In this document: positions 1 to 64,000 of the stretch, one piece after another
Layout of the letters: every line of letters starts with the position of its first letter
Numbering within the stretch: the first letter of the stretch is position 1
From: an uncultured delta proteobacterium
GTDB taxonomy: Bacteria > Myxococcota_A > Polyangia > Fen-1088
Length of the DNA stretch: 64,000 nt
Direction: 5' to 3'
Assembly: GCA_963796685.1 (NCBI GenBank)
Contig: CAWCMR010000009.1
Span: 96,001-160,000 of the forward strand
The notes under the pieces: model-generated
The model's database searches: none
Seen by the model: the letters and a program-made list of their open reading frames with translations, nothing else
What the model was told of the DNA's origin: nothing
Translations under genes and position numbers: made by a program

Positions 1-3000
1 GTCCTTCGGGGCCGCGCGTGGATTGAAACAAATACTGATCATGCTGAGTACCCATCTAGACTGTCGCGCGGTCCTTCGGGGCCGCGCGTGGATTGAAACC
101 AGACTAACGTGGTAGCGCTCCACGGTCCCGTCGGTCGCGCGGTCCTTCGGGGCCGCGCGTGGATTGAAACCATGCGGGTCACTGCTACTTCGCCTTCTGG
201 ACCGGTCGCGCGGTCCTTCGGGGCCGCGCGTGGATTGAAACCAGGCCAACGCTTCGGACGACTGACCGTCATCTGTGGTCGCGCGGTCCTTCGGGGCCGC
301 GCGTGGATTGAAACTTCCAGAAGTTTAACGGCAAGTGGAGGATCGATGTCGCGCGGTCCTTCGGGGCCGCGCGTGGATTGAAACCTGGTCCTATTGTTGG
401 GCGCGAGGGGTGGAATTGTCGCGCGGTCCTTCGGGGCCGCGCGTGGATTGAAACCTGCGCGTTACCGTTTCCGGAGAAGGCGCCCAACGTCGCGCGGTCC
501 TTCGGGGCCGCGCGTGGATTGAAACTGGATGTGGTGGTGTAGATGGACCAGCTACTGCTATCGTCGCGCGGTCCTTCGGGGCCGCGCGTGGATTGAAACT
601 AGAATGTGCGCGCATGCTCCTAGCCACTCCACTGTCGCGCGGTCCTTCGGGGCCGCGCGTGGATTGAAACTCTGGGTTGAATGCATTCTTCACCCGTGCG
701 TAGAGGTCGCGCGGTCCTTCGGGGCCGCGCGTGGATTGAAACGTTGAGTACAAAGCAGTCCAGGAGAGACTGAAAGTCGTCGCGCGGTCCTTCGGGGCCG
801 CGCGTGGATTGAAACACGTGGTCCATCGCTATTCCTCCTCGTTCACAAGTGTCGCGCGGTCCTTCGGGGCCGCGCGTGGATTGAAACACAGACTCCACGC
901 ACATCACGAACGCGAGTTACACGTCGCGCGGTCCTTCGGGGCCGCGCGTGGATTGAAACCTGCGGATCTCTAATGCCAATTCACGCGCCCTAGTCGCGCG
1001 GTCCTTCGGGGCCGCGCGTGGATTGAAACAGGCGCTAACGGGCACCACGGCGGGCACGCTCGGTCGCGCGGTCCTTCGGGGCCGCGCGTGGATTGAAACC
1101 TGGCCAGCTACGGCGTGCCCAGGGAGGATGACTGGTCGCGCGGTCCTTCGGGGCCGCGCGTGGATTGAAACGCCGCCATGGCCCCCGTCACGAGGTCGAT
1201 GGGCGCGTCGCGCGGTCCTTCGGGGCCGCGCGTGGATTGAAACCCGAGTAGCCAGAGCATCCAGTCGGCGCGCTCGGTCGCGCGGTCCTTCGGGGCCGCG
1301 CGTGGATTGAAACAGTGCCTCGGCGACGATTGCGGCATTTTGCGCAGGTCGCGCGGTCCTTCGGGGCCGCGCGTGGATTGAAACGAGTTCTCTTGGGCGT
1401 CCGTCGAGATTTCGTTGGGGTCGCGCGGTCCTTCGGGGCCGCGCGTGGATTGAAACTGTGAGCGCCACGGACCACCTCCGAATTGCCTGGGTCGCGCGGT
1501 CCTTCGGGGCCGCGCGTGGATTGAAACCACGGAGAAAAGCCATCGACTGATGATGTCCACCGTCGCGCGGTCCTTCGGGGCCGCGCGTGGATTGAAACGT
1601 CTCACGATTGGCCAGCAACACCAACCCCACCACGTCGCGCGGTCCTTCGGGGCCGCGCGTGGATTGAAACTGGGCAAGGCGACGTGCCTGGCCAGTACCC
1701 GCAACGTCGCGCGGTCCTTCGGGGCCGCGCGTGGATTGAAACCCGGACGTCAGGATACGCAGCCAGCTCTACGGGGTCGCGCGGTCCTTCGGGGCCGCGC
1801 GTGGATTGAAACCGCGGCATTCACGGTCAGGTTGCAGGTCAGGTCGCGTCGCGCGGTCCTTCGGGGCCGCGCGTGGATTGAAACGCGAACTTGCGGTCGG
1901 CACAGTCAACCTAGAACGTCGCGCGGTCCTTCGGGGCCGCGCGTGGATTGAAACCGAATGATGGAGGACGAGGACGTCGCCATCGCCGTCGCGCGGTCCT
2001 TCGGGGCCGCGCGTGGATTGAAACCGAATGATGGAGGACGAGGACGTCGCCATCGCCGAGTCGCGCGGTCCTTCGGGGCCGCGCGTGGATTGAAACCATC
2101 GTCAGGCCGAACGTCTTCACAAGGCACGTGTCGCGCGGTCCTTCGGGGCCGCGCGTGGATTGAAACGATCACGAGCGGTCAGAGACGATTGGACAGTGGG
2201 GTGTCGCGCGGTCCTTCGGGGCCGCGCGTGGATTGAAACTGGTGCTAGCTTCATCGAGTGCGTGGATACGTAGTCGCGTCGCGCGGTCCTTCGGGGCCGC
2301 GCGTGGATTGAAACTAGGGAGCACAGATGGCAACCGACCAGATATATGGTCGCGCGGTCCTTCGGGGCCGCGCGTGGATTGAAACCAGAATATCCAAGGT
2401 GTCACAAGACTGCGTACAGGTCGCGCGGTCCTTCGGGGCCGCGCGTGGATTGAAACTGTTCCCTTCCCGTTGCCTGGATGGTGGATCGGAGTCGCGCGGT
2501 CCTTCGGGGCCGCGCGTGGATTGAAACGCTGGCGGCTTGGGCGCGCCTTCGGGGGCCTCCGGGTCGCGCGGTCCTTCGGGGCCGCGCGTGGATTGAAACT
2601 GTGGAACGCCCGTACAAATCAGCCGTACTCTGGCGAGTCGCGCGGTCCTTCGGGGCCGCGCGTGGATTGAAACACCGGAGACGAGGGCGAAGATGAGCGC
2701 ATCCATGCGACGTCGCGCGGTCCTTCGGGGCCGCGCGTGGATTGAAACCCAATCGGAGCCTCGAACAACGAAAGCTGTGTGGCGTCGCGCGGTCCTTCGG
2801 GGCCGCGCGTGGATTGAAACTTGTAGTAAGCGTCCGCCCCGCCTACAGCAGGCGTCGCGCGGTCCTTCGGGGCCGCGCGTGGATTGAAACTCAAACCTCA
2901 AGGCGTGGCTTCTGGGCATTCATCACGGTCGCGCGGTCCTTCGGGGCCGCGCGTGGATTGAAACCTCGTACTCCCCGCCGTCACGCCAGGGGACGCGAGT

Positions 3001-4538
3001 CGCGCGGTCCTTCGGGGCCGCGCGTGGATTGAAACCGGTCCTTTGAGACCGGCACCGCGTGCGGCGCGCATGGTCGCGCGGTCCTTCGGGGCCGCGCGTG
3101 GATTGAAACGCTGACGGTCTCGGCCTCTTCGACCCAGACAATAGGTCGCGCGGTCCTTCGGGGCCGCGCGTGGATTGAAACCCGCTCGTCAAGCGGATCG
3201 GCCGTCTCTACCTGGTCGCGCGGTCCTTCGGGGCCGCGCGTGGATTGAAACACCACAAGTTCGGTATGCTGGGCGCCGACCCGGCAGGTCGCGCGGTCCT
3301 TCGGGGCCGCGCGTGGATTGAAACTGGGTCACCGACAGCGGCGCGGTCGGCGGCATGGGGTCGCGCGGTCCTTCGGGGCCGCGCGTGGATTGAAACGGGA
3401 GCTCCCCCATCCTCATGCGCGGGCAGTCGGCGTCGCGCGGTCCTTCGGGGCCGCGCGTGGATTGAAACACGTGGTCAGCGTCGCCCATTACTGGCTGCGC
3501 TTGTCGCGCGGTCCTTCGGGGCCGCGCGTGGATTGAAACTACTCCCACAAGGTGGATAAGTTAACCGGGCGCGTGTCGCGCGGTCCTTCGGGGCCGCGCG
3601 TGGATTGAAACAATTATGTGACCGTTGATGCGCAGAAGATTCTTGAGTCGCGCGGTCCTTCGGGGCCGCGCGTGGATTGAAACAAGGTCGAGCCCGAGGG
3701 CTTGGAGGGCTTCGCCAAGTCGCGCGGTCCTTCGGGGCCGCGCGTGGATTGAAACGCCATCGCCGCCGTTATCCGCGCCGGGTTTTTGGTCGCGCGGTCC
3801 TTCGGGGCCGCGCGTGGATTGAAACGCTCCGCCCACCGGGGCCTCGACCTCCTCCCGGAGTCGCGCGGTCCTTCGGGGCCGCGCGTGGATTGAAACAATA
3901 GCGGGTCGGTCGGCCGCCGGCTCGCGCCCAACGTCGCGCGGTCCTTCGGGGCCGCGCGTGGATTGAAACCCGTCTTGAATTGACCACTCCGCCACGTTGT
4001 TCTGTCGCGCGGTCCTTCGGGGCCGCGCGTGGATTGAAACTAATGAAACTCGCCCGCACCGCTCTCGACTTCATGTCGCGCGGTCCTTCGGGGCCGCGCG
4101 TGGATTGAAACTGCATAGGGCAGTGAAGCAACTCTGCGACCTTCGTCGCGCGGTCCTTCGGGGCCGCGCGTGGATTGAAACGAACACGGATCGGCCAAGA
4201 CGCGTCTAGACTCGGTCGCGCGGTCCTTCGGGGCCGCGCGTGGATTGAAACCTTCAAGAAGATGCACCAGAAGCGCTCCCGCCACTGGTCGCGCGGTCCT
4301 TCGGGGCCGCGCGTGGATTGAAACTTGCCGTCGAGGATCCACATGTTGGGCAAGTTCCGCGTCGCGCGGTCCTTCGGGGCCGCGCGTGGATTGAAACCTG
4401 TGCGTGGCCAGATTCAAGAAAATGCAATCGGGTCGCGCGGTCCTTCGGGGCCGCGCGTGGATTGAAACGCTGTGTGGACTTGCTCAGCCGCAAGCGCAAA
4501 CGTCGCGCGGTCCTTCGGGGCCGCGCGTGGATTGAAAC
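1..4538 (+). CRISPR. CRISPR array, 37-bp repeat GTCGCGCGGTCCTTCGGGGCCGCGCGTGGATTGAAAC, about 64 repeats and 63 spacers of ~33-38 bp, cut by the left window edge
   Basis: Identical repeat every ~71 bp with unique spacers. 10-bp stem with a TTCG loop and a 3' ATTGAAAC end, as in type I-C-like repeats. Last repeat 4502-4538 is intact. No cas genes in the window. Confidence 0.99.
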
Positions 4539-4698
4539 CCCTGCCACTCGAGAAAGACCCGGCGTAGATAACGGAGAATTCCCAAGACGGTGCAAATCAC
4601 GGTCTATTTCGCCGCCATCATCGCGCCTGGTCTCACGTGCGCCTCTTCTATCAATCATCGTCGTGTTCGCGCGGCAACATTCGGACGTGCGTAGCACC

Positions 4699-4955
4699 GG
4701 CCACAAGCTCTACGGCCCCACCGGCATCGGCGTGCTTTATGGCAAGCAGCGCCTGCTGGAGGCCATGCCGCCCTGGCAGGGCGGTGGCGACATGATCATG
4801 TCCGTGACCTTCGAGCGGACCACCTACGCGCCGCCGCCGGCCAAATTCGAGGCCGGCACGCCCGACATCAGCGGTGCCATCGCTCTCGCCACCGCCATCG
4901 ACTACGTCGAGTCGTTCGGCATGGCCGCCATCGAACGCTACGAGGCCGAGCTGCG
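4699..4955 (+). pseudogene. sufS: Internal fragment of a SufS-type cysteine desulfurase
   Basis: GHKLYGPTGIGVLYGK...PPWQGGGDMI...KFEAGTP motifs. Lacks both termini. Confidence 0.9.
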
Positions 4956-5308
4956 ATCACGTGACCGTGTACCTCGACGTCAAGGACGGTGTCGTCCGTG
5001 ACATCAGCTTCCAAGGCGAGGGCTGCGCCATCGCCAGGGCGTCGGCGTCCATGATGACGTCGGTGGTGAAGGGAAAGTCCTTGGCCGACGCCTCCGAGAC
5101 CTTCAAGCGCTTCCGCCAGATGATCACCGGCGGCCAGGATCCCTGCTTCGACCTCGAAGACCTGGGCAAGCTCGCCGCGTTCTCCGACGTAAGCGCGTTC
5201 CCCGTGCGGGTCAAGTGCGCAAGCCTCGCCTGGCACACCTTGAACGCGGCCATGCACGAGACCACGACCGAGCCCACCAGCGGCAGCGAGCCCAGCAAGG
5301 AGCCCTAA
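4951..5308 (+). pseudogene. sufU: 5'-truncated SufU Fe-S scaffold, fused to sufS' by a deletion
   Basis: DHVTVYL...FQGEGCAIARASASMM...FPVRVKCASLAW. The N-terminus before the NPxCGD motif is missing. Junction GAGCTGCGATCAC. Confidence 0.88.
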
Positions 5309-5310
5309 AA

Positions 5311-5706
5311 GTGACGGCGGCCCCCGATCCCCAGCCCGCACCCGACCCGCCCCCCGACCCGCCATCGGGCTCCACCGCCAACGATGCGGCCACCGCCCAG
5401 TTGGAGCGCCTGGTGTGGCAGGAGCTGCGCGAGTGCTACGACCCGGAGATCCCCGTCAACATCGTGGAGCTGGGGCTCGTCTACGCCATGAGGACCGAGC
5501 CCCTGCCCGAGGGCGGCCACCGGGTCGAGGTCCTCATGACCGTGACCTCTACTGCCTGTGGCATGTCCGAGATCCTGCGCAGCGAGGCCGACGCGCGCAT
5601 TCGCAAGCTGCCCGGCGTGGCGCAGGTCGAGGTCGCCATCACCTTCGACCCGACCTGGACCCCCGAGCTCATGAGCGACGACGCGCGCATGATGCTGAAT
5701 TTGTGA
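5311..5706 (+). CDS. sufT: SufT/DUF59 Fe-S assembly protein (apparently intact, GTG start)
   Basis: CYDPEIPVNIVELGLVY...MTVTSTACGM...FDPTWTPELMSDDAR. Confidence 0.85.
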   Translation: MTAAPDPQPAPDPPPDPPSGSTANDAATAQLERLVWQELRECYDPEIPVNIVELGLVYAMRTEPLPEGGHRVEVLMTVTSTACGMSEILRSEADARIRKLPGVAQVEVAITFDPTWTPELMSDDARMMLNL

Positions 5707-5852
5707 CTGGAGAGAGCGCAGAGGGCGGAGGAGGGCGCGGAGGGCGGAGAAGCTCGGGAAGGTTTTGCCGACCGTGGCCGTGCCTCACCCACACAACGCC
5801 CGACACCCGCATCACGCACCTTCCGTGACCTGCTTGCCGAGAACCCTCCTTC

Positions 5853-7358
5853 ATGGAGGCAGCCGCATGCGCAAAACCTGCGACCGGCTACACCTATGCC
5901 CGCCGGGAGCCGGAGAAGACCGCGCTCTTCCAGGTGCTCCAGCAGCACCTGCTCACCTTCGAGCAAGAGTGGACCGACAAGTCCGACGGCCGCACGCTGC
6001 CCAGCTTCGTCACCGACGAGCTACACGACTTTCTAGGGTGCGGAATCTTGGCGCGAGGCTTCGCACAATTCTTGTGCAAAACCTGCCACGAGCGGTACGT
6101 TGTGGCCTGGAGCTGTAAGGGTCGTGGCTTCTGTCCGAGCTGCGGAGGCAGACGCATGAACGCGGGTGCGCTGACTCTGGTCGATCACGTGCTGCCCGAA
6201 GTGCCCATCCGACAATTCGTGCTCACCCTGCCTTTCCCGCTGAGATTTCCCTTGGCCTTCGACGGGAAATTGCTGGGCCAAGTCCTGCGCATCTTCATCG
6301 ACACCGTCGCGTCCAACTATCGCAAGCGCCTGGCAGATCGGGGCATCCCCGACGGCGAGTGCGGCGCCGTCACGGTCATCCAGCGCGCCAACAGCGACCT
6401 GCGTCTCTCACCGCATTTTCACGTTCTCCAGCTCGATGGAGCGTACGCCCCTGGGCCCGACGGCGGTGCGCCCATCTTCCACCCGGCTCCGGAACTTACC
6501 CAAGAGGACATCCTTGCCATCGTCGCGCGCGCCAGTAAGCGCATCCTCCGCTTCCTCCAACGTCGCGGGGTCATCACCCTGGTGACCGCGCCAGGCGACG
6601 GCGAGATCACCGTCGTCACCGACGAGACCATCGGCGAGAAGGATCCGCTCCTGGCTCGCTTGTTGGCCGCCGCCACCGCTGGCGCCTCGCCTGCCGGCCC
6701 TGCGCACAAGCGGGCTCCCGTGCGCATCGTGCTCGACCCTGGCGCCACGCCCGTGGCCAAGGGCAAACTATGCGGCCAGCAAGCAGGCTTCAACCTGCAT
6801 GCTCAAACCAAAGTCGCCGCCAACGACAAGAAGGGTCGCGAAAACCTGTGCAAGTACATCTTGCGCCCGCCTCTCGCCAACGACCGCCTCAAGATCCTCG
6901 ACGACAAAACCGTCAGGCTCGACTTCAAGAAGCCCTGGACGGATGGCACCTCGTCGGTCGACCTTGCGCCGCTCGCCCTCATTGCCAGGCTAGCCGCGAT
7001 CATCCCTCCTCCTCGTCGCCATGTCGTCAGATATTCGGGGGTTATCTCCTCGCACAGCTCTCTCCGCAGCCAGGTCGTCCCCGTCCCCGCCGTGGCGGCA
7101 CCCGAGGAAAAGGACAAGCCTTCACTGCCGCTCTCGCACTATATTTCTTGGAGCCAGCTCCTCAAAAAGACATTCGAGATCGACACCGTCTGCCCTCGCT
7201 GCAAGAGCCCGCTGCATCTCATCGCCATGATCGAGACCGAGGACACCATCAAGAAGATTCTCAAAGCCATGGGACTGCCTACCGAGGCGCCCAAACTCCG
7301 GCCTGCACGACCGCCGCCCTCGCAATCTGGTGGCGAGGGCGGAGACTGGCTGAACTGA
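5853..7358 (+). CDS. IS91-family HUH (ISCR-like) transposase, allele A
   Basis: Zn motif CKTC...CKGRGFCPSCG, HUH motif PHFH, GFNLHA, LCKYILRPP catalytic Tyr, C-terminal CPRC. Confidence 0.95.
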   Translation: MEAAACAKPATGYTYARREPEKTALFQVLQQHLLTFEQEWTDKSDGRTLPSFVTDELHDFLGCGILARGFAQFLCKTCHERYVVAWSCKGRGFCPSCGGRRMNAGALTLVDHVLPEVPIRQFVLTLPFPLRFPLAFDGKLLGQVLRIFIDTVASNYRKRLADRGIPDGECGAVTVIQRANSDLRLSPHFHVLQLDGAYAPGPDGGAPIFHPAPELTQEDILAIVARASKRILRFLQRRGVITLVTAPGDGEITVVTDETIGEKDPLLARLLAAATAGASPAGPAHKRAPVRIVLDPGATPVAKGKLCGQQAGFNLHAQTKVAANDKKGRENLCKYILRPPLANDRLKILDDKTVRLDFKKPWTDGTSSVDLAPLALIARLAAIIPPPRRHVVRYSGVISSHSSLRSQVVPVPAVAAPEEKDKPSLPLSHYISWSQLLKKTFEIDTVCPRCKSPLHLIAMIETEDTIKKILKAMGLPTEAPKLRPARPPPSQSGGEGGDWLN

Positions 7359-7861
7359 CGGCACGTCGACCAGGGCGGGTTGGAGTAGACTGCCCTGCGT
7401 GCTCGAGAAAGACCCCGTCAGGCCCCAGAAACCCGGTCACGTGCGCCGTACCGACGTGATCGGGGCCAACCTAATGCGGCCCGGCAGGGTTCTCAGACGC
7501 TCAAAAACCCCCTTCGAATCGCCTATGGCCCGTCTCAACCGACGACAATCTCCTTCTCGAGTACAGCACTCCTCGGGCAAATGTCCGGCCCTATGAGAAA
7601 TCGCTCGCCGACAATCTTTACTTCGTGCGCCGCTTCGCGCCTCGGTCCCTCATCTCGGGAACAACGCTGACGGCGGCACAGTGGGACTCGCTACGCACGG
7701 TTGCCGACCAACCAATTGCTTCACCTTGAAACACCAGCTTGAGGCGAAATCCGCAGGTGCAATTTCCACGCGCATAAGATAGCTTGCAAAGGCCCCCCAC
7801 TGCAATGAGCTACTCGACCTAGTCTGCCGCTAGCCTAGACGAACATGGTAGGTTGGCGAAA

Positions 7862-9835
7862 ATGCCCGATCGATGGTGGCGAATATCCAGCCGGGTGAGA
7901 TCCTGGTGCCTCGGTGGATTGGTCTTGTGCCTGGTGCTGGTCTGCTACTGGCCTGCACTGCGAGGCGTTTTCGTATGGGACGACGTCGTTCATGTGACTC
8001 GACCCGAGCTGCGTTCGTGGGCAGGGTTGAGACGCATTTGGTTCGATGCGCGGGCGACACTGCAGTACTACCCGATCCTTCACACCGCGTTCTGGATAGA
8101 ATACCACTTGTGGGGCGAAGAGGCGCTTGGTTACCATTTGGCGAATGTTCTGCAACATGCGGCCTCATGTTGCCTCCTCGTCCTGATTCTGAGTCGGCTG
8201 TCTCGGCCAGAAGCTACCGTCGCAGGACCCACCGGCGAAGCTCGTAAGGTCCCTACAGAGGCCGGCTGGATCGCCGCATTGTTGTTCGCTGTACATCCAG
8301 TCTGCGTCGAATCGGTCGCCTGGATTTCCGAGCAGAAGAACACTCTGTCGTTGCTGTTCTATTTGCTCGCCGCCCTTGCCTACTTTGATTTCCACGCTCG
8401 AAGGCGATGGCGCTCCTACGTACTGGCTTCCATGCTTTTTCTGCTCGCGCTGGGAACCAAGACGGTAACAGCGACCCTGCCGGCTGCCATTCTGTTAGTG
8501 CTGTGGTGGAAGAATGGGCGGTTGCGGTTGCGCAAGGATGCCGTGCCGCTGCTGCCATGGTTCTTGGGGGCCCTGGCGGGAGGACTGCTAACGGCCTGGG
8601 TGGAGCGAAGGCTTCTCGGTGCTGAAGGCGCGCAGTTCAATTTGTCGATTGGCCAGCGCCTGATGCTCTCCGGGCGGGCGATCTGGTTCTATCTGGGCAA
8701 GCTCGTCTGGCCGAGGAACCTGATGTTCTCTTATCCTCGCTGGAACGTACCCGCCGCGGCATCGGGATGGTTCATTTACCTTGCTGGAGTGCTGGGTGTA
8801 ACGGCTGCACTCTGGTGGATTCGCCGACGTAACCGCGGTGCGCTGACTGCGTGGCTGTTCTTTATCGGCTCGTTGTTCCCTGCCCTCGGATTCTTCAATG
8901 TGTATGCGTTTGTATTCTCCTACGTCGCTGACCACTTCCAATACCTGGCGTGTCTGGGCATCATTGTTCCACTAGCGGTCGGCTTTGTCCACCTTCTTGC
9001 CGCAGTAGATCCTAGGGTGCGCAACGGCGGCCGGGTACTGTTGGCCGCTCTGGTACTCGCCATGGCATTTGCGACCCATGGAAGGAGTCGTGTGTATCGC
9101 CATGAGGACGCGCTTTACCGCGAGATGGTTGCCAGCAATCCGACCTTCTGGATAGCGCACAACAACCTCGCGGTCGCGCTCGCAAAGTCGCCAGCCGGTC
9201 TTTCAGAAGCGCTGGCACACTACGAGCAGGCGTTGCAGCTGAAGCCCGACTATGTGGAAGCTCACTACAATCTCGCCAACGCGTTGGCAAAGATGCAGGG
9301 GCGCGGTTTCGACGCAATAGGACACTACAATACCGCACTGAAACTCAATCCCGACTACGCAGAAGCGCACAACAACCTGGCAACCGGGCTTGCCAAGCTC
9401 CCGGGGCTCCTACCAGAGGCATTGTATCATTTCGCGCTGGCTACCAAGTTAAAGCCCGACTATGTGGAGGCGCACTACAATCTCGGGATCGAGCTTGCCA
9501 AGCTACCGGGGCGCATGCCGGAAGCGTTGACTGAGTTTGAGCTGGTGCTGCAGCTGAGCCCGGGTTTTGTCAAGGGCCACGTTGCTCTGGCAGATGCGTT
9601 GGTGAAGATGCCAAGCCGCGCTTTGGAAGCCGTAGCTCAATACGAAGAGGCCCTTCGGATCAATCCGAATTGTGTGGAGGCGCACAATAACCTGGGGGTC
9701 GCCTACGCTCGGCAGGGGCGACCGGAGGAAGCCAGAAAACAATGGCTGCAGGCGTTAGAGCTGAGTCCGGACTTCGAAAATGCCCGAAAGAACCTGACTG
9801 CGTTGGCGGAGGAACAGAAAAGATTGCGCCGATAG
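7862..9835 (+). CDS. Multi-pass membrane protein with C-terminal TPR repeats (TMTC/GT-C O-mannosyltransferase-like)
   Basis: FVWDD, HPVCVESVAWISE, about 10 TM segments, repeated PDYVEAHYNL TPR units. Confidence 0.85.
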   Translation: MPDRWWRISSRVRSWCLGGLVLCLVLVCYWPALRGVFVWDDVVHVTRPELRSWAGLRRIWFDARATLQYYPILHTAFWIEYHLWGEEALGYHLANVLQHAASCCLLVLILSRLSRPEATVAGPTGEARKVPTEAGWIAALLFAVHPVCVESVAWISEQKNTLSLLFYLLAALAYFDFHARRRWRSYVLASMLFLLALGTKTVTATLPAAILLVLWWKNGRLRLRKDAVPLLPWFLGALAGGLLTAWVERRLLGAEGAQFNLSIGQRLMLSGRAIWFYLGKLVWPRNLMFSYPRWNVPAAASGWFIYLAGVLGVTAALWWIRRRNRGALTAWLFFIGSLFPALGFFNVYAFVFSYVADHFQYLACLGIIVPLAVGFVHLLAAVDPRVRNGGRVLLAALVLAMAFATHGRSRVYRHEDALYREMVASNPTFWIAHNNLAVALAKSPAGLSEALAHYEQALQLKPDYVEAHYNLANALAKMQGRGFDAIGHYNTALKLNPDYAEAHNNLATGLAKLPGLLPEALYHFALATKLKPDYVEAHYNLGIELAKLPGRMPEALTEFELVLQLSPGFVKGHVALADALVKMPSRALEAVAQYEEALRINPNCVEAHNNLGVAYARQGRPEEARKQWLQALELSPDFENARKNLTALAEEQKRLRR

Positions 9836-9948
9836 CGCCTTCACCCTAAAACACCATCTTGCCCTGTGAATGTGTGTGAAAAGTATGGCATACGGATGTC
9901 AAGCACCCAGACTGTCGATGGCAATCGCGCGGTCCCCGCCATCGCGCA

Positions 9949-11202
9949 TCATGGCGTGTAGGGCTCGCAAGTGCCAGTGCTGTCGCATCCCAGTTTGGGA
10001 GCACACTGCTGCGCATCAGTGCAGTCGCCACCGATTTGCCTCACAGGCACGCACATGTTGGATTTGAGATCGCAGAAGGCAACGCCGGCCTGACAGGAGC
10101 CGTCCACGCAGGGACCCCGACTGGGCGGAATTTGGCAAATGCCGCACTGACAGATTAACCCAATGTCACACCCCGTAGTCGCGGCACCTGGCGTACACGG
10201 ACCGCCGACATCTTGCGCAGTTGAGCAAACCCCGAGCCCGCCGTTGTTGGTGAGGCCACTACAGGTAAGGCCGGGTGAACAGACCTTCGCTGGCCAGGAC
10301 CCCCAGGGAGTGGCGAAACTGCTGATTCCAAGGAATGGCGCATCAGAATCACAGGATTGACCGATTCCAACATATGGACAGCCGACTGCATCTTGGTCCC
10401 CGCACGGCCCAGCAGTGCAGTATTCGTCGACGCAGTATGGGCCTCCAGGGAATGGCGCATTGGTGCAATCACCGGCGGTCGAACAAGGCAGAAGTCTTGT
10501 TGTAGGGGACAACGGCGGGCAAGCCATACCACCATCAACCGGCCCGGCGTCCCGGGATCCTGCATCGGTGAACACCGCATCTGGGGCACAGCTGAACGCG
10601 GCCATGCAAGGGGGAGCGAATTCCCACAGAAAAGTGCCGTGGCAATCTTCCGCTTGTAATAGTTGTAAGCAAGCGCTCTCTTGCTCTGGATCGTAAATAA
10701 CTAGGCCTGTGCGAACCGCCTGAAAGACCGCAGCGCTCGGGAACGGGAACGCTATCGTGTTGGTGAAGCACTGCCGATTGCCCGCACCGGGTTGAGTACA
10801 CGTGGTGAACTGCCAGGATCCAGTGTGGCTCAACGCATCGACGCACTGGCTCGTGACGTATGGGGCAAGGGGCGAGCACCGACTCCAGTAATTGCAACGA
10901 GCCACCGCCAAAGAAAAGGCAACCTGGTCTAGCGGTACGCCGCCATCGAAGCTGACGAAAAGCGGGTCTCCTGGCTCGTTCGCGTCAGCTGGCGGTTGGC
11001 AGGTCACGCCAGTCTCCAGTCCCCCCTCCGATGGTTCCCTACCGTCTGTAATGCCTCCATCTAGTCTCGGCCCAGTGGTCATTCCGCTACATGCCGCGAC
11101 GACACAGCCTGCAACCACGATAAAGATACATAAGCAGGTTAGACGTCGACCGATCCTAGCCATTTGACGGACAAGGTGACTCACAGCGCCGATGCATCTC
11201 AT
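9949..11202 (-). CDS. Cys-rich secreted lipoprotein
   Basis: Hydrophobic signal with VAAC lipobox, DAG/DGG linkers, many Cys repeats. Confidence 0.7.
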   Translation of the reverse strand: MRCIGAVSHLVRQMARIGRRLTCLCIFIVVAGCVVAACSGMTTGPRLDGGITDGREPSEGGLETGVTCQPPADANEPGDPLFVSFDGGVPLDQVAFSLAVARCNYWSRCSPLAPYVTSQCVDALSHTGSWQFTTCTQPGAGNRQCFTNTIAFPFPSAAVFQAVRTGLVIYDPEQESACLQLLQAEDCHGTFLWEFAPPCMAAFSCAPDAVFTDAGSRDAGPVDGGMACPPLSPTTRLLPCSTAGDCTNAPFPGGPYCVDEYCTAGPCGDQDAVGCPYVGIGQSCDSDAPFLGISSFATPWGSWPAKVCSPGLTCSGLTNNGGLGVCSTAQDVGGPCTPGAATTGCDIGLICQCGICQIPPSRGPCVDGSCQAGVAFCDLKSNMCVPVRQIGGDCTDAQQCAPKLGCDSTGTCEPYTP

Positions 11203-11272
11203 TCGTTGATCCTAACCGATTGGCCGTCCAGAATACCACCCCTTCCTGCAAGCCAATAATTCTGCAGATTGG

Positions 11273-13726
11273 CTACGGCGCCGGCGTCTGAAGAGAAGTC
11301 GGCGGCGCATCCGGATACGGCGCTACTTGTGCAAGTGGATCTACCCACACAAATGTGCCGAAGAGAAGGTCCTGATATGCATTGACAGTGGATCTCCCAG
11401 GTGGAAGGTAGGTGTTATGTGCAAACGTGCCAGAGACCGTGGTGGAACTCTGAGCTGTCGCCGCGACGCTTGTTTGAAGGCTCACCGTCCAGTTTGCAGA
11501 GTTTGTCGTGGTCTCAACGGAGGTGATGGTGTCGCTCCCGCTGAAGAATAGCACATTTCCACTCATGCCCACGGCGTCTGAAGAAATGAGGATGTCTTGA
11601 AATGTGGTGTTATAGGATCCGACCGCGGTGGTTGTCGTATTTTCCGAATAGATTACTGTATCGGAAAATGAACATTGAGTGGGGACTTGGGTGACAGAGT
11701 CAACGCCATACTCGCAATGACCAGCTTTGGCCAACCTCCCGCTGGCGATCAAGGAGTCTATTGAACTGAGACATTGTCCGGAATTGTAGAGGGGGTCGAG
11801 TTGCAGCAGTTGTTGGCAATCGTCCTTGCTCAAGATGTCGACCGGCCCCGTTGACTGAGGGAGGAGCGGGTACCCATCCGCGTAGGGTCCTACTTGCTGA
11901 GCACATGAGTACAGATCCCCAACCTCAACACTAGCCAACGTCGCCATAGGGATGGCAGTGGAGGTGGATGGGCTTCCTTGTGCAGCGAGCATGGAGATTA
12001 CAGGCTGCCCGCCAATTTTCCAGAAGCCGAACTGGGGGTGTACGATAAGCTCGAAAGTGTCGCCCCAGAATGGCTCCGACCCGTACGGACCGCTTGCCCC
12101 TGGAATAGTATTTGGTGGCGCTTTCAGAGTGGTCGACCAAGTGGTTTGGGATGTCGTGCCGGAGCCTGTATTGAATTCGAGGCTGCGTCCGACCCCAGCC
12201 ACCGTACTATGGTCCCAAGTGGTACTCGCATTGTCCATTGTACCCGCAATCCCTAGGCCGCCGCCAATGGGGCCCAACTGGCTCTTAAGAATCGACATCG
12301 ACCACGATTCCGTGTCCGCGTCGGTGTCTTTGTTGTCGATGGTCGTCGATTGATTATTGGCGACCTTGGTATCGGCCGCCATCGTGAGACCATACGATGC
12401 TGTTGTCGAAAAGGTGCCTGAACTATCCTTACCTGGCGGCTGATAGATAAGTGTGTATGGCAGCACCTTAACCTGGGCTAACGCCTGCGGTTGCACCACG
12501 ACCTGCCATGGCTTCAGCGCACGAGCGTAATAGAAGGCACCATTCGGTTCAGGATGCTGAAGATACCACATGTATTCTGCTGGAAATGGGTTACCCTGAT
12601 CATCAAGCCATCCCGTGCAGGAATAGCCAGAGATCTCGAACTTGGAGCCCCCAACCGGACAGGAGATGCCAAACGTCGGAGGTGGCATCCAGTTGTCCGC
12701 CGGGTTGGCACAATCCCAACTATTGGGTGAGGCCCAAGTCGGCGCCCAGCCAATCATCTTGTTGGCCGAAGGCGAAGTGGGATCTCGATTGTCGCCTTCC
12801 CAAACGCCTACAACAACACGAACGTAGTTTGAAACGCTCGGTAGATCGGCAGGGACGATTATTTTGGCCGACACCGTGCCATCCTTGGGGGCGGTTTCCG
12901 AGGGCGGGGCGCCAGCACTGGGCCCTGAAAGGGCGAAATTCACCCCCCCGGGCAAATCCACCCAACATCCAGTCTTCGTCCCCCACCCTGCTCTCGTCCC
13001 GTCAGATAGCGGTGCCGACGAGCCGTTTGGTGAAGGAGAATCGTGAGCTATCACTGCTTCTGGATAGTCTGGGTTATTGGGATAGCCTGGACCAGGCGAA
13101 GCCTTGTCGGGTGCGCATGATGTGGCGCTGCTATCCCAGCGTTGCATCTTTAGATCGTAATAGGCCGTGTTTCCCTCAAGCGCGCCCGGGATCCAGGTGC
13201 TGATGCACATATCCGGTATGCAGTACTTTTGGCCCGGTTGCCCGAATGGATAGCCGCCATTGCCACCACCTTCATCCCAAGGGCCAAATGGGATCACACA
13301 ACTGCTAGGCCACCCACCCACCGACGACTTTGGACAATCAGAATCCTGTGTACAGGGCCCGTATCCTATCTGGTTGCCAACAATGCCCCCAACACCGAAG
13401 GGAAGCTGAACCGTGCTCGAATCGTCGGTGAAGGACGCATCTACATAAAAATTGACTGACGGATCGGATACGTAGATTTTAGGAATTCCCAAATCTGTTT
13501 GGGTTGCACTCGGATTGTTATCCGTGACCGTGAAACCGCTACCGGCAGCCCACCTTGGAGCGGTAGGATCCGAAAACTCGGGCGGGCACGCGGGGCCTGC
13601 ATAGCCCGAGAGGACATCTGTGCATCCCCCTGCCGTTAACAAACCTTGAAGAATTAGTGGTCCTTTGACATTGACCGAGGCGAGACCAGTGAGTTCGACA
13701 GTGGTTCCTGGTGGCGTCTTCCCCCC
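11273..13726 (-). CDS. C-terminal part of a large secreted protein, separated from its N-terminus by a frameshift
   Basis: Frame stays open upstream of the called start up to the G6 tract at 13721-13726. No signal peptide of its own. Confidence 0.6.
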   Translation of the reverse strand, partial: GGKTPPGTTVELTGLASVNVKGPLILQGLLTAGGCTDVLSGYAGPACPPEFSDPTAPRWAAGSGFTVTDNNPSATQTDLGIPKIYVSDPSVNFYVDASFTDDSSTVQLPFGVGGIVGNQIGYGPCTQDSDCPKSSVGGWPSSCVIPFGPWDEGGGNGGYPFGQPGQKYCIPDMCISTWIPGALEGNTAYYDLKMQRWDSSATSCAPDKASPGPGYPNNPDYPEAVIAHDSPSPNGSSAPLSDGTRAGWGTKTGCWVDLPGGVNFALSGPSAGAPPSETAPKDGTVSAKIIVPADLPSVSNYVRVVVGVWEGDNRDPTSPSANKMIGWAPTWASPNSWDCANPADNWMPPPTFGISCPVGGSKFEISGYSCTGWLDDQGNPFPAEYMWYLQHPEPNGAFYYARALKPWQVVVQPQALAQVKVLPYTLIYQPPGKDSSGTFSTTASYGLTMAADTKVANNQSTTIDNKDTDADTESWSMSILKSQLGPIGGGLGIAGTMDNASTTWDHSTVAGVGRSLEFNTGSGTTSQTTWSTTLKAPPNTIPGASGPYGSEPFWGDTFELIVHPQFGFWKIGGQPVISMLAAQGSPSTSTAIPMATLASVEVGDLYSCAQQVGPYADGYPLLPQSTGPVDILSKDDCQQLLQLDPLYNSGQCLSSIDSLIASGRLAKAGHCEYGVDSVTQVPTQCSFSDTVIYSENTTTTAVGSYNTTFQDILISSDAVGMSGNVLFFSGSDTITSVETTTNSANWTVSLQTSVAATAQSSTTVSGTFAHNTYLPPGRSTVNAYQDLLFGTFVWVDPLAQVAPYPDAPPTSLQTPAP

Positions 13727-15978
13727 AAGAGAACGGGCGTCAGGCGTACGATTCCGCCGCGAGTTGCCTTAATAGATAGTATCGCGGCGCTTATCGTAGC
13801 TGTCGGAGAAGCCGTGAAGGTCACCACAGCGGTGGAGGACTGGTCGTCCGGACTAATAGTGGCGGCAACTCCATCGGGCAGCCCAATCACGTTAAATGTT
13901 ACTGGGCCAGTGAATGCACCACCTTCCAAGATATTGATCGTGGTAGTCGCTGCCCCCCCGGGGACTAGGCGGACGGCACTAGGTGTACTGCAAATCGCGC
14001 CGTCAGTTCTCGTAGGGTTGCTGCAAATTCCTGTAGTCAAGTCGCACGAGCCCGCATCGTGACACGAGTCGATCGCTGTACATGTCACCGGCGTACCGGG
14101 CGTACAGGATCCCCCACTACAGGTGTCGTGCTGAGTGCAGGGGTTGCTATCGTCGCATGCAGTCCCGTCTGCTTTCGCGGGATAGTTGCCACACATTCCA
14201 CTCGTTGTGTCGCAAACACCTCCGCCGTGGCACGAGTCGGACGCGTTGCACTGGGTGGCGCGGTTGGGGTCGGGGGTACAGAGCTTGTTCTGGCAGGTAT
14301 CGCCCCACGTGCAGGGGTTGCCATCGGCACAGACGGTTCCGTTGTAATACTTGGGATTGGCGCAGTTGATCGACCCGGCGCAGCCCATGCACTTGTATAC
14401 TTGGTCGGCGACTTCCTTGCTGGCGGTGCCCCAAGTGTTGAGTCCTGGCTTGTTCACGCCGCATACGTCGTCCTGACCGCCGCAGGTTTCTGGGCTGCAG
14501 TTGTTGTTCGCGTAGCAGTCCAGGAAGGCACCGCAGCCGGCGCGGTCGCCTTGCACGGTGGCTTCGTATAGGCAAAACGCACCGCATTGATTGGAGGGCC
14601 CACCGTCCGCCGAGCCCGTATTTCGCCAATTCTGCACGCAAGTGTTCGTGCTAGGCGCGGTCACGCGCACGTCGTCGGCCTCGAAGGAAGCACCTACACT
14701 GCCGACGCCCACCGAGCCGCTGGTACACGAGCTATCCGTCTGGGTAAGCAATTGGGTGCCGTTCACATAGGCCTTGAGCGTGGTGCCCTGCATGTCCAGT
14801 TTCACGTGGTACCAAGTGCCGGTGCTGATGCCGCCGGGCACAGCCACGGGATTGCCCAGGGCGGTGTTGACACCGACCACGCGCCGGCCGAGCGCTACTT
14901 TGCCGTCGCCACGCAAGCTTACGTAGTAGCCACAGTCCGCGTTGTAGGTGGCATCGTAGCGGCCCCATAGCGAGACCGTCGCGGTGGGCGAGGAGAAGTT
15001 GAGCGGCTTGAGGCTTGCCTCGGCGGTTGAATCCAACCAGGCCATTCCGGCTTGAGCGCGCGAGATGTACACCTGGGACGCAGTGGGGTCGTTCTCGCGG
15101 TAGACCATGCTGCCATCCCCGACCACCGCGAAGTTCTGTATCGGGCCCTGTTGGACAGCCCAGCCGCTGCCGTTACCGGTCTCGAAGTTGTCGCAGAAAG
15201 CCCACGTTCCGTAGCAGGGGTTTGGCACGCTGGTCAGGCTGGTCGCCGTAGCGGTGGCTGTCGCAGTAGCGGTCTTGGTCACCGTCGCGGTGTTCGTTCC
15301 GGTGGTCGTCGCTGTCGAGGTGGCGGTAGCCGTGGGAACGGCCGTATAGGTTTGGGTCACTGTCTTCGTGCCAGTGCCAACGGCGGTCTTTGTGGCGGTC
15401 TTCGTCGCGGTGTTGGTCTTGGTTCCGGTTGCCGTGATGGTCAATGTGCCGGTGACGGTCGTCGTTCCAGTCAAGGTTCCGGTCGCTGTCTTCGTGCCGC
15501 TCGCCGTACCGGTGCCGCGATAGGTGCCGGTCCAAATTGCCGTACCGGTCGCGCTGTTGGTGGCGCTCTTGGTTCCGCTGCTCGTCAGCGTCCCGGTCTT
15601 GGTCCCGGTGAAGGTTCCTGTCAGGGTTGCCAGCGCAGAATACGAGCTCGTGCCCGACGCTGTTTGGCTGTCGGTCTTGGTAGCGGTCCCCGTGGTCGTT
15701 ATGGTCACGATACTTCCAACCGCGGTCGTGGTACCGGTGTTGGTTACGGTCTGGGTCACTGTCGCCGTATACGGAATAGTTGGCGGCGGGCTGCCTTGAG
15801 TTGCAGCGGCAACTATCATCGGAGTACCACCTCCGTCCGCTCGAGTGGAGACCTGGGCTCTGATCTGCACCCCGAGGCTTTCGTGAACAACAACCTGCTC
15901 TTCGGTAGGAGACTTGGACTCGCAAGCGCCAACTGACAACAATGCAGCGACAGAAACCAACAGTCGAATTGTTCTCAT
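13654..15978 (-). CDS. N-terminal part of a large lipoprotein: Thr-rich tract, ConA/LamG-like domain, Cys-rich repeats
   Basis: MRTIRLL...VGAC lipobox, TGTKTAT repeats, FCDNFE...WYHVKL...DDVRV, CDDSNPCT repeats. Confidence 0.75.
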   Translation of the reverse strand: MRTIRLLVSVAALLSVGACESKSPTEEQVVVHESLGVQIRAQVSTRADGGGTPMIVAAATQGSPPPTIPYTATVTQTVTNTGTTTAVGSIVTITTTGTATKTDSQTASGTSSYSALATLTGTFTGTKTGTLTSSGTKSATNSATGTAIWTGTYRGTGTASGTKTATGTLTGTTTVTGTLTITATGTKTNTATKTATKTAVGTGTKTVTQTYTAVPTATATSTATTTGTNTATVTKTATATATATATSLTSVPNPCYGTWAFCDNFETGNGSGWAVQQGPIQNFAVVGDGSMVYRENDPTASQVYISRAQAGMAWLDSTAEASLKPLNFSSPTATVSLWGRYDATYNADCGYYVSLRGDGKVALGRRVVGVNTALGNPVAVPGGISTGTWYHVKLDMQGTTLKAYVNGTQLLTQTDSSCTSGSVGVGSVGASFEADDVRVTAPSTNTCVQNWRNTGSADGGPSNQCGAFCLYEATVQGDRAGCGAFLDCYANNNCSPETCGGQDDVCGVNKPGLNTWGTASKEVADQVYKCMGCAGSINCANPKYYNGTVCADGNPCTWGDTCQNKLCTPDPNRATQCNASDSCHGGGVCDTTSGMCGNYPAKADGTACDDSNPCTQHDTCSGGSCTPGTPVTCTAIDSCHDAGSCDLTTGICSNPTRTDGAICSTPSAVRLVPGGAATTTINILEGGAFTGPVTFNVIGLPDGVAATISPDDQSSTAVVTFTASPTATISAAILSIKATRGGIVRLTPVLLGGRRHQEPLSNSLVSPRSMSKDH

Positions 15979-16245
15979 GACCCACCCACCTTGAAATCGA
16001 GTTGCACCGACCGGAACCGCATCGGCGCTATGAAGCAGCACGTAGAATTATCAGACGCATGGTGTCCATGTCAACTAACAAATATTCAACAACTGCAATA
16101 CCGTATTATTCTGGCGATTCGCCAGCTGTAACCCAGGACGACCACAAGGGACCTCCCAGTCCACAGAGACCCTCGGTGGCGATAAGTCTCACTTTGTCTA
16201 TCGAAGTACTCGAGGAACGTGACCGCTGGAGGCTTAGGTGTCTGC

Positions 16246-18001
16246 ACCGTGGCCGTGCCTCACCCACACAACGCCCGACACCCGCATCACGCACCTTCCG
16301 TGACCTGCTTGCCGAGAACCCTCCTTCATGGAGGCAGCCGCATGCGCAAAACCTGCGACCGGCTACACCTATGCCCGCCGGGAGCCGGAGAAGACCGCGC
16401 TCTTCCAGGTGCTCCAGCAGCACCTGCTCACCTTCGAGCAAGAGTGGACCGACAAGTCCGACGGCCGCACGCTGCCCAGCTTCGTCACCGACGAGCTACA
16501 CGACTTTCTAGGGTGCGGAATCTTGGCGCGAGGCTTCGCACAATTCTTGTGCAAAACCTGCCACGAGCGGTACGTTGTGGCCTGGAGCTGTAAGGGTCGT
16601 GGCTTCTGTCCGAGCTGCGGAGGCAGACGCATGAACGCGGGTGCGCTGACTCTGGTCGATCACGTGCTGCCCGAAGTGCCCATCCGACAATTCGTGCTCA
16701 CCCTGCCTTTCCCGCTGAGATTTCCCTTGGCCTTCGACGGGAAATTGCTGGGCCAAGTCCTGCGCATCTTCATCGACACCGTCGCGTCCAACTATCGCAA
16801 GCGCCTGGCAGATCGGGGCATCCCCGACGGCGAGTGCGGCGCCGTCACGGTCATCCAGCGCGCCAACAGCGACCTGCGTCTCTCACCGCATTTTCACGTT
16901 CTCCAGCTCGATGGAGCGTACGCCCCTGGGCCCGACGGCGGTGCGCCCATCTTCCACCCGGCTCCGGAACTTACCCAAGAGGACATCCTTGCCATCGTCG
17001 CGCGCGCCAGTAAGCGCATCCTCCGCTTCCTCCAACGTCGCGGGGTCATCACCCTGGTGACCGCGCCAGGCGACGGCGAGATCACCGTCGTCACCGACGA
17101 GACCATCGGCGAGAAGGATCCGCTCCTGGCTCGCTTGTTGGCCGCCGCCACCGCTGGCGCCTCGCCTGCCGGCCCTGCGCACAAGCGGGCTCCCGTGCGC
17201 ATCGTGCTCGACCCTGGCGCCACGCCCGTGGCCAAGGGCAAACTATGCGGCCAGCAAGCAGGCTTCAACCTGCATGCTCAAACCAAAGTCGCCGCCAACG
17301 ACAAGAAGGGTCGCGAAAACCTGTGCAAGTACATCTTGCGCCCGCCTCTCGCCAATGACCGCCTCAAGATCCTCGACGACAAAACCGTCAGGCTCGACTT
17401 CAAGAAGCCCTGGTCGGATGGCACATCGTCGGTCGACCTTGCGCCGCTCGCCCTCATTGCGAGGCTAGCCGCGATCATCCCTCCTCCTCGTCGCCATGTC
17501 GTCAGATATTCGGGGGTTATCTCCTCGCACAGCTCTCTCCGCAGCCAGGTCGTCCCCGTCCCCGCCGTGGCGGCACCCGAGGAAAAGGACAAGCCTTCAC
17601 TGCCGCTCTCGCACTATATTTCTTGGAGCCAGCTCCTCAAAAAGACATTCGAGATCGACACCGTCTGCCCTCGCTGCAAGAGCCCGCTGCATCTCATCGC
17701 CATGATCGAGACCGAGGACACCATCAAGAAGATTCTCAAAGCCATGGGACTGCCTACCGAGGCGCCCAAACTCCGGCCTGCACGACCGCCGCCCTCGCAA
17801 TCTGGTGGCGAGGGCGGAGACTGGCTGAACTGACGGCACGTCGACCAGGGCGGGTTGGAGTAGACTGCCCTGCGTGCTCGAGAAAGACCCCGCCAGGCCC
17901 CAGAAACCCGGTCACGTGCGCTGCGCAGACGTGATCGGGGCCGACCTAACGCGTCCCGGCAGGGTTCTCAGACGCTCAAAAACCCCCTTCGAATCGCCTA
18001 T
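16246..18001 (+). mobile_element. IS91/ISCR-like element copy 2, no passenger (core 16251-18001)
   Basis: Homology with other copies starts at ACCGT|GGCCGTGCC. Same CCTAT|GGCC right end. Confidence 0.92.
16328..17833 (+). CDS. IS91-family transposase, allele B
   Basis: Identical to copy 1 except PWSDG versus PWTDG. Confidence 0.95.
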   Translation: MEAAACAKPATGYTYARREPEKTALFQVLQQHLLTFEQEWTDKSDGRTLPSFVTDELHDFLGCGILARGFAQFLCKTCHERYVVAWSCKGRGFCPSCGGRRMNAGALTLVDHVLPEVPIRQFVLTLPFPLRFPLAFDGKLLGQVLRIFIDTVASNYRKRLADRGIPDGECGAVTVIQRANSDLRLSPHFHVLQLDGAYAPGPDGGAPIFHPAPELTQEDILAIVARASKRILRFLQRRGVITLVTAPGDGEITVVTDETIGEKDPLLARLLAAATAGASPAGPAHKRAPVRIVLDPGATPVAKGKLCGQQAGFNLHAQTKVAANDKKGRENLCKYILRPPLANDRLKILDDKTVRLDFKKPWSDGTSSVDLAPLALIARLAAIIPPPRRHVVRYSGVISSHSSLRSQVVPVPAVAAPEEKDKPSLPLSHYISWSQLLKKTFEIDTVCPRCKSPLHLIAMIETEDTIKKILKAMGLPTEAPKLRPARPPPSQSGGEGGDWLN

Positions 18002-18102
18002 GGCCCCTAGGCCACGACGATCTTCCTTCAGATGTTCTCCCTTTCGCACAAGCATGAGATCCCGCTAACGCCCTGCCGTTCGGCAGCAAGCCGGTGCTGT
18101 GA

Positions 18103-18537
18103 TTATAGGCCGCACGGACAACACGAGATCGATCCGCCGCCTGGACCTGACGGCAACGTCCGGCAGGCTGCCGGAGGCTGAGGCCAAGGTCCGGGTCCGG
18201 TACCACCGCACGCCAGGGCGTACTCCTCGGTGTCACACTGATCTGCGCACTCGGAATACGACACGCCTGGTGTCGGATTCGGACCAGGGCATTCGGCGAC
18301 ATTCGTGCTCAAGCAAAGCATGCCACCACCGTTTGAACCCTGACACGAAAGGTAGGTGCGCGCTGCCTGGCATTGTCCCGGTGCCGCATCTCCCGGCTCA
18401 AAGCTTGGTGACCAAGTGCAGGCGGGAAGAGACGCGTCGGACGATGGGGAGCTCCCACCGCATGAACCTACCCATGCCAAGGACAGAAGGAGTGCGAGAA
18501 CCGGTCGCGCAGAAGTTTGGAGAGAGCACGTCTTCAT
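18103..18537 (-). CDS. Small Cys-rich lipoprotein, possible gene cassette
   Basis: Signal with VGSC lipobox. Bracketed by related attC-half-like motifs at 18062 and 18582. Confidence 0.6.
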   Translation of the reverse strand: MKTCSLQTSARPVLALLLSLAWVGSCGGSSPSSDASLPACTWSPSFEPGDAAPGQCQAARTYLSCQGSNGGGMLCLSTNVAECPGPNPTPGVSYSECADQCDTEEYALACGGTGPGPWPQPPAACRTLPSGPGGGSISCCPCGL

Positions 18538-18542
18538 GAAGA

Positions 18543-19277
18543 TCACTCCGTTCGAGCTGTCGAGAGGCCTTCGTCGTTCGTCTGCCGAACGCTCTGCCGC
18601 TCGACTGCAAGCCCACCGCCGAGCTGGCATCTCGATTCTACACGGTGTTCCTGCGGCGACCATATCCGCTTCAACCAGCCAAGGCTCGTAGGACCGGAAC
18701 TTACGAGCCTCAGCCTTGCAGGTAGACCGCACCAAGGTCTATGGAACGGCCATGCTCGAACCTTGACCGATGCCAGTTCCATCAGACCCCAGCGCGCAGC
18801 TCCATCATCTGACGGTTTCTTCGTGTATCCCGACACGGCGGCATCCAGGGCCTTCTGTCCGGCCGGGGAAAGTACACGCTTCGCGAAAATGACCCCGTTC
18901 TTCAGAAGTTGCTTGCGCTGGGCGCCGTACACCGTGATCTTATAGATAGATCCAGTGTTCTGGTCGTCTCCGAGATGCATCATCCATGTGGCCACTCCGC
19001 CTTTGCTGAGCTTACAGTCGAAAGTGCCGATCTCCCCCACCGGGAAGCCGGAGGCGTCCGCAACGGTCTTGTCGAGGACTTCCTTCTTGAGTCCCCCCGG
19101 CGCCGCGCAGCTTTTCTTGAGAATCGGGTCCAGATCGCCACCACTGGTGAGGACCTTCGGGGCAGCCGTTGCAGAGGAAGGGCAAGCAAGTACGACAGAC
19201 GCCGCCACGAACATAGTCCCGATCAGAAACGCCCAAGAGTGACTCTTGACGAAACCCATGTTGACCTGCGCTTTCAT
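18543..19277 (-). CDS. Secreted hypothetical protein; C-terminus possibly read-through
   Basis: Signal peptide (FLIGTMFVAASVVLA...ATA) and a plausible globular body. Confidence 0.55.
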   Translation of the reverse strand: MKAQVNMGFVKSHSWAFLIGTMFVAASVVLACPSSATAAPKVLTSGGDLDPILKKSCAAPGGLKKEVLDKTVADASGFPVGEIGTFDCKLSKGGVATWMMHLGDDQNTGSIYKITVYGAQRKQLLKNGVIFAKRVLSPAGQKALDAAVSGYTKKPSDDGAARWGLMELASVKVRAWPFHRPWCGLPARLRLVSSGPTSLGWLKRIWSPQEHRVESRCQLGGGLAVERQSVRQTNDEGLSTARTE

Positions 19278-19529
19278 GGATGCACACCTGAAGAACTGAG
19301 GCTACTGAGTATATCACCAGGCCAGCCGTGAGTGCTGAAGGGATTCGACCGGCTAACTTACTATTAGCCTGCGAAGGATAACATTATCCCAGCTGTCGGC
19401 GCGGCGCATTCATCGACCAACTTCAGTGCCCAATATCCATGATCCCGCCTAGTTACCGGAGCGAGCTGGCTCCCCGGTCTGGCTCGGGTGTCGGATAATC
19501 CGATTCGCCCCGCAGGCTGGCGATGGCTA

Positions 19530-19908
19530 TCAGCGGTCGAGGGGGCTACGCACGCCAAGGCCGCCGCGGTTGAGGACGTGGGTGTAGATCATCGTGGTGC
19601 TCACGTCCCGGTGGCCGAGCAGTTCTTGGATGGTGCGGATGTCGTAGCCGTCTTCCAGCATGTGGGTTGCGAAGGAATGACGCAGCGTGTGTGGGGTGAC
19701 GGGCTTGGTGATGTGGGCGGCGATGGCGGCCTTGCGGACGGCGCGCTGGATGACGGTTTCGTGAAGGTGGTGGCGGCGCACATCACCGGTCGCGGGGTCG
19801 GCATAGGTGCGCGTGGCGGGGAAGACCCATTGCCAAATCCATTCGCGAGGGGCGTTGGGATACTTCCTTGCCAGGGCTTCGGGCAAGGCGACGGCGCCCG
19901 CGCCCTGG
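19530..19908 (-). pseudogene. intI: Integron integrase, C-terminal fragment
   Basis: IntI-specific patch [24 protein letters not shown], then [41 protein letters not shown]. Confidence 0.92.
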
Positions 19909-20007
19909 GTATAGGGGATTCCTTGGCATGTAGGTAGGTGTAGTAGACGTAATGTTTCTTACCGGACATTGAAAGCAAAGTGGTGCTTGAACGGCCTATG
20001 CTCACAA

Positions 20008-20460
20008 CAATCAGACCGTGGGCAGGATGCCTGCTGGCGTCAGTGTCACGAACGCCAATCACTTGCGCTTCGAAAGAAACCTGTTCACGCAGATGGGTGG
20101 GACGGGCCTCGATTTCATCTCAGGTACCCACGATGACATGGAGGTGCCATCTACGTGCTTTCCAACCAGGGCACTGCCGACGAGATGCAGTACAACCACA
20201 TCCACGACTACGCGTGCAGCAAGTGGGCCGACTACGGTTGTAACGGGCTGTACTTGGACGAAGAGACCTCTGGCTACACTGTGGCCCAAAGCGGCATGAT
20301 CGATTGTCCGACCAACATCGTCCAAAACAAAAACGGGACAAATACTGTCACGGACAGTGGCGCCAACCCGCAAGGGGCGCAAAACACCATCGCGACCGCC
20401 GGCATCGAGGTCGCCTACGCCGACATCAAAACCCTGACCGTCCTCCCCGCTACATTCTGA
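20008..20460 (+). pseudogene. Fragments of a parallel beta-helix secreted protein with an internal deletion near 20140
   Basis: FERNLFTQMGGTGLDF in one frame joined to GGAIYVLSNQ...GLYLDEETSG in another. Confidence 0.6.
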
Positions 20461-20469
20461 CTTCCAGAG

Positions 20470-20768
20470 ACTCGATCAACCATCAAGCCGTCGTCACCAT
20501 CCCGGCCGCCGACCTTGGAACCTGGGTTCATCCTTGCGGCGTCTTCGACGGCGCCACGTATCTCCTTTACCGCGATGGCGCGCTCGCAGCGACCACGGTC
20601 GATGCGACGCCGCCGCAGGCGAGCGTCGATGCGACCTGGGCGATCGGCGCTCGCGCTCCTCAGCAGGATAGCGGCGTTGACGATCAGCTGCAGGGGCAAA
20701 TCGATGACGTCAGGATCTATGGTCGCGCGCTGAGCTCGGCGGAGGTCGAGGCGCTGTATCAAAGGTGA
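20470..20768 (+). pseudogene. LamG/ConA-like domain, C-terminal fragment
   Basis: TWVH.CGVFDG...LYRDG...IGAR...GQIDDVRIYGRALSSAEV. No start. Confidence 0.7.
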
Positions 20769-20807
20769 AGAAGCCATCCGCCGACACGTTTCTGCAGGAC
20801 CAGCGAA

Positions 20808-21011
20808 TTATTTCGGCGGCGGTCCATAGAGCGTCGCACGCTTCTGTATGTAGCCGAAAGAGGCGCTGACGGGCCAGGTCAATTCCTGCAAGAGTGTGCC
20901 GTTCGAGCTTACCTCGTGGAGCACGCCCTGGGTCGAATAGGCGACGATCGTGTTGCCGTTGGGTAGGCGTTGCACGTCGCCCATGATGTCGTTCTGAATG
21001 GCCGGGTTCGC
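20808..21011 (-). pseudogene. Aryl-sulfotransferase-like beta-propeller, C-terminal fragment
   Basis: GDVQRLPNGNTIVAY...FGY..KRATLYGPP. Cut by the left boundary of IS91 copy 3. Confidence 0.65.
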
Positions 21012-21630
21012 TAGCACCGGCCACAAGCTCTACGGCCCCACCGGCATCGGCGTGCTTTATGGCAAGCAGCGCCTGCTGGAGGCCATGCCGCCCTGGCAGG
21101 GCGGTGGCGACATGATCATGTCCGTGACCTTCGAGCGGACCACCTACGCGCCGCCGCCGGCCAAATTCGAGGCCGGCACGCCCGACATCAGCGGTGCCAT
21201 CGCTCTCGCCACCGCCATCGACTACGTCGAGTCGTTCGGCATGGCCGCCATCGAACGCTACGAGGCCGAGCTGCGATCACGTGACCGTGTACCTCGACGT
21301 CAAGGACGGTGTCGTCCGTGACATCAGCTTCCAAGGCGAGGGCTGCGCCATCGCCAGGGCGTCGGCGTCCATGATGACGTCGGTGGTGAAGGGAAAGTCC
21401 TTGGCCGACGCCTCCGAGACCTTCAAGCGCTTCCGCCAGATGATCACCGGCGGCCAGGATCCCTGCTTCGACCTCGAAGACCTGGGCAAGCTCGCCGCGT
21501 TCTCCGACGTAAGCGCGTTCCCCGTGCGGGTCAAGTGCGCAAGCCTCGCCTGGCACACCTTGAACGCGGCCATGCACGAGACCACGACCGAGCCCACCAG
21601 CGGCAGCGAGCCCAGCAAGGAGCCCTAAAA

Positions 21631-22026
21631 GTGACGGCGGCCCCCGATCCCCAGCCCGCACCCGACCCGCCCCCCGACCCGCCATCGGGCTCCACCGCCA
21701 ACGATGCGGCCACCGCCCAGTTGGAGCGCCTGGTGTGGCAGGAGCTGCGCGAGTGCTACGACCCGGAGATCCCCGTCAACATCGTGGAGCTGGGGCTCGT
21801 CTACGCCATGAGGACCGAGCCCCTGCCCGAGGGCGGCCACCGGGTCGAGGTCCTCATGACCGTGACCTCTACTGCCTGTGGCATGTCCGAGATCCTGCGC
21901 AGCGAGGCCGACGCGCGCATTCGCAAGCTGCCCGGCGTGGCGCAGGTCGAGGTCGCCATCACCTTCGACCCGACCTGGACCCCCGAGCTCATGAGCGACG
22001 ACGCGCGCATGATGCTGAATTTGTGA
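21631..22026 (+). CDS. sufT: SufT/DUF59 protein, second copy
   Basis: Identical to 5311-5706. Confidence 0.85.
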   Translation: MTAAPDPQPAPDPPPDPPSGSTANDAATAQLERLVWQELRECYDPEIPVNIVELGLVYAMRTEPLPEGGHRVEVLMTVTSTACGMSEILRSEADARIRKLPGVAQVEVAITFDPTWTPELMSDDARMMLNL

Positions 22027-22172
22027 CTGGAGAGAGCGCAGAGGGCGGAGGAGGGCGCGGAGGGCGGAGAAGCTCGGGAAGGTTTTGCCGACCGTGGCCG
22101 TGCCTCACCCACACAACGCCCGACACCCGCATCACGCACCTTCCGTGACCTGCTTGCCGAGAACCCTCCTTC

Positions 22173-23678
22173 ATGGAGGCAGCCGCATGCGCAAAACCTG
22201 CGACCGGCTACACCTATGCCCGCCGGGAGCCGGAGAAGACCGCGCTCTTCCAGGTGCTCCAGCAGCACCTGCTCACCTTCGAGCAAGAGTGGACCGACAA
22301 GTCCGACGGCCGCACGCTGCCCAGCTTCGTCACCGACGAGCTACACGACTTTCTAGGGTGCGGAATCTTGGCGCGAGGCTTCGCACAATTCTTGTGCAAA
22401 ACCTGCCACGAGCGGTACGTTGTGGCCTGGAGCTGTAAGGGTCGTGGCTTCTGTCCGAGCTGCGGAGGCAGACGCATGAACGCGGGTGCGCTGACTCTGG
22501 TCGATCACGTGCTGCCCGAAGTGCCCATCCGACAATTCGTGCTCACCCTGCCTTTCCCGCTGAGATTTCCCTTGGCCTTCGACGGGAAATTGCTGGGCCA
22601 AGTCCTGCGCATCTTCATCGACACCGTCGCGTCCAACTATCGCAAGCGCCTGGCAGATCGGGGCATCCCCGACGGCGAGTGCGGCGCCGTCACGGTCATC
22701 CAGCGCGCCAACAGCGACCTGCGTCTCTCACCGCATTTTCACGTTCTCCAGCTCGATGGAGCGTACGCCCCTGGGCCCGACGGCGGTGCGCCCATCTTCC
22801 ACCCGGCTCCGGAACTTACCCAAGAGGACATCCTTGCCATCGTCGCGCGCGCCAGTAAGCGCATCCTCCGCTTCCTCCAACGTCGCGGGGTCATCACCCT
22901 GGTGACCGCGCCAGGCGACGGCGAGATCACCGTCGTCACCGACGAGACCATCGGCGAGAAGGATCCGCTCCTGGCTCGCTTGTTGGCCGCCGCCACCGCT
23001 GGCGCCTCGCCTGCCGGCCCTGCGCACAAGCGGGCTCCCGTGCGCATCGTGCTCGACCCTGGCGCCACGCCCGTGGCCAAGGGCAAACTATGCGGCCAGC
23101 AAGCAGGCTTCAACCTGCATGCTCAAACCAAAGTCGCCGCCAACGACAAGAAGGGTCGCGAAAACCTGTGCAAGTACATCTTGCGCCCGCCTCTCGCCAA
23201 CGACCGCCTCAAGATCCTCGACGACAAAACCGTCAGGCTCGACTTCAAGAAGCCCTGGACGGATGGCACCTCGTCGGTCGACCTTGCGCCGCTCGCCCTC
23301 ATTGCCAGGCTAGCCGCGATCATCCCTCCTCCTCGTCGCCATGTCGTCAGATATTCGGGGGTTATCTCCTCGCACAGCTCTCTCCGCAGCCAGGTCGTCC
23401 CCGTCCCCGCCGTGGCGGCACCCGAGGAAAAGGACAAGCCTTCACTGCCGCTCTCGCACTATATTTCTTGGAGCCAGCTCCTCAAAAAGACATTCGAGAT
23501 CGACACCGTCTGCCCTCGCTGCAAGAGCCCGCTGCATCTCATCGCCATGATCGAGACCGAGGACACCATCAAGAAGATTCTCAAAGCCATGGGACTGCCT
23601 ACCGAGGCGCCCAAACTCCGGCCTGCACGACCGCCGCCCTCGCAATCTGGTGGCGAGGGCGGAGACTGGCTGAACTGA
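22173..23678 (+). CDS. IS91-family transposase, allele A
   Basis: Identical protein to copy 1. Confidence 0.95.
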   Translation: MEAAACAKPATGYTYARREPEKTALFQVLQQHLLTFEQEWTDKSDGRTLPSFVTDELHDFLGCGILARGFAQFLCKTCHERYVVAWSCKGRGFCPSCGGRRMNAGALTLVDHVLPEVPIRQFVLTLPFPLRFPLAFDGKLLGQVLRIFIDTVASNYRKRLADRGIPDGECGAVTVIQRANSDLRLSPHFHVLQLDGAYAPGPDGGAPIFHPAPELTQEDILAIVARASKRILRFLQRRGVITLVTAPGDGEITVVTDETIGEKDPLLARLLAAATAGASPAGPAHKRAPVRIVLDPGATPVAKGKLCGQQAGFNLHAQTKVAANDKKGRENLCKYILRPPLANDRLKILDDKTVRLDFKKPWTDGTSSVDLAPLALIARLAAIIPPPRRHVVRYSGVISSHSSLRSQVVPVPAVAAPEEKDKPSLPLSHYISWSQLLKKTFEIDTVCPRCKSPLHLIAMIETEDTIKKILKAMGLPTEAPKLRPARPPPSQSGGEGGDWLN

Positions 23679-23844
23679 CGGCACGTCGACCAGGGCGGGT
23701 TGGAGTAGACTGCCCTGCGTGCTCGAGAAAGACCCCGTCAGGCCCCAGAAACCCGGTCACGTGCGCCGTACCGACGTGATCGGGGCCAACCTAATGCGGC
23801 CCGGCAGGGTTCTCGGACGCTCAAAAACCCTTCGAATCGCCTAT

Positions 23845-24364
23845 GGCCCGCCGACAGGCCGTTGAATCCTTTGCGCAGGTCCACGGGCGCGCCATACGCA
23901 AACACGCGCACAGCGCGAGTCAGCCCGATCACCGGCTACCCAAGCTCCTGCAGCATCGCCATCGCCAACTTGACCGGCAAGCCTTCCAGGCGATATCCGC
24001 GCGGCGAAACCAAAGCAAGGCAAGGTATCGCCGTCACGGGGGGCTCCGCCCGCACGACCTTCACGGGCACCATGCGACTGACCTTCGACGAGCTTCCCCA
24101 CAAGTACAGCGTCGCAGCGCATATGCCGATCTGCTTCGCCACCACGTCCATCGCCAAGCCTTGCGCTCGTAGCTCCTTGGCCAGGCGCAAAGCCTTGGCC
24201 TTCATCTCCGTCGTGTACGGGCGTGCACCTTTCCGTCGGGGACCACGCCACTGCAGAACCTCGTCCCGAAACGCTTTGATCTTCTCGTCCATGGGAACCT
24301 CCTTGGGCCAGGACGGTCCCACAGCGCGCGGTTTACGTCAGGACGGGGCCGGGCGAGGACTTAC
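23845..24364 (-). mobile_element. IS66 left-end remnant: IR, tnpA (24292-23936), tnpB start cut by IS91 copy 3
   Basis: IR GTAAGTCCTCGCCCGGCCCCGTCC at 24364. TnpA HTH. TnpB N-terminus VRVFAYGAPVDLRKGFNGL ends at GGCC. Confidence 0.85.
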
Positions 24365-25098
24365 GATGCAACCGCTCCAGACGATGCCCTTGCTGACGTT
24401 GAAGCGGTTATGCCTGCGGTTCGATGTGACGTCCCCGCGAGCGATTCGCCGCCACCCCACACCGTTGCCATGCAGGCGCCGAGGCCGACCGTTCAAGGTC
24501 GCGAGGAGCGCCAGATCACCGATGCACCTACGGAAGCAGCGCTTCGCGGGCAAACGGCAAGGCCGCTGCGGTCAGTTCAAAATCTTCTGGACCGTTTCGA
24601 CCAATGGTTCTGGGGACAACTCGGCCTCGGCTAGAATTCTTTGTGCAACAGTTTCTGCACTGCCGGGAAGACGGTTCCGTTTAGGGGCAGATTTGGAGTA
24701 CGTTTCGGCGGATGATGTCTTTCACTCTGCTAGCGCCAGAGACAGCCGCGCACATTCAGGTGGACAGATGACGCAGGCATCCGCTGGAGCGCGACTGAGC
24801 CCGACCTACGCTCCATTCGCCTGGATGTTCCGAACTATTCGCCTCGACTTGTGCAGCAGGCGCTATACCGATTCTGTTCGAGGTCGAATCGCATCGCATG
24901 GCGAGATCCCTGCGCCGCGGGATCGAAGCCGTGCGGGGCGTGCACGCCAATGGTCTGCCCTTGGGTGACTGCTGAACGATGCACACCGACGCAGGCTCTC
25001 CGCCCTCGCACCAAATGCACGTATCCGGGAATGGCTCCGGAGCCAAGGGCTGGAAAAACCGCCTTGTCTAGGCCATGCACTCCGGTATCCATTGAGGG

Positions 25099-26565
25099 TC
25101 ACAGAGTCTGAAGCAACAGAAACTGGAAATCGGTCGCGACTGATCGTTTGAGGAGCCAGTTCTCGTTCTCGGACAGCAGCATCACCGGTTCAATCAAGCG
25201 CTGGATCTCGATGGGGAGGATGACCGCGGCGAGGGCCTTGCGAGGCAAGCGTCCAAGGGTTGCCAGAACCCACGGCGTGGTGCCAGAAGCTATGCATCGG
25301 GTGAGCGCCTCCGCCACGTCGACGGAGCCCAAGAGACGCAGGGCCTCGGATGCCGCCGCCTTGGTTCGCGTCGATTGGCTCTCGACCAGCAAATCGGCCA
25401 GATGGTTGACAACCTGCTTCGATGGGGTGCCGGCCAGGCCAACAATCGCGTGTAGCCTGACGTCGTCCTCCTCGTCGTCTAGGTACCCGACAAGCCGCTC
25501 ATACGAGCCCACGCCCGCCTTCCCCAATCCCCACACTGCAGCTTGTCGGATCTCATTGCCGGTCAGTTCCGACCGGCGAGCGAGGTTATCTAGTAGCTCG
25601 GCGGCCTGTGGGTGGCGAAGCTCGGCCAGGATCAGAACTGCCTCCATGGGCAAGTAGGGCGGAACTGCGTCGTTTGGCCTTTCCAGCACGGTCGCGATGA
25701 AGTCGAAGCCACAGGCATCATCAAGGCGGGCGAGAGCGCTCGCGATTTCGAGGGCTGTGCGTTGTTCAGTTTCTAATCCCAGGGCCTTCCGAAGTAGGTC
25801 GCGCGTCTTTTCGACACCAATGTGCGGACGCCATCCCAGCGCTTTGGCCGAAACATAGCGGTCAGTCGCGTTGGCAGACTCAAGTCCGTCGGCCGGCACC
25901 CATGCTCGAAACCGAAGATCTGCAATGTTGAGCAGTCGTGGCACGATTCCCGCAAGAATTGATGTCCCACCGTCGAATCGATCGCCCGGTTTGATGTAGG
26001 GCACCTTGCCTCTCATCTGAAACGTCTGCTGTCTACCCGAGTGCATCAGGGCTCGTATTCGCTCGGGAGAAACCTCAAGAACTTCGCCGTCGGCCTTGGG
26101 GACGCAGCTAGGCCAGGTGAGGTCACGCTCGGCACCCTCGCTCGCGGACTTCGGAGGGCCGAGCTTGGCACTTGCCTCCGTCGCGCGAAGGTCCCCGACG
26201 GAAAAACACACCGGGGTTCCTCGAACACGCACGTTCGCTCCGCCGTCACACGGGACGAGAGCGATGACGTCCTCGTCCCGGAGGCCCGAGTCCCACCGAC
26301 GGTCCAGGTTGGTGGGCGAATGGCTCATTTTCACCTGGAGGTCCGACTTCCCTCGAACCTCGAACCGAGTTCCGGTGCGGACGCACAGAATGTCGGCGAG
26401 CCTCAAACGTTTGACTTTCGTCGTCCAAATCTTGTTCGAAGTGCTGTATCGCTCAAGTTCAACCGGTTGGAAGCCCTGAGAACGGAGGTAGTCGATCGCA
26501 GAACGAGTCGCCATTGCGCCCATGGTCAGCTTCTCCACGAAGCTGAGGTCCGCCTTGAACCCCAC
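25099..26565 (-). CDS. Putative PD-(D/E)xK nuclease fused to a HEAT-repeat domain
   Basis: LADILC...RFEVRGKS nuclease-like motif. HEAT units (IRQAAVWGLG, VRLHAIVGLA, TKAAASEALR). GTG start overlaps the C-gene stop (TAGTG). Confidence 0.7.
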   Translation of the reverse strand: MGFKADLSFVEKLTMGAMATRSAIDYLRSQGFQPVELERYSTSNKIWTTKVKRLRLADILCVRTGTRFEVRGKSDLQVKMSHSPTNLDRRWDSGLRDEDVIALVPCDGGANVRVRGTPVCFSVGDLRATEASAKLGPPKSASEGAERDLTWPSCVPKADGEVLEVSPERIRALMHSGRQQTFQMRGKVPYIKPGDRFDGGTSILAGIVPRLLNIADLRFRAWVPADGLESANATDRYVSAKALGWRPHIGVEKTRDLLRKALGLETEQRTALEIASALARLDDACGFDFIATVLERPNDAVPPYLPMEAVLILAELRHPQAAELLDNLARRSELTGNEIRQAAVWGLGKAGVGSYERLVGYLDDEEDDVRLHAIVGLAGTPSKQVVNHLADLLVESQSTRTKAAASEALRLLGSVDVAEALTRCIASGTTPWVLATLGRLPRKALAAVILPIEIQRLIEPVMLLSENENWLLKRSVATDFQFLLLQTL

Positions 26566-26810
26566 TACTTCTCCTTCCCATTCTCGTCGGGCACCAGGAG
26601 ATCTCTCGGATCGCAAGCGAGGGCGGCCGCAATTGCGTAGATGTTCTCCAACGACACGTTGCGCTTCCCGCGCTCCACGGAACTCACATACGTTCGGTGC
26701 AGCCTCGCACGGTCGGCCAGGGCTTCCTGCGAAAGCCCAACCGCCCTACGCAACTTTCTGACGTTGCGTCCGAAAAGTACAGCGGGGCTCTCACCCCTCT
26801 CGTAAACCAC
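26565..26810 (-). CDS. XRE HTH restriction-modification controller (C.PvuII-like)
   Basis: FGRNVRKLR...LSQEALADRARLHRTYVSSVERGKRNVSLENI. Confidence 0.85.
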   Translation of the reverse strand: MVYERGESPAVLFGRNVRKLRRAVGLSQEALADRARLHRTYVSSVERGKRNVSLENIYAIAAALACDPRDLLVPDENGKEK

Positions 26811-26833
26811 CAGGCGGAGAATAAAGCGTTGAT

Positions 26834-26859
26834 GATTTTAGAGCGACAGACTATAAGTC
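26834..26859 (-). promoter_or_regulatory. Tandem C-box operator GACTTATAGTC-TGTC-GCTCTAAAATC
   Basis: GACT-N3-AGTC palindrome, 4-bp spacer and weaker second box directly upstream of the C gene, like the PvuII arrangement. Confidence 0.8.
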
Positions 26860-26870
26860 ACGCATCTGCC

Positions 26871-28700
26871 ATGACACCTTCGATCTCTCGGGCCGCAGCC
26901 CTCGAACCCTCTCGTGGGGAAGACCAGCCGCTTGACCGCTTGCCGGCTCTCGTCCACGCGCCCCGCACCGACGCGGTCTACAACTGCCATGCCTACCTTA
27001 CAAAGGTTCCCGTCGAAGCCATCAAGCCGTTCGTCGATGCGCTGACTGCGGCGGATGAGACTGTCCTCGACATGTTCGCCGGATCTGGGATGACCGGGGT
27101 CGCGGCGTCGTCGCTGGGGCGGCGAGCTGTCTTAAGCGACATTTCGGTCCTCGGTCAGCACATCGGCCGAGGCTACCTTACGGCCGCCGGGCCTACCGAG
27201 ATTCGGCGAAGCGCGGAAACAGCGGTACGTGAGGCGCGGGACGCACTGGGTGACCTCTACCGAACGAAACGAGCCTCCGACGGCGCCCAGGCCGAGGTAA
27301 TCCGAACGATCTGGTCCTACGTCTACATCTGTCCGAAGTGTAGCGAGCATATGGTCTACTTCAACTATGTCGATGAGGACGGCAGGCCTCCCAACCAGTG
27401 CCCGAAGTGTGGTGGCAGCTTTGCCCGCCGATCGTGGGCTCGCGGTGAGGATGAGCCAGTGCGGGTAGTCGTAGACGGCGAGCAGGGGAAACAGGTAGAG
27501 CAACCAGTCCAGCCAATCGATCTTCGGCGCATCACGCGTGCTCAGAAGGATCCACGGCAGGCGGACGTGCCATCCCTAACAATCTCCCCGGATCGAGAGA
27601 TGTATAGCCGGTCAGGCCTGGGGCGTGTTGGCGTGAGTGAGACGAAGCAGTTTTTTTCGTCTCGGAATGCTTTGGCCCTGCTTGAGCTGTGGCGAGCGAT
27701 CGGGAGGGTTCCCACTGAGCCTGTTCGCCAGAAGTTGCGATTTGCCTTCACGGCCTGCCTCACCCGAGCCTCGAAGCGCTATCAGTGGGGGCCAAAGCGC
27801 CCGCTCAATGCGCAGAATCAGACCTACTACGTAGCGCCAATCTACTTCGAGTGGAACGTGTTCGACCTCTTCGAGCGCAAGGTGGAAGCCGTGCTACGTT
27901 CGGATGCGCTGATCTTCGGCGACATCCCGCTGCTGGTCTCGAACCCCTCAAAGCGTTCCGTGTACGAGTTGGCTTCGGCGGACCAACTCGCTCACGTCGC
28001 AGATGGCTCCGTCTCGTACGTCTTCACCGATCCTCCTTTCGGCAGCAACATCTTCTATGCCGACATGAATCTTTTTCACGAAGCATGGCTGGGCAAAGCC
28101 ACCGACGACCGTCGGGAGGCGGTCATGCATACCACCGGGAAGAAGAAGAAGGATGCTGCCGACCGATACGAGAAGCTCCTCCGGGGAGCGTTCGCCGAGG
28201 CCTATCGAGTCCTGAAGCCGGGCCGTTTCATGAGTGTAGTGTTCGGCAACAGCAGTGGGGCTGTCTGGTCTCTGGTGCAGCGTGCCCTCCGCGATGCCGG
28301 TTTCAACGAACCGCTGCATGCCGCAATTCTCGACAAGGGCCAGCGCTCGGTCAAGGGACTCAACTCTGGATCGGAGGGAGTCGTGACGCTCGATCTCGTA
28401 CTAACGGTGAAGAAGCCGAAACGTCGCATCGCGGTGAGACGCACGGACGCCCCTCCCGCAAGCGTCGGGGACTTGCTCGCGTCTGCAGCGAGCGAACTCG
28501 ACGAGAAGCGAGCACGGAATCCCAGCTACGTCTACCTAGCCGCCCTCCGGGAGGCAATCCGTCGAGGTCAGTCTCTCGAAGGGTTACACTACAGCGACGT
28601 CTTGCTGGGGCTACGGAATCTCGGGTTTTCCTTGGATCCAAAGAAGGGGCTCTTCGATCGTCCGGTGGATGCGTCGGCACTCGCCAGCCTGGCCGGATGA
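26871..28700 (+). CDS. DNA amino-methyltransferase with Zn ribbon (SAM motif before DPPF)
   Basis: HAYLTKVP, VLDMFAGSGMTG, CPKC...CPKC, YVFTDPPF, EAYRVLKPG. Confidence 0.88.
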   Translation: MTPSISRAAALEPSRGEDQPLDRLPALVHAPRTDAVYNCHAYLTKVPVEAIKPFVDALTAADETVLDMFAGSGMTGVAASSLGRRAVLSDISVLGQHIGRGYLTAAGPTEIRRSAETAVREARDALGDLYRTKRASDGAQAEVIRTIWSYVYICPKCSEHMVYFNYVDEDGRPPNQCPKCGGSFARRSWARGEDEPVRVVVDGEQGKQVEQPVQPIDLRRITRAQKDPRQADVPSLTISPDREMYSRSGLGRVGVSETKQFFSSRNALALLELWRAIGRVPTEPVRQKLRFAFTACLTRASKRYQWGPKRPLNAQNQTYYVAPIYFEWNVFDLFERKVEAVLRSDALIFGDIPLLVSNPSKRSVYELASADQLAHVADGSVSYVFTDPPFGSNIFYADMNLFHEAWLGKATDDRREAVMHTTGKKKKDAADRYEKLLRGAFAEAYRVLKPGRFMSVVFGNSSGAVWSLVQRALRDAGFNEPLHAAILDKGQRSVKGLNSGSEGVVTLDLVLTVKKPKRRIAVRRTDAPPASVGDLLASAASELDEKRARNPSYVYLAALREAIRRGQSLEGLHYSDVLLGLRNLGFSLDPKKGLFDRPVDASALASLAG

Positions 28701-28728
28701 CCCTGCAGAGCACTGCCCAGGTCGCGCC

Positions 28729-29259
28729 TTGATTCGCGTCGATGGATACCTAACGCAACAGAAGTTGGAGACAGCCCTCAGGTCAATCGTTGGCGAAGGC
28801 GCATGGCGTGGGCGCGAGGTCCACGTTTCGCAAGGGGGGAAGCATCGCTGGGACATGGCGTACCAGTGGCAGGAGCAGTTCGTCGTGGTCGAGTTCGACG
28901 GGGACGAGCACTATCGGCATTCACTGAAGATCAAGGCGGACCGCCAAAAGGCCGAAGTGGCTCAACGTAGTGGGCACAAGGTGATTCGAATCCCATATTG
29001 GGTTCAACTAACTACCGAGACGTTGCAGCACTTCTTCGGCCTCCATACCGATATCGACCAAAACTTCGCGCATGGATTCATAACTACGAAGCTGTTTCCA
29101 GCATCGTTCTGCGAGCAAGGCATCGCGCGGTTCGAGGAAGAAATGGCGGCGCTTCCGAATGCGGTCAGGGTCGCAGTCGTATGCTCGCTTCACGACCGAG
29201 CGGCTGAGCACGGATGGGAGTACGTGCTTCCGCGTCGGCTGATGTCAATTGTCGGTTAG
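28729..29259 (+). CDS. DUF559/Vsr-like endonuclease
   Basis: RWDMAY...VVEFDGDEHY...DRQK...GHKVIRIPYW. Confidence 0.7.
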   Translation: MIRVDGYLTQQKLETALRSIVGEGAWRGREVHVSQGGKHRWDMAYQWQEQFVVVEFDGDEHYRHSLKIKADRQKAEVAQRSGHKVIRIPYWVQLTTETLQHFFGLHTDIDQNFAHGFITTKLFPASFCEQGIARFEEEMAALPNAVRVAVVCSLHDRAAEHGWEYVLPRRLMSIVG

Positions 29260-29297
29260 GCCGTTCCCCGGTCACAACTGGCTGAAGCGCAAGGCCG

Positions 29298-29807
29298 TCA
29301 CACTGTTTCTTCGAGCTTGCCGCCAATTCCGGAGTAGAGGAGTCTTCCGTGGGCTTTCACGTACGACAACGGAACCTTGGGGTTATTGATGTCCTTGCCG
29401 CCATCACGATGCCACTTTTCTTCCCAGGCCGTGTACCACTGTTCCATCTCGGTCGGGGTGAGCAAGTAGATCTCTTTCAGTTCGATTCCCTCGTAAGTCG
29501 CGAAGATCCAATCCACCATTCTGTACTTGGCGATGATCACGGGATTGAGGTGATGGTGGGTTGTGAACTGCTGCGTACGCTGCAGGTTCACGGTTTTCAC
29601 CTCGTACTCCTTCCCCTGAGCATCGCGGACATCGTTTCCTTCCCGTGACTTCAAGACAGTGATACCGAGCAGCAGCGCAATCTGGAGGAGCTTGCCGCCA
29701 TTGTCCTGGAAGATATCGGGGATACCGTGCTTCACCGCAAGCTCTTGGTACAGTCGAATTCCGGGAAAGAGTTTCCGGAGCAGATTGGCATCACGATGGG
29801 CCCTCAC
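29298..29807 (-). CDS. pvuIIR: PvuII-family type II restriction endonuclease
   Basis: YQELAVKHGIPDIFQDNGGKLLQ, REGND...EYEVK, THHHLNPVIIAKYR, KDINNPK closely match R.PvuII as I recall it. Confidence 0.9.
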   Translation of the reverse strand: MRAHRDANLLRKLFPGIRLYQELAVKHGIPDIFQDNGGKLLQIALLLGITVLKSREGNDVRDAQGKEYEVKTVNLQRTQQFTTHHHLNPVIIAKYRMVDWIFATYEGIELKEIYLLTPTEMEQWYTAWEEKWHRDGGKDINNPKVPLSYVKAHGRLLYSGIGGKLEETV

Positions 29808-29875
29808 TTTGAGGCTGCGGGATAGCTGCTTCCGTATCCTGGGTCTGGGCACGAATCGAACGTTCGCGGGTCCCC

Positions 29876-29901
29876 CGCTCATGGTCTACAGACTCAACGT
29901 C
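29876..29901 (-). promoter_or_regulatory. Second tandem C-box GACGTTGAGTC-TGTA-GACCATGAGCG upstream of the PvuII-like gene
   Basis: GAC-N5-GTC box, TGTA spacer and weaker second box, about 70 bp before the R start. Confidence 0.65.
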
Positions 29902-30206
29902 ACACATCTGAGAGGGTCGCCAGATGGGTGGCCGAGAGTACAGGCCCACGCGGTCGTCAGAGTCATGGAGCGGGATGCTCACATCGAGCAAGCACGGCGT
30001 CAATCGGCGATGTTTCACAATGTCGTCGGTGCTTCCATCTCCTTGGTCACGTTGCGAGGAGTGTCATTGCTGCGCTGTCACGTGGTGGGCTTACGGCGGA
30101 CGACTCTCCGTCCTGCGCCTCCTTGCATAACCACCAACCTAACCACCTGAGCGAGACGGGGCTGGACGGCCCGAGACTCCTTGTGACGGTAAGCCCGCGT
30201 CTCTAC

Positions 30207-30335
30207 CGTGCTCAAGAAAGACCCCGTCAGGCCCCAGAAACCCGGTCACGTGCGCCGTACCGACGTGATCGGGGCCAACCTAATGCGGCCCGGCAGGGTT
30301 CTCAGACGCTCAAAAACCCCCTTCGAATCGCCTAT
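30207..30335 (+). mobile_element. 129-bp ori-only fragment of the IS91-like element
   Basis: Matches the last 129 bp of the full copies and is followed by GGCC. Confidence 0.9.
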
Positions 30336-30922
30336 GGCCAGGCGTCTAGAGCGCCGAATGCACAGCCGCGTTGCCAGCGGAGCCGCTCCGCACGGCTTCG
30401 CGCTCCTCACCCTGACTCTAGCGACGCCTGATCCTATCCGTGGCTACCGCGTGCTTTGCAAGGCGCGTCTGCGTTTCTTCCGTGGAACCCTTGCACGCTC
30501 TGTCATGTCAGGCGGAGAAGGCCACGTGCATGCTGAGCCTGCCCGAGGGGGCGAGGCGCAAGTCTGGAACGTCCACATGCATGCCATCGTCGAACTGGGG
30601 CAACCTCGTCGCAGCGTGGATACCGGCGCGCTTCAGGCGATGTGGGCGCAGGCTCTCGCTCACTTCGGTGCACGGGGTTCCCTGGACCTACGTCAACGGC
30701 GCAATCTGACTGCCGACTCGTTGCGGGCGTGCAGGGATGAAGTGCGCGGGTGACAGTTTCATGCCTGCCGCATTCTACGTTTCCAAGCGGAAGCCCGCCG
30801 ACTGGGCCAAGGACGGTGCAGCGGAGATCGTCGTGCGGTTCAAGCTCATGGTGGAGTCGCCACGCTTGGTGTCTACCTGGGGAACATGGCGAAAGCCGCG
30901 GCGGAAATCACAGCACGCATGA
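30336..30922 (+). pseudogene. Rolling-circle HUH Rep (Rep_1-like), 5'-truncated and frameshifted near 30750
   Basis: Motif I LLTLT and motif II WNVHMHAIV; motif III-like YVSK in the next frame. Confidence 0.65.
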
Positions 30923-31000
30923 GCCAGCCAGCCCCTTGGAAGGAGCCCGCACCAAGATACGAGTAACGCCGTCTCTGGCATCGAGCGCGGCCACAGCCGT

Positions 31001-31462
31001 CTAGTTGCTGACGGCCACCAGCGGGGAGGTGACGAATGACCCGTCGGACTGGATGCATCCAAAGCCAATGGTCATGTTTGACGACGCGGGGTTTGTGTTG
31101 CGCGAAAATGCCGTCGCGCCTGTCGAAAGCGACAGCAGCAGGCTGTCACCGTTGAAGCTATAGGTTACCGAGTAGACCGGGTCAGGACCGGGGCAAGTGT
31201 ACTTCTGTGGCGTAAATGTGATCTCCGTGTCGGTCGTCGAAAAAACGCCGTCTTCAATCTCATCGTTCGCCGAGGTCGTGGACGTGAGTTGTAGGATCTG
31301 TGCGGTGTAGGTGGCGTTTGTATTGAAAGTGATGTCGACGCCGGCACTCCCGGCGCTGTTGGTGTAGAGCCACTGCCCGATCAGACGCTGTTGTGGAGTT
31401 TCAGAACTGCCGCCACCACACGAGGCCACGGCTGCCAGGAGAACTACAAACGTCCACTTCAT
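31001..31462 (-). CDS. Lipoprotein (lipocalin-like)
   Basis: MKWTFVVLLAAVASC lipobox, LIGQW motif, beta-rich. Confidence 0.65.
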   Translation of the reverse strand: MKWTFVVLLAAVASCGGGSSETPQQRLIGQWLYTNSAGSAGVDITFNTNATYTAQILQLTSTTSANDEIEDGVFSTTDTEITFTPQKYTCPGPDPVYSVTYSFNGDSLLLSLSTGATAFSRNTNPASSNMTIGFGCIQSDGSFVTSPLVAVSN

Positions 31463-31586
31463 GTCATCCCTCCAGTTGAAGAAAGGCTCGTCTCGGCCGA
31501 ACGCGGATAGGTCTGTCGGCACCAGAATGCGTATATTACCCCATCCGTGAGGTTTTTGGTGGAGTCGTTTGCCGCTACGGGTGGAC

Positions 31587-31883
31587 ATGGCTTCGCAGCC
31601 GTCCTTCGAGAGCGCCAAGCGGAATCTTGCCGCGAACTTGGCGCGCCTACGGGCCGCCCGGCGGTGGTCGCAGCAGCAGGCGGCCGACGCCATGGGGATC
31701 GATCTCAAGCACCTGCAAAAGCTCGAATATGCGGCCTTGAATCCTACGCTTAGAACCGTTGTGGCAGCGGTGGAAGCCTTCGGGGTGCCGCTGGCGCGCC
31801 TGTTCCGACGGTCTGCCGAGCCGCCGATCCGGCGGCCGGTCGGTCGGCCGGTCAAGCAGAGGCGCAAGGTCACAGCCAGATAG
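31587..31883 (+). CDS. XRE-family HTH regulator
   Basis: LAANLARLR...WSQQQAADAMGID...LE...NPTL. Confidence 0.8.
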   Translation: MASQPSFESAKRNLAANLARLRAARRWSQQQAADAMGIDLKHLQKLEYAALNPTLRTVVAAVEAFGVPLARLFRRSAEPPIRRPVGRPVKQRRKVTAR

Positions 31884-31966
31884 TTGTCCTGTCCTCACGG
31901 ACGCCGGCCTGAAACCTTGGGACTGCCCGAGACGGCCTATGCTAGATTTCAGGTGAGGTGGTTTTC

Positions 31967-32160
31967 ATGGCTGGTATCAGCGAAGAACAGCCAGCGGTGA
32001 ATGTTGAGCCGGCGCAACCGCGCGGGCCTGGGCGGCCGTTTCTGCCCGGTCAGTCGGGCAATCCTTCGGGACGGCCGAAGAGTCTTGCGGTACTGGAAGC
32101 ACAAATCCGAGAATTGCACGGCCCCCTGGCAATCGAAGTGCTCGAAAAGCTGCGTGGCCT
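31967..32160 (+). pseudogene. DUF5681-like (phage-associated) N-terminal fragment
   Basis: GRPFLPGQSGNPSGRPK motif, truncated. Confidence 0.6.
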
Positions 32161-32360
32161 TGCTGGACGACGGTGCCGCCCGCGCTTGGGCCTCCCGCCT
32201 CGGACTTCGCTGCGTGGGCACGGTCGGGATCCTCATCGAAGCGAAGCGATGCGGGCATCTTCAGCGAGTGCGACCAGAACTAGATCGCCTCGCCCAACTT
32301 GGTTTTCGGATGGCAGCGCACCTTCGCCAATATGCGCTTGCGGAATCTGGGGAAGAGTAG
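32152..32360 (+). pseudogene. DUF3368 PIN-like protein, C-terminal fragment
   Basis: LLDDGAAR..A..LGL...GTVGILIEAK..G. Confidence 0.7.
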
Positions 32361-32682
32361 CCCCGCTCGCTTCGCTCAGCTTCCAAGGCGAGGGCTGCGC
32401 CATCGCCAGGGCGTCGGCGTCCATGATGACGTCGGTGGTGAAGGGAAAGTCCTTGGCCGACGCCTCCGAGACCTTCAAGCGCTTCCGCCAGATGATCACC
32501 GGCGGCCAGGATCCCTGCTTCGACCTCGAAGACCTGGGCAAGCTCGCCGCGTTCTCCGACGTAAGCGCGTTCCCCGTGCGGGTCAAGTGCGCAAGCCTCG
32601 CCTGGCACACCTTGAACGCGGCCATGCACGAGACCACGACCGAGCCCACCAGCGGCAGCGAGCCCAGCAAGGAGCCCTAAAA

Positions 32683-33078
32683 GTGACGGCGGCCCCCGAT
32701 CCCCAGCCCGCACCCGACCCGCCCCCCGACCCGCCATCGGGCTCCACCGCCAACGATGCGGCCACCGCCCAGTTGGAGCGCCTGGTGTGGCAGGAGCTGC
32801 GCGAGTGCTACGACCCGGAGATCCCCGTCAACATCGTGGAGCTGGGGCTCGTCTACGCCATGAGGACCGAGCCCCTGCCCGAGGGCGGCCACCGGGTCGA
32901 GGTCCTCATGACCGTGACCTCTACTGCCTGTGGCATGTCCGAGATCCTGCGCAGCGAGGCCGACGCGCGCATTCGCAAGCTGCCCGGCGTGGCGCAGGTC
33001 GAGGTCGCCATCACCTTCGACCCGACCTGGACCCCCGAGCTCATGAGCGACGACGCGCGCATGATGCTGAATTTGTGA
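32683..33078 (+). CDS. sufT: SufT/DUF59 protein, third copy
   Basis: Identical to 5311-5706. Confidence 0.85.
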   Translation: MTAAPDPQPAPDPPPDPPSGSTANDAATAQLERLVWQELRECYDPEIPVNIVELGLVYAMRTEPLPEGGHRVEVLMTVTSTACGMSEILRSEADARIRKLPGVAQVEVAITFDPTWTPELMSDDARMMLNL

Positions 33079-33224
33079 CTGGAGAGAGCGCAGAGGGCGG
33101 AGGAGGGCGCGGAGGGCGGAGAAGCTCGGGAAGGTTTTGCCGACCGTGGCCGTGCCTCACCCACACAACGCCCGACACCCGCATCACGCACCTTCCGTGA
33201 CCTGCTTGCCGAGAACCCTCCTTC

Positions 33225-34730
33225 ATGGAGGCAGCCGCATGCGCAAAACCTGCGACCGGCTACACCTATGCCCGCCGGGAGCCGGAGAAGACCGCGCTCT
33301 TCCAGGTGCTCCAGCAGCACCTGCTCACCTTCGAGCAAGAGTGGACCGACAAGTCCGACGGCCGCACGCTGCCCAGCTTCGTCACCGACGAGCTACACGA
33401 CTTTCTAGGGTGCGGAATCTTGGCGCGAGGCTTCGCACAATTCTTGTGCAAAACCTGCCACGAGCGGTACGTTGTGGCCTGGAGCTGTAAGGGTCGTGGC
33501 TTCTGTCCGAGCTGCGGAGGCAGACGCATGAACGCGGGTGCGCTGACTCTGGTCGATCACGTGCTGCCCGAAGTGCCCATCCGACAATTCGTGCTCACCC
33601 TGCCTTTCCCGCTGAGATTTCCCTTGGCCTTCGACGGGAAATTGCTGGGCCAAGTCCTGCGCATCTTCATCGACACCGTCGCGTCCAACTATCGCAAGCG
33701 CCTGGCAGATCGGGGCATCCCCGACGGCGAGTGCGGCGCCGTCACGGTCATCCAGCGCGCCAACAGCGACCTGCGTCTCTCACCGCATTTTCACGTTCTC
33801 CAGCTCGATGGAGCGTACGCCCCTGGGCCCGACGGCGGTGCGCCCATCTTCCACCCGGCTCCGGAACTTACCCAAGAGGACATCCTTGCCATCGTCGCGC
33901 GCGCCAGTAAGCGCATCCTCCGCTTCCTCCAACGTCGCGGGGTCATCACCCTGGTGACCGCGCCAGGCGACGGCGAGATCACCGTCGTCACCGACGAGAC
34001 CATCGGCGAGAAGGATCCGCTCCTGGCTCGCTTGTTGGCCGCCGCCACCGCTGGCGCCTCGCCTGCCGGCCCTGCGCACAAGCGGGCTCCCGTGCGCATC
34101 GTGCTCGACCCTGGCGCCACGCCCGTGGCCAAGGGCAAACTATGCGGCCAGCAAGCAGGCTTCAACCTGCATGCTCAAACCAAAGTCGCCGCCAACGACA
34201 AGAAGGGTCGCGAAAACCTGTGCAAGTACATCTTGCGCCCGCCTCTCGCCAATGACCGCCTCAAGATCCTCGACGACAAAACCGTCAGGCTCGACTTCAA
34301 GAAGCCCTGGTCGGATGGCACATCGTCGGTCGACCTTGCGCCGCTCGCCCTCATTGCGAGGCTAGCCGCGATCATCCCTCCTCCTCGTCGCCATGTCGTC
34401 AGATATTCGGGGGTTATCTCCTCGCACAGCTCTCTCCGCAGCCAGGTCGTCCCCGTCCCCGCCGTGGCGGCACCCGAGGAAAAGGACAAGCCTTCACTGC
34501 CGCTCTCGCACTATATTTCTTGGAGCCAGCTCCTCAAAAAGACATTCGAGATCGACACCGTCTGCCCTCGCTGCAAGAGCCCGCTGCATCTCATCGCCAT
34601 GATCGAGACCGAGGACACCATCAAGAAGATTCTCAAAGCCATGGGACTGCCTACCGAGGCGCCCAAACTCCGGCCTGCACGACCGCCGCCCTCGCAATCT
34701 GGTGGCGAGGGCGGAGACTGGCTGAACTGA
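33225..34730 (+). CDS. IS91-family transposase, allele B
   Basis: Identical protein to copy 2. Confidence 0.95.
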   Translation: MEAAACAKPATGYTYARREPEKTALFQVLQQHLLTFEQEWTDKSDGRTLPSFVTDELHDFLGCGILARGFAQFLCKTCHERYVVAWSCKGRGFCPSCGGRRMNAGALTLVDHVLPEVPIRQFVLTLPFPLRFPLAFDGKLLGQVLRIFIDTVASNYRKRLADRGIPDGECGAVTVIQRANSDLRLSPHFHVLQLDGAYAPGPDGGAPIFHPAPELTQEDILAIVARASKRILRFLQRRGVITLVTAPGDGEITVVTDETIGEKDPLLARLLAAATAGASPAGPAHKRAPVRIVLDPGATPVAKGKLCGQQAGFNLHAQTKVAANDKKGRENLCKYILRPPLANDRLKILDDKTVRLDFKKPWSDGTSSVDLAPLALIARLAAIIPPPRRHVVRYSGVISSHSSLRSQVVPVPAVAAPEEKDKPSLPLSHYISWSQLLKKTFEIDTVCPRCKSPLHLIAMIETEDTIKKILKAMGLPTEAPKLRPARPPPSQSGGEGGDWLN

Positions 34731-34898
34731 CGGCACGTCGACCAGGGCGGGTTGGAGTAGACTGCCCTGCGTGCTCAAGAAAGACCCCGCCAGGCCCCAG
34801 AAACCCGGTCACGTGCGCTGCGCAGACGTGATCGGGGCCGACATAACGCGTCCCGGCAGGGTTCTCAGACGCTCAAAAACCCCCTTCGAATCGCCTAT

Positions 34899-35296
34899 GG
34901 CCTGCCTGGTCGAAGGGGCGAGCGATCTTCGCGAGCGGTAGCCCCTTCCCTCCGTGCGCCGTCGGATCCAAGGTCATGATTCCCGGGCAGGCCAACAATT
35001 GCTACATCTTTCCGGGCGTGGGACTTGGCATCGTGGCGGCAGAAGCCCGGCACGTCACCGACCGGATGTTCGCGCAGGCCGCTCGCGCCCTGGCATCTGC
35101 CGCCCGTGAAGAAGATCTCGAAGTTGGGCGCATCTATCCCGAGCTCAAGCGAATTCGCGAAGTCTCTGCTCGGATTGGCGTCGCTGTTGCCGAAATCGCC
35201 TTCGAAAGCGGTTTGGCTGGCGTGAAACGTCCAGCGAGCATATCCGAGTTGGTCGAGGCCAAGATGTGGTTACCCAATTACGAGTGCTTTGCTTAA
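34899..35296 (+). pseudogene. Malic enzyme, C-terminal fragment
   Basis: GRAIFASGSPF...PGQANNCYIFPGVGLG. Begins at the GGCC after copy 4. Confidence 0.85.
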
Positions 35297-35393
35297 ATGC
35301 CGGGCTACCGCCAAACCATCGGAGCGCGCACTTACCGCTTCACGAGTCTCGCCACGCTGCTGGCGCGCGCCAGCCCACGCAAGTCCGGCGACG
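35297..35393 (+). pseudogene. eutB: Ethanolamine ammonia-lyase large subunit, N-terminal 32 codons
   Basis: YRQTIGARTYRFTSLATLLARASPRKSGD. Confidence 0.7.
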
Positions 35394-35717
35394 ACAATGG
35401 GGGGTCTGCCGTGACCTCTTTCCCACCTTGGAATCGCTTTGTGCCGCAGTCTCAGCATCCCGGCTCGAATGGTAGTAAGTTATGTCTTCGGGCTTCATCC
35501 CATGGATCTGCATGCTTGGTTCGAGGCTTACGTGGGGGGCCGCTGGTACGCCTTCGACGCAACGCAAACCGAGATGCGAGGTGGCTACGTGGCGATCGGC
35601 TATGGCCGAGATGTGGCGGACGTGGCTGTCTACAACCAGTTCGGCCCCGCCTGCTATCCAACGTCGCAGGATGTTCGCGTTCAGCGAATCGACGACAGGA
35701 ACAGAGCCGTTTCATGA
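35394..35717 (+). pseudogene. Transglutaminase-like protein, C-terminal fragment (frameshifted)
   Basis: GVCRD, then [12 protein letters not shown]...[16 protein letters not shown]. Confidence 0.75.
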
Positions 35718-35750
35718 CCCCCTTCACGAAAAGGAGATTGGGGGTGAAAC

Positions 35751-36602
35751 TTGCAACGATATAGGATCTTCCATCGCACCTACTACAACTACTCCGCCGA
35801 TGTGACCCTTGGTCCACATGAGTTGCTCCTACGGCCAAGAGAAGGCCATGATCTCCGCATTGAATCGCTGGTCTTGAAGATCAACCCCACTCCGACCTTG
35901 CTTTGGCATCGTGATGTGGAGGGGAATTCTGTCGCGATCGCGACTTTCAGTCTGCCCACGCGCCAGCTCGTCATCGAGAGCGAGGCCATCATCCAGCAGT
36001 TCAACGAATCTCCTCTCGACTTTCTGGTGGTCGATTACGCGATAGACTACCCCTTCGCCTATCGACCTGACGACCGCATCCTATTGTCGCCCTATATGGC
36101 ATTTCCCCGCCAAGACACGTTCGACCTGGTGACCCAATGGATTGCCAATTTTTGGCAACCCGGCGAGAAGATCCAGACCTATACTCTGTTGCAGCGACTC
36201 GCCAGTCACATCAACAAGACGCTTGCTTATCGCCTCAGAGAAGAACCTGGCGTTCAGCGTGTCCGGCAAACGCTATCGTTCGGAAATGGATCTTGTCGTG
36301 ATTTCGCCGCGCTCTTCATGGAAGCCGCGAGATGCCTTGGGCTGGCCTCACGGTTCGTGAGTGGGTATCTGCATACGCCGCTAATGGTTGACAGAATCGG
36401 AGCAACGCATGCATGGGCCGAGGTCTACTTGCCAGGCGCCGGGTGGAAGGGATTCGACCCAACGATCGGTAAGATCGCCGGCACCGACCACATCACGGTG
36501 GCCGTGGCAAGGTTGCCCGAGTCGGTGCCCCCCATAGCGGGTTCCTTCTTCGGAGCTCCACACTCTGATCTCAATGTCGGAGTCTGGGTCAGCAGGTGCT
36601 GA
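35751..36602 (+). CDS. Transglutaminase-family protein
   Basis: H.LLLRPREGHD N-terminal domain, GSCRDFA, THAWAEVYLPGAGWKGFDPT. Confidence 0.9.
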   Translation: MQRYRIFHRTYYNYSADVTLGPHELLLRPREGHDLRIESLVLKINPTPTLLWHRDVEGNSVAIATFSLPTRQLVIESEAIIQQFNESPLDFLVVDYAIDYPFAYRPDDRILLSPYMAFPRQDTFDLVTQWIANFWQPGEKIQTYTLLQRLASHINKTLAYRLREEPGVQRVRQTLSFGNGSCRDFAALFMEAARCLGLASRFVSGYLHTPLMVDRIGATHAWAEVYLPGAGWKGFDPTIGKIAGTDHITVAVARLPESVPPIAGSFFGAPHSDLNVGVWVSRC

Positions 36603-36614
36603 CGAGTTGGTTGT

Positions 36615-36860
36615 CGACGACGGTGGCCAAAAGCTTGCGGCCCAATTCCTTGCCCAAGACGGCCAGACGACGTCGATCCGCGCCCGTGGGGCCGAGTTTC
36701 CGGCCGCCGAGCTTCTCCTTGAGGATTTTGATTCTCGGCAATGAGGTAGTCGACCTGCTCTTGTGAGGCGCCCGCGAACCACACCCGAGCCAGGCTGCCA
36801 AGAACTGCAGCGGCAACGGCAGCATCGAACCGAGCGCCTCGGCCTTCTTCCTGCTCACGG
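36615..36860 (-). pseudogene. N-terminal fragment of an integrase-core (rve) transposase
   Basis: PLQFLAAWL...QVDYLIAEN..LKEKLGGRKL...DRRRLAVLGKELGRK, with frameshifts. Confidence 0.65.
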
Positions 36861-36977
36861 GCTGCCTTTTACAACTTTTCGAGCCAGCTGCATGTCCATC
36901 ACGACCTTCGCCAACCTACGAAATGCCCTTGGCTCTTCTTCGATCTTGTTTTGGTACCGGACGGCCTCGGACTTTAC

Positions 36978-38210
36978 TCAGCTGGCAGCGCAAATCCCCA
37001 CGAATTGCGATACTCGAGCTCCGAGACGGTCCATATTCAGCGGTGTCCTCTGGACATCCCTGTACCGCCCCACGAACTCCAGAATTTCTTCGGGAATGCC
37101 CTCATGGTCCAGAACCAGGGCCTCAGCGAACTCGTCTCTTCCACGTTTGGTGGATACCCCTTCCACCCGCACTGGACACCAGGACCCCGGTGGAAACGAT
37201 GTAGGCTCGCCAAGATCGGGTAGGCTCACTTTTGCGTAGAGAGTGCCATATTTCCCGAGTGTGACAGCGTCTCGCCAGGATATGAGTGATGTTCCACCGT
37301 ATAGATTCTCAAAATCATCTTCACCGCAGCGCCTAATCAAGAACCATTGCACGGTCACGATAGGCTCGGTTGTCCGCCGTTGATCGATTCGTACCACGAA
37401 GGGAACCGCTTTGTAGGAATCGTCCTGCCGGTCGAAGGAGAACCGCTTTTCTAGCGCACATAGCTCGGGAAACTTTGGCAGCGGAAGCGCCTCACCTACC
37501 TTCTGCAGACAGAGCGCCTTCCGCAGGGAATCGATCTTGGGCGCAAAATTCTCTATTGACCCCGCCTCTACGCGGAGGCCCCAAGTCTCCTCGCTGTAGT
37601 CGAATTTGACCTGATCGCACCGTGGCGCCAGCTCACCTTCCGAGCAGAGTCGCATGCCCAACGTATGAAACGAGCAGAAGTTATCCCTTGGGGCCAATAC
37701 GGCCCTCGCAATGACGACATCCTGGAGAAGAATCTCGAGCGCGATGTAGGACTTTCCGCGGTACGAGAGCATGCCTTGGCCCACGAAGTCAGCTCGATCA
37801 CAAGATCTAACCCACGGGTATTCCCATGGTCCAGTGGGCTCGCCCGGTCGCCGGCGCTTTGCATGCTGCTTTGCGGGCGGCAGCACCTCTTCCGCCGCCT
37901 CGATGTCCGTCTTCGGGCTGGCAACCACAACCGGAGCGGATGATGGATCTGCTGGTGGTGCCGGCGACAAGGAGGCCATCGCCGGGGCCGTCAGCAGTGG
38001 TAAAGTGGCAGGATTGGCAGGTGGAAGAAGAGTCACCCGACCGCCAGAAAGGGAATTCAGCAGACCGCTCCCTGCGCAGTAGCCAAAGATCCTGGCTAGC
38101 TCCCACATCAGATTTGGCTTGTCATCGTTGGTCATCCTAGTTTTCGACACTTGAAATCCCCTCCAAGTCGGCGACATCGCCGCCCAGTCTCGTTGCCATT
38201 CTGTTGCCAT
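36978..38210 (-). CDS. Hypothetical protein
   Basis: 410-aa ORF, no recognised motif. Confidence 0.5.
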   Translation of the reverse strand: MATEWQRDWAAMSPTWRGFQVSKTRMTNDDKPNLMWELARIFGYCAGSGLLNSLSGGRVTLLPPANPATLPLLTAPAMASLSPAPPADPSSAPVVVASPKTDIEAAEEVLPPAKQHAKRRRPGEPTGPWEYPWVRSCDRADFVGQGMLSYRGKSYIALEILLQDVVIARAVLAPRDNFCSFHTLGMRLCSEGELAPRCDQVKFDYSEETWGLRVEAGSIENFAPKIDSLRKALCLQKVGEALPLPKFPELCALEKRFSFDRQDDSYKAVPFVVRIDQRRTTEPIVTVQWFLIRRCGEDDFENLYGGTSLISWRDAVTLGKYGTLYAKVSLPDLGEPTSFPPGSWCPVRVEGVSTKRGRDEFAEALVLDHEGIPEEILEFVGRYRDVQRTPLNMDRLGARVSQFVGICAAS

Positions 38211-38550
38211 GACCGTGCATCCACGGGCGGAACCAGACGGAACGCTGTGGAACGGCGCGGGACCGCCTCGATGAATGATTTCCGAGGGTTACCGGCCAAG
38301 GTCCCGTCCCGCCTCAGGTTTTCGGAAACCCTCTAGCGGGGGCAGTACCCGGCGCCTCCACGACAATTTCAACTACTTACATCTATTTCTTCTTCTGTTA
38401 CCGTGTGGTTGCCTCATGCGAGGCGTTAGTATCGAGCAGGGCAACGGTTGTCCTTCGCCAGGTCGTCGTCCGCGCCGCCATTTTTCCGACGGTGGCGACG
38501 ATTGGAGATCGGGTCGACCGCAACTACCGACCTTCATGCATGATCCAGGC

Positions 38551-38760
38551 ATGGCCGCCCTGTTCATGAGCCTCCTTAGAGCGTTGCGTTACGCCTTCCG
38601 AACCCGTGCGGAGTTGGCGCTCGAAAACCTCGCCCTCCGGCAGCAGCTGGCCAACATCCGCCACACGTCGGGTCGGCCCCGTATCTGCATGGCAGACCGG
38701 GCTTTCTGGCTTGTTCTGTCGCGCCTGTGGTCGCGCTGGACGGGCGTACTGCTCTTGCGC
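38551..38760 (+). pseudogene. N-terminal fragment of an rve-type integrase/transposase
   Basis: RTRAELALENLALRQQL...RPR...DRAFW..LSRLW..W. Confidence 0.7.
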
Positions 38761-38792
38761 TCTGAGGGGCTGTACTCCTCGCACTGACTCTG

Positions 38793-39440
38793 ATGTTGGC
38801 AGGCTTCCTCGGGCTGGCCTGCGGTCAAAACCAATCCGACTCACCGGCATCGACCGGTGGCTCTCGGGCCTCGACAAGTGTGCCGGGCTCGGGGGGCTCC
38901 GGCGGGGCTACCTTTGGCTCGGGCACCAGCGCCTCGGTAGGCGGCGGAGCCAGCGGCGGGATGAGCGGCACAGGAGGAACGACCTGCCCCTGGGGCTGCC
39001 CAGCCGACGATTTGCTGTGTCCGGGCGGCACAGCTGGTCACGATGTGTGTGGTTGCGCGATCTGCGCTCAGCCCGATGCAGGCGTGGCCAAGGACGGTGG
39101 TCGCGACGTCGTTTGCGGTCCGACGTGCGACATCTATTGTCCATATGGGAACAAGGTAGACGACAACGGTTGTCCTCTCTGTTCCTGTAACCCTGCGCTG
39201 TCGTCCGACGGTGGTGCTCGTGACGCCAGCTGCCCGCCTATTGCCTGCCCCGCCATCGCGTGCGTGGCCGGCTGCCCTTGCGGATATCAAACTGGTCCTG
39301 CCCCATGTGGCTGCCCTTCGTGCGCCCCACCGCCAATTCATGCGAGAATTGCCACGATCCTTTTCCGGACACTGCGGGTCTGTGGCGTCGCCGAGGCGAT
39401 GTCTGTCATCACGAAAGCATCACCAACCTGGGCTCGCTAG
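38793..39440 (+). CDS. Cys-rich lipoprotein with an antistasin-like repeat; 5' end clipped
   Basis: LAC lipobox, Gly-rich linker, CDIYCPYGNKVDDNGCPLCSC. Confidence 0.6.
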   Translation: MLAGFLGLACGQNQSDSPASTGGSRASTSVPGSGGSGGATFGSGTSASVGGGASGGMSGTGGTTCPWGCPADDLLCPGGTAGHDVCGCAICAQPDAGVAKDGGRDVVCGPTCDIYCPYGNKVDDNGCPLCSCNPALSSDGGARDASCPPIACPAIACVAGCPCGYQTGPAPCGCPSCAPPPIHARIATILFRTLRVCGVAEAMSVITKASPTWAR

Positions 39441-39763
39441 CAAAATCCTCAACGATATTAAGGCTGTCGAAGTTGCTCAAACGCCCCGCACACAGCTGAG
39501 CGCGACGCTGGATGCCAATAGCGCCACTACCCTCGTGGGCAAGCCATGAATCGGCAGTCGCGCGGGATTCTTGGACCCGCGAAGCCCTTCTTGTCCAGCC
39601 CGCGCGCACGATCCCAGACACCGGAGAATAATCTTTCCAAGAAAGCCAGTCATCGGACAGTACCTGACAAGTGATCCAAGTTCTTCATAGTCTCAAGGCG
39701 GCATCGGCAAATTCTCTTGGGCAGCGACACTCGAGCGGAGTCTTCCGCATCAAGGATGACAAG

Positions 39764-41302
39764 ATGCGATCAGTAACTATCGTCACCGGTTCGACCATCT
39801 TCTTTGTGCTTCTGGGCTGCAGCAGCGGTGGCTCCGGCGGCGGAACGGGGACCGGGGGGACCTCTGGAGGTGGCAGCGACGGGCGCTTGGGCAGTGGTGG
39901 CGCTCCAGGCACCGGCGACGCGACAGCGAGTGGCGGGGCTTCGGGCAGTGGTGGCGCTCCAGGCAGTGGCGGCGCTCCAGGGAGTGGCGGGGCTTCGGGC
40001 AGTGGTGGCGCCTCAGGCAGTGGTGGCGCAACGGGAAACGGAGGCGTCCCAGGCAGTGGCGGCGCTCCAGGCACTGGCGGCGCGACCGGCACCAGCGGTG
40101 TCACGGGTAGTGGCGGCGCTACGGGCAGTGGCGGCGCTACGGGCAGTGGCGGCGCTCCAGGCAGTGGCGGCGCTCCAGGCACTGGCGGCGCGACCGGCTC
40201 GGGTGGCGCAATCGGCCGTGGCGGTGCGACCGGCACTGCCGGCGCGACCGGCACCGGCGGCCTGCTTGGCACTACCGGCGCACTGGGTAGTCAATCGGCG
40301 GTTCAAAGCACCGGTTGCGGCACGACCTCGACGCTGACTTTTGGGAAGGACCCAAACGAAACGGGTGCTGCATGTACCAAGTCTCCAGGCGGGAACTGCT
40401 CGGGGTCGCAGCCTGGCTATGGTGCGGGCGGCTGGCTTACGATTAAGAGCAGCGACTCGGCCAACGGCCGGGGCTTCGACGTGAGGCTTCCCGACAACTA
40501 CGACAACACCAAGCCCTACCCGTTGTTCTTCGGGCTCCACTGGAGGGGCGGCACCGCCAATCAAGTCGACAACGGCGGAAGCAATGGGTACTGGTGGTCC
40601 TATTACGGAATCCAGAGAAAGTCGAACAATGGAGCTATCTTCGTCGCGCCCCAGGGGATCGGCAACGGCTGGTCGGATCCCAGCGACCTGACCTTCGTCG
40701 ACGACATGGTCAGCCTTATCGAGAAGAATTACTGTGTCGACACGACGCGCCTCGTCGCCTCGGGCTTTAGCTGGGGCGCCGGCATGAGCTACGCCATCGC
40801 GTGTGCCCGCGCGAAGGTCTTCCGTGCCGTCGTGCTTTACGAAGGAGGGGTGATCAGCGGATGCGACAATCCGGCAACAGACCCCATCGCCTACATGCAG
40901 ATTGAAGGCCTGACGGACGGCACATTACCTATCTCCGGTTCCTATTCAATGCGCGATAAGTTCGTCACGAACAACGGTTGCACCCCTCTGACCTCGTCAC
41001 TGGACAACCCAGGGACCGCGGCCGAGCCGCCTAATCCTCCTCCCTATTTGAAAACCGGCGGCCATATCTGTACGAACTACGCCGGATGCTCGGCCGGACA
41101 TCCCCTCCGTTGGTGCGTGAGTCAGTCAGACCACGGCCCCGGTCCAATCGATGGGACCTCGGACCTATACAATTCGTGCGCGACATCTCCCGGCTGCTCG
41201 GCCTCGTGCCCTTGTACCTGGACCCCGGATGACGTGTGGTCGTGGTTAACGACGTCGGAACCCGCGGGGACATCATTCCAGACACCGAACGCCACCCAAT
41301 GA
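39764..41302 (+). CDS. Gly-rich lipoprotein with esterase domain (PHB depolymerase/feruloyl esterase-like)
   Basis: LGC lipobox, GSGGA(P/T/S) hexapeptide repeats, GFSWGA nucleophile elbow. Confidence 0.85.
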   Translation: MRSVTIVTGSTIFFVLLGCSSGGSGGGTGTGGTSGGGSDGRLGSGGAPGTGDATASGGASGSGGAPGSGGAPGSGGASGSGGASGSGGATGNGGVPGSGGAPGTGGATGTSGVTGSGGATGSGGATGSGGAPGSGGAPGTGGATGSGGAIGRGGATGTAGATGTGGLLGTTGALGSQSAVQSTGCGTTSTLTFGKDPNETGAACTKSPGGNCSGSQPGYGAGGWLTIKSSDSANGRGFDVRLPDNYDNTKPYPLFFGLHWRGGTANQVDNGGSNGYWWSYYGIQRKSNNGAIFVAPQGIGNGWSDPSDLTFVDDMVSLIEKNYCVDTTRLVASGFSWGAGMSYAIACARAKVFRAVVLYEGGVISGCDNPATDPIAYMQIEGLTDGTLPISGSYSMRDKFVTNNGCTPLTSSLDNPGTAAEPPNPPPYLKTGGHICTNYAGCSAGHPLRWCVSQSDHGPGPIDGTSDLYNSCATSPGCSASCPCTWTPDDVWSWLTTSEPAGTSFQTPNATQ

Positions 41303-41325
41303 TGCCTACACGCAGCTGAGTTTCG

Positions 41326-41577
41326 CTAGAGCACCGAACGGGTTGAATGCTGTGCAGAATCGAGAGCTTGCGAGTGCTCGGAAAATTCACCTCGCCCCGC
41401 GAAGCGGGGAGAGGTCGACGCGCGAAGCGCGTCGGGTGAGGGGTTCGGCCATGCGAGAGGGTGCGCTGGCCCCTCACCCTAACCCTCTCCCCGCTGCGCG
41501 GGGCGAGGGGATCGGAGGGGGCACGTGCGTAGCAACTTCTTGAATTCTCTGCACTTTCAACCCGTTCGGTGCTCTAG
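41326..41577. mobile_element. MITE with terminal inverted repeats and CTAG ends, holding a REP-like palindrome pair
   Basis: CTAGAGCACCGAACGGGTTGAA ... TTCAACCCGTTCGGTGCTCTAG. Internal CCTCGCCCCGCGAAGCGGGGAGAGG...GGGTGAGGGG and CCCCTCACCC...GGGGCGAGGG. Confidence 0.8.
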
Positions 41578-41728
41578 GAGCGTGTTGCGCATAGGGCGTC
41601 TGGCGCACCTCGGTTCGCTCGGGACGCCAGACGCACGAAGAAGAGCGACACCGGCGTCGGTTTGTGATCTTTTGAGGGCGTGACGAAGTCGTATCGGCCT
41701 TACTGTCCGAAGCAAGCATTCCTACTGG
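41578..41728 (+). mobile_element. IS1182-like left-end remnant
   Basis: CTAG then GAGCGTGTTGCGCAT end. ORF start MTKSYRPYCPKQAFLL resembles IS1182 transposase N-termini. Confidence 0.5.
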
Positions 41729-42019
41729 AGACGATCACGGCGAGTGCGCGGGAATCGATCGCGATGGCCACGATCGCAGTCACCGAAACGATCGGAGGAT
41801 TTCCGCAACTTGTGTCGATCAAACCCCGCACTTCTCCGGATCGCCTTGGCGCCGTTTCTCGCGATCGCTTCCATGTCTCTCGTACCATCCCCCTTGGTGT
41901 CCGGAAAGCCGTCGCTGGAATTCTGGCACGAATTCGCGGAGATACACAGCTTGAATCAGCCTGCCTGAGGGAACAAAGTGGCGAGGAAGGCTGCCGGCGA
42001 CGCTCCAATTTCTCATCAC

Positions 42020-42420
42020 GATGATCGCGTGCGCGATCAATGAGCAGATGCAGCGCAAGCTGGACTACACGCAGGAAGAGGTCCGGGTCCTGAAGGAGAT
42101 CCTGGCGGCACTCACAGGTAGCGGGAGGATCTCCTTCACCACGGATCAGCGACGTCGCCTGACCATCGCCGGCAAGGCATTGAGCCCCGAAGAACGGAAG
42201 AAATGTTGCCAGATCGTGAAGCCTGGAACGATCTTGGGGTGGGTTCGGCAGATGGCGGCGTGGAAGTACGACAGCTCGAAAGCGAAGGTCGGTGGAAGCC
42301 TTGGGCGCATTCGGCATGGTTCGGTACATGGTGTTCTTCGTCATCGATCTCAAGAGCCGCGCCGTCGAGATCGCGGGGATTGCTGTTGACCCAGGGGAGA
42401 AGTGGATGAAGCAGGTGGCG
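42020..42420 (+). pseudogene. rve-type transposase fragments (internally deleted)
   Basis: KLDYTQEEVRVLKE...DQRRRL...GK.L...IVKPGTILGW...KYD, then VRYMVFFVIDLKSRAVEIAGI. Confidence 0.7.
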
Positions 42421-42569
42421 GGCGGCTGTTCGCTTTTTGCGCAGCTACGCGTGAAACCTTTTCCCTCTCGGGCAATCAAAAGACCGGACGTGTGCCACGT
42501 CGAGAAAGACTACTGACAACACCCGATCCCAGGCGTGCGGCTTGGGTACAGCCCTTGAAGGGAAGAACC

Positions 42570-43835
42570 ATGGCGACTTGTATCGAGCATGAAACACACC
42601 TGTTTCTCTGTTGTACCCTGGTGCTGACTTTCACGGTCGCTTGCTCGAGCGGGTCGTCCGGCCAGGGCGCGGGAGGCTCTGGTGGATTGGGTAGCGGAGG
42701 CATGGTCGTGGATGCGAATGGGACGATTGAAAGTGGCGCGGGCGGTACACCTGACGGCGGTGGCATGGTGGGCGCGGGCGGCGCGATGGACAGCGGCGTT
42801 GATGGTCCCGGCAGTTGCAATTCCACGGTCGGTGGTGGTGAAGCGCGCTTCGCATATGTGGCCGCCTCCGGCGCAAACGAGGTCTTCGCCTTCACGGTTG
42901 CGGCCGGTAATGGCGCACTGACGGCAACCGGGTCGTCGACGTTGGTGTCGGATCCGCGCCAGCTTCTCGTCGATCCTTCGAACAAGTACCTTCTCGTGGC
43001 CGGGTTCGGGACCATCTCCACCTGCAGCACGGGATGTATGCTGGTTTCCTACGCGATCAATCAGACCAGCGGCGCCCTGACGCCGGCCGGTAGCGCGGTC
43101 GCCGGGTCCAACCCCATCTCGCTGACGATCAATTCCACCAGCACTCGGGTCTACACCGCGAACACCAATTCCAACGACGTTTCCATCTTCACCCTCGATC
43201 CGGCAACGGGTGCGCTTGCTGCCGCGGGAACGGTGGCGGGAGGGCAGTTCCCGGAGTGGATCACGCTTTCCCCCGACGGGATGTTCCTCTATGTGGCGAA
43301 CGCCGGTTCGAACAACGTGTCCTCGTACGCGGTCGATGCCACGACGGGTGCCCTCACGGCGATGGGTACGGTGGCGGCGGGAATGGCCCCCACCTTCGTC
43401 ATCGTCCATCCCTCGGGCAAGTTCGCGTATACGGCGAATGCGAATGCGAACACGGTTTCCTTGTACACGCGGAATACCACCACGGGGGTCCTGACCCCGA
43501 CCGTCGACATCCCCGCGGGGCCCACCTCGCGCTCCATTGCCATCGAGCCTTCTGGTCGTTTCGCCTACGTCGCTGACCAGACCCAGATCATGGCGTTTGC
43601 AATCAACCCCGCGAGCGGCCTGATGACGTCGATAGGCGCCCCAACGCCGGTATCTGCCGGGAGCCAACCCTATAACCTCACCACCGATCCCGGAGGAACG
43701 CACCTGTACGTCGGTCTTGCGAACACGAACACGATTGAATTGTTCGCCATCGACGCCACAACCGGCGCCTTGTGTCCGGTAGGTCCCCCCTTTCCCGTGG
43801 AAAGCAACTCGCTCCACGTTGCGCTGATGCGCTAG
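42570..43835 (+). CDS. Lactonase-family (cycloisomerase 2) beta-propeller lipoprotein
   Basis: VAC lipobox, repeated DPSGxFxYVAN blades. Confidence 0.85.
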   Translation: MATCIEHETHLFLCCTLVLTFTVACSSGSSGQGAGGSGGLGSGGMVVDANGTIESGAGGTPDGGGMVGAGGAMDSGVDGPGSCNSTVGGGEARFAYVAASGANEVFAFTVAAGNGALTATGSSTLVSDPRQLLVDPSNKYLLVAGFGTISTCSTGCMLVSYAINQTSGALTPAGSAVAGSNPISLTINSTSTRVYTANTNSNDVSIFTLDPATGALAAAGTVAGGQFPEWITLSPDGMFLYVANAGSNNVSSYAVDATTGALTAMGTVAAGMAPTFVIVHPSGKFAYTANANANTVSLYTRNTTTGVLTPTVDIPAGPTSRSIAIEPSGRFAYVADQTQIMAFAINPASGLMTSIGAPTPVSAGSQPYNLTTDPGGTHLYVGLANTNTIELFAIDATTGALCPVGPPFPVESNSLHVALMR

Positions 43836-44025
43836 TAATAGTTCGCGCGCGAATGGTGGAGCGTCTTCTCGTGGGCGAGAACCTCGCGGATCTGGACACT
43901 GCCCAGTGCAGCGGCTGACCGGGTCGAGTGCTATCACGCCCCCCGTTGCCCAAGTCTTGGCCTAAGCACGCGTCCGCCTCGCCGCCGAGCAGGGACTTCA
44001 GCTAGCTTGCAGCAATCGTGCTGCA

Positions 44026-45036
44026 TCATGGTGTCAGGGCGAAACAGTAGATGCCGCCGTATCCGCCATTCGAAGCGACGCTGGAGTCCGCCTGCGTCGA
44101 AGCCGCCCCTAGGTTGACACCGGGCGCGCAGCCTCCAAGATCCGCCGCGGAGATCCAGTTCTCGACCGCGGTGTCCATCGCCCCGAGGCCGTCCGGAGGT
44201 CCGCCATTGGGATCGAAGCCGAAAGGAATGCCGCCATCCAGAGGAATGTCCCCGGCCAGCGGGCCAACGAAGCCGCCATCGATATCGGGAGGGGGAGGGA
44301 AGCCGCCGTCGAACATGAATCCGGGTGCCCCACCGGTTGTTCCGGCGTCAGAAGAATCGGACCAGCTGTACCCGGCACGAGGTCGACCGTCTGCCGCCGA
44401 CGTGCTGGTCCAATCCTGACAAGTCGAGCTGGCACCATAGAGGACACCTTGGTCGTTGCTCCCTGTGAGCGTACTCCGATTGTTGACCTGGCCCTGCGAC
44501 AAGACGGGCGCGTGGTTGGGAACGCCGTCCTCGTTGGGCAGATCGTTCTGGATTGCACCCTCCGCGCTGCTCGGGTGATCGTAAAGGAGATCGGCCTTTC
44601 GCAGAGCCACCTTGCGTCCCATGCGATCGTACCAGGGCCCTTCGCCAATTCGATCGATGGCGTTCACTTGTGCGCCCGTTTCATCGGCGACGACGCTTAG
44701 AAACGCGCGCCACTGTTTCTGACCGACTCCCGGCAGTGACGACTCGGCGATCGTGGCGCAGATCTTGTCGGCTCCCCGCAGGCCCGCCCCGGGCCCAGTT
44801 TCCCCAAACCGCAGATCGCCACCGAACCCATTATCGCCGTTCGACAGGCGGCGCATCGCCTGCAAGCTAGTGACGAAGAAACTGAACCGCGCCGTCGCAG
44901 CGTCGGCCTGACTATCCGGAGCGGCGTCGGCCGTGGTGTGCGGGGTGCCGGCAGTGCTGCCGCAGCCGGCATGACCGAGAACGCAGGCGCAAACGAAGAG
45001 CGCAAGCTGAAGACGGTAACTGTGGAGTTTTGTCAT
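44026..45036 (-). CDS. Lipoprotein with lectin-like (endostatin/C-type fold) domain
   Basis: AGC lipobox, FFVTS...GADKIC...WRAFLS...RIGEGPWY...IYCFA. Confidence 0.75.
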   Translation of the reverse strand: MTKLHSYRLQLALFVCACVLGHAGCGSTAGTPHTTADAAPDSQADAATARFSFFVTSLQAMRRLSNGDNGFGGDLRFGETGPGAGLRGADKICATIAESSLPGVGQKQWRAFLSVVADETGAQVNAIDRIGEGPWYDRMGRKVALRKADLLYDHPSSAEGAIQNDLPNEDGVPNHAPVLSQGQVNNRSTLTGSNDQGVLYGASSTCQDWTSTSAADGRPRAGYSWSDSSDAGTTGGAPGFMFDGGFPPPPDIDGGFVGPLAGDIPLDGGIPFGFDPNGGPPDGLGAMDTAVENWISAADLGGCAPGVNLGAASTQADSSVASNGGYGGIYCFALTP

Positions 45037-45041
45037 GGTCT

Positions 45042-45163
45042 TTATCGCAGTGGTGGGCCATAGAGCGTGGCTCGCTTTTCGATGTATCCGAACGAAGTGG
45101 TGAAGGTTAGCGTCTGCAATACGGTGCCCTGGGCGTCGATCTCCAACAGGACGCCCTTTGTGG
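45042..45163 (-). pseudogene. Second aryl-sulfotransferase-like C-terminal fragment
   Basis: TKGVLLEIDAQGTVLQTL...SFGYIEKRATLYGPP, paralogous to 20808-21011. Confidence 0.6.
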
Positions 45164-45480
45164 TTGCAATGACAAGACAGCCCACCCCACCCAAGCGTTA
45201 TCCTTCTTGACGAACTGACCTCGTCCTCTCTAGAAATTCATCGACACGGCGCACCTGGTCTCACGACGGCAGAAGTTGAGCATTCCGCAAAGACGTGACC
45301 GGCAGACAACCTTGATTCGCTCGCAAAAACCCATCATCGGCTGCGTAGCTTGGTCCGCGGCGGGGCGCGCGGCGTGCGCAGGTGGCATGGTGGAAAATCG
45401 TGGCCCTCACACAGTTTGGCGCATGCCTCGACTGCCTCGGGCGGCGTCGGCGGCAGGCACGCCAGGGTCTCCTGTGCACT

Positions 45481-46936
45481 CATAGGTAGGATCTTAATTC
45501 CTCAATGAAATCGATCACTTACTGAACGGATGTTCAAGGTAGTTGCAGAAGACACAGGAATCCTCCTACACATTCGTTTGCGAAGACAAACGCGAGGAGG
45601 TTCCCTGTGCCCAAGAGAGACATTGCCACAATCGAGGCGGAGACACTCAGCCAAAAGCTACAGCAGGTTCTCAGCGATGCCGAGGTGGAGAAGGTGGCTC
45701 GCCGGTGTGGCTTTCTTCGACGGCGCCGTGAAATCGCCCCGGCCGCGCTTCTTATAGCCTGCATCTCGGCATTGGGGGCAGGCACGGCTGCGTGGCTCGC
45801 GGACATCCTGCGCGCCTTCAACGCGTTCACCGGCAAGGCTGTTCGCTACAAGCCTTTCCACAACCAACTGAGCAAACGGCGATTCCCCATCTTCATGCAC
45901 GCCATTCTCGAACAGGCGCTCGCGAAGCTGACGGCACCTGTGCTTGAGAGTTTGCCCAAGGGCAAGCTGGCTCAGTTCTCGGAGATCCTGTGCCATGACG
46001 GCACCTCGTTTGCGCTCAAAGACACTCTGGCCAGAAAGTGGCCCGGCCGCTTCACGAAGGTGACCCCAGCGGCAGTGGAGCTCCACGTAACCATGAGCGT
46101 CTTGAGGGACAATCCCGTCGCCATTACGCTGGCCCCTGACAAGGAAAGCGAACGCCCATTCGCCCCCAAAGCGGCGTCTCTCAAAAATCGCCTGGTCCTC
46201 GAGGACCGTGGATTCGAGGATCGCGTTGTCTTTGCAGACACTCTCGACGCCGGAGGATTCTTCATCGTTCGCGGCAAAAAGAACAGCCGACCAATCATCC
46301 GAAGTGCTCGCGACAAGAATGGCAGGCGTATCCCTCGTCTCGAGGGCAAGCGACTCAAGTGGCGTGTACTGCCTCGTCATACGGTCGACCTAGAAATCGA
46401 GTGGAAGATCAACGCCCGCAGGACCTACTGTGGTCGTCTCGTTGCCATCTACATCGAAGGAAAACGCAACAAGAAGGGCTACACCTATCTGCACACGAAT
46501 CTGTCGAGAGCGACCTTCACCGCTCACGAAGTAGGCAGAGTCTACAGACTCAGATGGCAGATTGAGCTCCTCTTCAAGGAATGGAAGTCCTACGCAAATC
46601 TCCACAAATTCGACACGGCCAAGTCACCCATCGCCGAGGGCCTGATCTGGGCAAGCCTGCTTGCCGCGACCATCAAACGAGCGCTCACCCACGCCGCAGA
46701 ACACGCATGCGGTATTCCACTGTCCACCCAGCGCGCAGCCTGCTCTGCCAAGCATTTCCTCGACGCGATCCTGCTATCCATCCTCGAATCTGCCGCGCAG
46801 CTCCTGTCGCATATCCGTTCTGCCTTCACTTTCCTCGCGGAAAACGCACCTCGTGCGCATCCCAAACGCGATCAGGGAATGGGGCGCCTTGCGATGGGAT
46901 TACGCCATTCCGCCACCGCTTAAGTACCTACCTATG
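45481..46936 (+). mobile_element. Complete IS4-family element
   Basis: IRs CATAGGTAGGATCTTAA and CATAGGTAGGTACTTAA. Perfect 10-bp target duplication CCTGTGCACT (45471-45480, 46937-46946). Confidence 0.95.
45607..46923 (+). CDS. IS4-family DDE transposase
   Basis: HDGT, EDRGF, YRLRWQIELLFKEWKS (YREK motif). Confidence 0.95.
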   Translation: MPKRDIATIEAETLSQKLQQVLSDAEVEKVARRCGFLRRRREIAPAALLIACISALGAGTAAWLADILRAFNAFTGKAVRYKPFHNQLSKRRFPIFMHAILEQALAKLTAPVLESLPKGKLAQFSEILCHDGTSFALKDTLARKWPGRFTKVTPAAVELHVTMSVLRDNPVAITLAPDKESERPFAPKAASLKNRLVLEDRGFEDRVVFADTLDAGGFFIVRGKKNSRPIIRSARDKNGRRIPRLEGKRLKWRVLPRHTVDLEIEWKINARRTYCGRLVAIYIEGKRNKKGYTYLHTNLSRATFTAHEVGRVYRLRWQIELLFKEWKSYANLHKFDTAKSPIAEGLIWASLLAATIKRALTHAAEHACGIPLSTQRAACSAKHFLDAILLSILESAAQLLSHIRSAFTFLAENAPRAHPKRDQGMGRLAMGLRHSATA

Positions 46937-46946
46937 CCTGTGCACT

Positions 46947-47117
46947 ATGTCCCTTGGCGCAGGTTCACTCCTTTTGATTGGCGCATGCGTCGATGGCTTC
47001 CTGGGGCGGCGCTGGCAAACCGCTGTTGTCATTGGCCGCAAGCGCTTGCTTGCCTGGAAATCCCGTCATCGCTGCCAACATCGCGCTGGCAATGAGTCCG
47101 ACGGTTTTTGTGGTCAT
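46947..47117 (-). pseudogene. Small secreted PPQEAIDAC-repeat protein, broken; its remainder lies beyond IS4
   Basis: Paralog of 50808-51262. Premature stop and IS4 insertion. Confidence 0.5.
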
Positions 47118-47219
47118 CGCTATCTCCTTGTGGATGGGTTCGATCGCATGCCACACGGCGCTGCCAGAGCGTTAGCCGAATAACGAACCTGTGCGTCTGG
47201 CTGTCCTCTCATCACACGC

Positions 47220-47969
47220 ATGCGGCCCCTTCTGTTGCACAAGAGCCCCGCCGGGCCGCTGGTCAAGAACCAGTGGGTGATTCTGGTGCTCGCCGAAAAT
47301 CTCGATCTTGGCCGCCGTCTTGCGGAGGCACTCGCCCATTCCGACTTCCGTTTCCTGGTCGCGCGTCTCAACGAAATGGCCAGGTTCGCGGGTGGATCGG
47401 TGACCTTCGACTTGGTCCTGCTGCACGTCGGCCGCGAACACGCCGACGGCGACCTGCTGCGAGCGATTGTGCGCAAGGGCGAGAGTTGCGTCGTGGTACT
47501 CTCGCGCACGGCGACCGGCGTGGAAAGGGCCACGTGGCTTGAGCACGGGGCCGACGATTGTTTGAGCTACCCTTGGGACCGCGAGGAGCTATGGGCCCGA
47601 CTTCGCTCTTCCATCCGACGCCGCTCGCGTGGCGGCAAGGATTCGCAAACGCTGCGTGTCGGATCGTTGGTTCTGTCGCCACGAGCGAGAACGGCTGCGA
47701 TAGGAGGCCGCCCCTTGTCATTAACCACGTGTGAGTTCTCCTTGCTTGTGGCCCTGGCTGAGCGGGCGGGTCAGGTTCTTGGCCGCGAACAACTCATGGA
47801 GATTGCCAAAGGGTCCGCGGATCTTGCCTTCGAGCGTTCCATTGACGTTCAGGTCTCGCGCTTACGCGCCAAGTTACAGGACGATTCTCGCCGGCCTCAG
47901 ATCCTAAAGACCGTGCGCGGGGTTGGCTACATGCTGGTCCCCGACAACGTGACTCCGTCGGAACAGTGA
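47220..47969 (+). CDS. OmpR-family winged-helix regulator with a degenerate receiver domain
   Basis: GADD, LTTCEFSLL, RSIDVQVSRLRAKL, KTVRGVGY. Confidence 0.85.
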   Translation: MRPLLLHKSPAGPLVKNQWVILVLAENLDLGRRLAEALAHSDFRFLVARLNEMARFAGGSVTFDLVLLHVGREHADGDLLRAIVRKGESCVVVLSRTATGVERATWLEHGADDCLSYPWDREELWARLRSSIRRRSRGGKDSQTLRVGSLVLSPRARTAAIGGRPLSLTTCEFSLLVALAERAGQVLGREQLMEIAKGSADLAFERSIDVQVSRLRAKLQDDSRRPQILKTVRGVGYMLVPDNVTPSEQ

Positions 47970-48083
47970 CACCAAGTCGTCGGCGACCGGTGGCCTTGTT
48001 TCAGAATGTTTCAGCGGCGAAAGTTCGCGTGATCAAGTGACGAAGACCGAACTGACCACTTCACTTCACCCAAGGAGGCCTCT

Positions 48084-48677
48084 ATGTCAGTTTCGAGTAT
48101 CGGCAGTTCGGCGAGTTCGATCGATTTTTCAGAACTGCGCAAGAAGATGGCGGATCGTATGGCCGAGAAGATGCTCAAGGATCTCGACAGCGATGGTGAT
48201 GGTGCAATTTCAAAGAGCGAGCTCGCCAAGGCGAGCCAGGCCGCCGCGAGCAGCTCTTCGTCCACCACCGCGACGGACAGCGCTGACAGTTCGTCGTTGG
48301 ACGAGCTCTTCAAGGCCATGGATACCGATGGCGATGGTTCGGTTTCCAAATCCGAGCTGTCCGCGTTCATGGAAAAGGCCGGCCCGCCCCAAGGCCCACC
48401 GCCCGCAGGTGGCCCGCCTCCTGGCTCACCGCCGGACATGGGTAGCACCGACAACACGACATCCTCGAGTGCGACTTCCTCCAGCGGCACGAGCAACACA
48501 TCCTCGACCAGTTCGAGCTCGCTTTCAACCGATCCAGCCGACACCAATGCCGACGGCACAGTGTCGGCCGAAGAGCGCATGGCGTTCGCCTATCAACAAT
48601 TGATGGCCGCCATGCAGAGACTCGGAGAGGCCACAGGCAAGAGCGAGAGTGCGAGCACCATTAGCGTGACGTCGTAG
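48084..48677 (+). CDS. EF-hand protein
   Basis: DSDGDGAISKSE, DTDGDGSVSKSE, DTNADGTVSAEE. Confidence 0.85.
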   Translation: MSVSSIGSSASSIDFSELRKKMADRMAEKMLKDLDSDGDGAISKSELAKASQAAASSSSSTTATDSADSSSLDELFKAMDTDGDGSVSKSELSAFMEKAGPPQGPPPAGGPPPGSPPDMGSTDNTTSSSATSSSGTSNTSSTSSSSLSTDPADTNADGTVSAEERMAFAYQQLMAAMQRLGEATGKSESASTISVTS

Positions 48678-48719
48678 CTGCCTGACGATGGGGGAAGGCA
48701 GGGATGGAACGAAGGTGAT

Positions 48720-48789
48720 GGCCAAGGCGAGGGCTGCGCCATCACCAAGGCATCGGCGTCCATGATGGCCTCGGTGGTGAATGGAAAGT
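48720..48789 (+). pseudogene. Diverged 70-bp sufU remnant
   Basis: QGEGCAITKASASMMASVVNGK versus QGEGCAIARASASMMTSVVKGK in the passenger. Confidence 0.75.
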
Positions 48790-48856
48790 ATGTTTCTGTG
48801 GCCGGCCAGATGCTGCCCGCCGCTCTTTCCTGTGCACCGTGGCTCGCAGGTTTTTG

Positions 48857-50896
48857 TCAGAGGTCGAAGGCGATTCCGGCAAACCATGTGTTGTCGCCAA
48901 CGTGGAGCGTGTTGCTCAAGCCCAGGCCGTTGATTGCTGCATAGCTCCACTCGAAGAACAACGCGCAAGGGTCTGCGATGGCGCCGGCACTGTTGGCGCT
49001 GGAGGAGAGCCATGCAAGCCCGAGCATCAACCCGGCAGTGGCGTGCCAACCTAAGGACAAACCCGTCTGTGAGCTGCTTTCCCCTGTGCTGCTGGCTCTC
49101 CACTCCGTACCGTCGAGGCCGAGCTTCGCATACGGGATGAGCGGTATGGTCTGCAAACCGGGCAGCCCGTTGGCAAGGTAGAGCATGGAGAGCGAGACGG
49201 GAATCAGGCGCAGCTCAGTCTCGTCACCGCTGCGAGTGACCCCATCGGCCAAGAACGCGGCAGCGGTGCTCCGGTAGTATCCAACCCGAAGGCCGACTCC
49301 CCATGTGCCAAAGCGACGAAGGAGGTAACGGTCTAGCTCCGCCGCCGACAGCAAGTGACGGGAGCTCGAGAAGGTGTCGGCAAAAGGGTGAGCGCCGCCC
49401 TTGAACTCGCCGTCCACGTCGGGACGATAGAGCGAAACGCCGAGCTGGAAGCCCCACTCGGGCGGAGAGAATGCGGGAGAACCCGCCGGCTCCTCGAACC
49501 CCGAATCGTGCATCTCCCTCAGCCCCGGCTCCTCGAGCGACGGTTCCTGAAACAACGACTCCTGCGCTTGGGCGGTTGGGGCAAGAAGCAGGCCCCCAAG
49601 CAACGCGACCAACCGAGCATGGCTCGGGTGCTTGCGGCGCCGATGCAGGCGTCGATACAGCAGGAGGATGAACAAGATCAGAGCCGTGATCGCTGCACCA
49701 GCGAGGGGCTCCGCTGTACCGGAGCTGCCCAAGCGGCAGACCGAGCATCCTGACGCTGCCCCGCCCGACTCCTTGTACTTGTCCCAAAAACTCATCGTGG
49801 GCTGCGGCGTGGCCACGACGGGCGACGAAGGAGCGCTCGTGTCACCGCTCGGATCAATGGCAATAACCGCGAGGGTGTAAGCGGTGCCGTTGACCAGGCC
49901 CGTCACTCGAACTGACCTCGCGGTGGCTGAGAGCGCAGCCGAGCAGAGCTGAGTTTCGTCGGCAGGCGTGATCACGGTTGCACCCGGGTTGCTGACCAAG
50001 CCGCAGCTCTCGTATCCTGCCGAAGACGCGCTGGTGGGGCGAGGTAGGCAAAGGACCTGATAGCCCGCAACGAGCGAGTCTTCGGTAGGCGGGGTCCAGC
50101 TCACCAGCACCCCCTCGTTCGCTGGCTCGGCGTTCACGCCGGTCGGTGCGCCGACCGTGTCTCCCGATACCGGCAAATCGATGGTGAGGGAAAAGGAGAG
50201 CGGCTTCCCGTCCTGAGTCAGAATCGCCCAAAGGGTCGTGCTGGCTGCGCTCAGGCTGGCGCAGCTCGGGCTGGTGCTGCCGGTCGCCACTTCATAGACT
50301 GCACTGCTGTCGAATTTCGGTGCGCTTCCCTGCTGCGATGCCGAGAAGCTCGCCTGTCCGAGCGAGGTGCACGACGCCGATGCCGCGTAGCAGTTGTCGC
50401 CCAGGTAGAACGTGACCCCGATGGTCGAGCTGCCAATGTTGGTCTGCCCTGTGGACGTGGCCTGCAACACCGGAGCTAGGCTCCGCGGACACTGGCAGCG
50501 ATGAGGGCCGAAGACACCATCGAGATTGTTCGTGTCGAGCTCGACCCAATCTCCCGCTTCGGTGTACTCGTCGAGGCTCAGGCTGAAATCACTTTGCGAA
50601 AGTGAAACCGGTGCCGCGCCCGCTGCCGTCGGCACGAGCGAAGTCAGCAGCAGCAACGCGGTTGCCGTTGCTGGCCAGGCCGGACGCCGGAGCCAGGATC
50701 GAGCCTTCTTCCAGAAGCGGCTGCCACCGCAGCCGATACCATCAGCAAGAAGCCCATCAGGTACTTGATAGGCCATCGATCGACCTAAGCTATCTGAGAT
50801 CGCCTGGTCACGGTCGATGGGGTCGGGTCGGTAGGCATGCGAGTTGCCCGACGCCCGAGGCCGGCTTGCGGCACGTGCCTGCGTGGCTTCGTTCAT
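48857..50896 (-). CDS. FN3-domain surface protein fused to an MXAN_2562-like outer-membrane beta-barrel
   Basis: FN3 (VSWTPP...GYQV...GLVNGTAY), FWDKYKESGG..GCS plus TM, second signal-like segment, barrel ending in IAFDL. Confidence 0.65.
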   Translation of the reverse strand: MNEATQARAASRPRASGNSHAYRPDPIDRDQAISDSLGRSMAYQVPDGLLADGIGCGGSRFWKKARSWLRRPAWPATATALLLLTSLVPTAAGAAPVSLSQSDFSLSLDEYTEAGDWVELDTNNLDGVFGPHRCQCPRSLAPVLQATSTGQTNIGSSTIGVTFYLGDNCYAASASCTSLGQASFSASQQGSAPKFDSSAVYEVATGSTSPSCASLSAASTTLWAILTQDGKPLSFSLTIDLPVSGDTVGAPTGVNAEPANEGVLVSWTPPTEDSLVAGYQVLCLPRPTSASSAGYESCGLVSNPGATVITPADETQLCSAALSATARSVRVTGLVNGTAYTLAVIAIDPSGDTSAPSSPVVATPQPTMSFWDKYKESGGAASGCSVCRLGSSGTAEPLAGAAITALILFILLLYRRLHRRRKHPSHARLVALLGGLLLAPTAQAQESLFQEPSLEEPGLREMHDSGFEEPAGSPAFSPPEWGFQLGVSLYRPDVDGEFKGGAHPFADTFSSSRHLLSAAELDRYLLRRFGTWGVGLRVGYYRSTAAAFLADGVTRSGDETELRLIPVSLSMLYLANGLPGLQTIPLIPYAKLGLDGTEWRASSTGESSSQTGLSLGWHATAGLMLGLAWLSSSANSAGAIADPCALFFEWSYAAINGLGLSNTLHVGDNTWFAGIAFDL

Positions 50897-51262
50897 CGCG
50901 CGATACCGCACAATCCGCGCCCTCGCTCAGGTTCGCACATGCCTCAACCGCCCCAGGTGCGGGTCGCGCCTTCGCTCTGACTGGCACAGGCATCGACTGC
51001 TTCTTGTGGGCCGGTGCAGAGGCATGCATGCCAGAGCTTCCTGGCCATCGGGCCTCTTTAGGCATTTCCCCGGTACGGCCTGCCCACGAAAGGACACCGT
51101 GCAGGTCGCGCCCTCGCTCTGGTCGGCGCACGCATCGATGGCATCCTGTGGCGGCCCGGGTTCATGGTCGTCCGCAGCACGGGCCTGGGTCGGAGGAAAC
51201 CCGAGCACGGCCGCCGAGGCGACGCAGGCAACGAATCCGAGATCTCGCGCAGTCATCATCAA
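50808..51262 (-). pseudogene. Small secreted Cys-repeat protein, apparently frameshifted
   Basis: PPQDAIDAC repeat and PGAVEAC repeat lie in different frames. Confidence 0.5.
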
Positions 51263-51724
51263 TCTCCTTCTCTCGAAGAGAAGACATCCAAGCGTGGCCT
51301 AGCGTTACTGCCGTTCACTCCAAGAGAGAGTCGCGCGGCCGATTTTCGCTCGCTGGGGTGTGCTATGGCATCTTCGGATCAGGAGGTCGACGGGACGGTC
51401 GTCGTGGGCGAGCAGCATCACCAGGCCAGCCTGGATCCACGTTACGCAAAGGTGTTGCGGGGAGAGCAGGTAGGTCGGGCGGCGAGGAAGTGCAAACTCA
51501 TCGGATCCGCGCGGCAGCGACCCGGCCTTCGTGCCTGACAGCGCAGGTGTGGCAGCGTGGCGCTCACGGGCGTTCATCCTGTTCTCTCTGTCGCCTGGAA
51601 AATCAGGAGCGAGGGACGGTACGGCAACTCGTGGACATCGGGAAGGCGGTGAGGATTCTCGGTTTCGCAAAATTCTGCACTCCGCGCATCACGAAATGTC
51701 CTCGCTGGGTGTCATATCCAGGAC

Positions 51725-53059
51725 ATGTCGTCTCCCTCTTCGAAAGCCAATCCGTCTGCCGAGGTTCCCCTGGTTTCGCCAAGCGAGATCCTGGGGCTTG
51801 GTCGCCGACGGCGCCGCTCGCGATGGATTGTGCTTGGCGCGGGGACGGTCGTTTTGGTTGCGGCGCCGCTGGCTCTCGGTCCGTCGCTCTTGGGGCATCG
51901 GCCGCCCGCGCCGCCGCGTTTTGAAACCGCGTTGGTGACCCAGGGGGATCTGCGTGTGGCGGTGACTGCGACCGGGACGCTGAGCGCGCGCGACAGTGTG
52001 TCCATCGGCGCCGAGATCAGCGGGCGCGTGCTCCGCGTGCTGGTGGATTACAACGACAAGGTCGTGCCCGGGCAGATTCTGGCCGAGATCGATCCCGAGC
52101 AGTACCGCGCCCGGCGCGAGGATGCGCAGGCGCAGTTGGCCCTGGGCAAGGCCGCCTTGCTCACGGCCCAGGCCACCCAGCACGAAACCGAGCTGAAGGC
52201 CGAGCGCCTGCGGACCATGCGGCAGAGTGGCCTGTCGAGCCAGCAGGATCTGGAGGGCGCGGAAGCGGCTTTGGATCGCGCCAACGCATCGTTGGCCAAC
52301 GCCAGGGCCCAGATCGCCTCGGCCGAGGCCTCGTTGAAGGTGGCGCTCTCGAATCTGGGCAAGACCCTCATTCGCTCGCCCATCACGGGCATGGTGCTTG
52401 AGCGCAGCGTGGAGCCGGGCCAGACGGTTACCGCCGGGCTGCAGACGCCGGTGGTGTTCACCCTGGCGGCTGATCTGTCCGACATGTTGCTGGCGGTGAA
52501 GGTCGACGAGGCCGACGTGGGACAGATCCGGCCCGACCTGACTGCCACCTTCACCGTCGATGCCTATCCGAACCGCACGTTCGAATCGACCGTGCTCAAG
52601 GTCAAGAACATGCCCACCACCAGCCAGAACGTGGTCACCTACGAAACCCGCCTGCTAGTGAAGAACGTCGACGGGCTGTTGCGGCCAGGCATGACCGCCA
52701 CTGCGACCATCGCCATCGAGAACCAGAAAGACGTTCTGCTGGTGCCGAACGCGGCGCTGCGCTTTGCCCCCAAGATGCCGGCCCCGCCGCCGTCCGCGCC
52801 CGGCAGCGGGTTTTCCATCCGCAGTCTCATGCCGCCTCCGCCTGGGGGCGGGCCCCGGCCTCCCTTGGCACCGGGCGCCGGCCCTGCGGGGGACAAAATG
52901 CCCGCCGGGGCGCGTGTGTTCGTGTTGCGCGGGCCGTTTCCCGAACCGATCCCGGTCCAGGTGGGCGCCACCGACGGCGTGAAGACCTCGATTCGAGGTA
53001 CAGGGATCGCTGCCGGCGTGTCCGTGATCGTGGGCCAGGCCGACACCACGGGGAACTAG
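51725..53059 (+). CDS. MacA-like periplasmic adaptor (membrane fusion protein)
   Basis: IGAEISG...VDYND.V..GQILA, IRSPITG, VDEADVG, LRPGMTA. Confidence 0.92.
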   Translation: MSSPSSKANPSAEVPLVSPSEILGLGRRRRRSRWIVLGAGTVVLVAAPLALGPSLLGHRPPAPPRFETALVTQGDLRVAVTATGTLSARDSVSIGAEISGRVLRVLVDYNDKVVPGQILAEIDPEQYRARREDAQAQLALGKAALLTAQATQHETELKAERLRTMRQSGLSSQQDLEGAEAALDRANASLANARAQIASAEASLKVALSNLGKTLIRSPITGMVLERSVEPGQTVTAGLQTPVVFTLAADLSDMLLAVKVDEADVGQIRPDLTATFTVDAYPNRTFESTVLKVKNMPTTSQNVVTYETRLLVKNVDGLLRPGMTATATIAIENQKDVLLVPNAALRFAPKMPAPPPSAPGSGFSIRSLMPPPPGGGPRPPLAPGAGPAGDKMPAGARVFVLRGPFPEPIPVQVGATDGVKTSIRGTGIAAGVSVIVGQADTTGN

Positions 53060-53062
53060 CCC

Positions 53063-53746
53063 ATGCCGCCCATCATTTCCTTTCGTGGGATCCAAAAGAT
53101 CTACGGCAAGTGCGAATCAGAAGTGCGCGCTCTGGACGGCATCGACCTGGACATCCAGCCGGGCGAGCTTGTGGCCATCATGGGGGCGAGCGGCAGCGGC
53201 AAGTCCACCGCCATGAACATTATCGGGTGCCTGGATTCGGCCACCACGGGCTCGTATCGCTTCTCGGGCGTGGAGGTCGCCGACCTGGACGATCGGCAGC
53301 GCGCCCTGCTGCGCCGGCAGTACATCGGGTTCGTGTTCCAGGGGTTCAACCTTCTCGCGCGCACCAGCGCCTTGGAGAATGTGGCACTGCCTCTTGTGTA
53401 CCGTCGGGTGAAACGCAAAGAGCGCCGCGAGCGCGCCCTGGCCGCGCTGGAGCTGGTGGGCATCGCCAACCGCGCCCAGCACTACGCCAGCGAGCTGTCG
53501 GGTGGGCAGCAGCAGCGTGTGGCCATCGCGCGCGCCCTGGTGACCAACCCTCCCCTGCTCTTGGCCGACGAGCCCACGGGCAACCTGGATTCCTCGCGCA
53601 GTCAGGAAATCATGCGCCTGCTCACCGAGTTGAACCGCACGCGCAACATCAGCATCGTGATGGTCACCCACGAGGCGGCCATCGCCGCCTTCTGCCATCG
53701 GGTGATCGCCTTTCGCGACGGCAAGATCCAGGGGGCACAGTCATGA
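53063..53746 (+). CDS. MacB/LolD-type ABC ATP-binding protein
   Basis: [33 protein letters not shown]. Confidence 0.95.
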
Positions 53747-54948
53747 TTGCCGAGACCTTGCTGATGGCTTTGCGTGAGATCCGTCGCAACGCCTTGCGAT
53801 CGTTACTGACCATGCTGGGCGTGATCATCGGCGTCGGCTCGGTCATCACCATGGTTACCGTGGGCAACGGCGCCACCGCCAAGGTGCGATCCGACGTGGG
53901 GGCGCTAGGGCAGAACATGCTGATGCTTATGCCCGGGGCCACGCGGCGCGGGGGACCGCCGTCGTCGGCCACGCCGTTTACCGAGGCGGACATGCTGGCC
54001 ATTCGGCGCGAAGTCCGCGGCATCGAGGCCCTTGCCGGCACCGCCAGCGCGTCTGCCGTGGCCATCGCGGGCGCCGAGCAATGGCCTACGTCGATCACCG
54101 GCGGCGACAACGACTTTCTGACCGTGCGCAATTATCGCCTGCGCTGGGGCCGTGCCTTCACCGACGGCGAGATCAACGCGGGCACGCCCGTGTGCATCTT
54201 GGGCCACACCGTGGCGCAGAAACTCTTCAAGGATTCGCAGAGCTTCGACGAGCGTATCCGCGTTGGCCGGGTTTCCTGCCAGGTCATCGGCGTGCTGGTG
54301 GCCAAGGGCGCCGCGGCCATGGGACCGGACCAGGACGACCTGCTGGTGATGCCCTTGCGCGCGGTCCAGCACCGACTGAACGGCAACAACTACTTGAGCA
54401 TGGCCTTCGTCAAGGTCAGCACCACCGCCCGCGTGGCCACGGTGAAGGATCAGATCGAGGCCTTGATGCGCGAGCGACGACGCCTGGCCCGCGATGCCGA
54501 ATCGGATTTCATGGTGGGCGACCTGCAAGAGATCGCCAAGGCCATGAGCAGCGTGACCGCGGCCCTGACCGGCCTTCTTGGCGGTATCGCCGCGGTCAGC
54601 CTTCTGGTCGGCGGCATCGGCATCATGAACATCATGTTGGTCAGCGTGACCGAACGGACGCGCGAGATAGGCACGCGCCTGGCCATCGGCGCCCTGGCCC
54701 ACGAGGTGCTATTACAGTTCTTGGTCGAGGCCACCGTGCTTTCCACCCTGGGTGGGGTGTTCGGCATTCTCTTTGGGCTGGGGTTAAGCGCCATCGGCAC
54801 CAAGTTCTTGCAGGTGCCCTTCATCTTCAGTCCTGGCATCACCATCGCGGCCTTTGTCTTCTCAGCCGCCGTTGGGATCCTATTCGGTTTTCTACCGGCC
54901 CGGCGCGCCGCCCGCCTGAATCCCATCGAGGCCCTTCGCCATGAATAG
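53743..54948 (+). CDS. MacB-type ABC permease
   Basis: VGGIGIMNIMLVSVTERTREIG, PARRAARLNPIEALRHE. Confidence 0.95.
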   Translation: MIAETLLMALREIRRNALRSLLTMLGVIIGVGSVITMVTVGNGATAKVRSDVGALGQNMLMLMPGATRRGGPPSSATPFTEADMLAIRREVRGIEALAGTASASAVAIAGAEQWPTSITGGDNDFLTVRNYRLRWGRAFTDGEINAGTPVCILGHTVAQKLFKDSQSFDERIRVGRVSCQVIGVLVAKGAAAMGPDQDDLLVMPLRAVQHRLNGNNYLSMAFVKVSTTARVATVKDQIEALMRERRRLARDAESDFMVGDLQEIAKAMSSVTAALTGLLGGIAAVSLLVGGIGIMNIMLVSVTERTREIGTRLAIGALAHEVLLQFLVEATVLSTLGGVFGILFGLGLSAIGTKFLQVPFIFSPGITIAAFVFSAAVGILFGFLPARRAARLNPIEALRHE

Positions 54949-56404
54949 CCCACGAATCGCGCTGTGTGCTTTGCTCCTGACCTCGGCCCCTGCGCGCGCC
55001 GACGAGCCGGTGGTCATCGACGAGGCTTGGGTGGTGAACACGCTCAAGGCCAACAGCCCGTCCTTGCGAGCCGCGGCCATCGCGGTCGAGCAGACGCGCG
55101 CGACCACGCTGCTGGAGGAGGGAAAGTTCCCTTTCATCTTTCAGGCCGACAGCAACTACACCCGCCTCAAGACCCCGCAGTTGACCAGCGATGCCACCGT
55201 GGCCAGTCAGGGCAACAGCCTGGCCGTGGGCACGCAACTCGGCCGCACCTTCACCAGCGGCGCCACGCTGACTCTCAGGCTGCAGGGCCAATATTCGAAC
55301 GGGCAAAGCTCGATGATGTGCGCGTCCGCGGGCTCATCCCCGGACTGCTACCAGGCGACCATGCGCGTCTCCCTGACCCAACCCTTGCTCAGCGGTTTTG
55401 GCGGCAATGTCAATCTGGCCAGCCTGCGCGCCGCCCGTATCAGCGAGCAGAAACAGCGCAAGACCTTCGATCGGCAGGCGAGCGAATTGGTGCGCGATGC
55501 CCTGCTCGGCTATTGGGAGCTGTTCTACGAATACAAGGCGGTGCAGATTCAACGGGCCGCGCTGACCCTGGCCAAGACGCAACAACACGAGGCCGAGCAG
55601 CGAGTCGAACATGGACAATTGGCCGCGGCCGATGCCCTGAAGTTCCGCACCCAGGTGGCCAGCCTGACGGAATCGCTGATCAACGCGCAAGCGGCACTGG
55701 CCACGGGCACGTCCGAGCTGGGCCGCCTGGTGGGGATTTCTGCGCCCCTGCTGGCTTGGAGGCCAAGTGAGCGCGAGCCGAAATTGAGCCCGCTGCCGTG
55801 CATGAATGTGGTGATCGAAGAGCTGCGCCAGCAAAGCCCGGCCTTGGCCGAGCAGGCCGAAGCCCTGCGCCTGGCCCGCGATCAGCGCCAGACCGCAGGC
55901 GACGAATACCGTGCCCGCCTGGATGCCTCGACCTGGGTGGAATCCGGCGGCCTGGGTGCGGGCGAGATGACGCCAGCGCTTCGCCAGGCCGGCACCTTGG
56001 GCGCGGTAAGCGTGTACGCCGGGCTCATCTTTCAGAAGACCCTCGACGAAAAACGCCTGCATGCCGCCCGGGCACGGGCCGCGCAAACCGAGGCCCTGGC
56101 CGAAGCCAACCTGGCCGCCACCAGCCAACAGCTCGAAGCCACCGCGGTGCAGACCTGGCAGAAGGCCGAGCAAGCGCACGCGCTTCACGACGCCGCCAAC
56201 GTCACCCTGGAAGTGGCCAACCTACAGGCAGAAAACGAACGTGCACGCTACCGTGTCGGCGCCAACACCTATCTCGACGTGCAAGTGGCCGAGGACACCC
56301 TTCGCCAGGCCCGCCTGCGCGTGGTCCGCGCCGCCGTCGACCAACTCAAGGCGCGCATCATTCTCGATCACACCACCGGCGCGCTGCTGGCCACGCGGCT
56401 GTGA
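54941..56404 (+). CDS. TolC-family outer-membrane channel
   Basis: Signal peptide, SLTQPLL, helical OEP repeats, operon position. Confidence 0.85.
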   Translation: MNSPRIALCALLLTSAPARADEPVVIDEAWVVNTLKANSPSLRAAAIAVEQTRATTLLEEGKFPFIFQADSNYTRLKTPQLTSDATVASQGNSLAVGTQLGRTFTSGATLTLRLQGQYSNGQSSMMCASAGSSPDCYQATMRVSLTQPLLSGFGGNVNLASLRAARISEQKQRKTFDRQASELVRDALLGYWELFYEYKAVQIQRAALTLAKTQQHEAEQRVEHGQLAAADALKFRTQVASLTESLINAQAALATGTSELGRLVGISAPLLAWRPSEREPKLSPLPCMNVVIEELRQQSPALAEQAEALRLARDQRQTAGDEYRARLDASTWVESGGLGAGEMTPALRQAGTLGAVSVYAGLIFQKTLDEKRLHAARARAAQTEALAEANLAATSQQLEATAVQTWQKAEQAHALHDAANVTLEVANLQAENERARYRVGANTYLDVQVAEDTLRQARLRVVRAAVDQLKARIILDHTTGALLATRL

Positions 56405-56695
56405 CGGCGCCCGCTCAAGTGGTCCACCGAATCTCGCCACGTCCTTTCCTGCAGTTTCCCGCCAGCGTTGCGCGTCGAGTCTGCCATGACATCACGGCGT
56501 TGCAGCGGCTGACCGGGTCGAGTGCTTCCACGCCCCCGCCCCGCTATCCTTCGACAAGAGCTGTCCCATGCTCTGCCCGCCCACCATGCCTCCCTTGCGC
56601 GGTTCGAGGGCTGGTACCACGAGGTCCGATGGGGAATGCGACGCCTAACGACAAATCAGAACGACGCCCCCGGCGCGCCGATAGGATCAACCACC

Positions 56696-56935
56696 TCACT
56701 CGTTCATTGCGTCCCACATCTCGAGAACCCGTTGGACCACGGATGCTGTTCCGGCCATCTTGGGCACGAAAGTATCCGGCTTGACCTCATCGAGACGGAT
56801 CTGCAGCTCGTCTCCGGTCGTACCCAATACCAAGGCGATGCGAGTTGGGCGGCCATGGGACAACTCTCGGAAGGTGCGACACAGGACGGCAACATCCAGG
56901 TTCGGCATGTGGACGTCGCTGACGAGAATGGTGGG
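56696..56935 (-). pseudogene. Receiver-domain fragment
   Basis: ILVSDVHMPNLD...FVPK, no N-terminus. Confidence 0.55.
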
Positions 56936-57017
56936 GGCAACCATTCTCGGCGATGGAACCTTGGCCCTCATCGTGGACGTCCCGGCGCTGCTTCGCAGCG
57001 TCCAGCAGGCGGCGTAA
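56930..57017 (+). pseudogene. cheA: CheA C-terminal (CheW-like domain) tip
   Basis: GATILGDGTLALIVDVPALL, directly before cheR. Confidence 0.75.
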
Positions 57018-57018
57018 C

Positions 57019-57900
57019 ATGGGAGGCACCGAGGTCGAGACTCCCTCGATTCCCCAGGCGTGGAGCGAGGGCCAGCTCGCCACGCGCGATTTCGCGCAGT
57101 TGAGCGCCTTCATCGAGAAAGAAGTCGGCATCCAACTACCGCCGACCAAGCGGGTAATGCTGGAAGCCCGATTGCGGAAGCGACTTCGGGCGCTGGGACT
57201 TTCGGACTACCACGAGTACGTGACCCGTGTCTTCGGTCCGAGCCGGGACGAGGGTGAAATCGTCCACCTGATAGACGTAGTCACGACCAACAAGACGGAC
57301 TTCTTCCGCGAGCCCCATCACTTCACGTACCTCGCTGACGAGGCCCTCCCCGAGTTATTGGCACTGGGCGTCAACCATCCCTCGCGTCCCTTGACCGTGT
57401 GGAGCGCAGCCAGCTCGACCGGCGAAGAGCCCTACACCTTGGCCATGGTGCTGAGCGAGTTCGCGGAGTCCCGGGTCATGAGCTGGCAGATCCTGGCCAC
57501 GGACATATCCACTTCCGTGCTCGATCGCGCTCGGCGGGCCATCTACACGGAGGCGTGCGCGGCCACCATTCCCGGCGCGCTCAAGTACAAGTATCTCCTG
57601 CGCAGCCGCGATCGCGAGCAGGGCCTGGTTCGCATCAGCCCCCGCCTCAGACAAAAGGTCACGTTTCAGCGGCTCAACCTGCTTTCCCGGAGCTACAACC
57701 TTCCTCGCCCCATCGATGTCATCTTCTGTCGCAATGTCTTCATCTATTTCAATCGGGCCACGCAGGCGCAAATCCTCTTGCGCTTCACGGCGTTGCTGCG
57801 TCCGGGTGGATTTGTCTTCCTTGGTCATTCGGAAACCATCAACGGTCTGTCGGTTCCGCTGGTTCAGATCGCGCCGACGATCTACCAAAAAGCGAGGTAG
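57019..57900 (+). CDS. cheR: Chemotaxis methyltransferase
   Basis: [43 protein letters not shown]. Confidence 0.95.
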
Positions 57901-57907
57901 CTGCCCC

Positions 57908-58987
57908 ATGCCGAAGAAGATTCAGGTCCTGGTCGTCGACGATTCCGCCGTCGTCAGGCAGACGTTGACGGAGATCCTGGCCTCCGACAAAGAGATCGGC
58001 ACGGTGGAAAGCGCGTCGGATCCCTACGTCGCCGCCGAGAAGATGCGTACCTTCCTGCCCGACGTCATCACCCTGGATATCGAGATGCCCCGCATGGACG
58101 GGTTGACCTTCTTGCAGAAGTTGATGAGCCAACATCCCATTCCGGTGGTCATCTGCTCGAGCCTCGCGGAGGATGGCTGCGACACCACCTTGCGCGCACT
58201 CGAGCTCGGGGCCATGGACATCATCACCAAGCCCAAGCTTGGAACGAAGCTGTTTCTCGAGGAGTCTCGAATCGAAATCTGCGACGCCGTCAAAGCGGCG
58301 GCAGGCGTATATCCCAACGCACGCGTTCACGGAAGCAGACCAGCCCCGCAGAAGATCCAACCCAAGCTGACTGCGGACGCCGTGATCGCCAAGGGATCGG
58401 GCCACGCCATGATTCAGACCACCGAGCGCATCGTCGCGGTGGGGGCATCCACGGGCGGCACGGAGGCCTTGCGCGAATTTCTCGCGGTCTTGCCCGTCGA
58501 TTGTCCCGGCATCGTCATCGTTCAACACATGCCGGAGAAGTTCACCGCCGCGTTTGCCAAGCGGCTCGACTCCTTATGCGCCGTGCAGGTGAAGGAAGCG
58601 GAGGACGGAGACAGCGTCATCCGTGGGCGAGCGCTTATCGCCCCTGGCAATCGACACACATTGCTCAAGCGGAGCGGCGCCAGGTACTACGTCGAGGTCA
58701 AGGATGGACCGTTGGTCTCGCGCCACCGCCCTTCGGCGGACGTGCTATTTCGCTCAGTCGCACGTTACGCAGGCAGCAACGCCGTGGGCATCATCATGAC
58801 CGGGATGGGTGACGACGGCGCGCGGGGCATGGCGGAGATGAAGGAAGCGGGCGCCACGAATCTCGCGCAAGACGAATCGACCTGTGTCGTGTTCGGCATG
58901 CCGGCCGAGGCCATCAAACACGGAGGGGTAGACAAGATTCTACCCCTGGGAAGCCTCGCGCACGAAGCGCTTCGGTTGTGTGCCTGA
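57908..58987 (+). CDS. cheB: Chemotaxis response regulator methylesterase
   Basis: VVDDS receiver, GASTGG, VQHMP, HRPS.D, MTGMG.DG. Confidence 0.96.
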
Positions 58988-59019
58988 TTCTGGTGGCAGC
59001 GGATTCCACCTTCATCGAC

Positions 59020-59181
59020 GTTGCATGCCGAAACTGGAAGCAATCGCTCGCAACGGCGCCAGGCCGATCCCCAAAAATGCGTTCTCGGGTCGCTGGAATC
59101 CGCTGGAATTTTCCGGTCTTCTCGATGCCCGCGATCGCGGCCACCACGATCGATTCCCGCGCATTCCGCGTGATCGTCTCC
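59020..59181 (-). repeat. Diverged copy of the ~150-bp non-coding segment at 41727-41875
   Basis: Shared blocks GGAGACGATCAC, TGCGCGGGAATCGATCG, GGATCG..CTGGCGCCGTT, GCGAT.GCTTCCA. Confidence 0.6.
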
Positions 59182-59212
59182 ATTCAAACTCCCTGCGGAT
59201 GATGGACGCTTG

Positions 59213-59665
59213 TCACGAGATGAAAATCCTGCGCAAGAGAGAGAGCGCGGCGGCGAGAGTCAGTTGCTCGTCTGCGTCGAGTTGCTCCGCGATCACGGTA
59301 GTGGCCCAACGCAAACGAATCTTCCAGTTGACGGCCAGCGCTCTACGCCCCGCAGCGGTCGTTGAGATGATACGGCGCCGGCCATGGTTGGAGTCATCGC
59401 GACGTGTGACGTAGCCGCCCGTTTCGAGCGCAGCCACGATCTCCCCCATCGATTGCGGCGTCATCGCCTCCGCGCGCGCCAGGTCTGCCGTCGTCGCAGG
59501 CCCATCGACCTCTAAGCGGTTCAGCGCGGATAGCTGCGGGAAAGGAAGCGTCTCGCCGGGGACGATCTTGTCTATGGACTCAGCGCGCGAGCGTCGGCGC
59601 AACGCGACTGTGATCTCTCGAAGCTGATCCGCGAGCTCCTCGGGGGTCGGTCGTTTGACAGCCAT
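59213..59665 (-). CDS. MarR-family regulator
   Basis: QLSALNRL...DLARAE.MTPQSM...LE..GYV.R...GRR. Confidence 0.9.
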   Translation of the reverse strand: MAVKRPTPEELADQLREITVALRRRSRAESIDKIVPGETLPFPQLSALNRLEVDGPATTADLARAEAMTPQSMGEIVAALETGGYVTRRDDSNHGRRRIISTTAAGRRALAVNWKIRLRWATTVIAEQLDADEQLTLAAALSLLRRIFIS

Positions 59666-59798
59666 GGAGACGATTCTGCCTTGTAGAAGGCTTCCTTACA
59701 AGGCAAGCTTCTATTTAATCGTTGCTGCTCCCCTTCGGGCGTGGACCGTGAAGCGCGCGAGCTGATCATGACGACTGAACAACCAAAGGAGAAAAACC

Positions 59799-60182
59799 AT
59801 GCGGTGGTACCACTACGTAGCCTACTTCTTCGGGGGCGCTTTTCTTGCGAACGCGCTCCCTCATCTCGGCAACGGAGTCTCGGGACACCCTTTCCAGAGC
59901 CCGTTCGCATCTCCGTCTGGGGAAGGCCTCTCGTCCTCCACGGTCAACGTTTTGTGGGGACTCTTCAACCTCGTCGTGGGTTACTTGCTCATCTGCCGCG
60001 TCGGGAGCTTCGAGCTGCGCAGGACCCGGCACATGCTCGTCCTCGGGGCCGGTGTCCTGCTGATGTCGCTCATGGGCGCCTGGGCATTCGGTCGCTTCCA
60101 CGGGGGACTTTTAAACAGGAACCGTGAGCCGGTCGCGGCGGACAGGCTGGCAAAGGGGCCAGATCTCGCTGGTTATAACTGA
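59799..60182 (+). CDS. Small membrane protein, divergent from MarR
   Basis: Three TM helices, ANALPH...FQSPFA.P.G.GLSS..VNVLWG. Confidence 0.75.
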   Translation: MRWYHYVAYFFGGAFLANALPHLGNGVSGHPFQSPFASPSGEGLSSSTVNVLWGLFNLVVGYLLICRVGSFELRRTRHMLVLGAGVLLMSLMGAWAFGRFHGGLLNRNREPVAADRLAKGPDLAGYN

Positions 60183-60303
60183 CACCTGAGCATATAAGCA
60201 GTCTCGGATATCAAGATCTTCCTTCCCGCAACGGATGTCGCGAGTGTCCCAGAAAATTCCCCGCACCCCTCGAATCCCATCCCCGTCGGCTGCGGCTTCG
60301 TCC

Positions 60304-62073
60304 ATGCTCCTGCCGGTGCCGGAGCCGCGGCCAGTTGCACTGCTCTGGCTACTCGCGGGGCTCGTGACCTGGTGGTCATTCGGCTTCACGACCATGATGG
60401 GATCGGACCTCTGGTGGCACATGGCTGCGGGGCGATGGATCTGGAATGCGGGTACCCTCAACTTCAAGGATCCGTGGTCGTTCACCGCGCATGGGCATTT
60501 CTGGCTCAACCCCGAATGGCTCTCCGATCTGATCTTCCATGCGTGGTCGAGCTGGTTCGGAATGGCAACGCTCGTCTGGTGGAAATGGTCGGTTCTCGTG
60601 GGCGCTTTCGTCGTCGTGTTTCTGGTCCTGCGACGTCTTTCGGGTAGCTCCCTTGCGTCGTATCTCGCCACCTTGTTCGCGGTGGCGATCGGAGCGCCCT
60701 TCTTCGACGTGCGGCCGCAGCTGTATTCTATTCTCGGCTTCGCAGTGGTGCTGCGCTTGACGCTGCTGCCCACCCGTTCCCGCTGGCTGCTCCCCATCGT
60801 TTTCTTCTTTTGGGCCAACCTGCACAGCGGTTTCATCTTCGGGCTCGTGACTCTGACCGTGGTGCTCGTGCTGGCGCGGCTTTTCGGCGAGGCGCCGCGC
60901 AACGCGCTGCCGCTCTGGCTCGCCTGTCTCGCAGTGTGCTTGCTCAACCCCAGTGGCCCCGACGTCTATATCTTTCCTTTTCGCTTCGCGGCTGATACGG
61001 CCTCGGCCTTCGCGCGCATCGGCGAATGGAGAGCGCCGTGGGAGCCGGGCGGCATCCGTAGCGCCTTGTATTTCCCGGCGATTGGCGCGTTCGCCCTGTC
61101 CATCGTCGCGACCTTCTACGCGAAGCTTCACCGCAAGCACGCGCGGCTGCTTTTTACCGGCATCGCGCTCGGGCTTCTGACCCTGGTCATGTCCCTCAAG
61201 AGCCGCCGGTTCATTCCCCTCTTCGGGATCGCGCAAGCACTGGTGTTGGCACCAGTGCTTGGCGAGCTGGTGGCGCGGCTCGGTCAGCTACTTCTGCAGC
61301 GATATCCGCATATCGGGAAGCCCTATCCGTGGCGCTTGCTTCCGCCCGTGCTTGCCCTTGCCCTCGGTGGGTATTGGCTTTTGCCCTATCCACTTTCCAG
61401 CAAGGCCTTCCTCTATCTCACCAGCCAGGATAGCTTCCCGGTCGAGGCCATGAATGTCGTGGACGCCAACCACCTTACGGGGAAGGTGTTCGCATACTAC
61501 CAATGGGGCGGGTACGTCGATCTGCGCACCGGCGGTCGCCTGCAGGTCTACATCGACGGTCGCGCGGGCACGGTGTTCGACGAGCAGACGTACCGCAACT
61601 ACACGCGCGTGCTCGGCCTCGCGAAAGGCTGGGAGGATATCGTCGACGCGTCCGGGGCCGACTATTTTCTGTGGCCCGAACGCCACCGCAAGCAGATCGA
61701 AACGCTGCGCGCGTCCGGCGATTGGCGAATACTTTACGTCGACCACGTTGCGGCCCTGCTCGTGCGCAGCGATCGCAGGCCAGAAGGGCCGTTGCAACCG
61801 TCGCCCGACTCGGCCTGGCGCGAGCTCGCACTGGGCTGGCACGCGTTGCGGGCCAAGAAGTTACAAGAAGCTGAAGCACACTTGCGGCGTGCCCTGGAGA
61901 TGATGCACAACCTGCGGGCAGCGTGCGAGTGGCTGGCCAATGTGCAAGCGAGGAGCGACCGCATGGGCGAGGCCGAGGCGACCTTGGACCGCTGCCAGAA
62001 AGCATTTCCCGACCCCGCGCGACGCAAGGAGTTGCTGGACTGGTTCCGCAACCGCGCCGAAATCCCGCCCTAA
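60304..62073 (+). CDS. Multi-pass membrane protein (GT-C-like) with C-terminal TPR
   Basis: DLWWH..AGRWI, RPQL.S, WANLHSGF, YQWGGY, YIDGR. Confidence 0.8.
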   Translation: MLLPVPEPRPVALLWLLAGLVTWWSFGFTTMMGSDLWWHMAAGRWIWNAGTLNFKDPWSFTAHGHFWLNPEWLSDLIFHAWSSWFGMATLVWWKWSVLVGAFVVVFLVLRRLSGSSLASYLATLFAVAIGAPFFDVRPQLYSILGFAVVLRLTLLPTRSRWLLPIVFFFWANLHSGFIFGLVTLTVVLVLARLFGEAPRNALPLWLACLAVCLLNPSGPDVYIFPFRFAADTASAFARIGEWRAPWEPGGIRSALYFPAIGAFALSIVATFYAKLHRKHARLLFTGIALGLLTLVMSLKSRRFIPLFGIAQALVLAPVLGELVARLGQLLLQRYPHIGKPYPWRLLPPVLALALGGYWLLPYPLSSKAFLYLTSQDSFPVEAMNVVDANHLTGKVFAYYQWGGYVDLRTGGRLQVYIDGRAGTVFDEQTYRNYTRVLGLAKGWEDIVDASGADYFLWPERHRKQIETLRASGDWRILYVDHVAALLVRSDRRPEGPLQPSPDSAWRELALGWHALRAKKLQEAEAHLRRALEMMHNLRAACEWLANVQARSDRMGEAEATLDRCQKAFPDPARRKELLDWFRNRAEIPP

Positions 62074-62861
62074 AGCTTACGCTTGCGGAACACGAACAGC
62101 TTCTGCGTCCCGTAGTCGCCCCACGCGGGCAATTGCGAGCACCAGCGGTTCCATTCCATCGTGGGATCGGCGGCATCCGCCTCGGCCCCCGAGGCCTTGA
62201 TCAGAAGCGGCTTGAGAATCCTCGTTCCCACGAAATACGTGCTGGAGAAATTGACGACCTTGACCAGCGTGAGCCGGTCGGAAACGCCCTTGGCGATGCG
62301 ATCCTCATCCAGGTACAAATTGAAAGCGGGCATGGGAATCTCGGGTAGCCCCCATTCGGTCCGCAACCGATTCAGGTTGCGCCAGCCCTGCAAAGTCGCG
62401 TCGGAGAGAAGCAAGAGACCGCCAACCTTGAGCACGCGCGCACACTCGCGCAAGCCGATCAATTGCTGCTCCCACGAAACAAGATTGATCACGACGCGGA
62501 TCGCGATGAGCTTGTCGAATCGATTGGCCTCTTCGTCGAGGGCCGTGATGTTGCCGACCGAAAAGGACACCCGTCCTTTGACGAAGGGCTTGCGCTCTTT
62601 CAGGTTGCGCTCGGCTTGCCGAATCATGGCTGGGACACGATCCACGCCCTCGAGGCGCACCCGCTTTTGCTCGGCGATCTGCAGGGTCGTATGCCCGTTT
62701 CCGCAGCCCACGTCGAGCACCCTGTCGCCATGGGCGATATACGGCAGGATCGCTCTCTGCTCCAGCTCCATCGCGCGAACATCCGACCATGAAGCGGCGG
62801 GGGCGATGCCGTGAATCTTCGCCTGCCGCGTCCAGTACCGCTCGATCTGCTTTCCATTCAT
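62070..62861 (-). CDS. Class I SAM-dependent methyltransferase
   Basis: VLDVGCGNG, RVLKVGG. Confidence 0.9.
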   Translation of the reverse strand: MNGKQIERYWTRQAKIHGIAPAASWSDVRAMELEQRAILPYIAHGDRVLDVGCGNGHTTLQIAEQKRVRLEGVDRVPAMIRQAERNLKERKPFVKGRVSFSVGNITALDEEANRFDKLIAIRVVINLVSWEQQLIGLRECARVLKVGGLLLLSDATLQGWRNLNRLRTEWGLPEIPMPAFNLYLDEDRIAKGVSDRLTLVKVVNFSSTYFVGTRILKPLLIKASGAEADAADPTMEWNRWCSQLPAWGDYGTQKLFVFRKRKL

Positions 62862-62886
62862 GGGCAGGGCTCCCAGCGCGCTTCGT

Positions 62887-63831
62887 TCACGGCAACTTCC
62901 GCCGCACGAGATAGGACGGCCGGCTCATGATGCGAAAGTGGGACCGGGCCAGGTACTCGCCAATCATTCCAAGCGCCAGAAGCTGGGCGCCCGACAGGAT
63001 CGAGACGAGAGAAACCAGGTAGAGAAATCCGGGCGGCGCATGGCCGGGGACGAAGTGACGAAAGAGCGCGTACCCCATGGCGCCGGCACCGAAGAGCAGA
63101 GTCAAAATGGCGATCCAACTCGCGAACTGCAGCGGCAGGGTCGAAAAGCCCGTGAGCAGGTTGAGCATGTGCGTGACGAGCTTGCCGAAGGTGTAGTTCG
63201 AGCGACCGCGCAGGCGCGGCTGGTGCACGACCTTGGTCCAGCCGAACCGGTTCGAAGACCAGGTCAAGAGCACGTCGAGCGACACGAACGGGCTCGAGTA
63301 GCTGCGAAAGCCCTCCCGAAGTCCGGTGCGAAAGGCGCGGAAGGCGCCGATGTGCCGGGCCGTCTCCGCCCCCATCGCCTTCTGCAAGATCAACTTGGTG
63401 GTGAACGAGGCGATATTCCGGCCCAGCGAGTGCGGCAGATGCTCCGGCGTTCCGTACACGACGTCGCAATCCTCGGTAAGCGCTCCAAGCAATTTCGGGA
63501 TCTCCTCCGGTGGGTGCTGCAGATCGTCATCCATGGTGACGATACGGTCGAAGCGGGCAGCGCGCACGCCGACCAGCAAGGCGTTGTGCTGACCAAAATT
63601 TCGCGTGAGATCGATGCCGAGCACGCAGCTGTGGCGCTGGGTGAGATCGCTGATACAGCGCCAGCTTCCATCGGCGCTGCCGTCGTTGACCAGCACGACC
63701 TCGAAGTCCGAGGTCAGCGTGGCCAGGACCGCGAGCAGGCGCTCGACGAGCTCGGTAAGGTTGGGCGCGGCGTTGTACACCGGAATCACCACCGAAAGGC
63801 CGGACGGAAGTGGCATCTCATCGTCGTTCAT
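62887..63831 (-). CDS. GT2 polyprenol-phosphate glycosyltransferase (ArnC/GtrB-like)
   Basis: SVVIPVYN, VNDGSAD, RNFGQHNA, MDDDLQHPPEEI, two C-terminal TMs. Confidence 0.92.
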   Translation of the reverse strand: MNDDEMPLPSGLSVVIPVYNAAPNLTELVERLLAVLATLTSDFEVVLVNDGSADGSWRCISDLTQRHSCVLGIDLTRNFGQHNALLVGVRAARFDRIVTMDDDLQHPPEEIPKLLGALTEDCDVVYGTPEHLPHSLGRNIASFTTKLILQKAMGAETARHIGAFRAFRTGLREGFRSYSSPFVSLDVLLTWSSNRFGWTKVVHQPRLRGRSNYTFGKLVTHMLNLLTGFSTLPLQFASWIAILTLLFGAGAMGYALFRHFVPGHAPPGFLYLVSLVSILSGAQLLALGMIGEYLARSHFRIMSRPSYLVRRKLP

Positions 63832-64000
63832 CGTAGGAGGCCAGGATAGACGAGTTATGCCTACGAACCAAATTGAATAGCGTTCATCGCGCGAACTGCT
63901 GGGCGTGGTTCATTTGCGGTCGTCACCGACGGCAAATCCGCTCCTCGGATGGCAACCTGGCGAAGGACAACGGCACGACGTGCGTGCGTTGGCCTCGCGG

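Follow-up and report, generated by a model that had tools for sequence, protein, structure and literature searches.

An ISCR-like insertion sequence with one fixed end, graded left ends and suf passengers: a probable case of origin-anchored copying

Introduction

The window analysed here, a stretch of 64,000 nucleotides on contig C9 of the genome under study (G000), holds several repeats that end alike, begin at different places and carry pieces of suf genes, which raises the question of what kind of element makes such a series, and how. An earlier note on this DNA had read them as copies of an IS91/ISCR-like rolling-circle element that inserts beside a GGCC target. The whole is best, and probably correctly, explained by an ISCR-like element copied from its origin end and past its left end, with suf pieces carried along and with GGCC as a part of the element itself. 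Positions are those of the window (Table 1) unless a contig is named, and q positions follow a numbering in which q1081 of copy 1 is window position 5772.

The element and its transposase

Judged from its profile matches and its ends, the repeat is an insertion sequence (IS) that belongs to the IS91 superfamily and comes nearest to the ISCR group; it is about 1.76 kb long and has a single gene. The transposase indeed matches PF04986 Y2_Tnp with 79 bits against a cut-off of 20.9 (6e-22, profile positions 1-179 of 183) and PF14319 Zn_Tnp_IS91, the zinc-binding domain at the N terminus, with 56.8 bits against 26.3 (2e-15), which, with the fixed origin end and the best model below, upholds the identity first proposed. 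It contains CPSCG at residue 94, H-F-H at residues 188-190 within the Y2_Tnp match, and the tyrosine-containing sequence blocks KYILRPP (334) and RYSG (393). The best NCBIfam model, NF052416 (ISCR_clade_Ia), aligns over positions 18-506 of 509 with 291 bits, far under its curated cut-off of 925, so the element is not a member of ISCR clade Ia; the IS91 equivalog NF033538 was also missed (89.3 bits against 125). Identity to ISCR-type transposases of resistance plasmids is 36% across 98% of the length. As expected of the superfamily, the two ends are unlike, with subterminal palindromes and without terminal inverted repeats; the origin region has a second stem besides its 30-bp palindrome, and no similarity between left and origin ends was seen by eye in the end sequences.

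Table 1. Features of the repeat family, its passengers and its flanks in the window
Feature	Position	Strand	Basis or remark
CRISPR array, 37-bp repeat (context only)	1..4538	+	71 repeats at C9:95492-100538
Copy 1, long form (left end -144)	4548..7530	+	Homology to C9 copies at 6305, 14485, 63724; right end CCTAT+GGCC
Leader, 151 bp, origin unassigned	4548..4698	+	Opens with TCGAGAAAGACCC; in longest copy replaces 421 bp of sufS
sufS fragment, 254 bp, in frame, without start or end	4699..4952	+	Pfam Aminotran_5, 2e-32
sufU 3' part	4952..5308	+	Pfam NifU_N, 9e-14
sufT-like ORF, domain complete	5311..5706	+	Pfam FeS_assembly_P, profile positions 4-73 of 73
IS proper, recurrent left end (q1081) to CCTAT	5772..7526	+	q1080/1081 is left end of two copies from different SNP groups
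Left-end hairpin TCACG-N7-CGTGA	5812..5828	+	Homology with related IS of other lineages begins here (q1121)
Transposase gene, 501 aa	5853..7358	+	Pfam and NCBIfam profile matches
Subterminal palindrome (30 bp) of origin region	7434..7463	+	Two alleles differ mainly in central part
Origin terminus TTCGAATCGCCTAT + GGCC	7513..7530	+	14-mer occurrences, copy alignment
Copy 2, minimal form, 1.76 kb	16246..18005	+	BLAST extent; transposase gene 16328-17833
Right flank of copy 2, 783 bp	18006..18788	+	99.5% duplicate of C5:138628-137846, begins first base after GGCC
Left flank of copy 3, 1108-bp gene fragment	19904..21011	+	99.8% identical to gene uninterrupted in relative G002
Copy 3 (left end q1), 2.84 kb	21012..23848	+	BLAST extent; transposase gene 22173-23678
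Mini-copy, 133 bp, origin end only	30207..30339	+	BLAST extent; start 5 nt before TC(A/G)AGAAAGACCC motif
Copy 5 (left end q313), 2.53 kb	32376..34902	+	BLAST extent; transposase gene 33225-34730
Right flank of copy 5, malic-enzyme gene 3' end	34903..35394	+	Pfam Malic_M

A recent family of copies with a single right end

The 14-mer TTCGAATCGCCTAT occurs five times in the window, always on the + strand (ends 7526, 18001, 23844, 30335 and 34898), against a chance expectation of 0.01, and five or more occurrences were reached in 0 of 100 shuffles. All five termini are followed by GGCC and then by unrelated DNA. The five copies of the earlier note are thus confirmed, with their sizes, the numbering of copies 4 and 5 having been swapped; 4692-7530 and 21012-23848, for instance, are BLAST extents of 2.84 kb each with 99.9% identity. 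Mapping across G000 gave 13 near-identical copies, which without exception lie on the + strand of C9, from 3.7 to 131 kb; one of them is interrupted by a 3.3-kb insertion. The spread is indeed local, over 127 kb and not the 30 kb once suggested, and the CCTAT-GGCC right end is found in 13/13 copies, before 13 different right flanks. The family is recent, in line with the recent activity first supposed: across 1759 bp there is no difference between the copies at C9:30794, 77019 and 100545, whose left ends are at 1081, 469 and -144, and the 501-aa ORF is intact in 11/11 uninterrupted copies, with 0-2 amino acid changes.

Left ends vary and stops recur

The 13 copies have 11 distinct left ends (q -2687, -1260, -144, 1, 199, 313, 469, 678, 1021, 1080/81 and 2707), and both SNP sub-lineages hold nested series. 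Copy 1, which had been taken to begin at 4692, starts at about 4548, as three copies outside the window have the 144 further bases in common. At this left end (-144) homology opens at TCGAGAAAGACCC, in three different left contexts, and the same 13-mer lies inside the origin region (7403-7415); a global alignment of the 151-bp leader with the origin region was not significant. Base q1080/81, a left end in two copies, also ends a deletion in a C5 copy, while 0/13 copies stop at q1121, the left boundary common to lineages, though its hairpin is intact. Stops thus look recurrent at q1080/81 and at the TCGAGAAAGACCC motif, and otherwise arbitrary. As had been noticed, GGCC is present close to left boundaries, in two different ones 7 and 5 nt to the inside (TAGCACC-GGCC and ACCGT-GGCC), but it is not enriched there: it falls within 10 nt of only 2/11 left ends, with a background of one per about 110 bp, and GGNC near left ends is no commoner than chance. 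No tetranucleotide is common to the left-end starts, GGCC or GGNC coming first in 0/11, in contrast to the one-ended products of IS801 and IS91 (PMC3189936).

This pattern of a fixed origin end, a variable other end and carried upstream DNA is, as a pattern, the one-ended pattern of IS91, IS801 and IS1294, and the single right end, the 11 left ends and the suf passengers fit origin-anchored rolling-circle copying that overruns the IS left end. Similarly, one pair of copies has 2.5 kb of extra upstream DNA in common and different right flanks. Full-length composite copies could instead have been inserted and later trimmed on the left by deletions, other insertions and recombination between copies, a history that we consider unlikely. 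Random deletion should strike both sides, whereas the variation here is one-sided and no right-truncated copy was found on C9; moreover, the same endpoints turn up again in independent contexts and across SNP lineages, the 100% identity over 1.76 kb of copies with unlike left ends leaves little time for separate deletions, and the same end asymmetry, a fixed right end with unequal left extents, is seen in the copies of G001 and G004. Trimming would nevertheless agree with the conclusion of the IS801 authors, as given in PMC3189936, that most genomic IS801 fragments are reorganisations and not one-ended events. It would also suit the mosaic nature of copies, with a 5.2-kb duplicate pair 99.9% alike on the left and bearing different origin-region alleles, the patchwork of short flanking fragments (1108, 783 and 490 bp), and the fact that a termination signature was seen at no left end.

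Flanking DNA and the state of the assembly

Copy 1 starts 9 bp past the last repeat of a CRISPR array, and a second array of 34 repeats lies at C9:89586-91966. At copy 5, the rest of the malic-enzyme gene is absent from the genome, no PF00390 match being found anywhere in G000, and in G002 and G004, where the gene is intact, the sequence at the junction is ...GAAGCCTA and then TGCCTGG. Simple insertion could indeed be demonstrated for no copy: at 7/7 junctions whose right flank has an uninterrupted homologue, the upstream part of that homologue was not found left of the element. Unrelated DNA always adjoins the origin end, and its "left half" never lies across the element, so that the 127-kb region forms a mosaic for which further rearrangement has to be assumed. 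Flanks may have been lost by deletion beside the origin end or by recombination between copies in the same direction.

In a metagenome-derived assembly, a few real copies might have been threaded repeatedly, or flanks mis-paired across a repeat of 1.8-5.5 kb; mis-pairing would explain left and right flanks that never match. The copy layout on C9 rests on one assembly which, with 26 contigs, 88.6% completeness and 6.5% contamination, resembles a metagenome bin; in it, contig C4 duplicates the start of C5 (98.6%). Short-read contigs of four public runs break at the repeat edges. However, the flanks of every copy are unique and its left end is its own, individual copies bear private SNPs and a 2-bp deletion, and, one 5.2-kb pair aside, the DNA between copies is unique. 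Nested left ends cannot arise from a single repeat that is collapsed or threaded, and the same architecture exists in the independently assembled G001 and G004, so that an artefact appears very improbable.

The four bases after CCTAT

The earlier note took GGCC as the insertion target, in a canonical IS91-type insertion directly 5' of host DNA that is needed beside the origin for the next jump. At the seven testable junctions, however, GGCC is absent from the uninterrupted homologue (7/7): the malic-enzyme gene reads CCTA, the C5 duplicate of the right flank of copy 2 TGCG, G010 ACCC and sufU AAGG/AGGG, the remaining three junctions being those of copies in relatives. The tetranucleotide is, in addition, largely constant within a lineage and different between lineages (GGCC, GGTC, GCAC), whereas a single IS91 element uses several targets in experiments, about 51% CTTG, 41% GTTC and 8% others according to PMC13181058. 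Among 30 right ends from relatives we counted GGTC 17 times, GGCC 6 times, TGAT twice, and GCAC, GCGC, GGGC, GGAC and GTGC once each, and the tetranucleotide tracks the sub-family of the terminal sequence; in the related IS family of G000, GCAC follows the terminus in 5/5 copies. Short tandem repeats of the terminus contain the tetranucleotide, and GGCC being palindromic, a GGCC target cannot account for one orientation in 13/13 copies. In a plasmid ISCR, likewise, CCTAT+ACTC is fixed before variable DNA, with matches ending at 311-324 and at least five different downstream continuations among 41 records.

A host target is therefore doubtful, though several observations agree with it. IS91-family elements insert beside a tetranucleotide at oriIS (CTTG, GTTC, and GTCC for IS1294b; PMC13181058), which GGCC and GGTC resemble, and GGCC does follow every C9 copy. 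A relic, origin-like segment in the passenger sufS ends ...GCGTAGCACC before a GGCC that native sufS also has there, and the copy at C9:45402 has a GGCCT direct repeat on both sides. Target-site duplication is otherwise lacking, 12/13 copies showing chance flank matches of 0-3 nt. Most likely, the four bases are part of the element and move when it moves.

The suf passenger and the native operon

The native suf operon was located at C5:1-6984 with, as had been predicted, an IS just after sufT: an intact related IS lies about 108 bp downstream, with 74% nucleotide identity to the C9 element and an open frame of 508 aa. Four nested derivatives of this IS, each with suf DNA, follow downstream on C5, oriented alike. 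The C9 passenger is indeed suf DNA, but the native locus of today was not its source, since the passenger is only 92-93% identical to that operon and the spacer that follows its sufT bears no relation to the native spacer. The sufS fragment is 92.9% identical to C5:5550-5803, and, compared with the native operon, 413 bp are deleted (gap from C5:5803 to C5:6216), so that the end of sufS and the start of sufU are gone. Differences from the native genes fall 6, 9 and 23 times at the three codon positions, which points to a divergence partly under selection, in another lineage. On present sequence, the passenger pieces are pseudogene fragments except for the complete sufT-like ORF.

Comparison with known systems

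The closest likeness is to ISCR elements (ISCR1, ISCR2 and relatives of resistance plasmids and integrons). Besides the transposase match, gene order is the same, the origin end lies 170-230 bp past the stop codon, and a CCTAT core and four fixed bases precede variable DNA. A constant passenger lies upstream and the variable region on the oriIS side, as in the working definition of ISCR (precise oriIS boundary, variable DNA beyond, constant terIS side), and the same pattern was found in a plasmid ISCR. ISCR1 lies 24 bp after sul1, with 93 groups of downstream genes known (PMC6218425). By contrast, the element here stands on a chromosome-like contig of a soil or peat bacterium and not on a clinical plasmid, it carries housekeeping suf DNA in place of resistance genes, the terminus has GGCC and not ACTC, and many recent copies with graded left ends stand in one genome.

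IS801, in its natural host Pseudomonas syringae, is the closest natural precedent for the nested series and the 133-bp mini-copy: right-end fragments of 229, 360 and 679 nt and longer copies with 290-1431 nt of upstream DNA, all with the origin end kept, are described in PMC3189936. According to the same source, however, its products begin with a tetranucleotide like the left end or target (GAAC and similar), against 0/11 here, and the present transposase is only distantly related. With IS91, IS1294 and IS1294b, as described in PMC13181058, the element has in common a HUH transposase of the rolling-circle type, oriIS and terIS ends that differ from each other and bear palindromes, the lack of a target duplication, and one-ended products, which IS91 and IS1294 yield at 1-14%. 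It differs from them in having no orf121 and in that no copy uses the ancestral left end, and from IS91, IS801 and IS1294 in an origin-side tetranucleotide that behaves as part of the element, with one relic junction that agrees with a host target. Helitrons pick up fragments of host genes when they read past a weak terminator hairpin (PMC4778049); with a different transposase architecture and in a different kingdom, they offer an analogy of outcome only.

Proposed mode of copying

The direction and mode of copying, like the manner of flank loss, are what we infer from these comparisons. By analogy with IS91 and IS801, copying would start at the fixed origin end and run back through the transposase gene, often missing the stop at the left end of the IS, so that each new copy would carry a different length of the parent's upstream DNA. 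The ancestor may have stood in a suf operon, about 105 bp past sufT, and the C9 family would thereafter have dragged along pieces of sufD', sufS', sufU' and sufT. The kind of element is already known; the C9 series records, in nature and with unusual clarity, how such an element copies itself.

Results

Copies of the Element and Its Transposase

A pattern of five copies with a GGCC right edge, described in the earlier note, was borne out in this window (G000:C9:96001-160000): the 14-mer TTCGAATCGCCTAT occurs five times, always on the + strand (chance expectation 0.01; none of 100 shuffles gave five), the extents of the copies were delimited by BLAST with the first copy as query (see table), and each of them has GGCC directly at its right, with unrelated DNA beyond. 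The left edge of copy 1, which had been placed at 4692 (q1 in the coordinates used hereafter, negative values lying to its left), is corrected to ~4548, nine bases past the last CRISPR repeat, with 144 extra bases common to three copies outside the window; these begin at TCGAGAAAGACCC, in differing left contexts. In the assembled source genome (G000) this family, called family A, comprises 13 copies, all of them + strand, in the 3.7-131 kb interval of contig C9, and mutually 99.2-100% identical, one pair having 2.5 kb of additional upstream DNA in common. Copies above 95% identity were absent from the other 25 contigs of G000; degenerate relatives (74-95%) lie on C10, C12, C6 and C25, and more fragments on C9 itself.

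One C9 copy is interrupted by 3.3 kb of inserted DNA, the two sharing a 5-bp overlap, TTCGA (C9:66357-69702; locus L032:6357-9702, outside the window). This insert encodes a 686-aa large serine recombinase (Resolvase, Recombinase and Zn_ribbon_recom) and a 330-aa ORF matching no family, and it is found at the identical IS position in the relative G001, with 98.4% identity across the 497 bp that were compared. The contig also holds two CRISPR arrays built on a 37-bp repeat, at C9:95492-100538 (window 1-4538; 71 repeats) and C9:89586-91966 (34 repeats); copy 1 truncates the former 9 bp into a spacer, with no repeats beyond the element.

The transposase ORF is open in all 11 uninterrupted copies, with 0-2 amino-acid differences, and its product exceeded the Pfam cut-offs for Y2_Tnp (79 bits) and Zn_Tnp_IS91 (57 bits), with an H-F-H triad at residue 188. 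Its top NCBIfam model was ISCR_clade_Ia (291 bits, positions 18-506 of 509), well above the IS91 equivalog (89 bits), both scores being under their curated cut-offs, and its best matches among PLSDB plasmids, at 36% identity across 98% of its length, were the "IS91 family transposases" of ISCR type that resistance plasmids encode. The origin end is defined (~180 bp). The element is thus real and recently active, an ISCR-like IS91-superfamily member that has been copied, by a transposition that we infer, together with varying lengths of upstream suf DNA.

Coordinates of the family A copies, transposase and origin end in the window, and comparison of the testable right junctions with uninterrupted homologues (G002, G004 and G010, genomes of relatives)
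Feature	Position	Length	Description
Copy 1	window 4692-7530	2.84 kb	99.9% identical to copy 3 (one mismatch and a 2-bp gap)
Copy 2	window 16246-18005	1.76 kb	BLAST extent
Copy 3	window 21012-23848	2.84 kb	99.9% identical to copy 1
Mini-copy	window 30207-30339	133 bp	BLAST extent
Copy 5	window 32376-34902	2.53 kb	BLAST extent
Transposase ORF	window 5853-7358	501 aa	Pfam
Origin-end stretch			Candidate nick region: ...GAATCGCCTATGGCCN...
Copy 5 junction			Malic-enzyme genes of G002 (95%) and G004 (83%): ...GAAGCCTA / TGCCTGG; element: ...CGCCTAT-GGCC-TGCCTGG
Copy 2 junction			99.5% duplicate on C5: TGCG; element: GGCC
Junction at C9:45402	C9:45402		G010 (89%): ACCC; element: GGCC
Four junctions of copies in relatives			G000 sequence: AAGG/AGGG, CTTT, CGAT, ATCA (ATCA matching only weakly, at 75%; one junction also readable as a family B left end); elements: GGTC or GGCC

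The GGCC Tetranucleotide

GGCC had been taken in the earlier note for the insertion target. A target tetranucleotide should be found at the junction in uninterrupted homologues of the right flank, and at all seven junctions testable in this way the homologue is without it, which speaks against that claim. In G000 the tetranucleotide is GGCC in 13/13 copies; among 30 right ends of relatives (GGTC 17, GGCC 6, TGAT 2, five others once each) it follows the terminal sub-family, and short tandem repeats of the terminus contain it. The five right ends in G000 of a related IS (family B; four on C5, one on C9) all read ...GCTTAT-GCAC. In one plasmid ISCR, conservation runs through CCTAT and ACTC before the records diverge, the match ending at 311-324 in 41 records, many of them related, with at least five different continuations. 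Counter-evidence comes from a relic junction in the passenger, which adjoins a GGCC native to sufS, and from one copy that has GGCCT on both sides. On balance, these comparisons argue that GGCC is probably the final four bases of the element. Some copies (G004 loci L041 and L043; metagenome contigs of runs X1 and X8, window position 18000) end ...CCTA followed by GTGATGC..., and two different downstream sequences that start GTGATG are both present without the IS in G000 (C6:277601 and C13:62995); these CCTA-GTGATG ends may reflect either another element targeting the spot or a clue to the nick site.

Nested Left Ends

Eleven distinct left ends were found for a single right end among the 13 copies, a nested series being present in each of two SNP sub-lineages, and three copies identical over 1759 bp start at q1081, q469 and -144. 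Left endpoints recur at -144 (three contexts) and at q1080/81 (two copies of different SNP groups, and a deletion endpoint in a C5 copy), and homology between lineages starts at q1121, at a TCACG-N7-CGTGA hairpin. The -144 end is marked by the motif TC(G/A)AGAAAGACCC, of which a second occurrence lies 5 nt inside the start of the 133-bp mini-copy. The IS is also present, at 81-90% identity, in related genomes of the genus, and within each of G004 and G001 the right end is common and the left extents are unequal. Rolling-circle copying that is anchored at the origin and terminates leakily would predict such asymmetry, which experiments have revealed for IS91, IS1294 and IS801 (PMC13181058, PMC3189936).

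The IS801 pattern is not matched in detail: its left ends start with an origin-like tetranucleotide, whereas those of the present element are without one. Of the 11 left ends, 2 have GGCC no more than 10 nt inside the boundary (~0.9 expected from GGCC density) and GGNC, by eye, within ~8 nt of 4 of 11 (rough base-composition expectation ~4), with no enrichment of either. The 151-bp leader was rejected as a diverged mini-copy of the origin end (global alignment score of 6 versus a shuffle mean of 7.5), and shares with the origin region only a 13-mer and a GGTC..ACGTGCGCC stretch. Left flanks ending in TTCGC occur in 3 of 13 copies (simulated P ~0.0009), at C9 positions 61184, 117012 (window 21012) and 128376 (window 32376), where they are mutually unrelated, and 8 of 13 end, by eye, in purine-C (these three and five more), which hints that the left junction may have a sequence preference.

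The suf Passenger

Upstream of the IS, long copies carry a 254-bp sufS fragment, the 3' part of sufU and a complete sufT-like ORF, with a 413-bp internal deletion relative to an intact suf operon; the longest copy (C9:13369-17467) retains sufD' and the 5' part of sufS. SufB/D cores in the genome are confined to C5:1.9-4.7 kb, contig C4 and, in fragmentary form, C9:13.4-14.1 kb. An IS just after sufT in the native operon, for which it had been proposed to look, is indeed there: the operon on C5 ends at 6984, and family B (74% nucleotide identity to family A, 508-aa open frame) begins at ~C5:7093. Four more family B copies on C5, at 10.8, 24.9, 34.0 and 41.8 kb, are co-oriented and carry suf DNA with differing left ends, most with internal transposase deletions. 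The family A passenger is only 92-93% identical to the native suf genes, and the 104-bp spacer that follows its sufT bears no relation to the native one; family A therefore acquired this DNA from another, related suf locus rather than the present one; differences from the native genes number 6, 9 and 23 at codon positions 1, 2 and 3.

The sufT-like ORF (window 5311-5706 and equivalents) is within reach of 8 of 13 copies, judging by their left ends, and its domain (FeS_assembly_P) is complete in copy 1, which alone was translated, so that part of the passenger may still be live DNA. The 11.2-kb contig C4 duplicates the suf operon end of C5 (C5:1-7378) at 98.6% identity and terminates inside the IS, which suggests that the bin contains either heterogeneous strains or a second suf locus. 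The family B derivatives at C5:10850-12996, at C5:34032-36169 and on G004:C12 (L013) have an identical internal transposase deletion (C5:7379-8353); they are thus present in G000 and in another species, G004, and the 99.8% identity of their 3' ends suggests recent between-species transfer.

Flanking DNA and Co-orientation

At none of the seven junctions does the element have the rest of the homologue on its left. No malic N-terminal domain was found anywhere in G000, the 1.5 kb upstream of the malic genes of G002 and G004 gave no match, and the sequence upstream of the G010 junction has no similarity to the left flank of C9:45402; the flank of copy 2 has only 783 bp in common with C5, and the left flanks of relatives' copies match other things. 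A search of the relatives with both flanks of the copies recovered right-flank homologues only, and no empty site holding both halves; most of the flanking DNA is accessory, with no counterpart in the relatives. The left flank of copy 3 (window 19904-21011) is 99.8% identical over 1108 bp to a gene on G002:C17, which runs on there, and is a shared fragment of this gene, intact in G002; on neither side of this stretch do the two genomes have related DNA. The element region (G+C 0.60-0.63, versus 0.63-0.67 in the remaining contig) is a mosaic of short fragments, the joints falling at element ends. Between two copies lies a restriction-modification pair (window 26697-29882; N6_N4 DNA methylase, 667 aa, + strand; PvuII-type endonuclease, 194 aa, - strand), and at window 39818-40303 a tandem array of 18-bp period (~27 units, 60-79% identity), which probably represents coding repeats.

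The missing halves may be explained either by the loss of one side through an insertion-coupled event, or by repeated deletion of intervening DNA through recombination between co-oriented copies; mosaic copies of the element are present, and all 13 copies are co-oriented (2^-12 by chance for matching the first copy). Palindromic GGCC cannot explain this co-orientation. A replication-strand bias was not retained from GC skew, as the negative skew of C9:1-135 kb is created by the copies themselves (+0.004 without them, -0.106 for the element alone); contig-wide skew signs on C9, C5 and C10 agree weakly with one strand rule. Other candidates were rejected. A second origin-like site at the ends of short right-flank fragments was absent. 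Relic origin ends in left flanks gave no signal, a relaxed scan (up to 3 errors, 140 kb) yielding 17 extra matches beyond the 13 copy ends, one of which is a family B end at C9:49439, within the range of five shuffles (9-21 each). Circle integration by recombination into resident copies was unsupported for the 5.2-kb pair, the left flanks of which are not origin ends.

Wider Occurrence

In public data, the IS is covered at no less than 95% identity by contigs of four soil and peat runs, which come from four studies. In 4/4 runs the sequence goes on leftward past q1080 and enters the spacer of family A; the passenger-bearing form is thus not peculiar to G000. All four runs being short-read contigs, they inform on presence and some junctions, copy layout and circles lying beyond their reach; they yielded no reported joints, and the left flank of copy 2 was covered in 0/4. 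Related species, and metagenomes of soil and peat from at least four studies, contain sister families as well.

Discussion

This kind of element is already known, IS801 of Pseudomonas syringae being a close natural precedent. What is new here is the clade, the housekeeping nature of the passenger, a cleanly nested series, and the evidence for the four bases after CCTAT as the element's own. We tentatively raise the possibility, which we regard as rather unlikely, that the family is a natural, recent record of ISCR-type movement, with its own four bases past CCTAT, no need of a defined left end, an origin end that becomes fused to arbitrary DNA, and the target's other half lost, in what would be an adjacent-deletion-like or strand-specific event. 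If true, this reading would account jointly for the 13/13 co-orientation and the mosaic of gene fragments and, by extension, for how ISCR1 ended up before so many different genes.

ISCR elements are blamed for the assembly of resistance regions, and their movement has so far been inferred from static structures only. As of 2018, ISCR transposition was without experimental demonstration (PMC6218425), and a 2026 paper still states that these elements "may transpose" by rolling circle (PMC13393415). Thirteen near-identical copies whose transposase genes are intact, with a graded set of 11 left ends and a single exact origin end, are nearer to a time series, and supply parts that can be tested in the laboratory, namely the ~180-bp origin end, candidate stop sites and the transposase. 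The conflict with the IS91 target rule, if confirmed, would alter the annotation of ISCR boundaries. From a biological point of view, the capture mechanism acts on the housekeeping DNA of soil bacteria too, beyond resistance genes under clinical selection.
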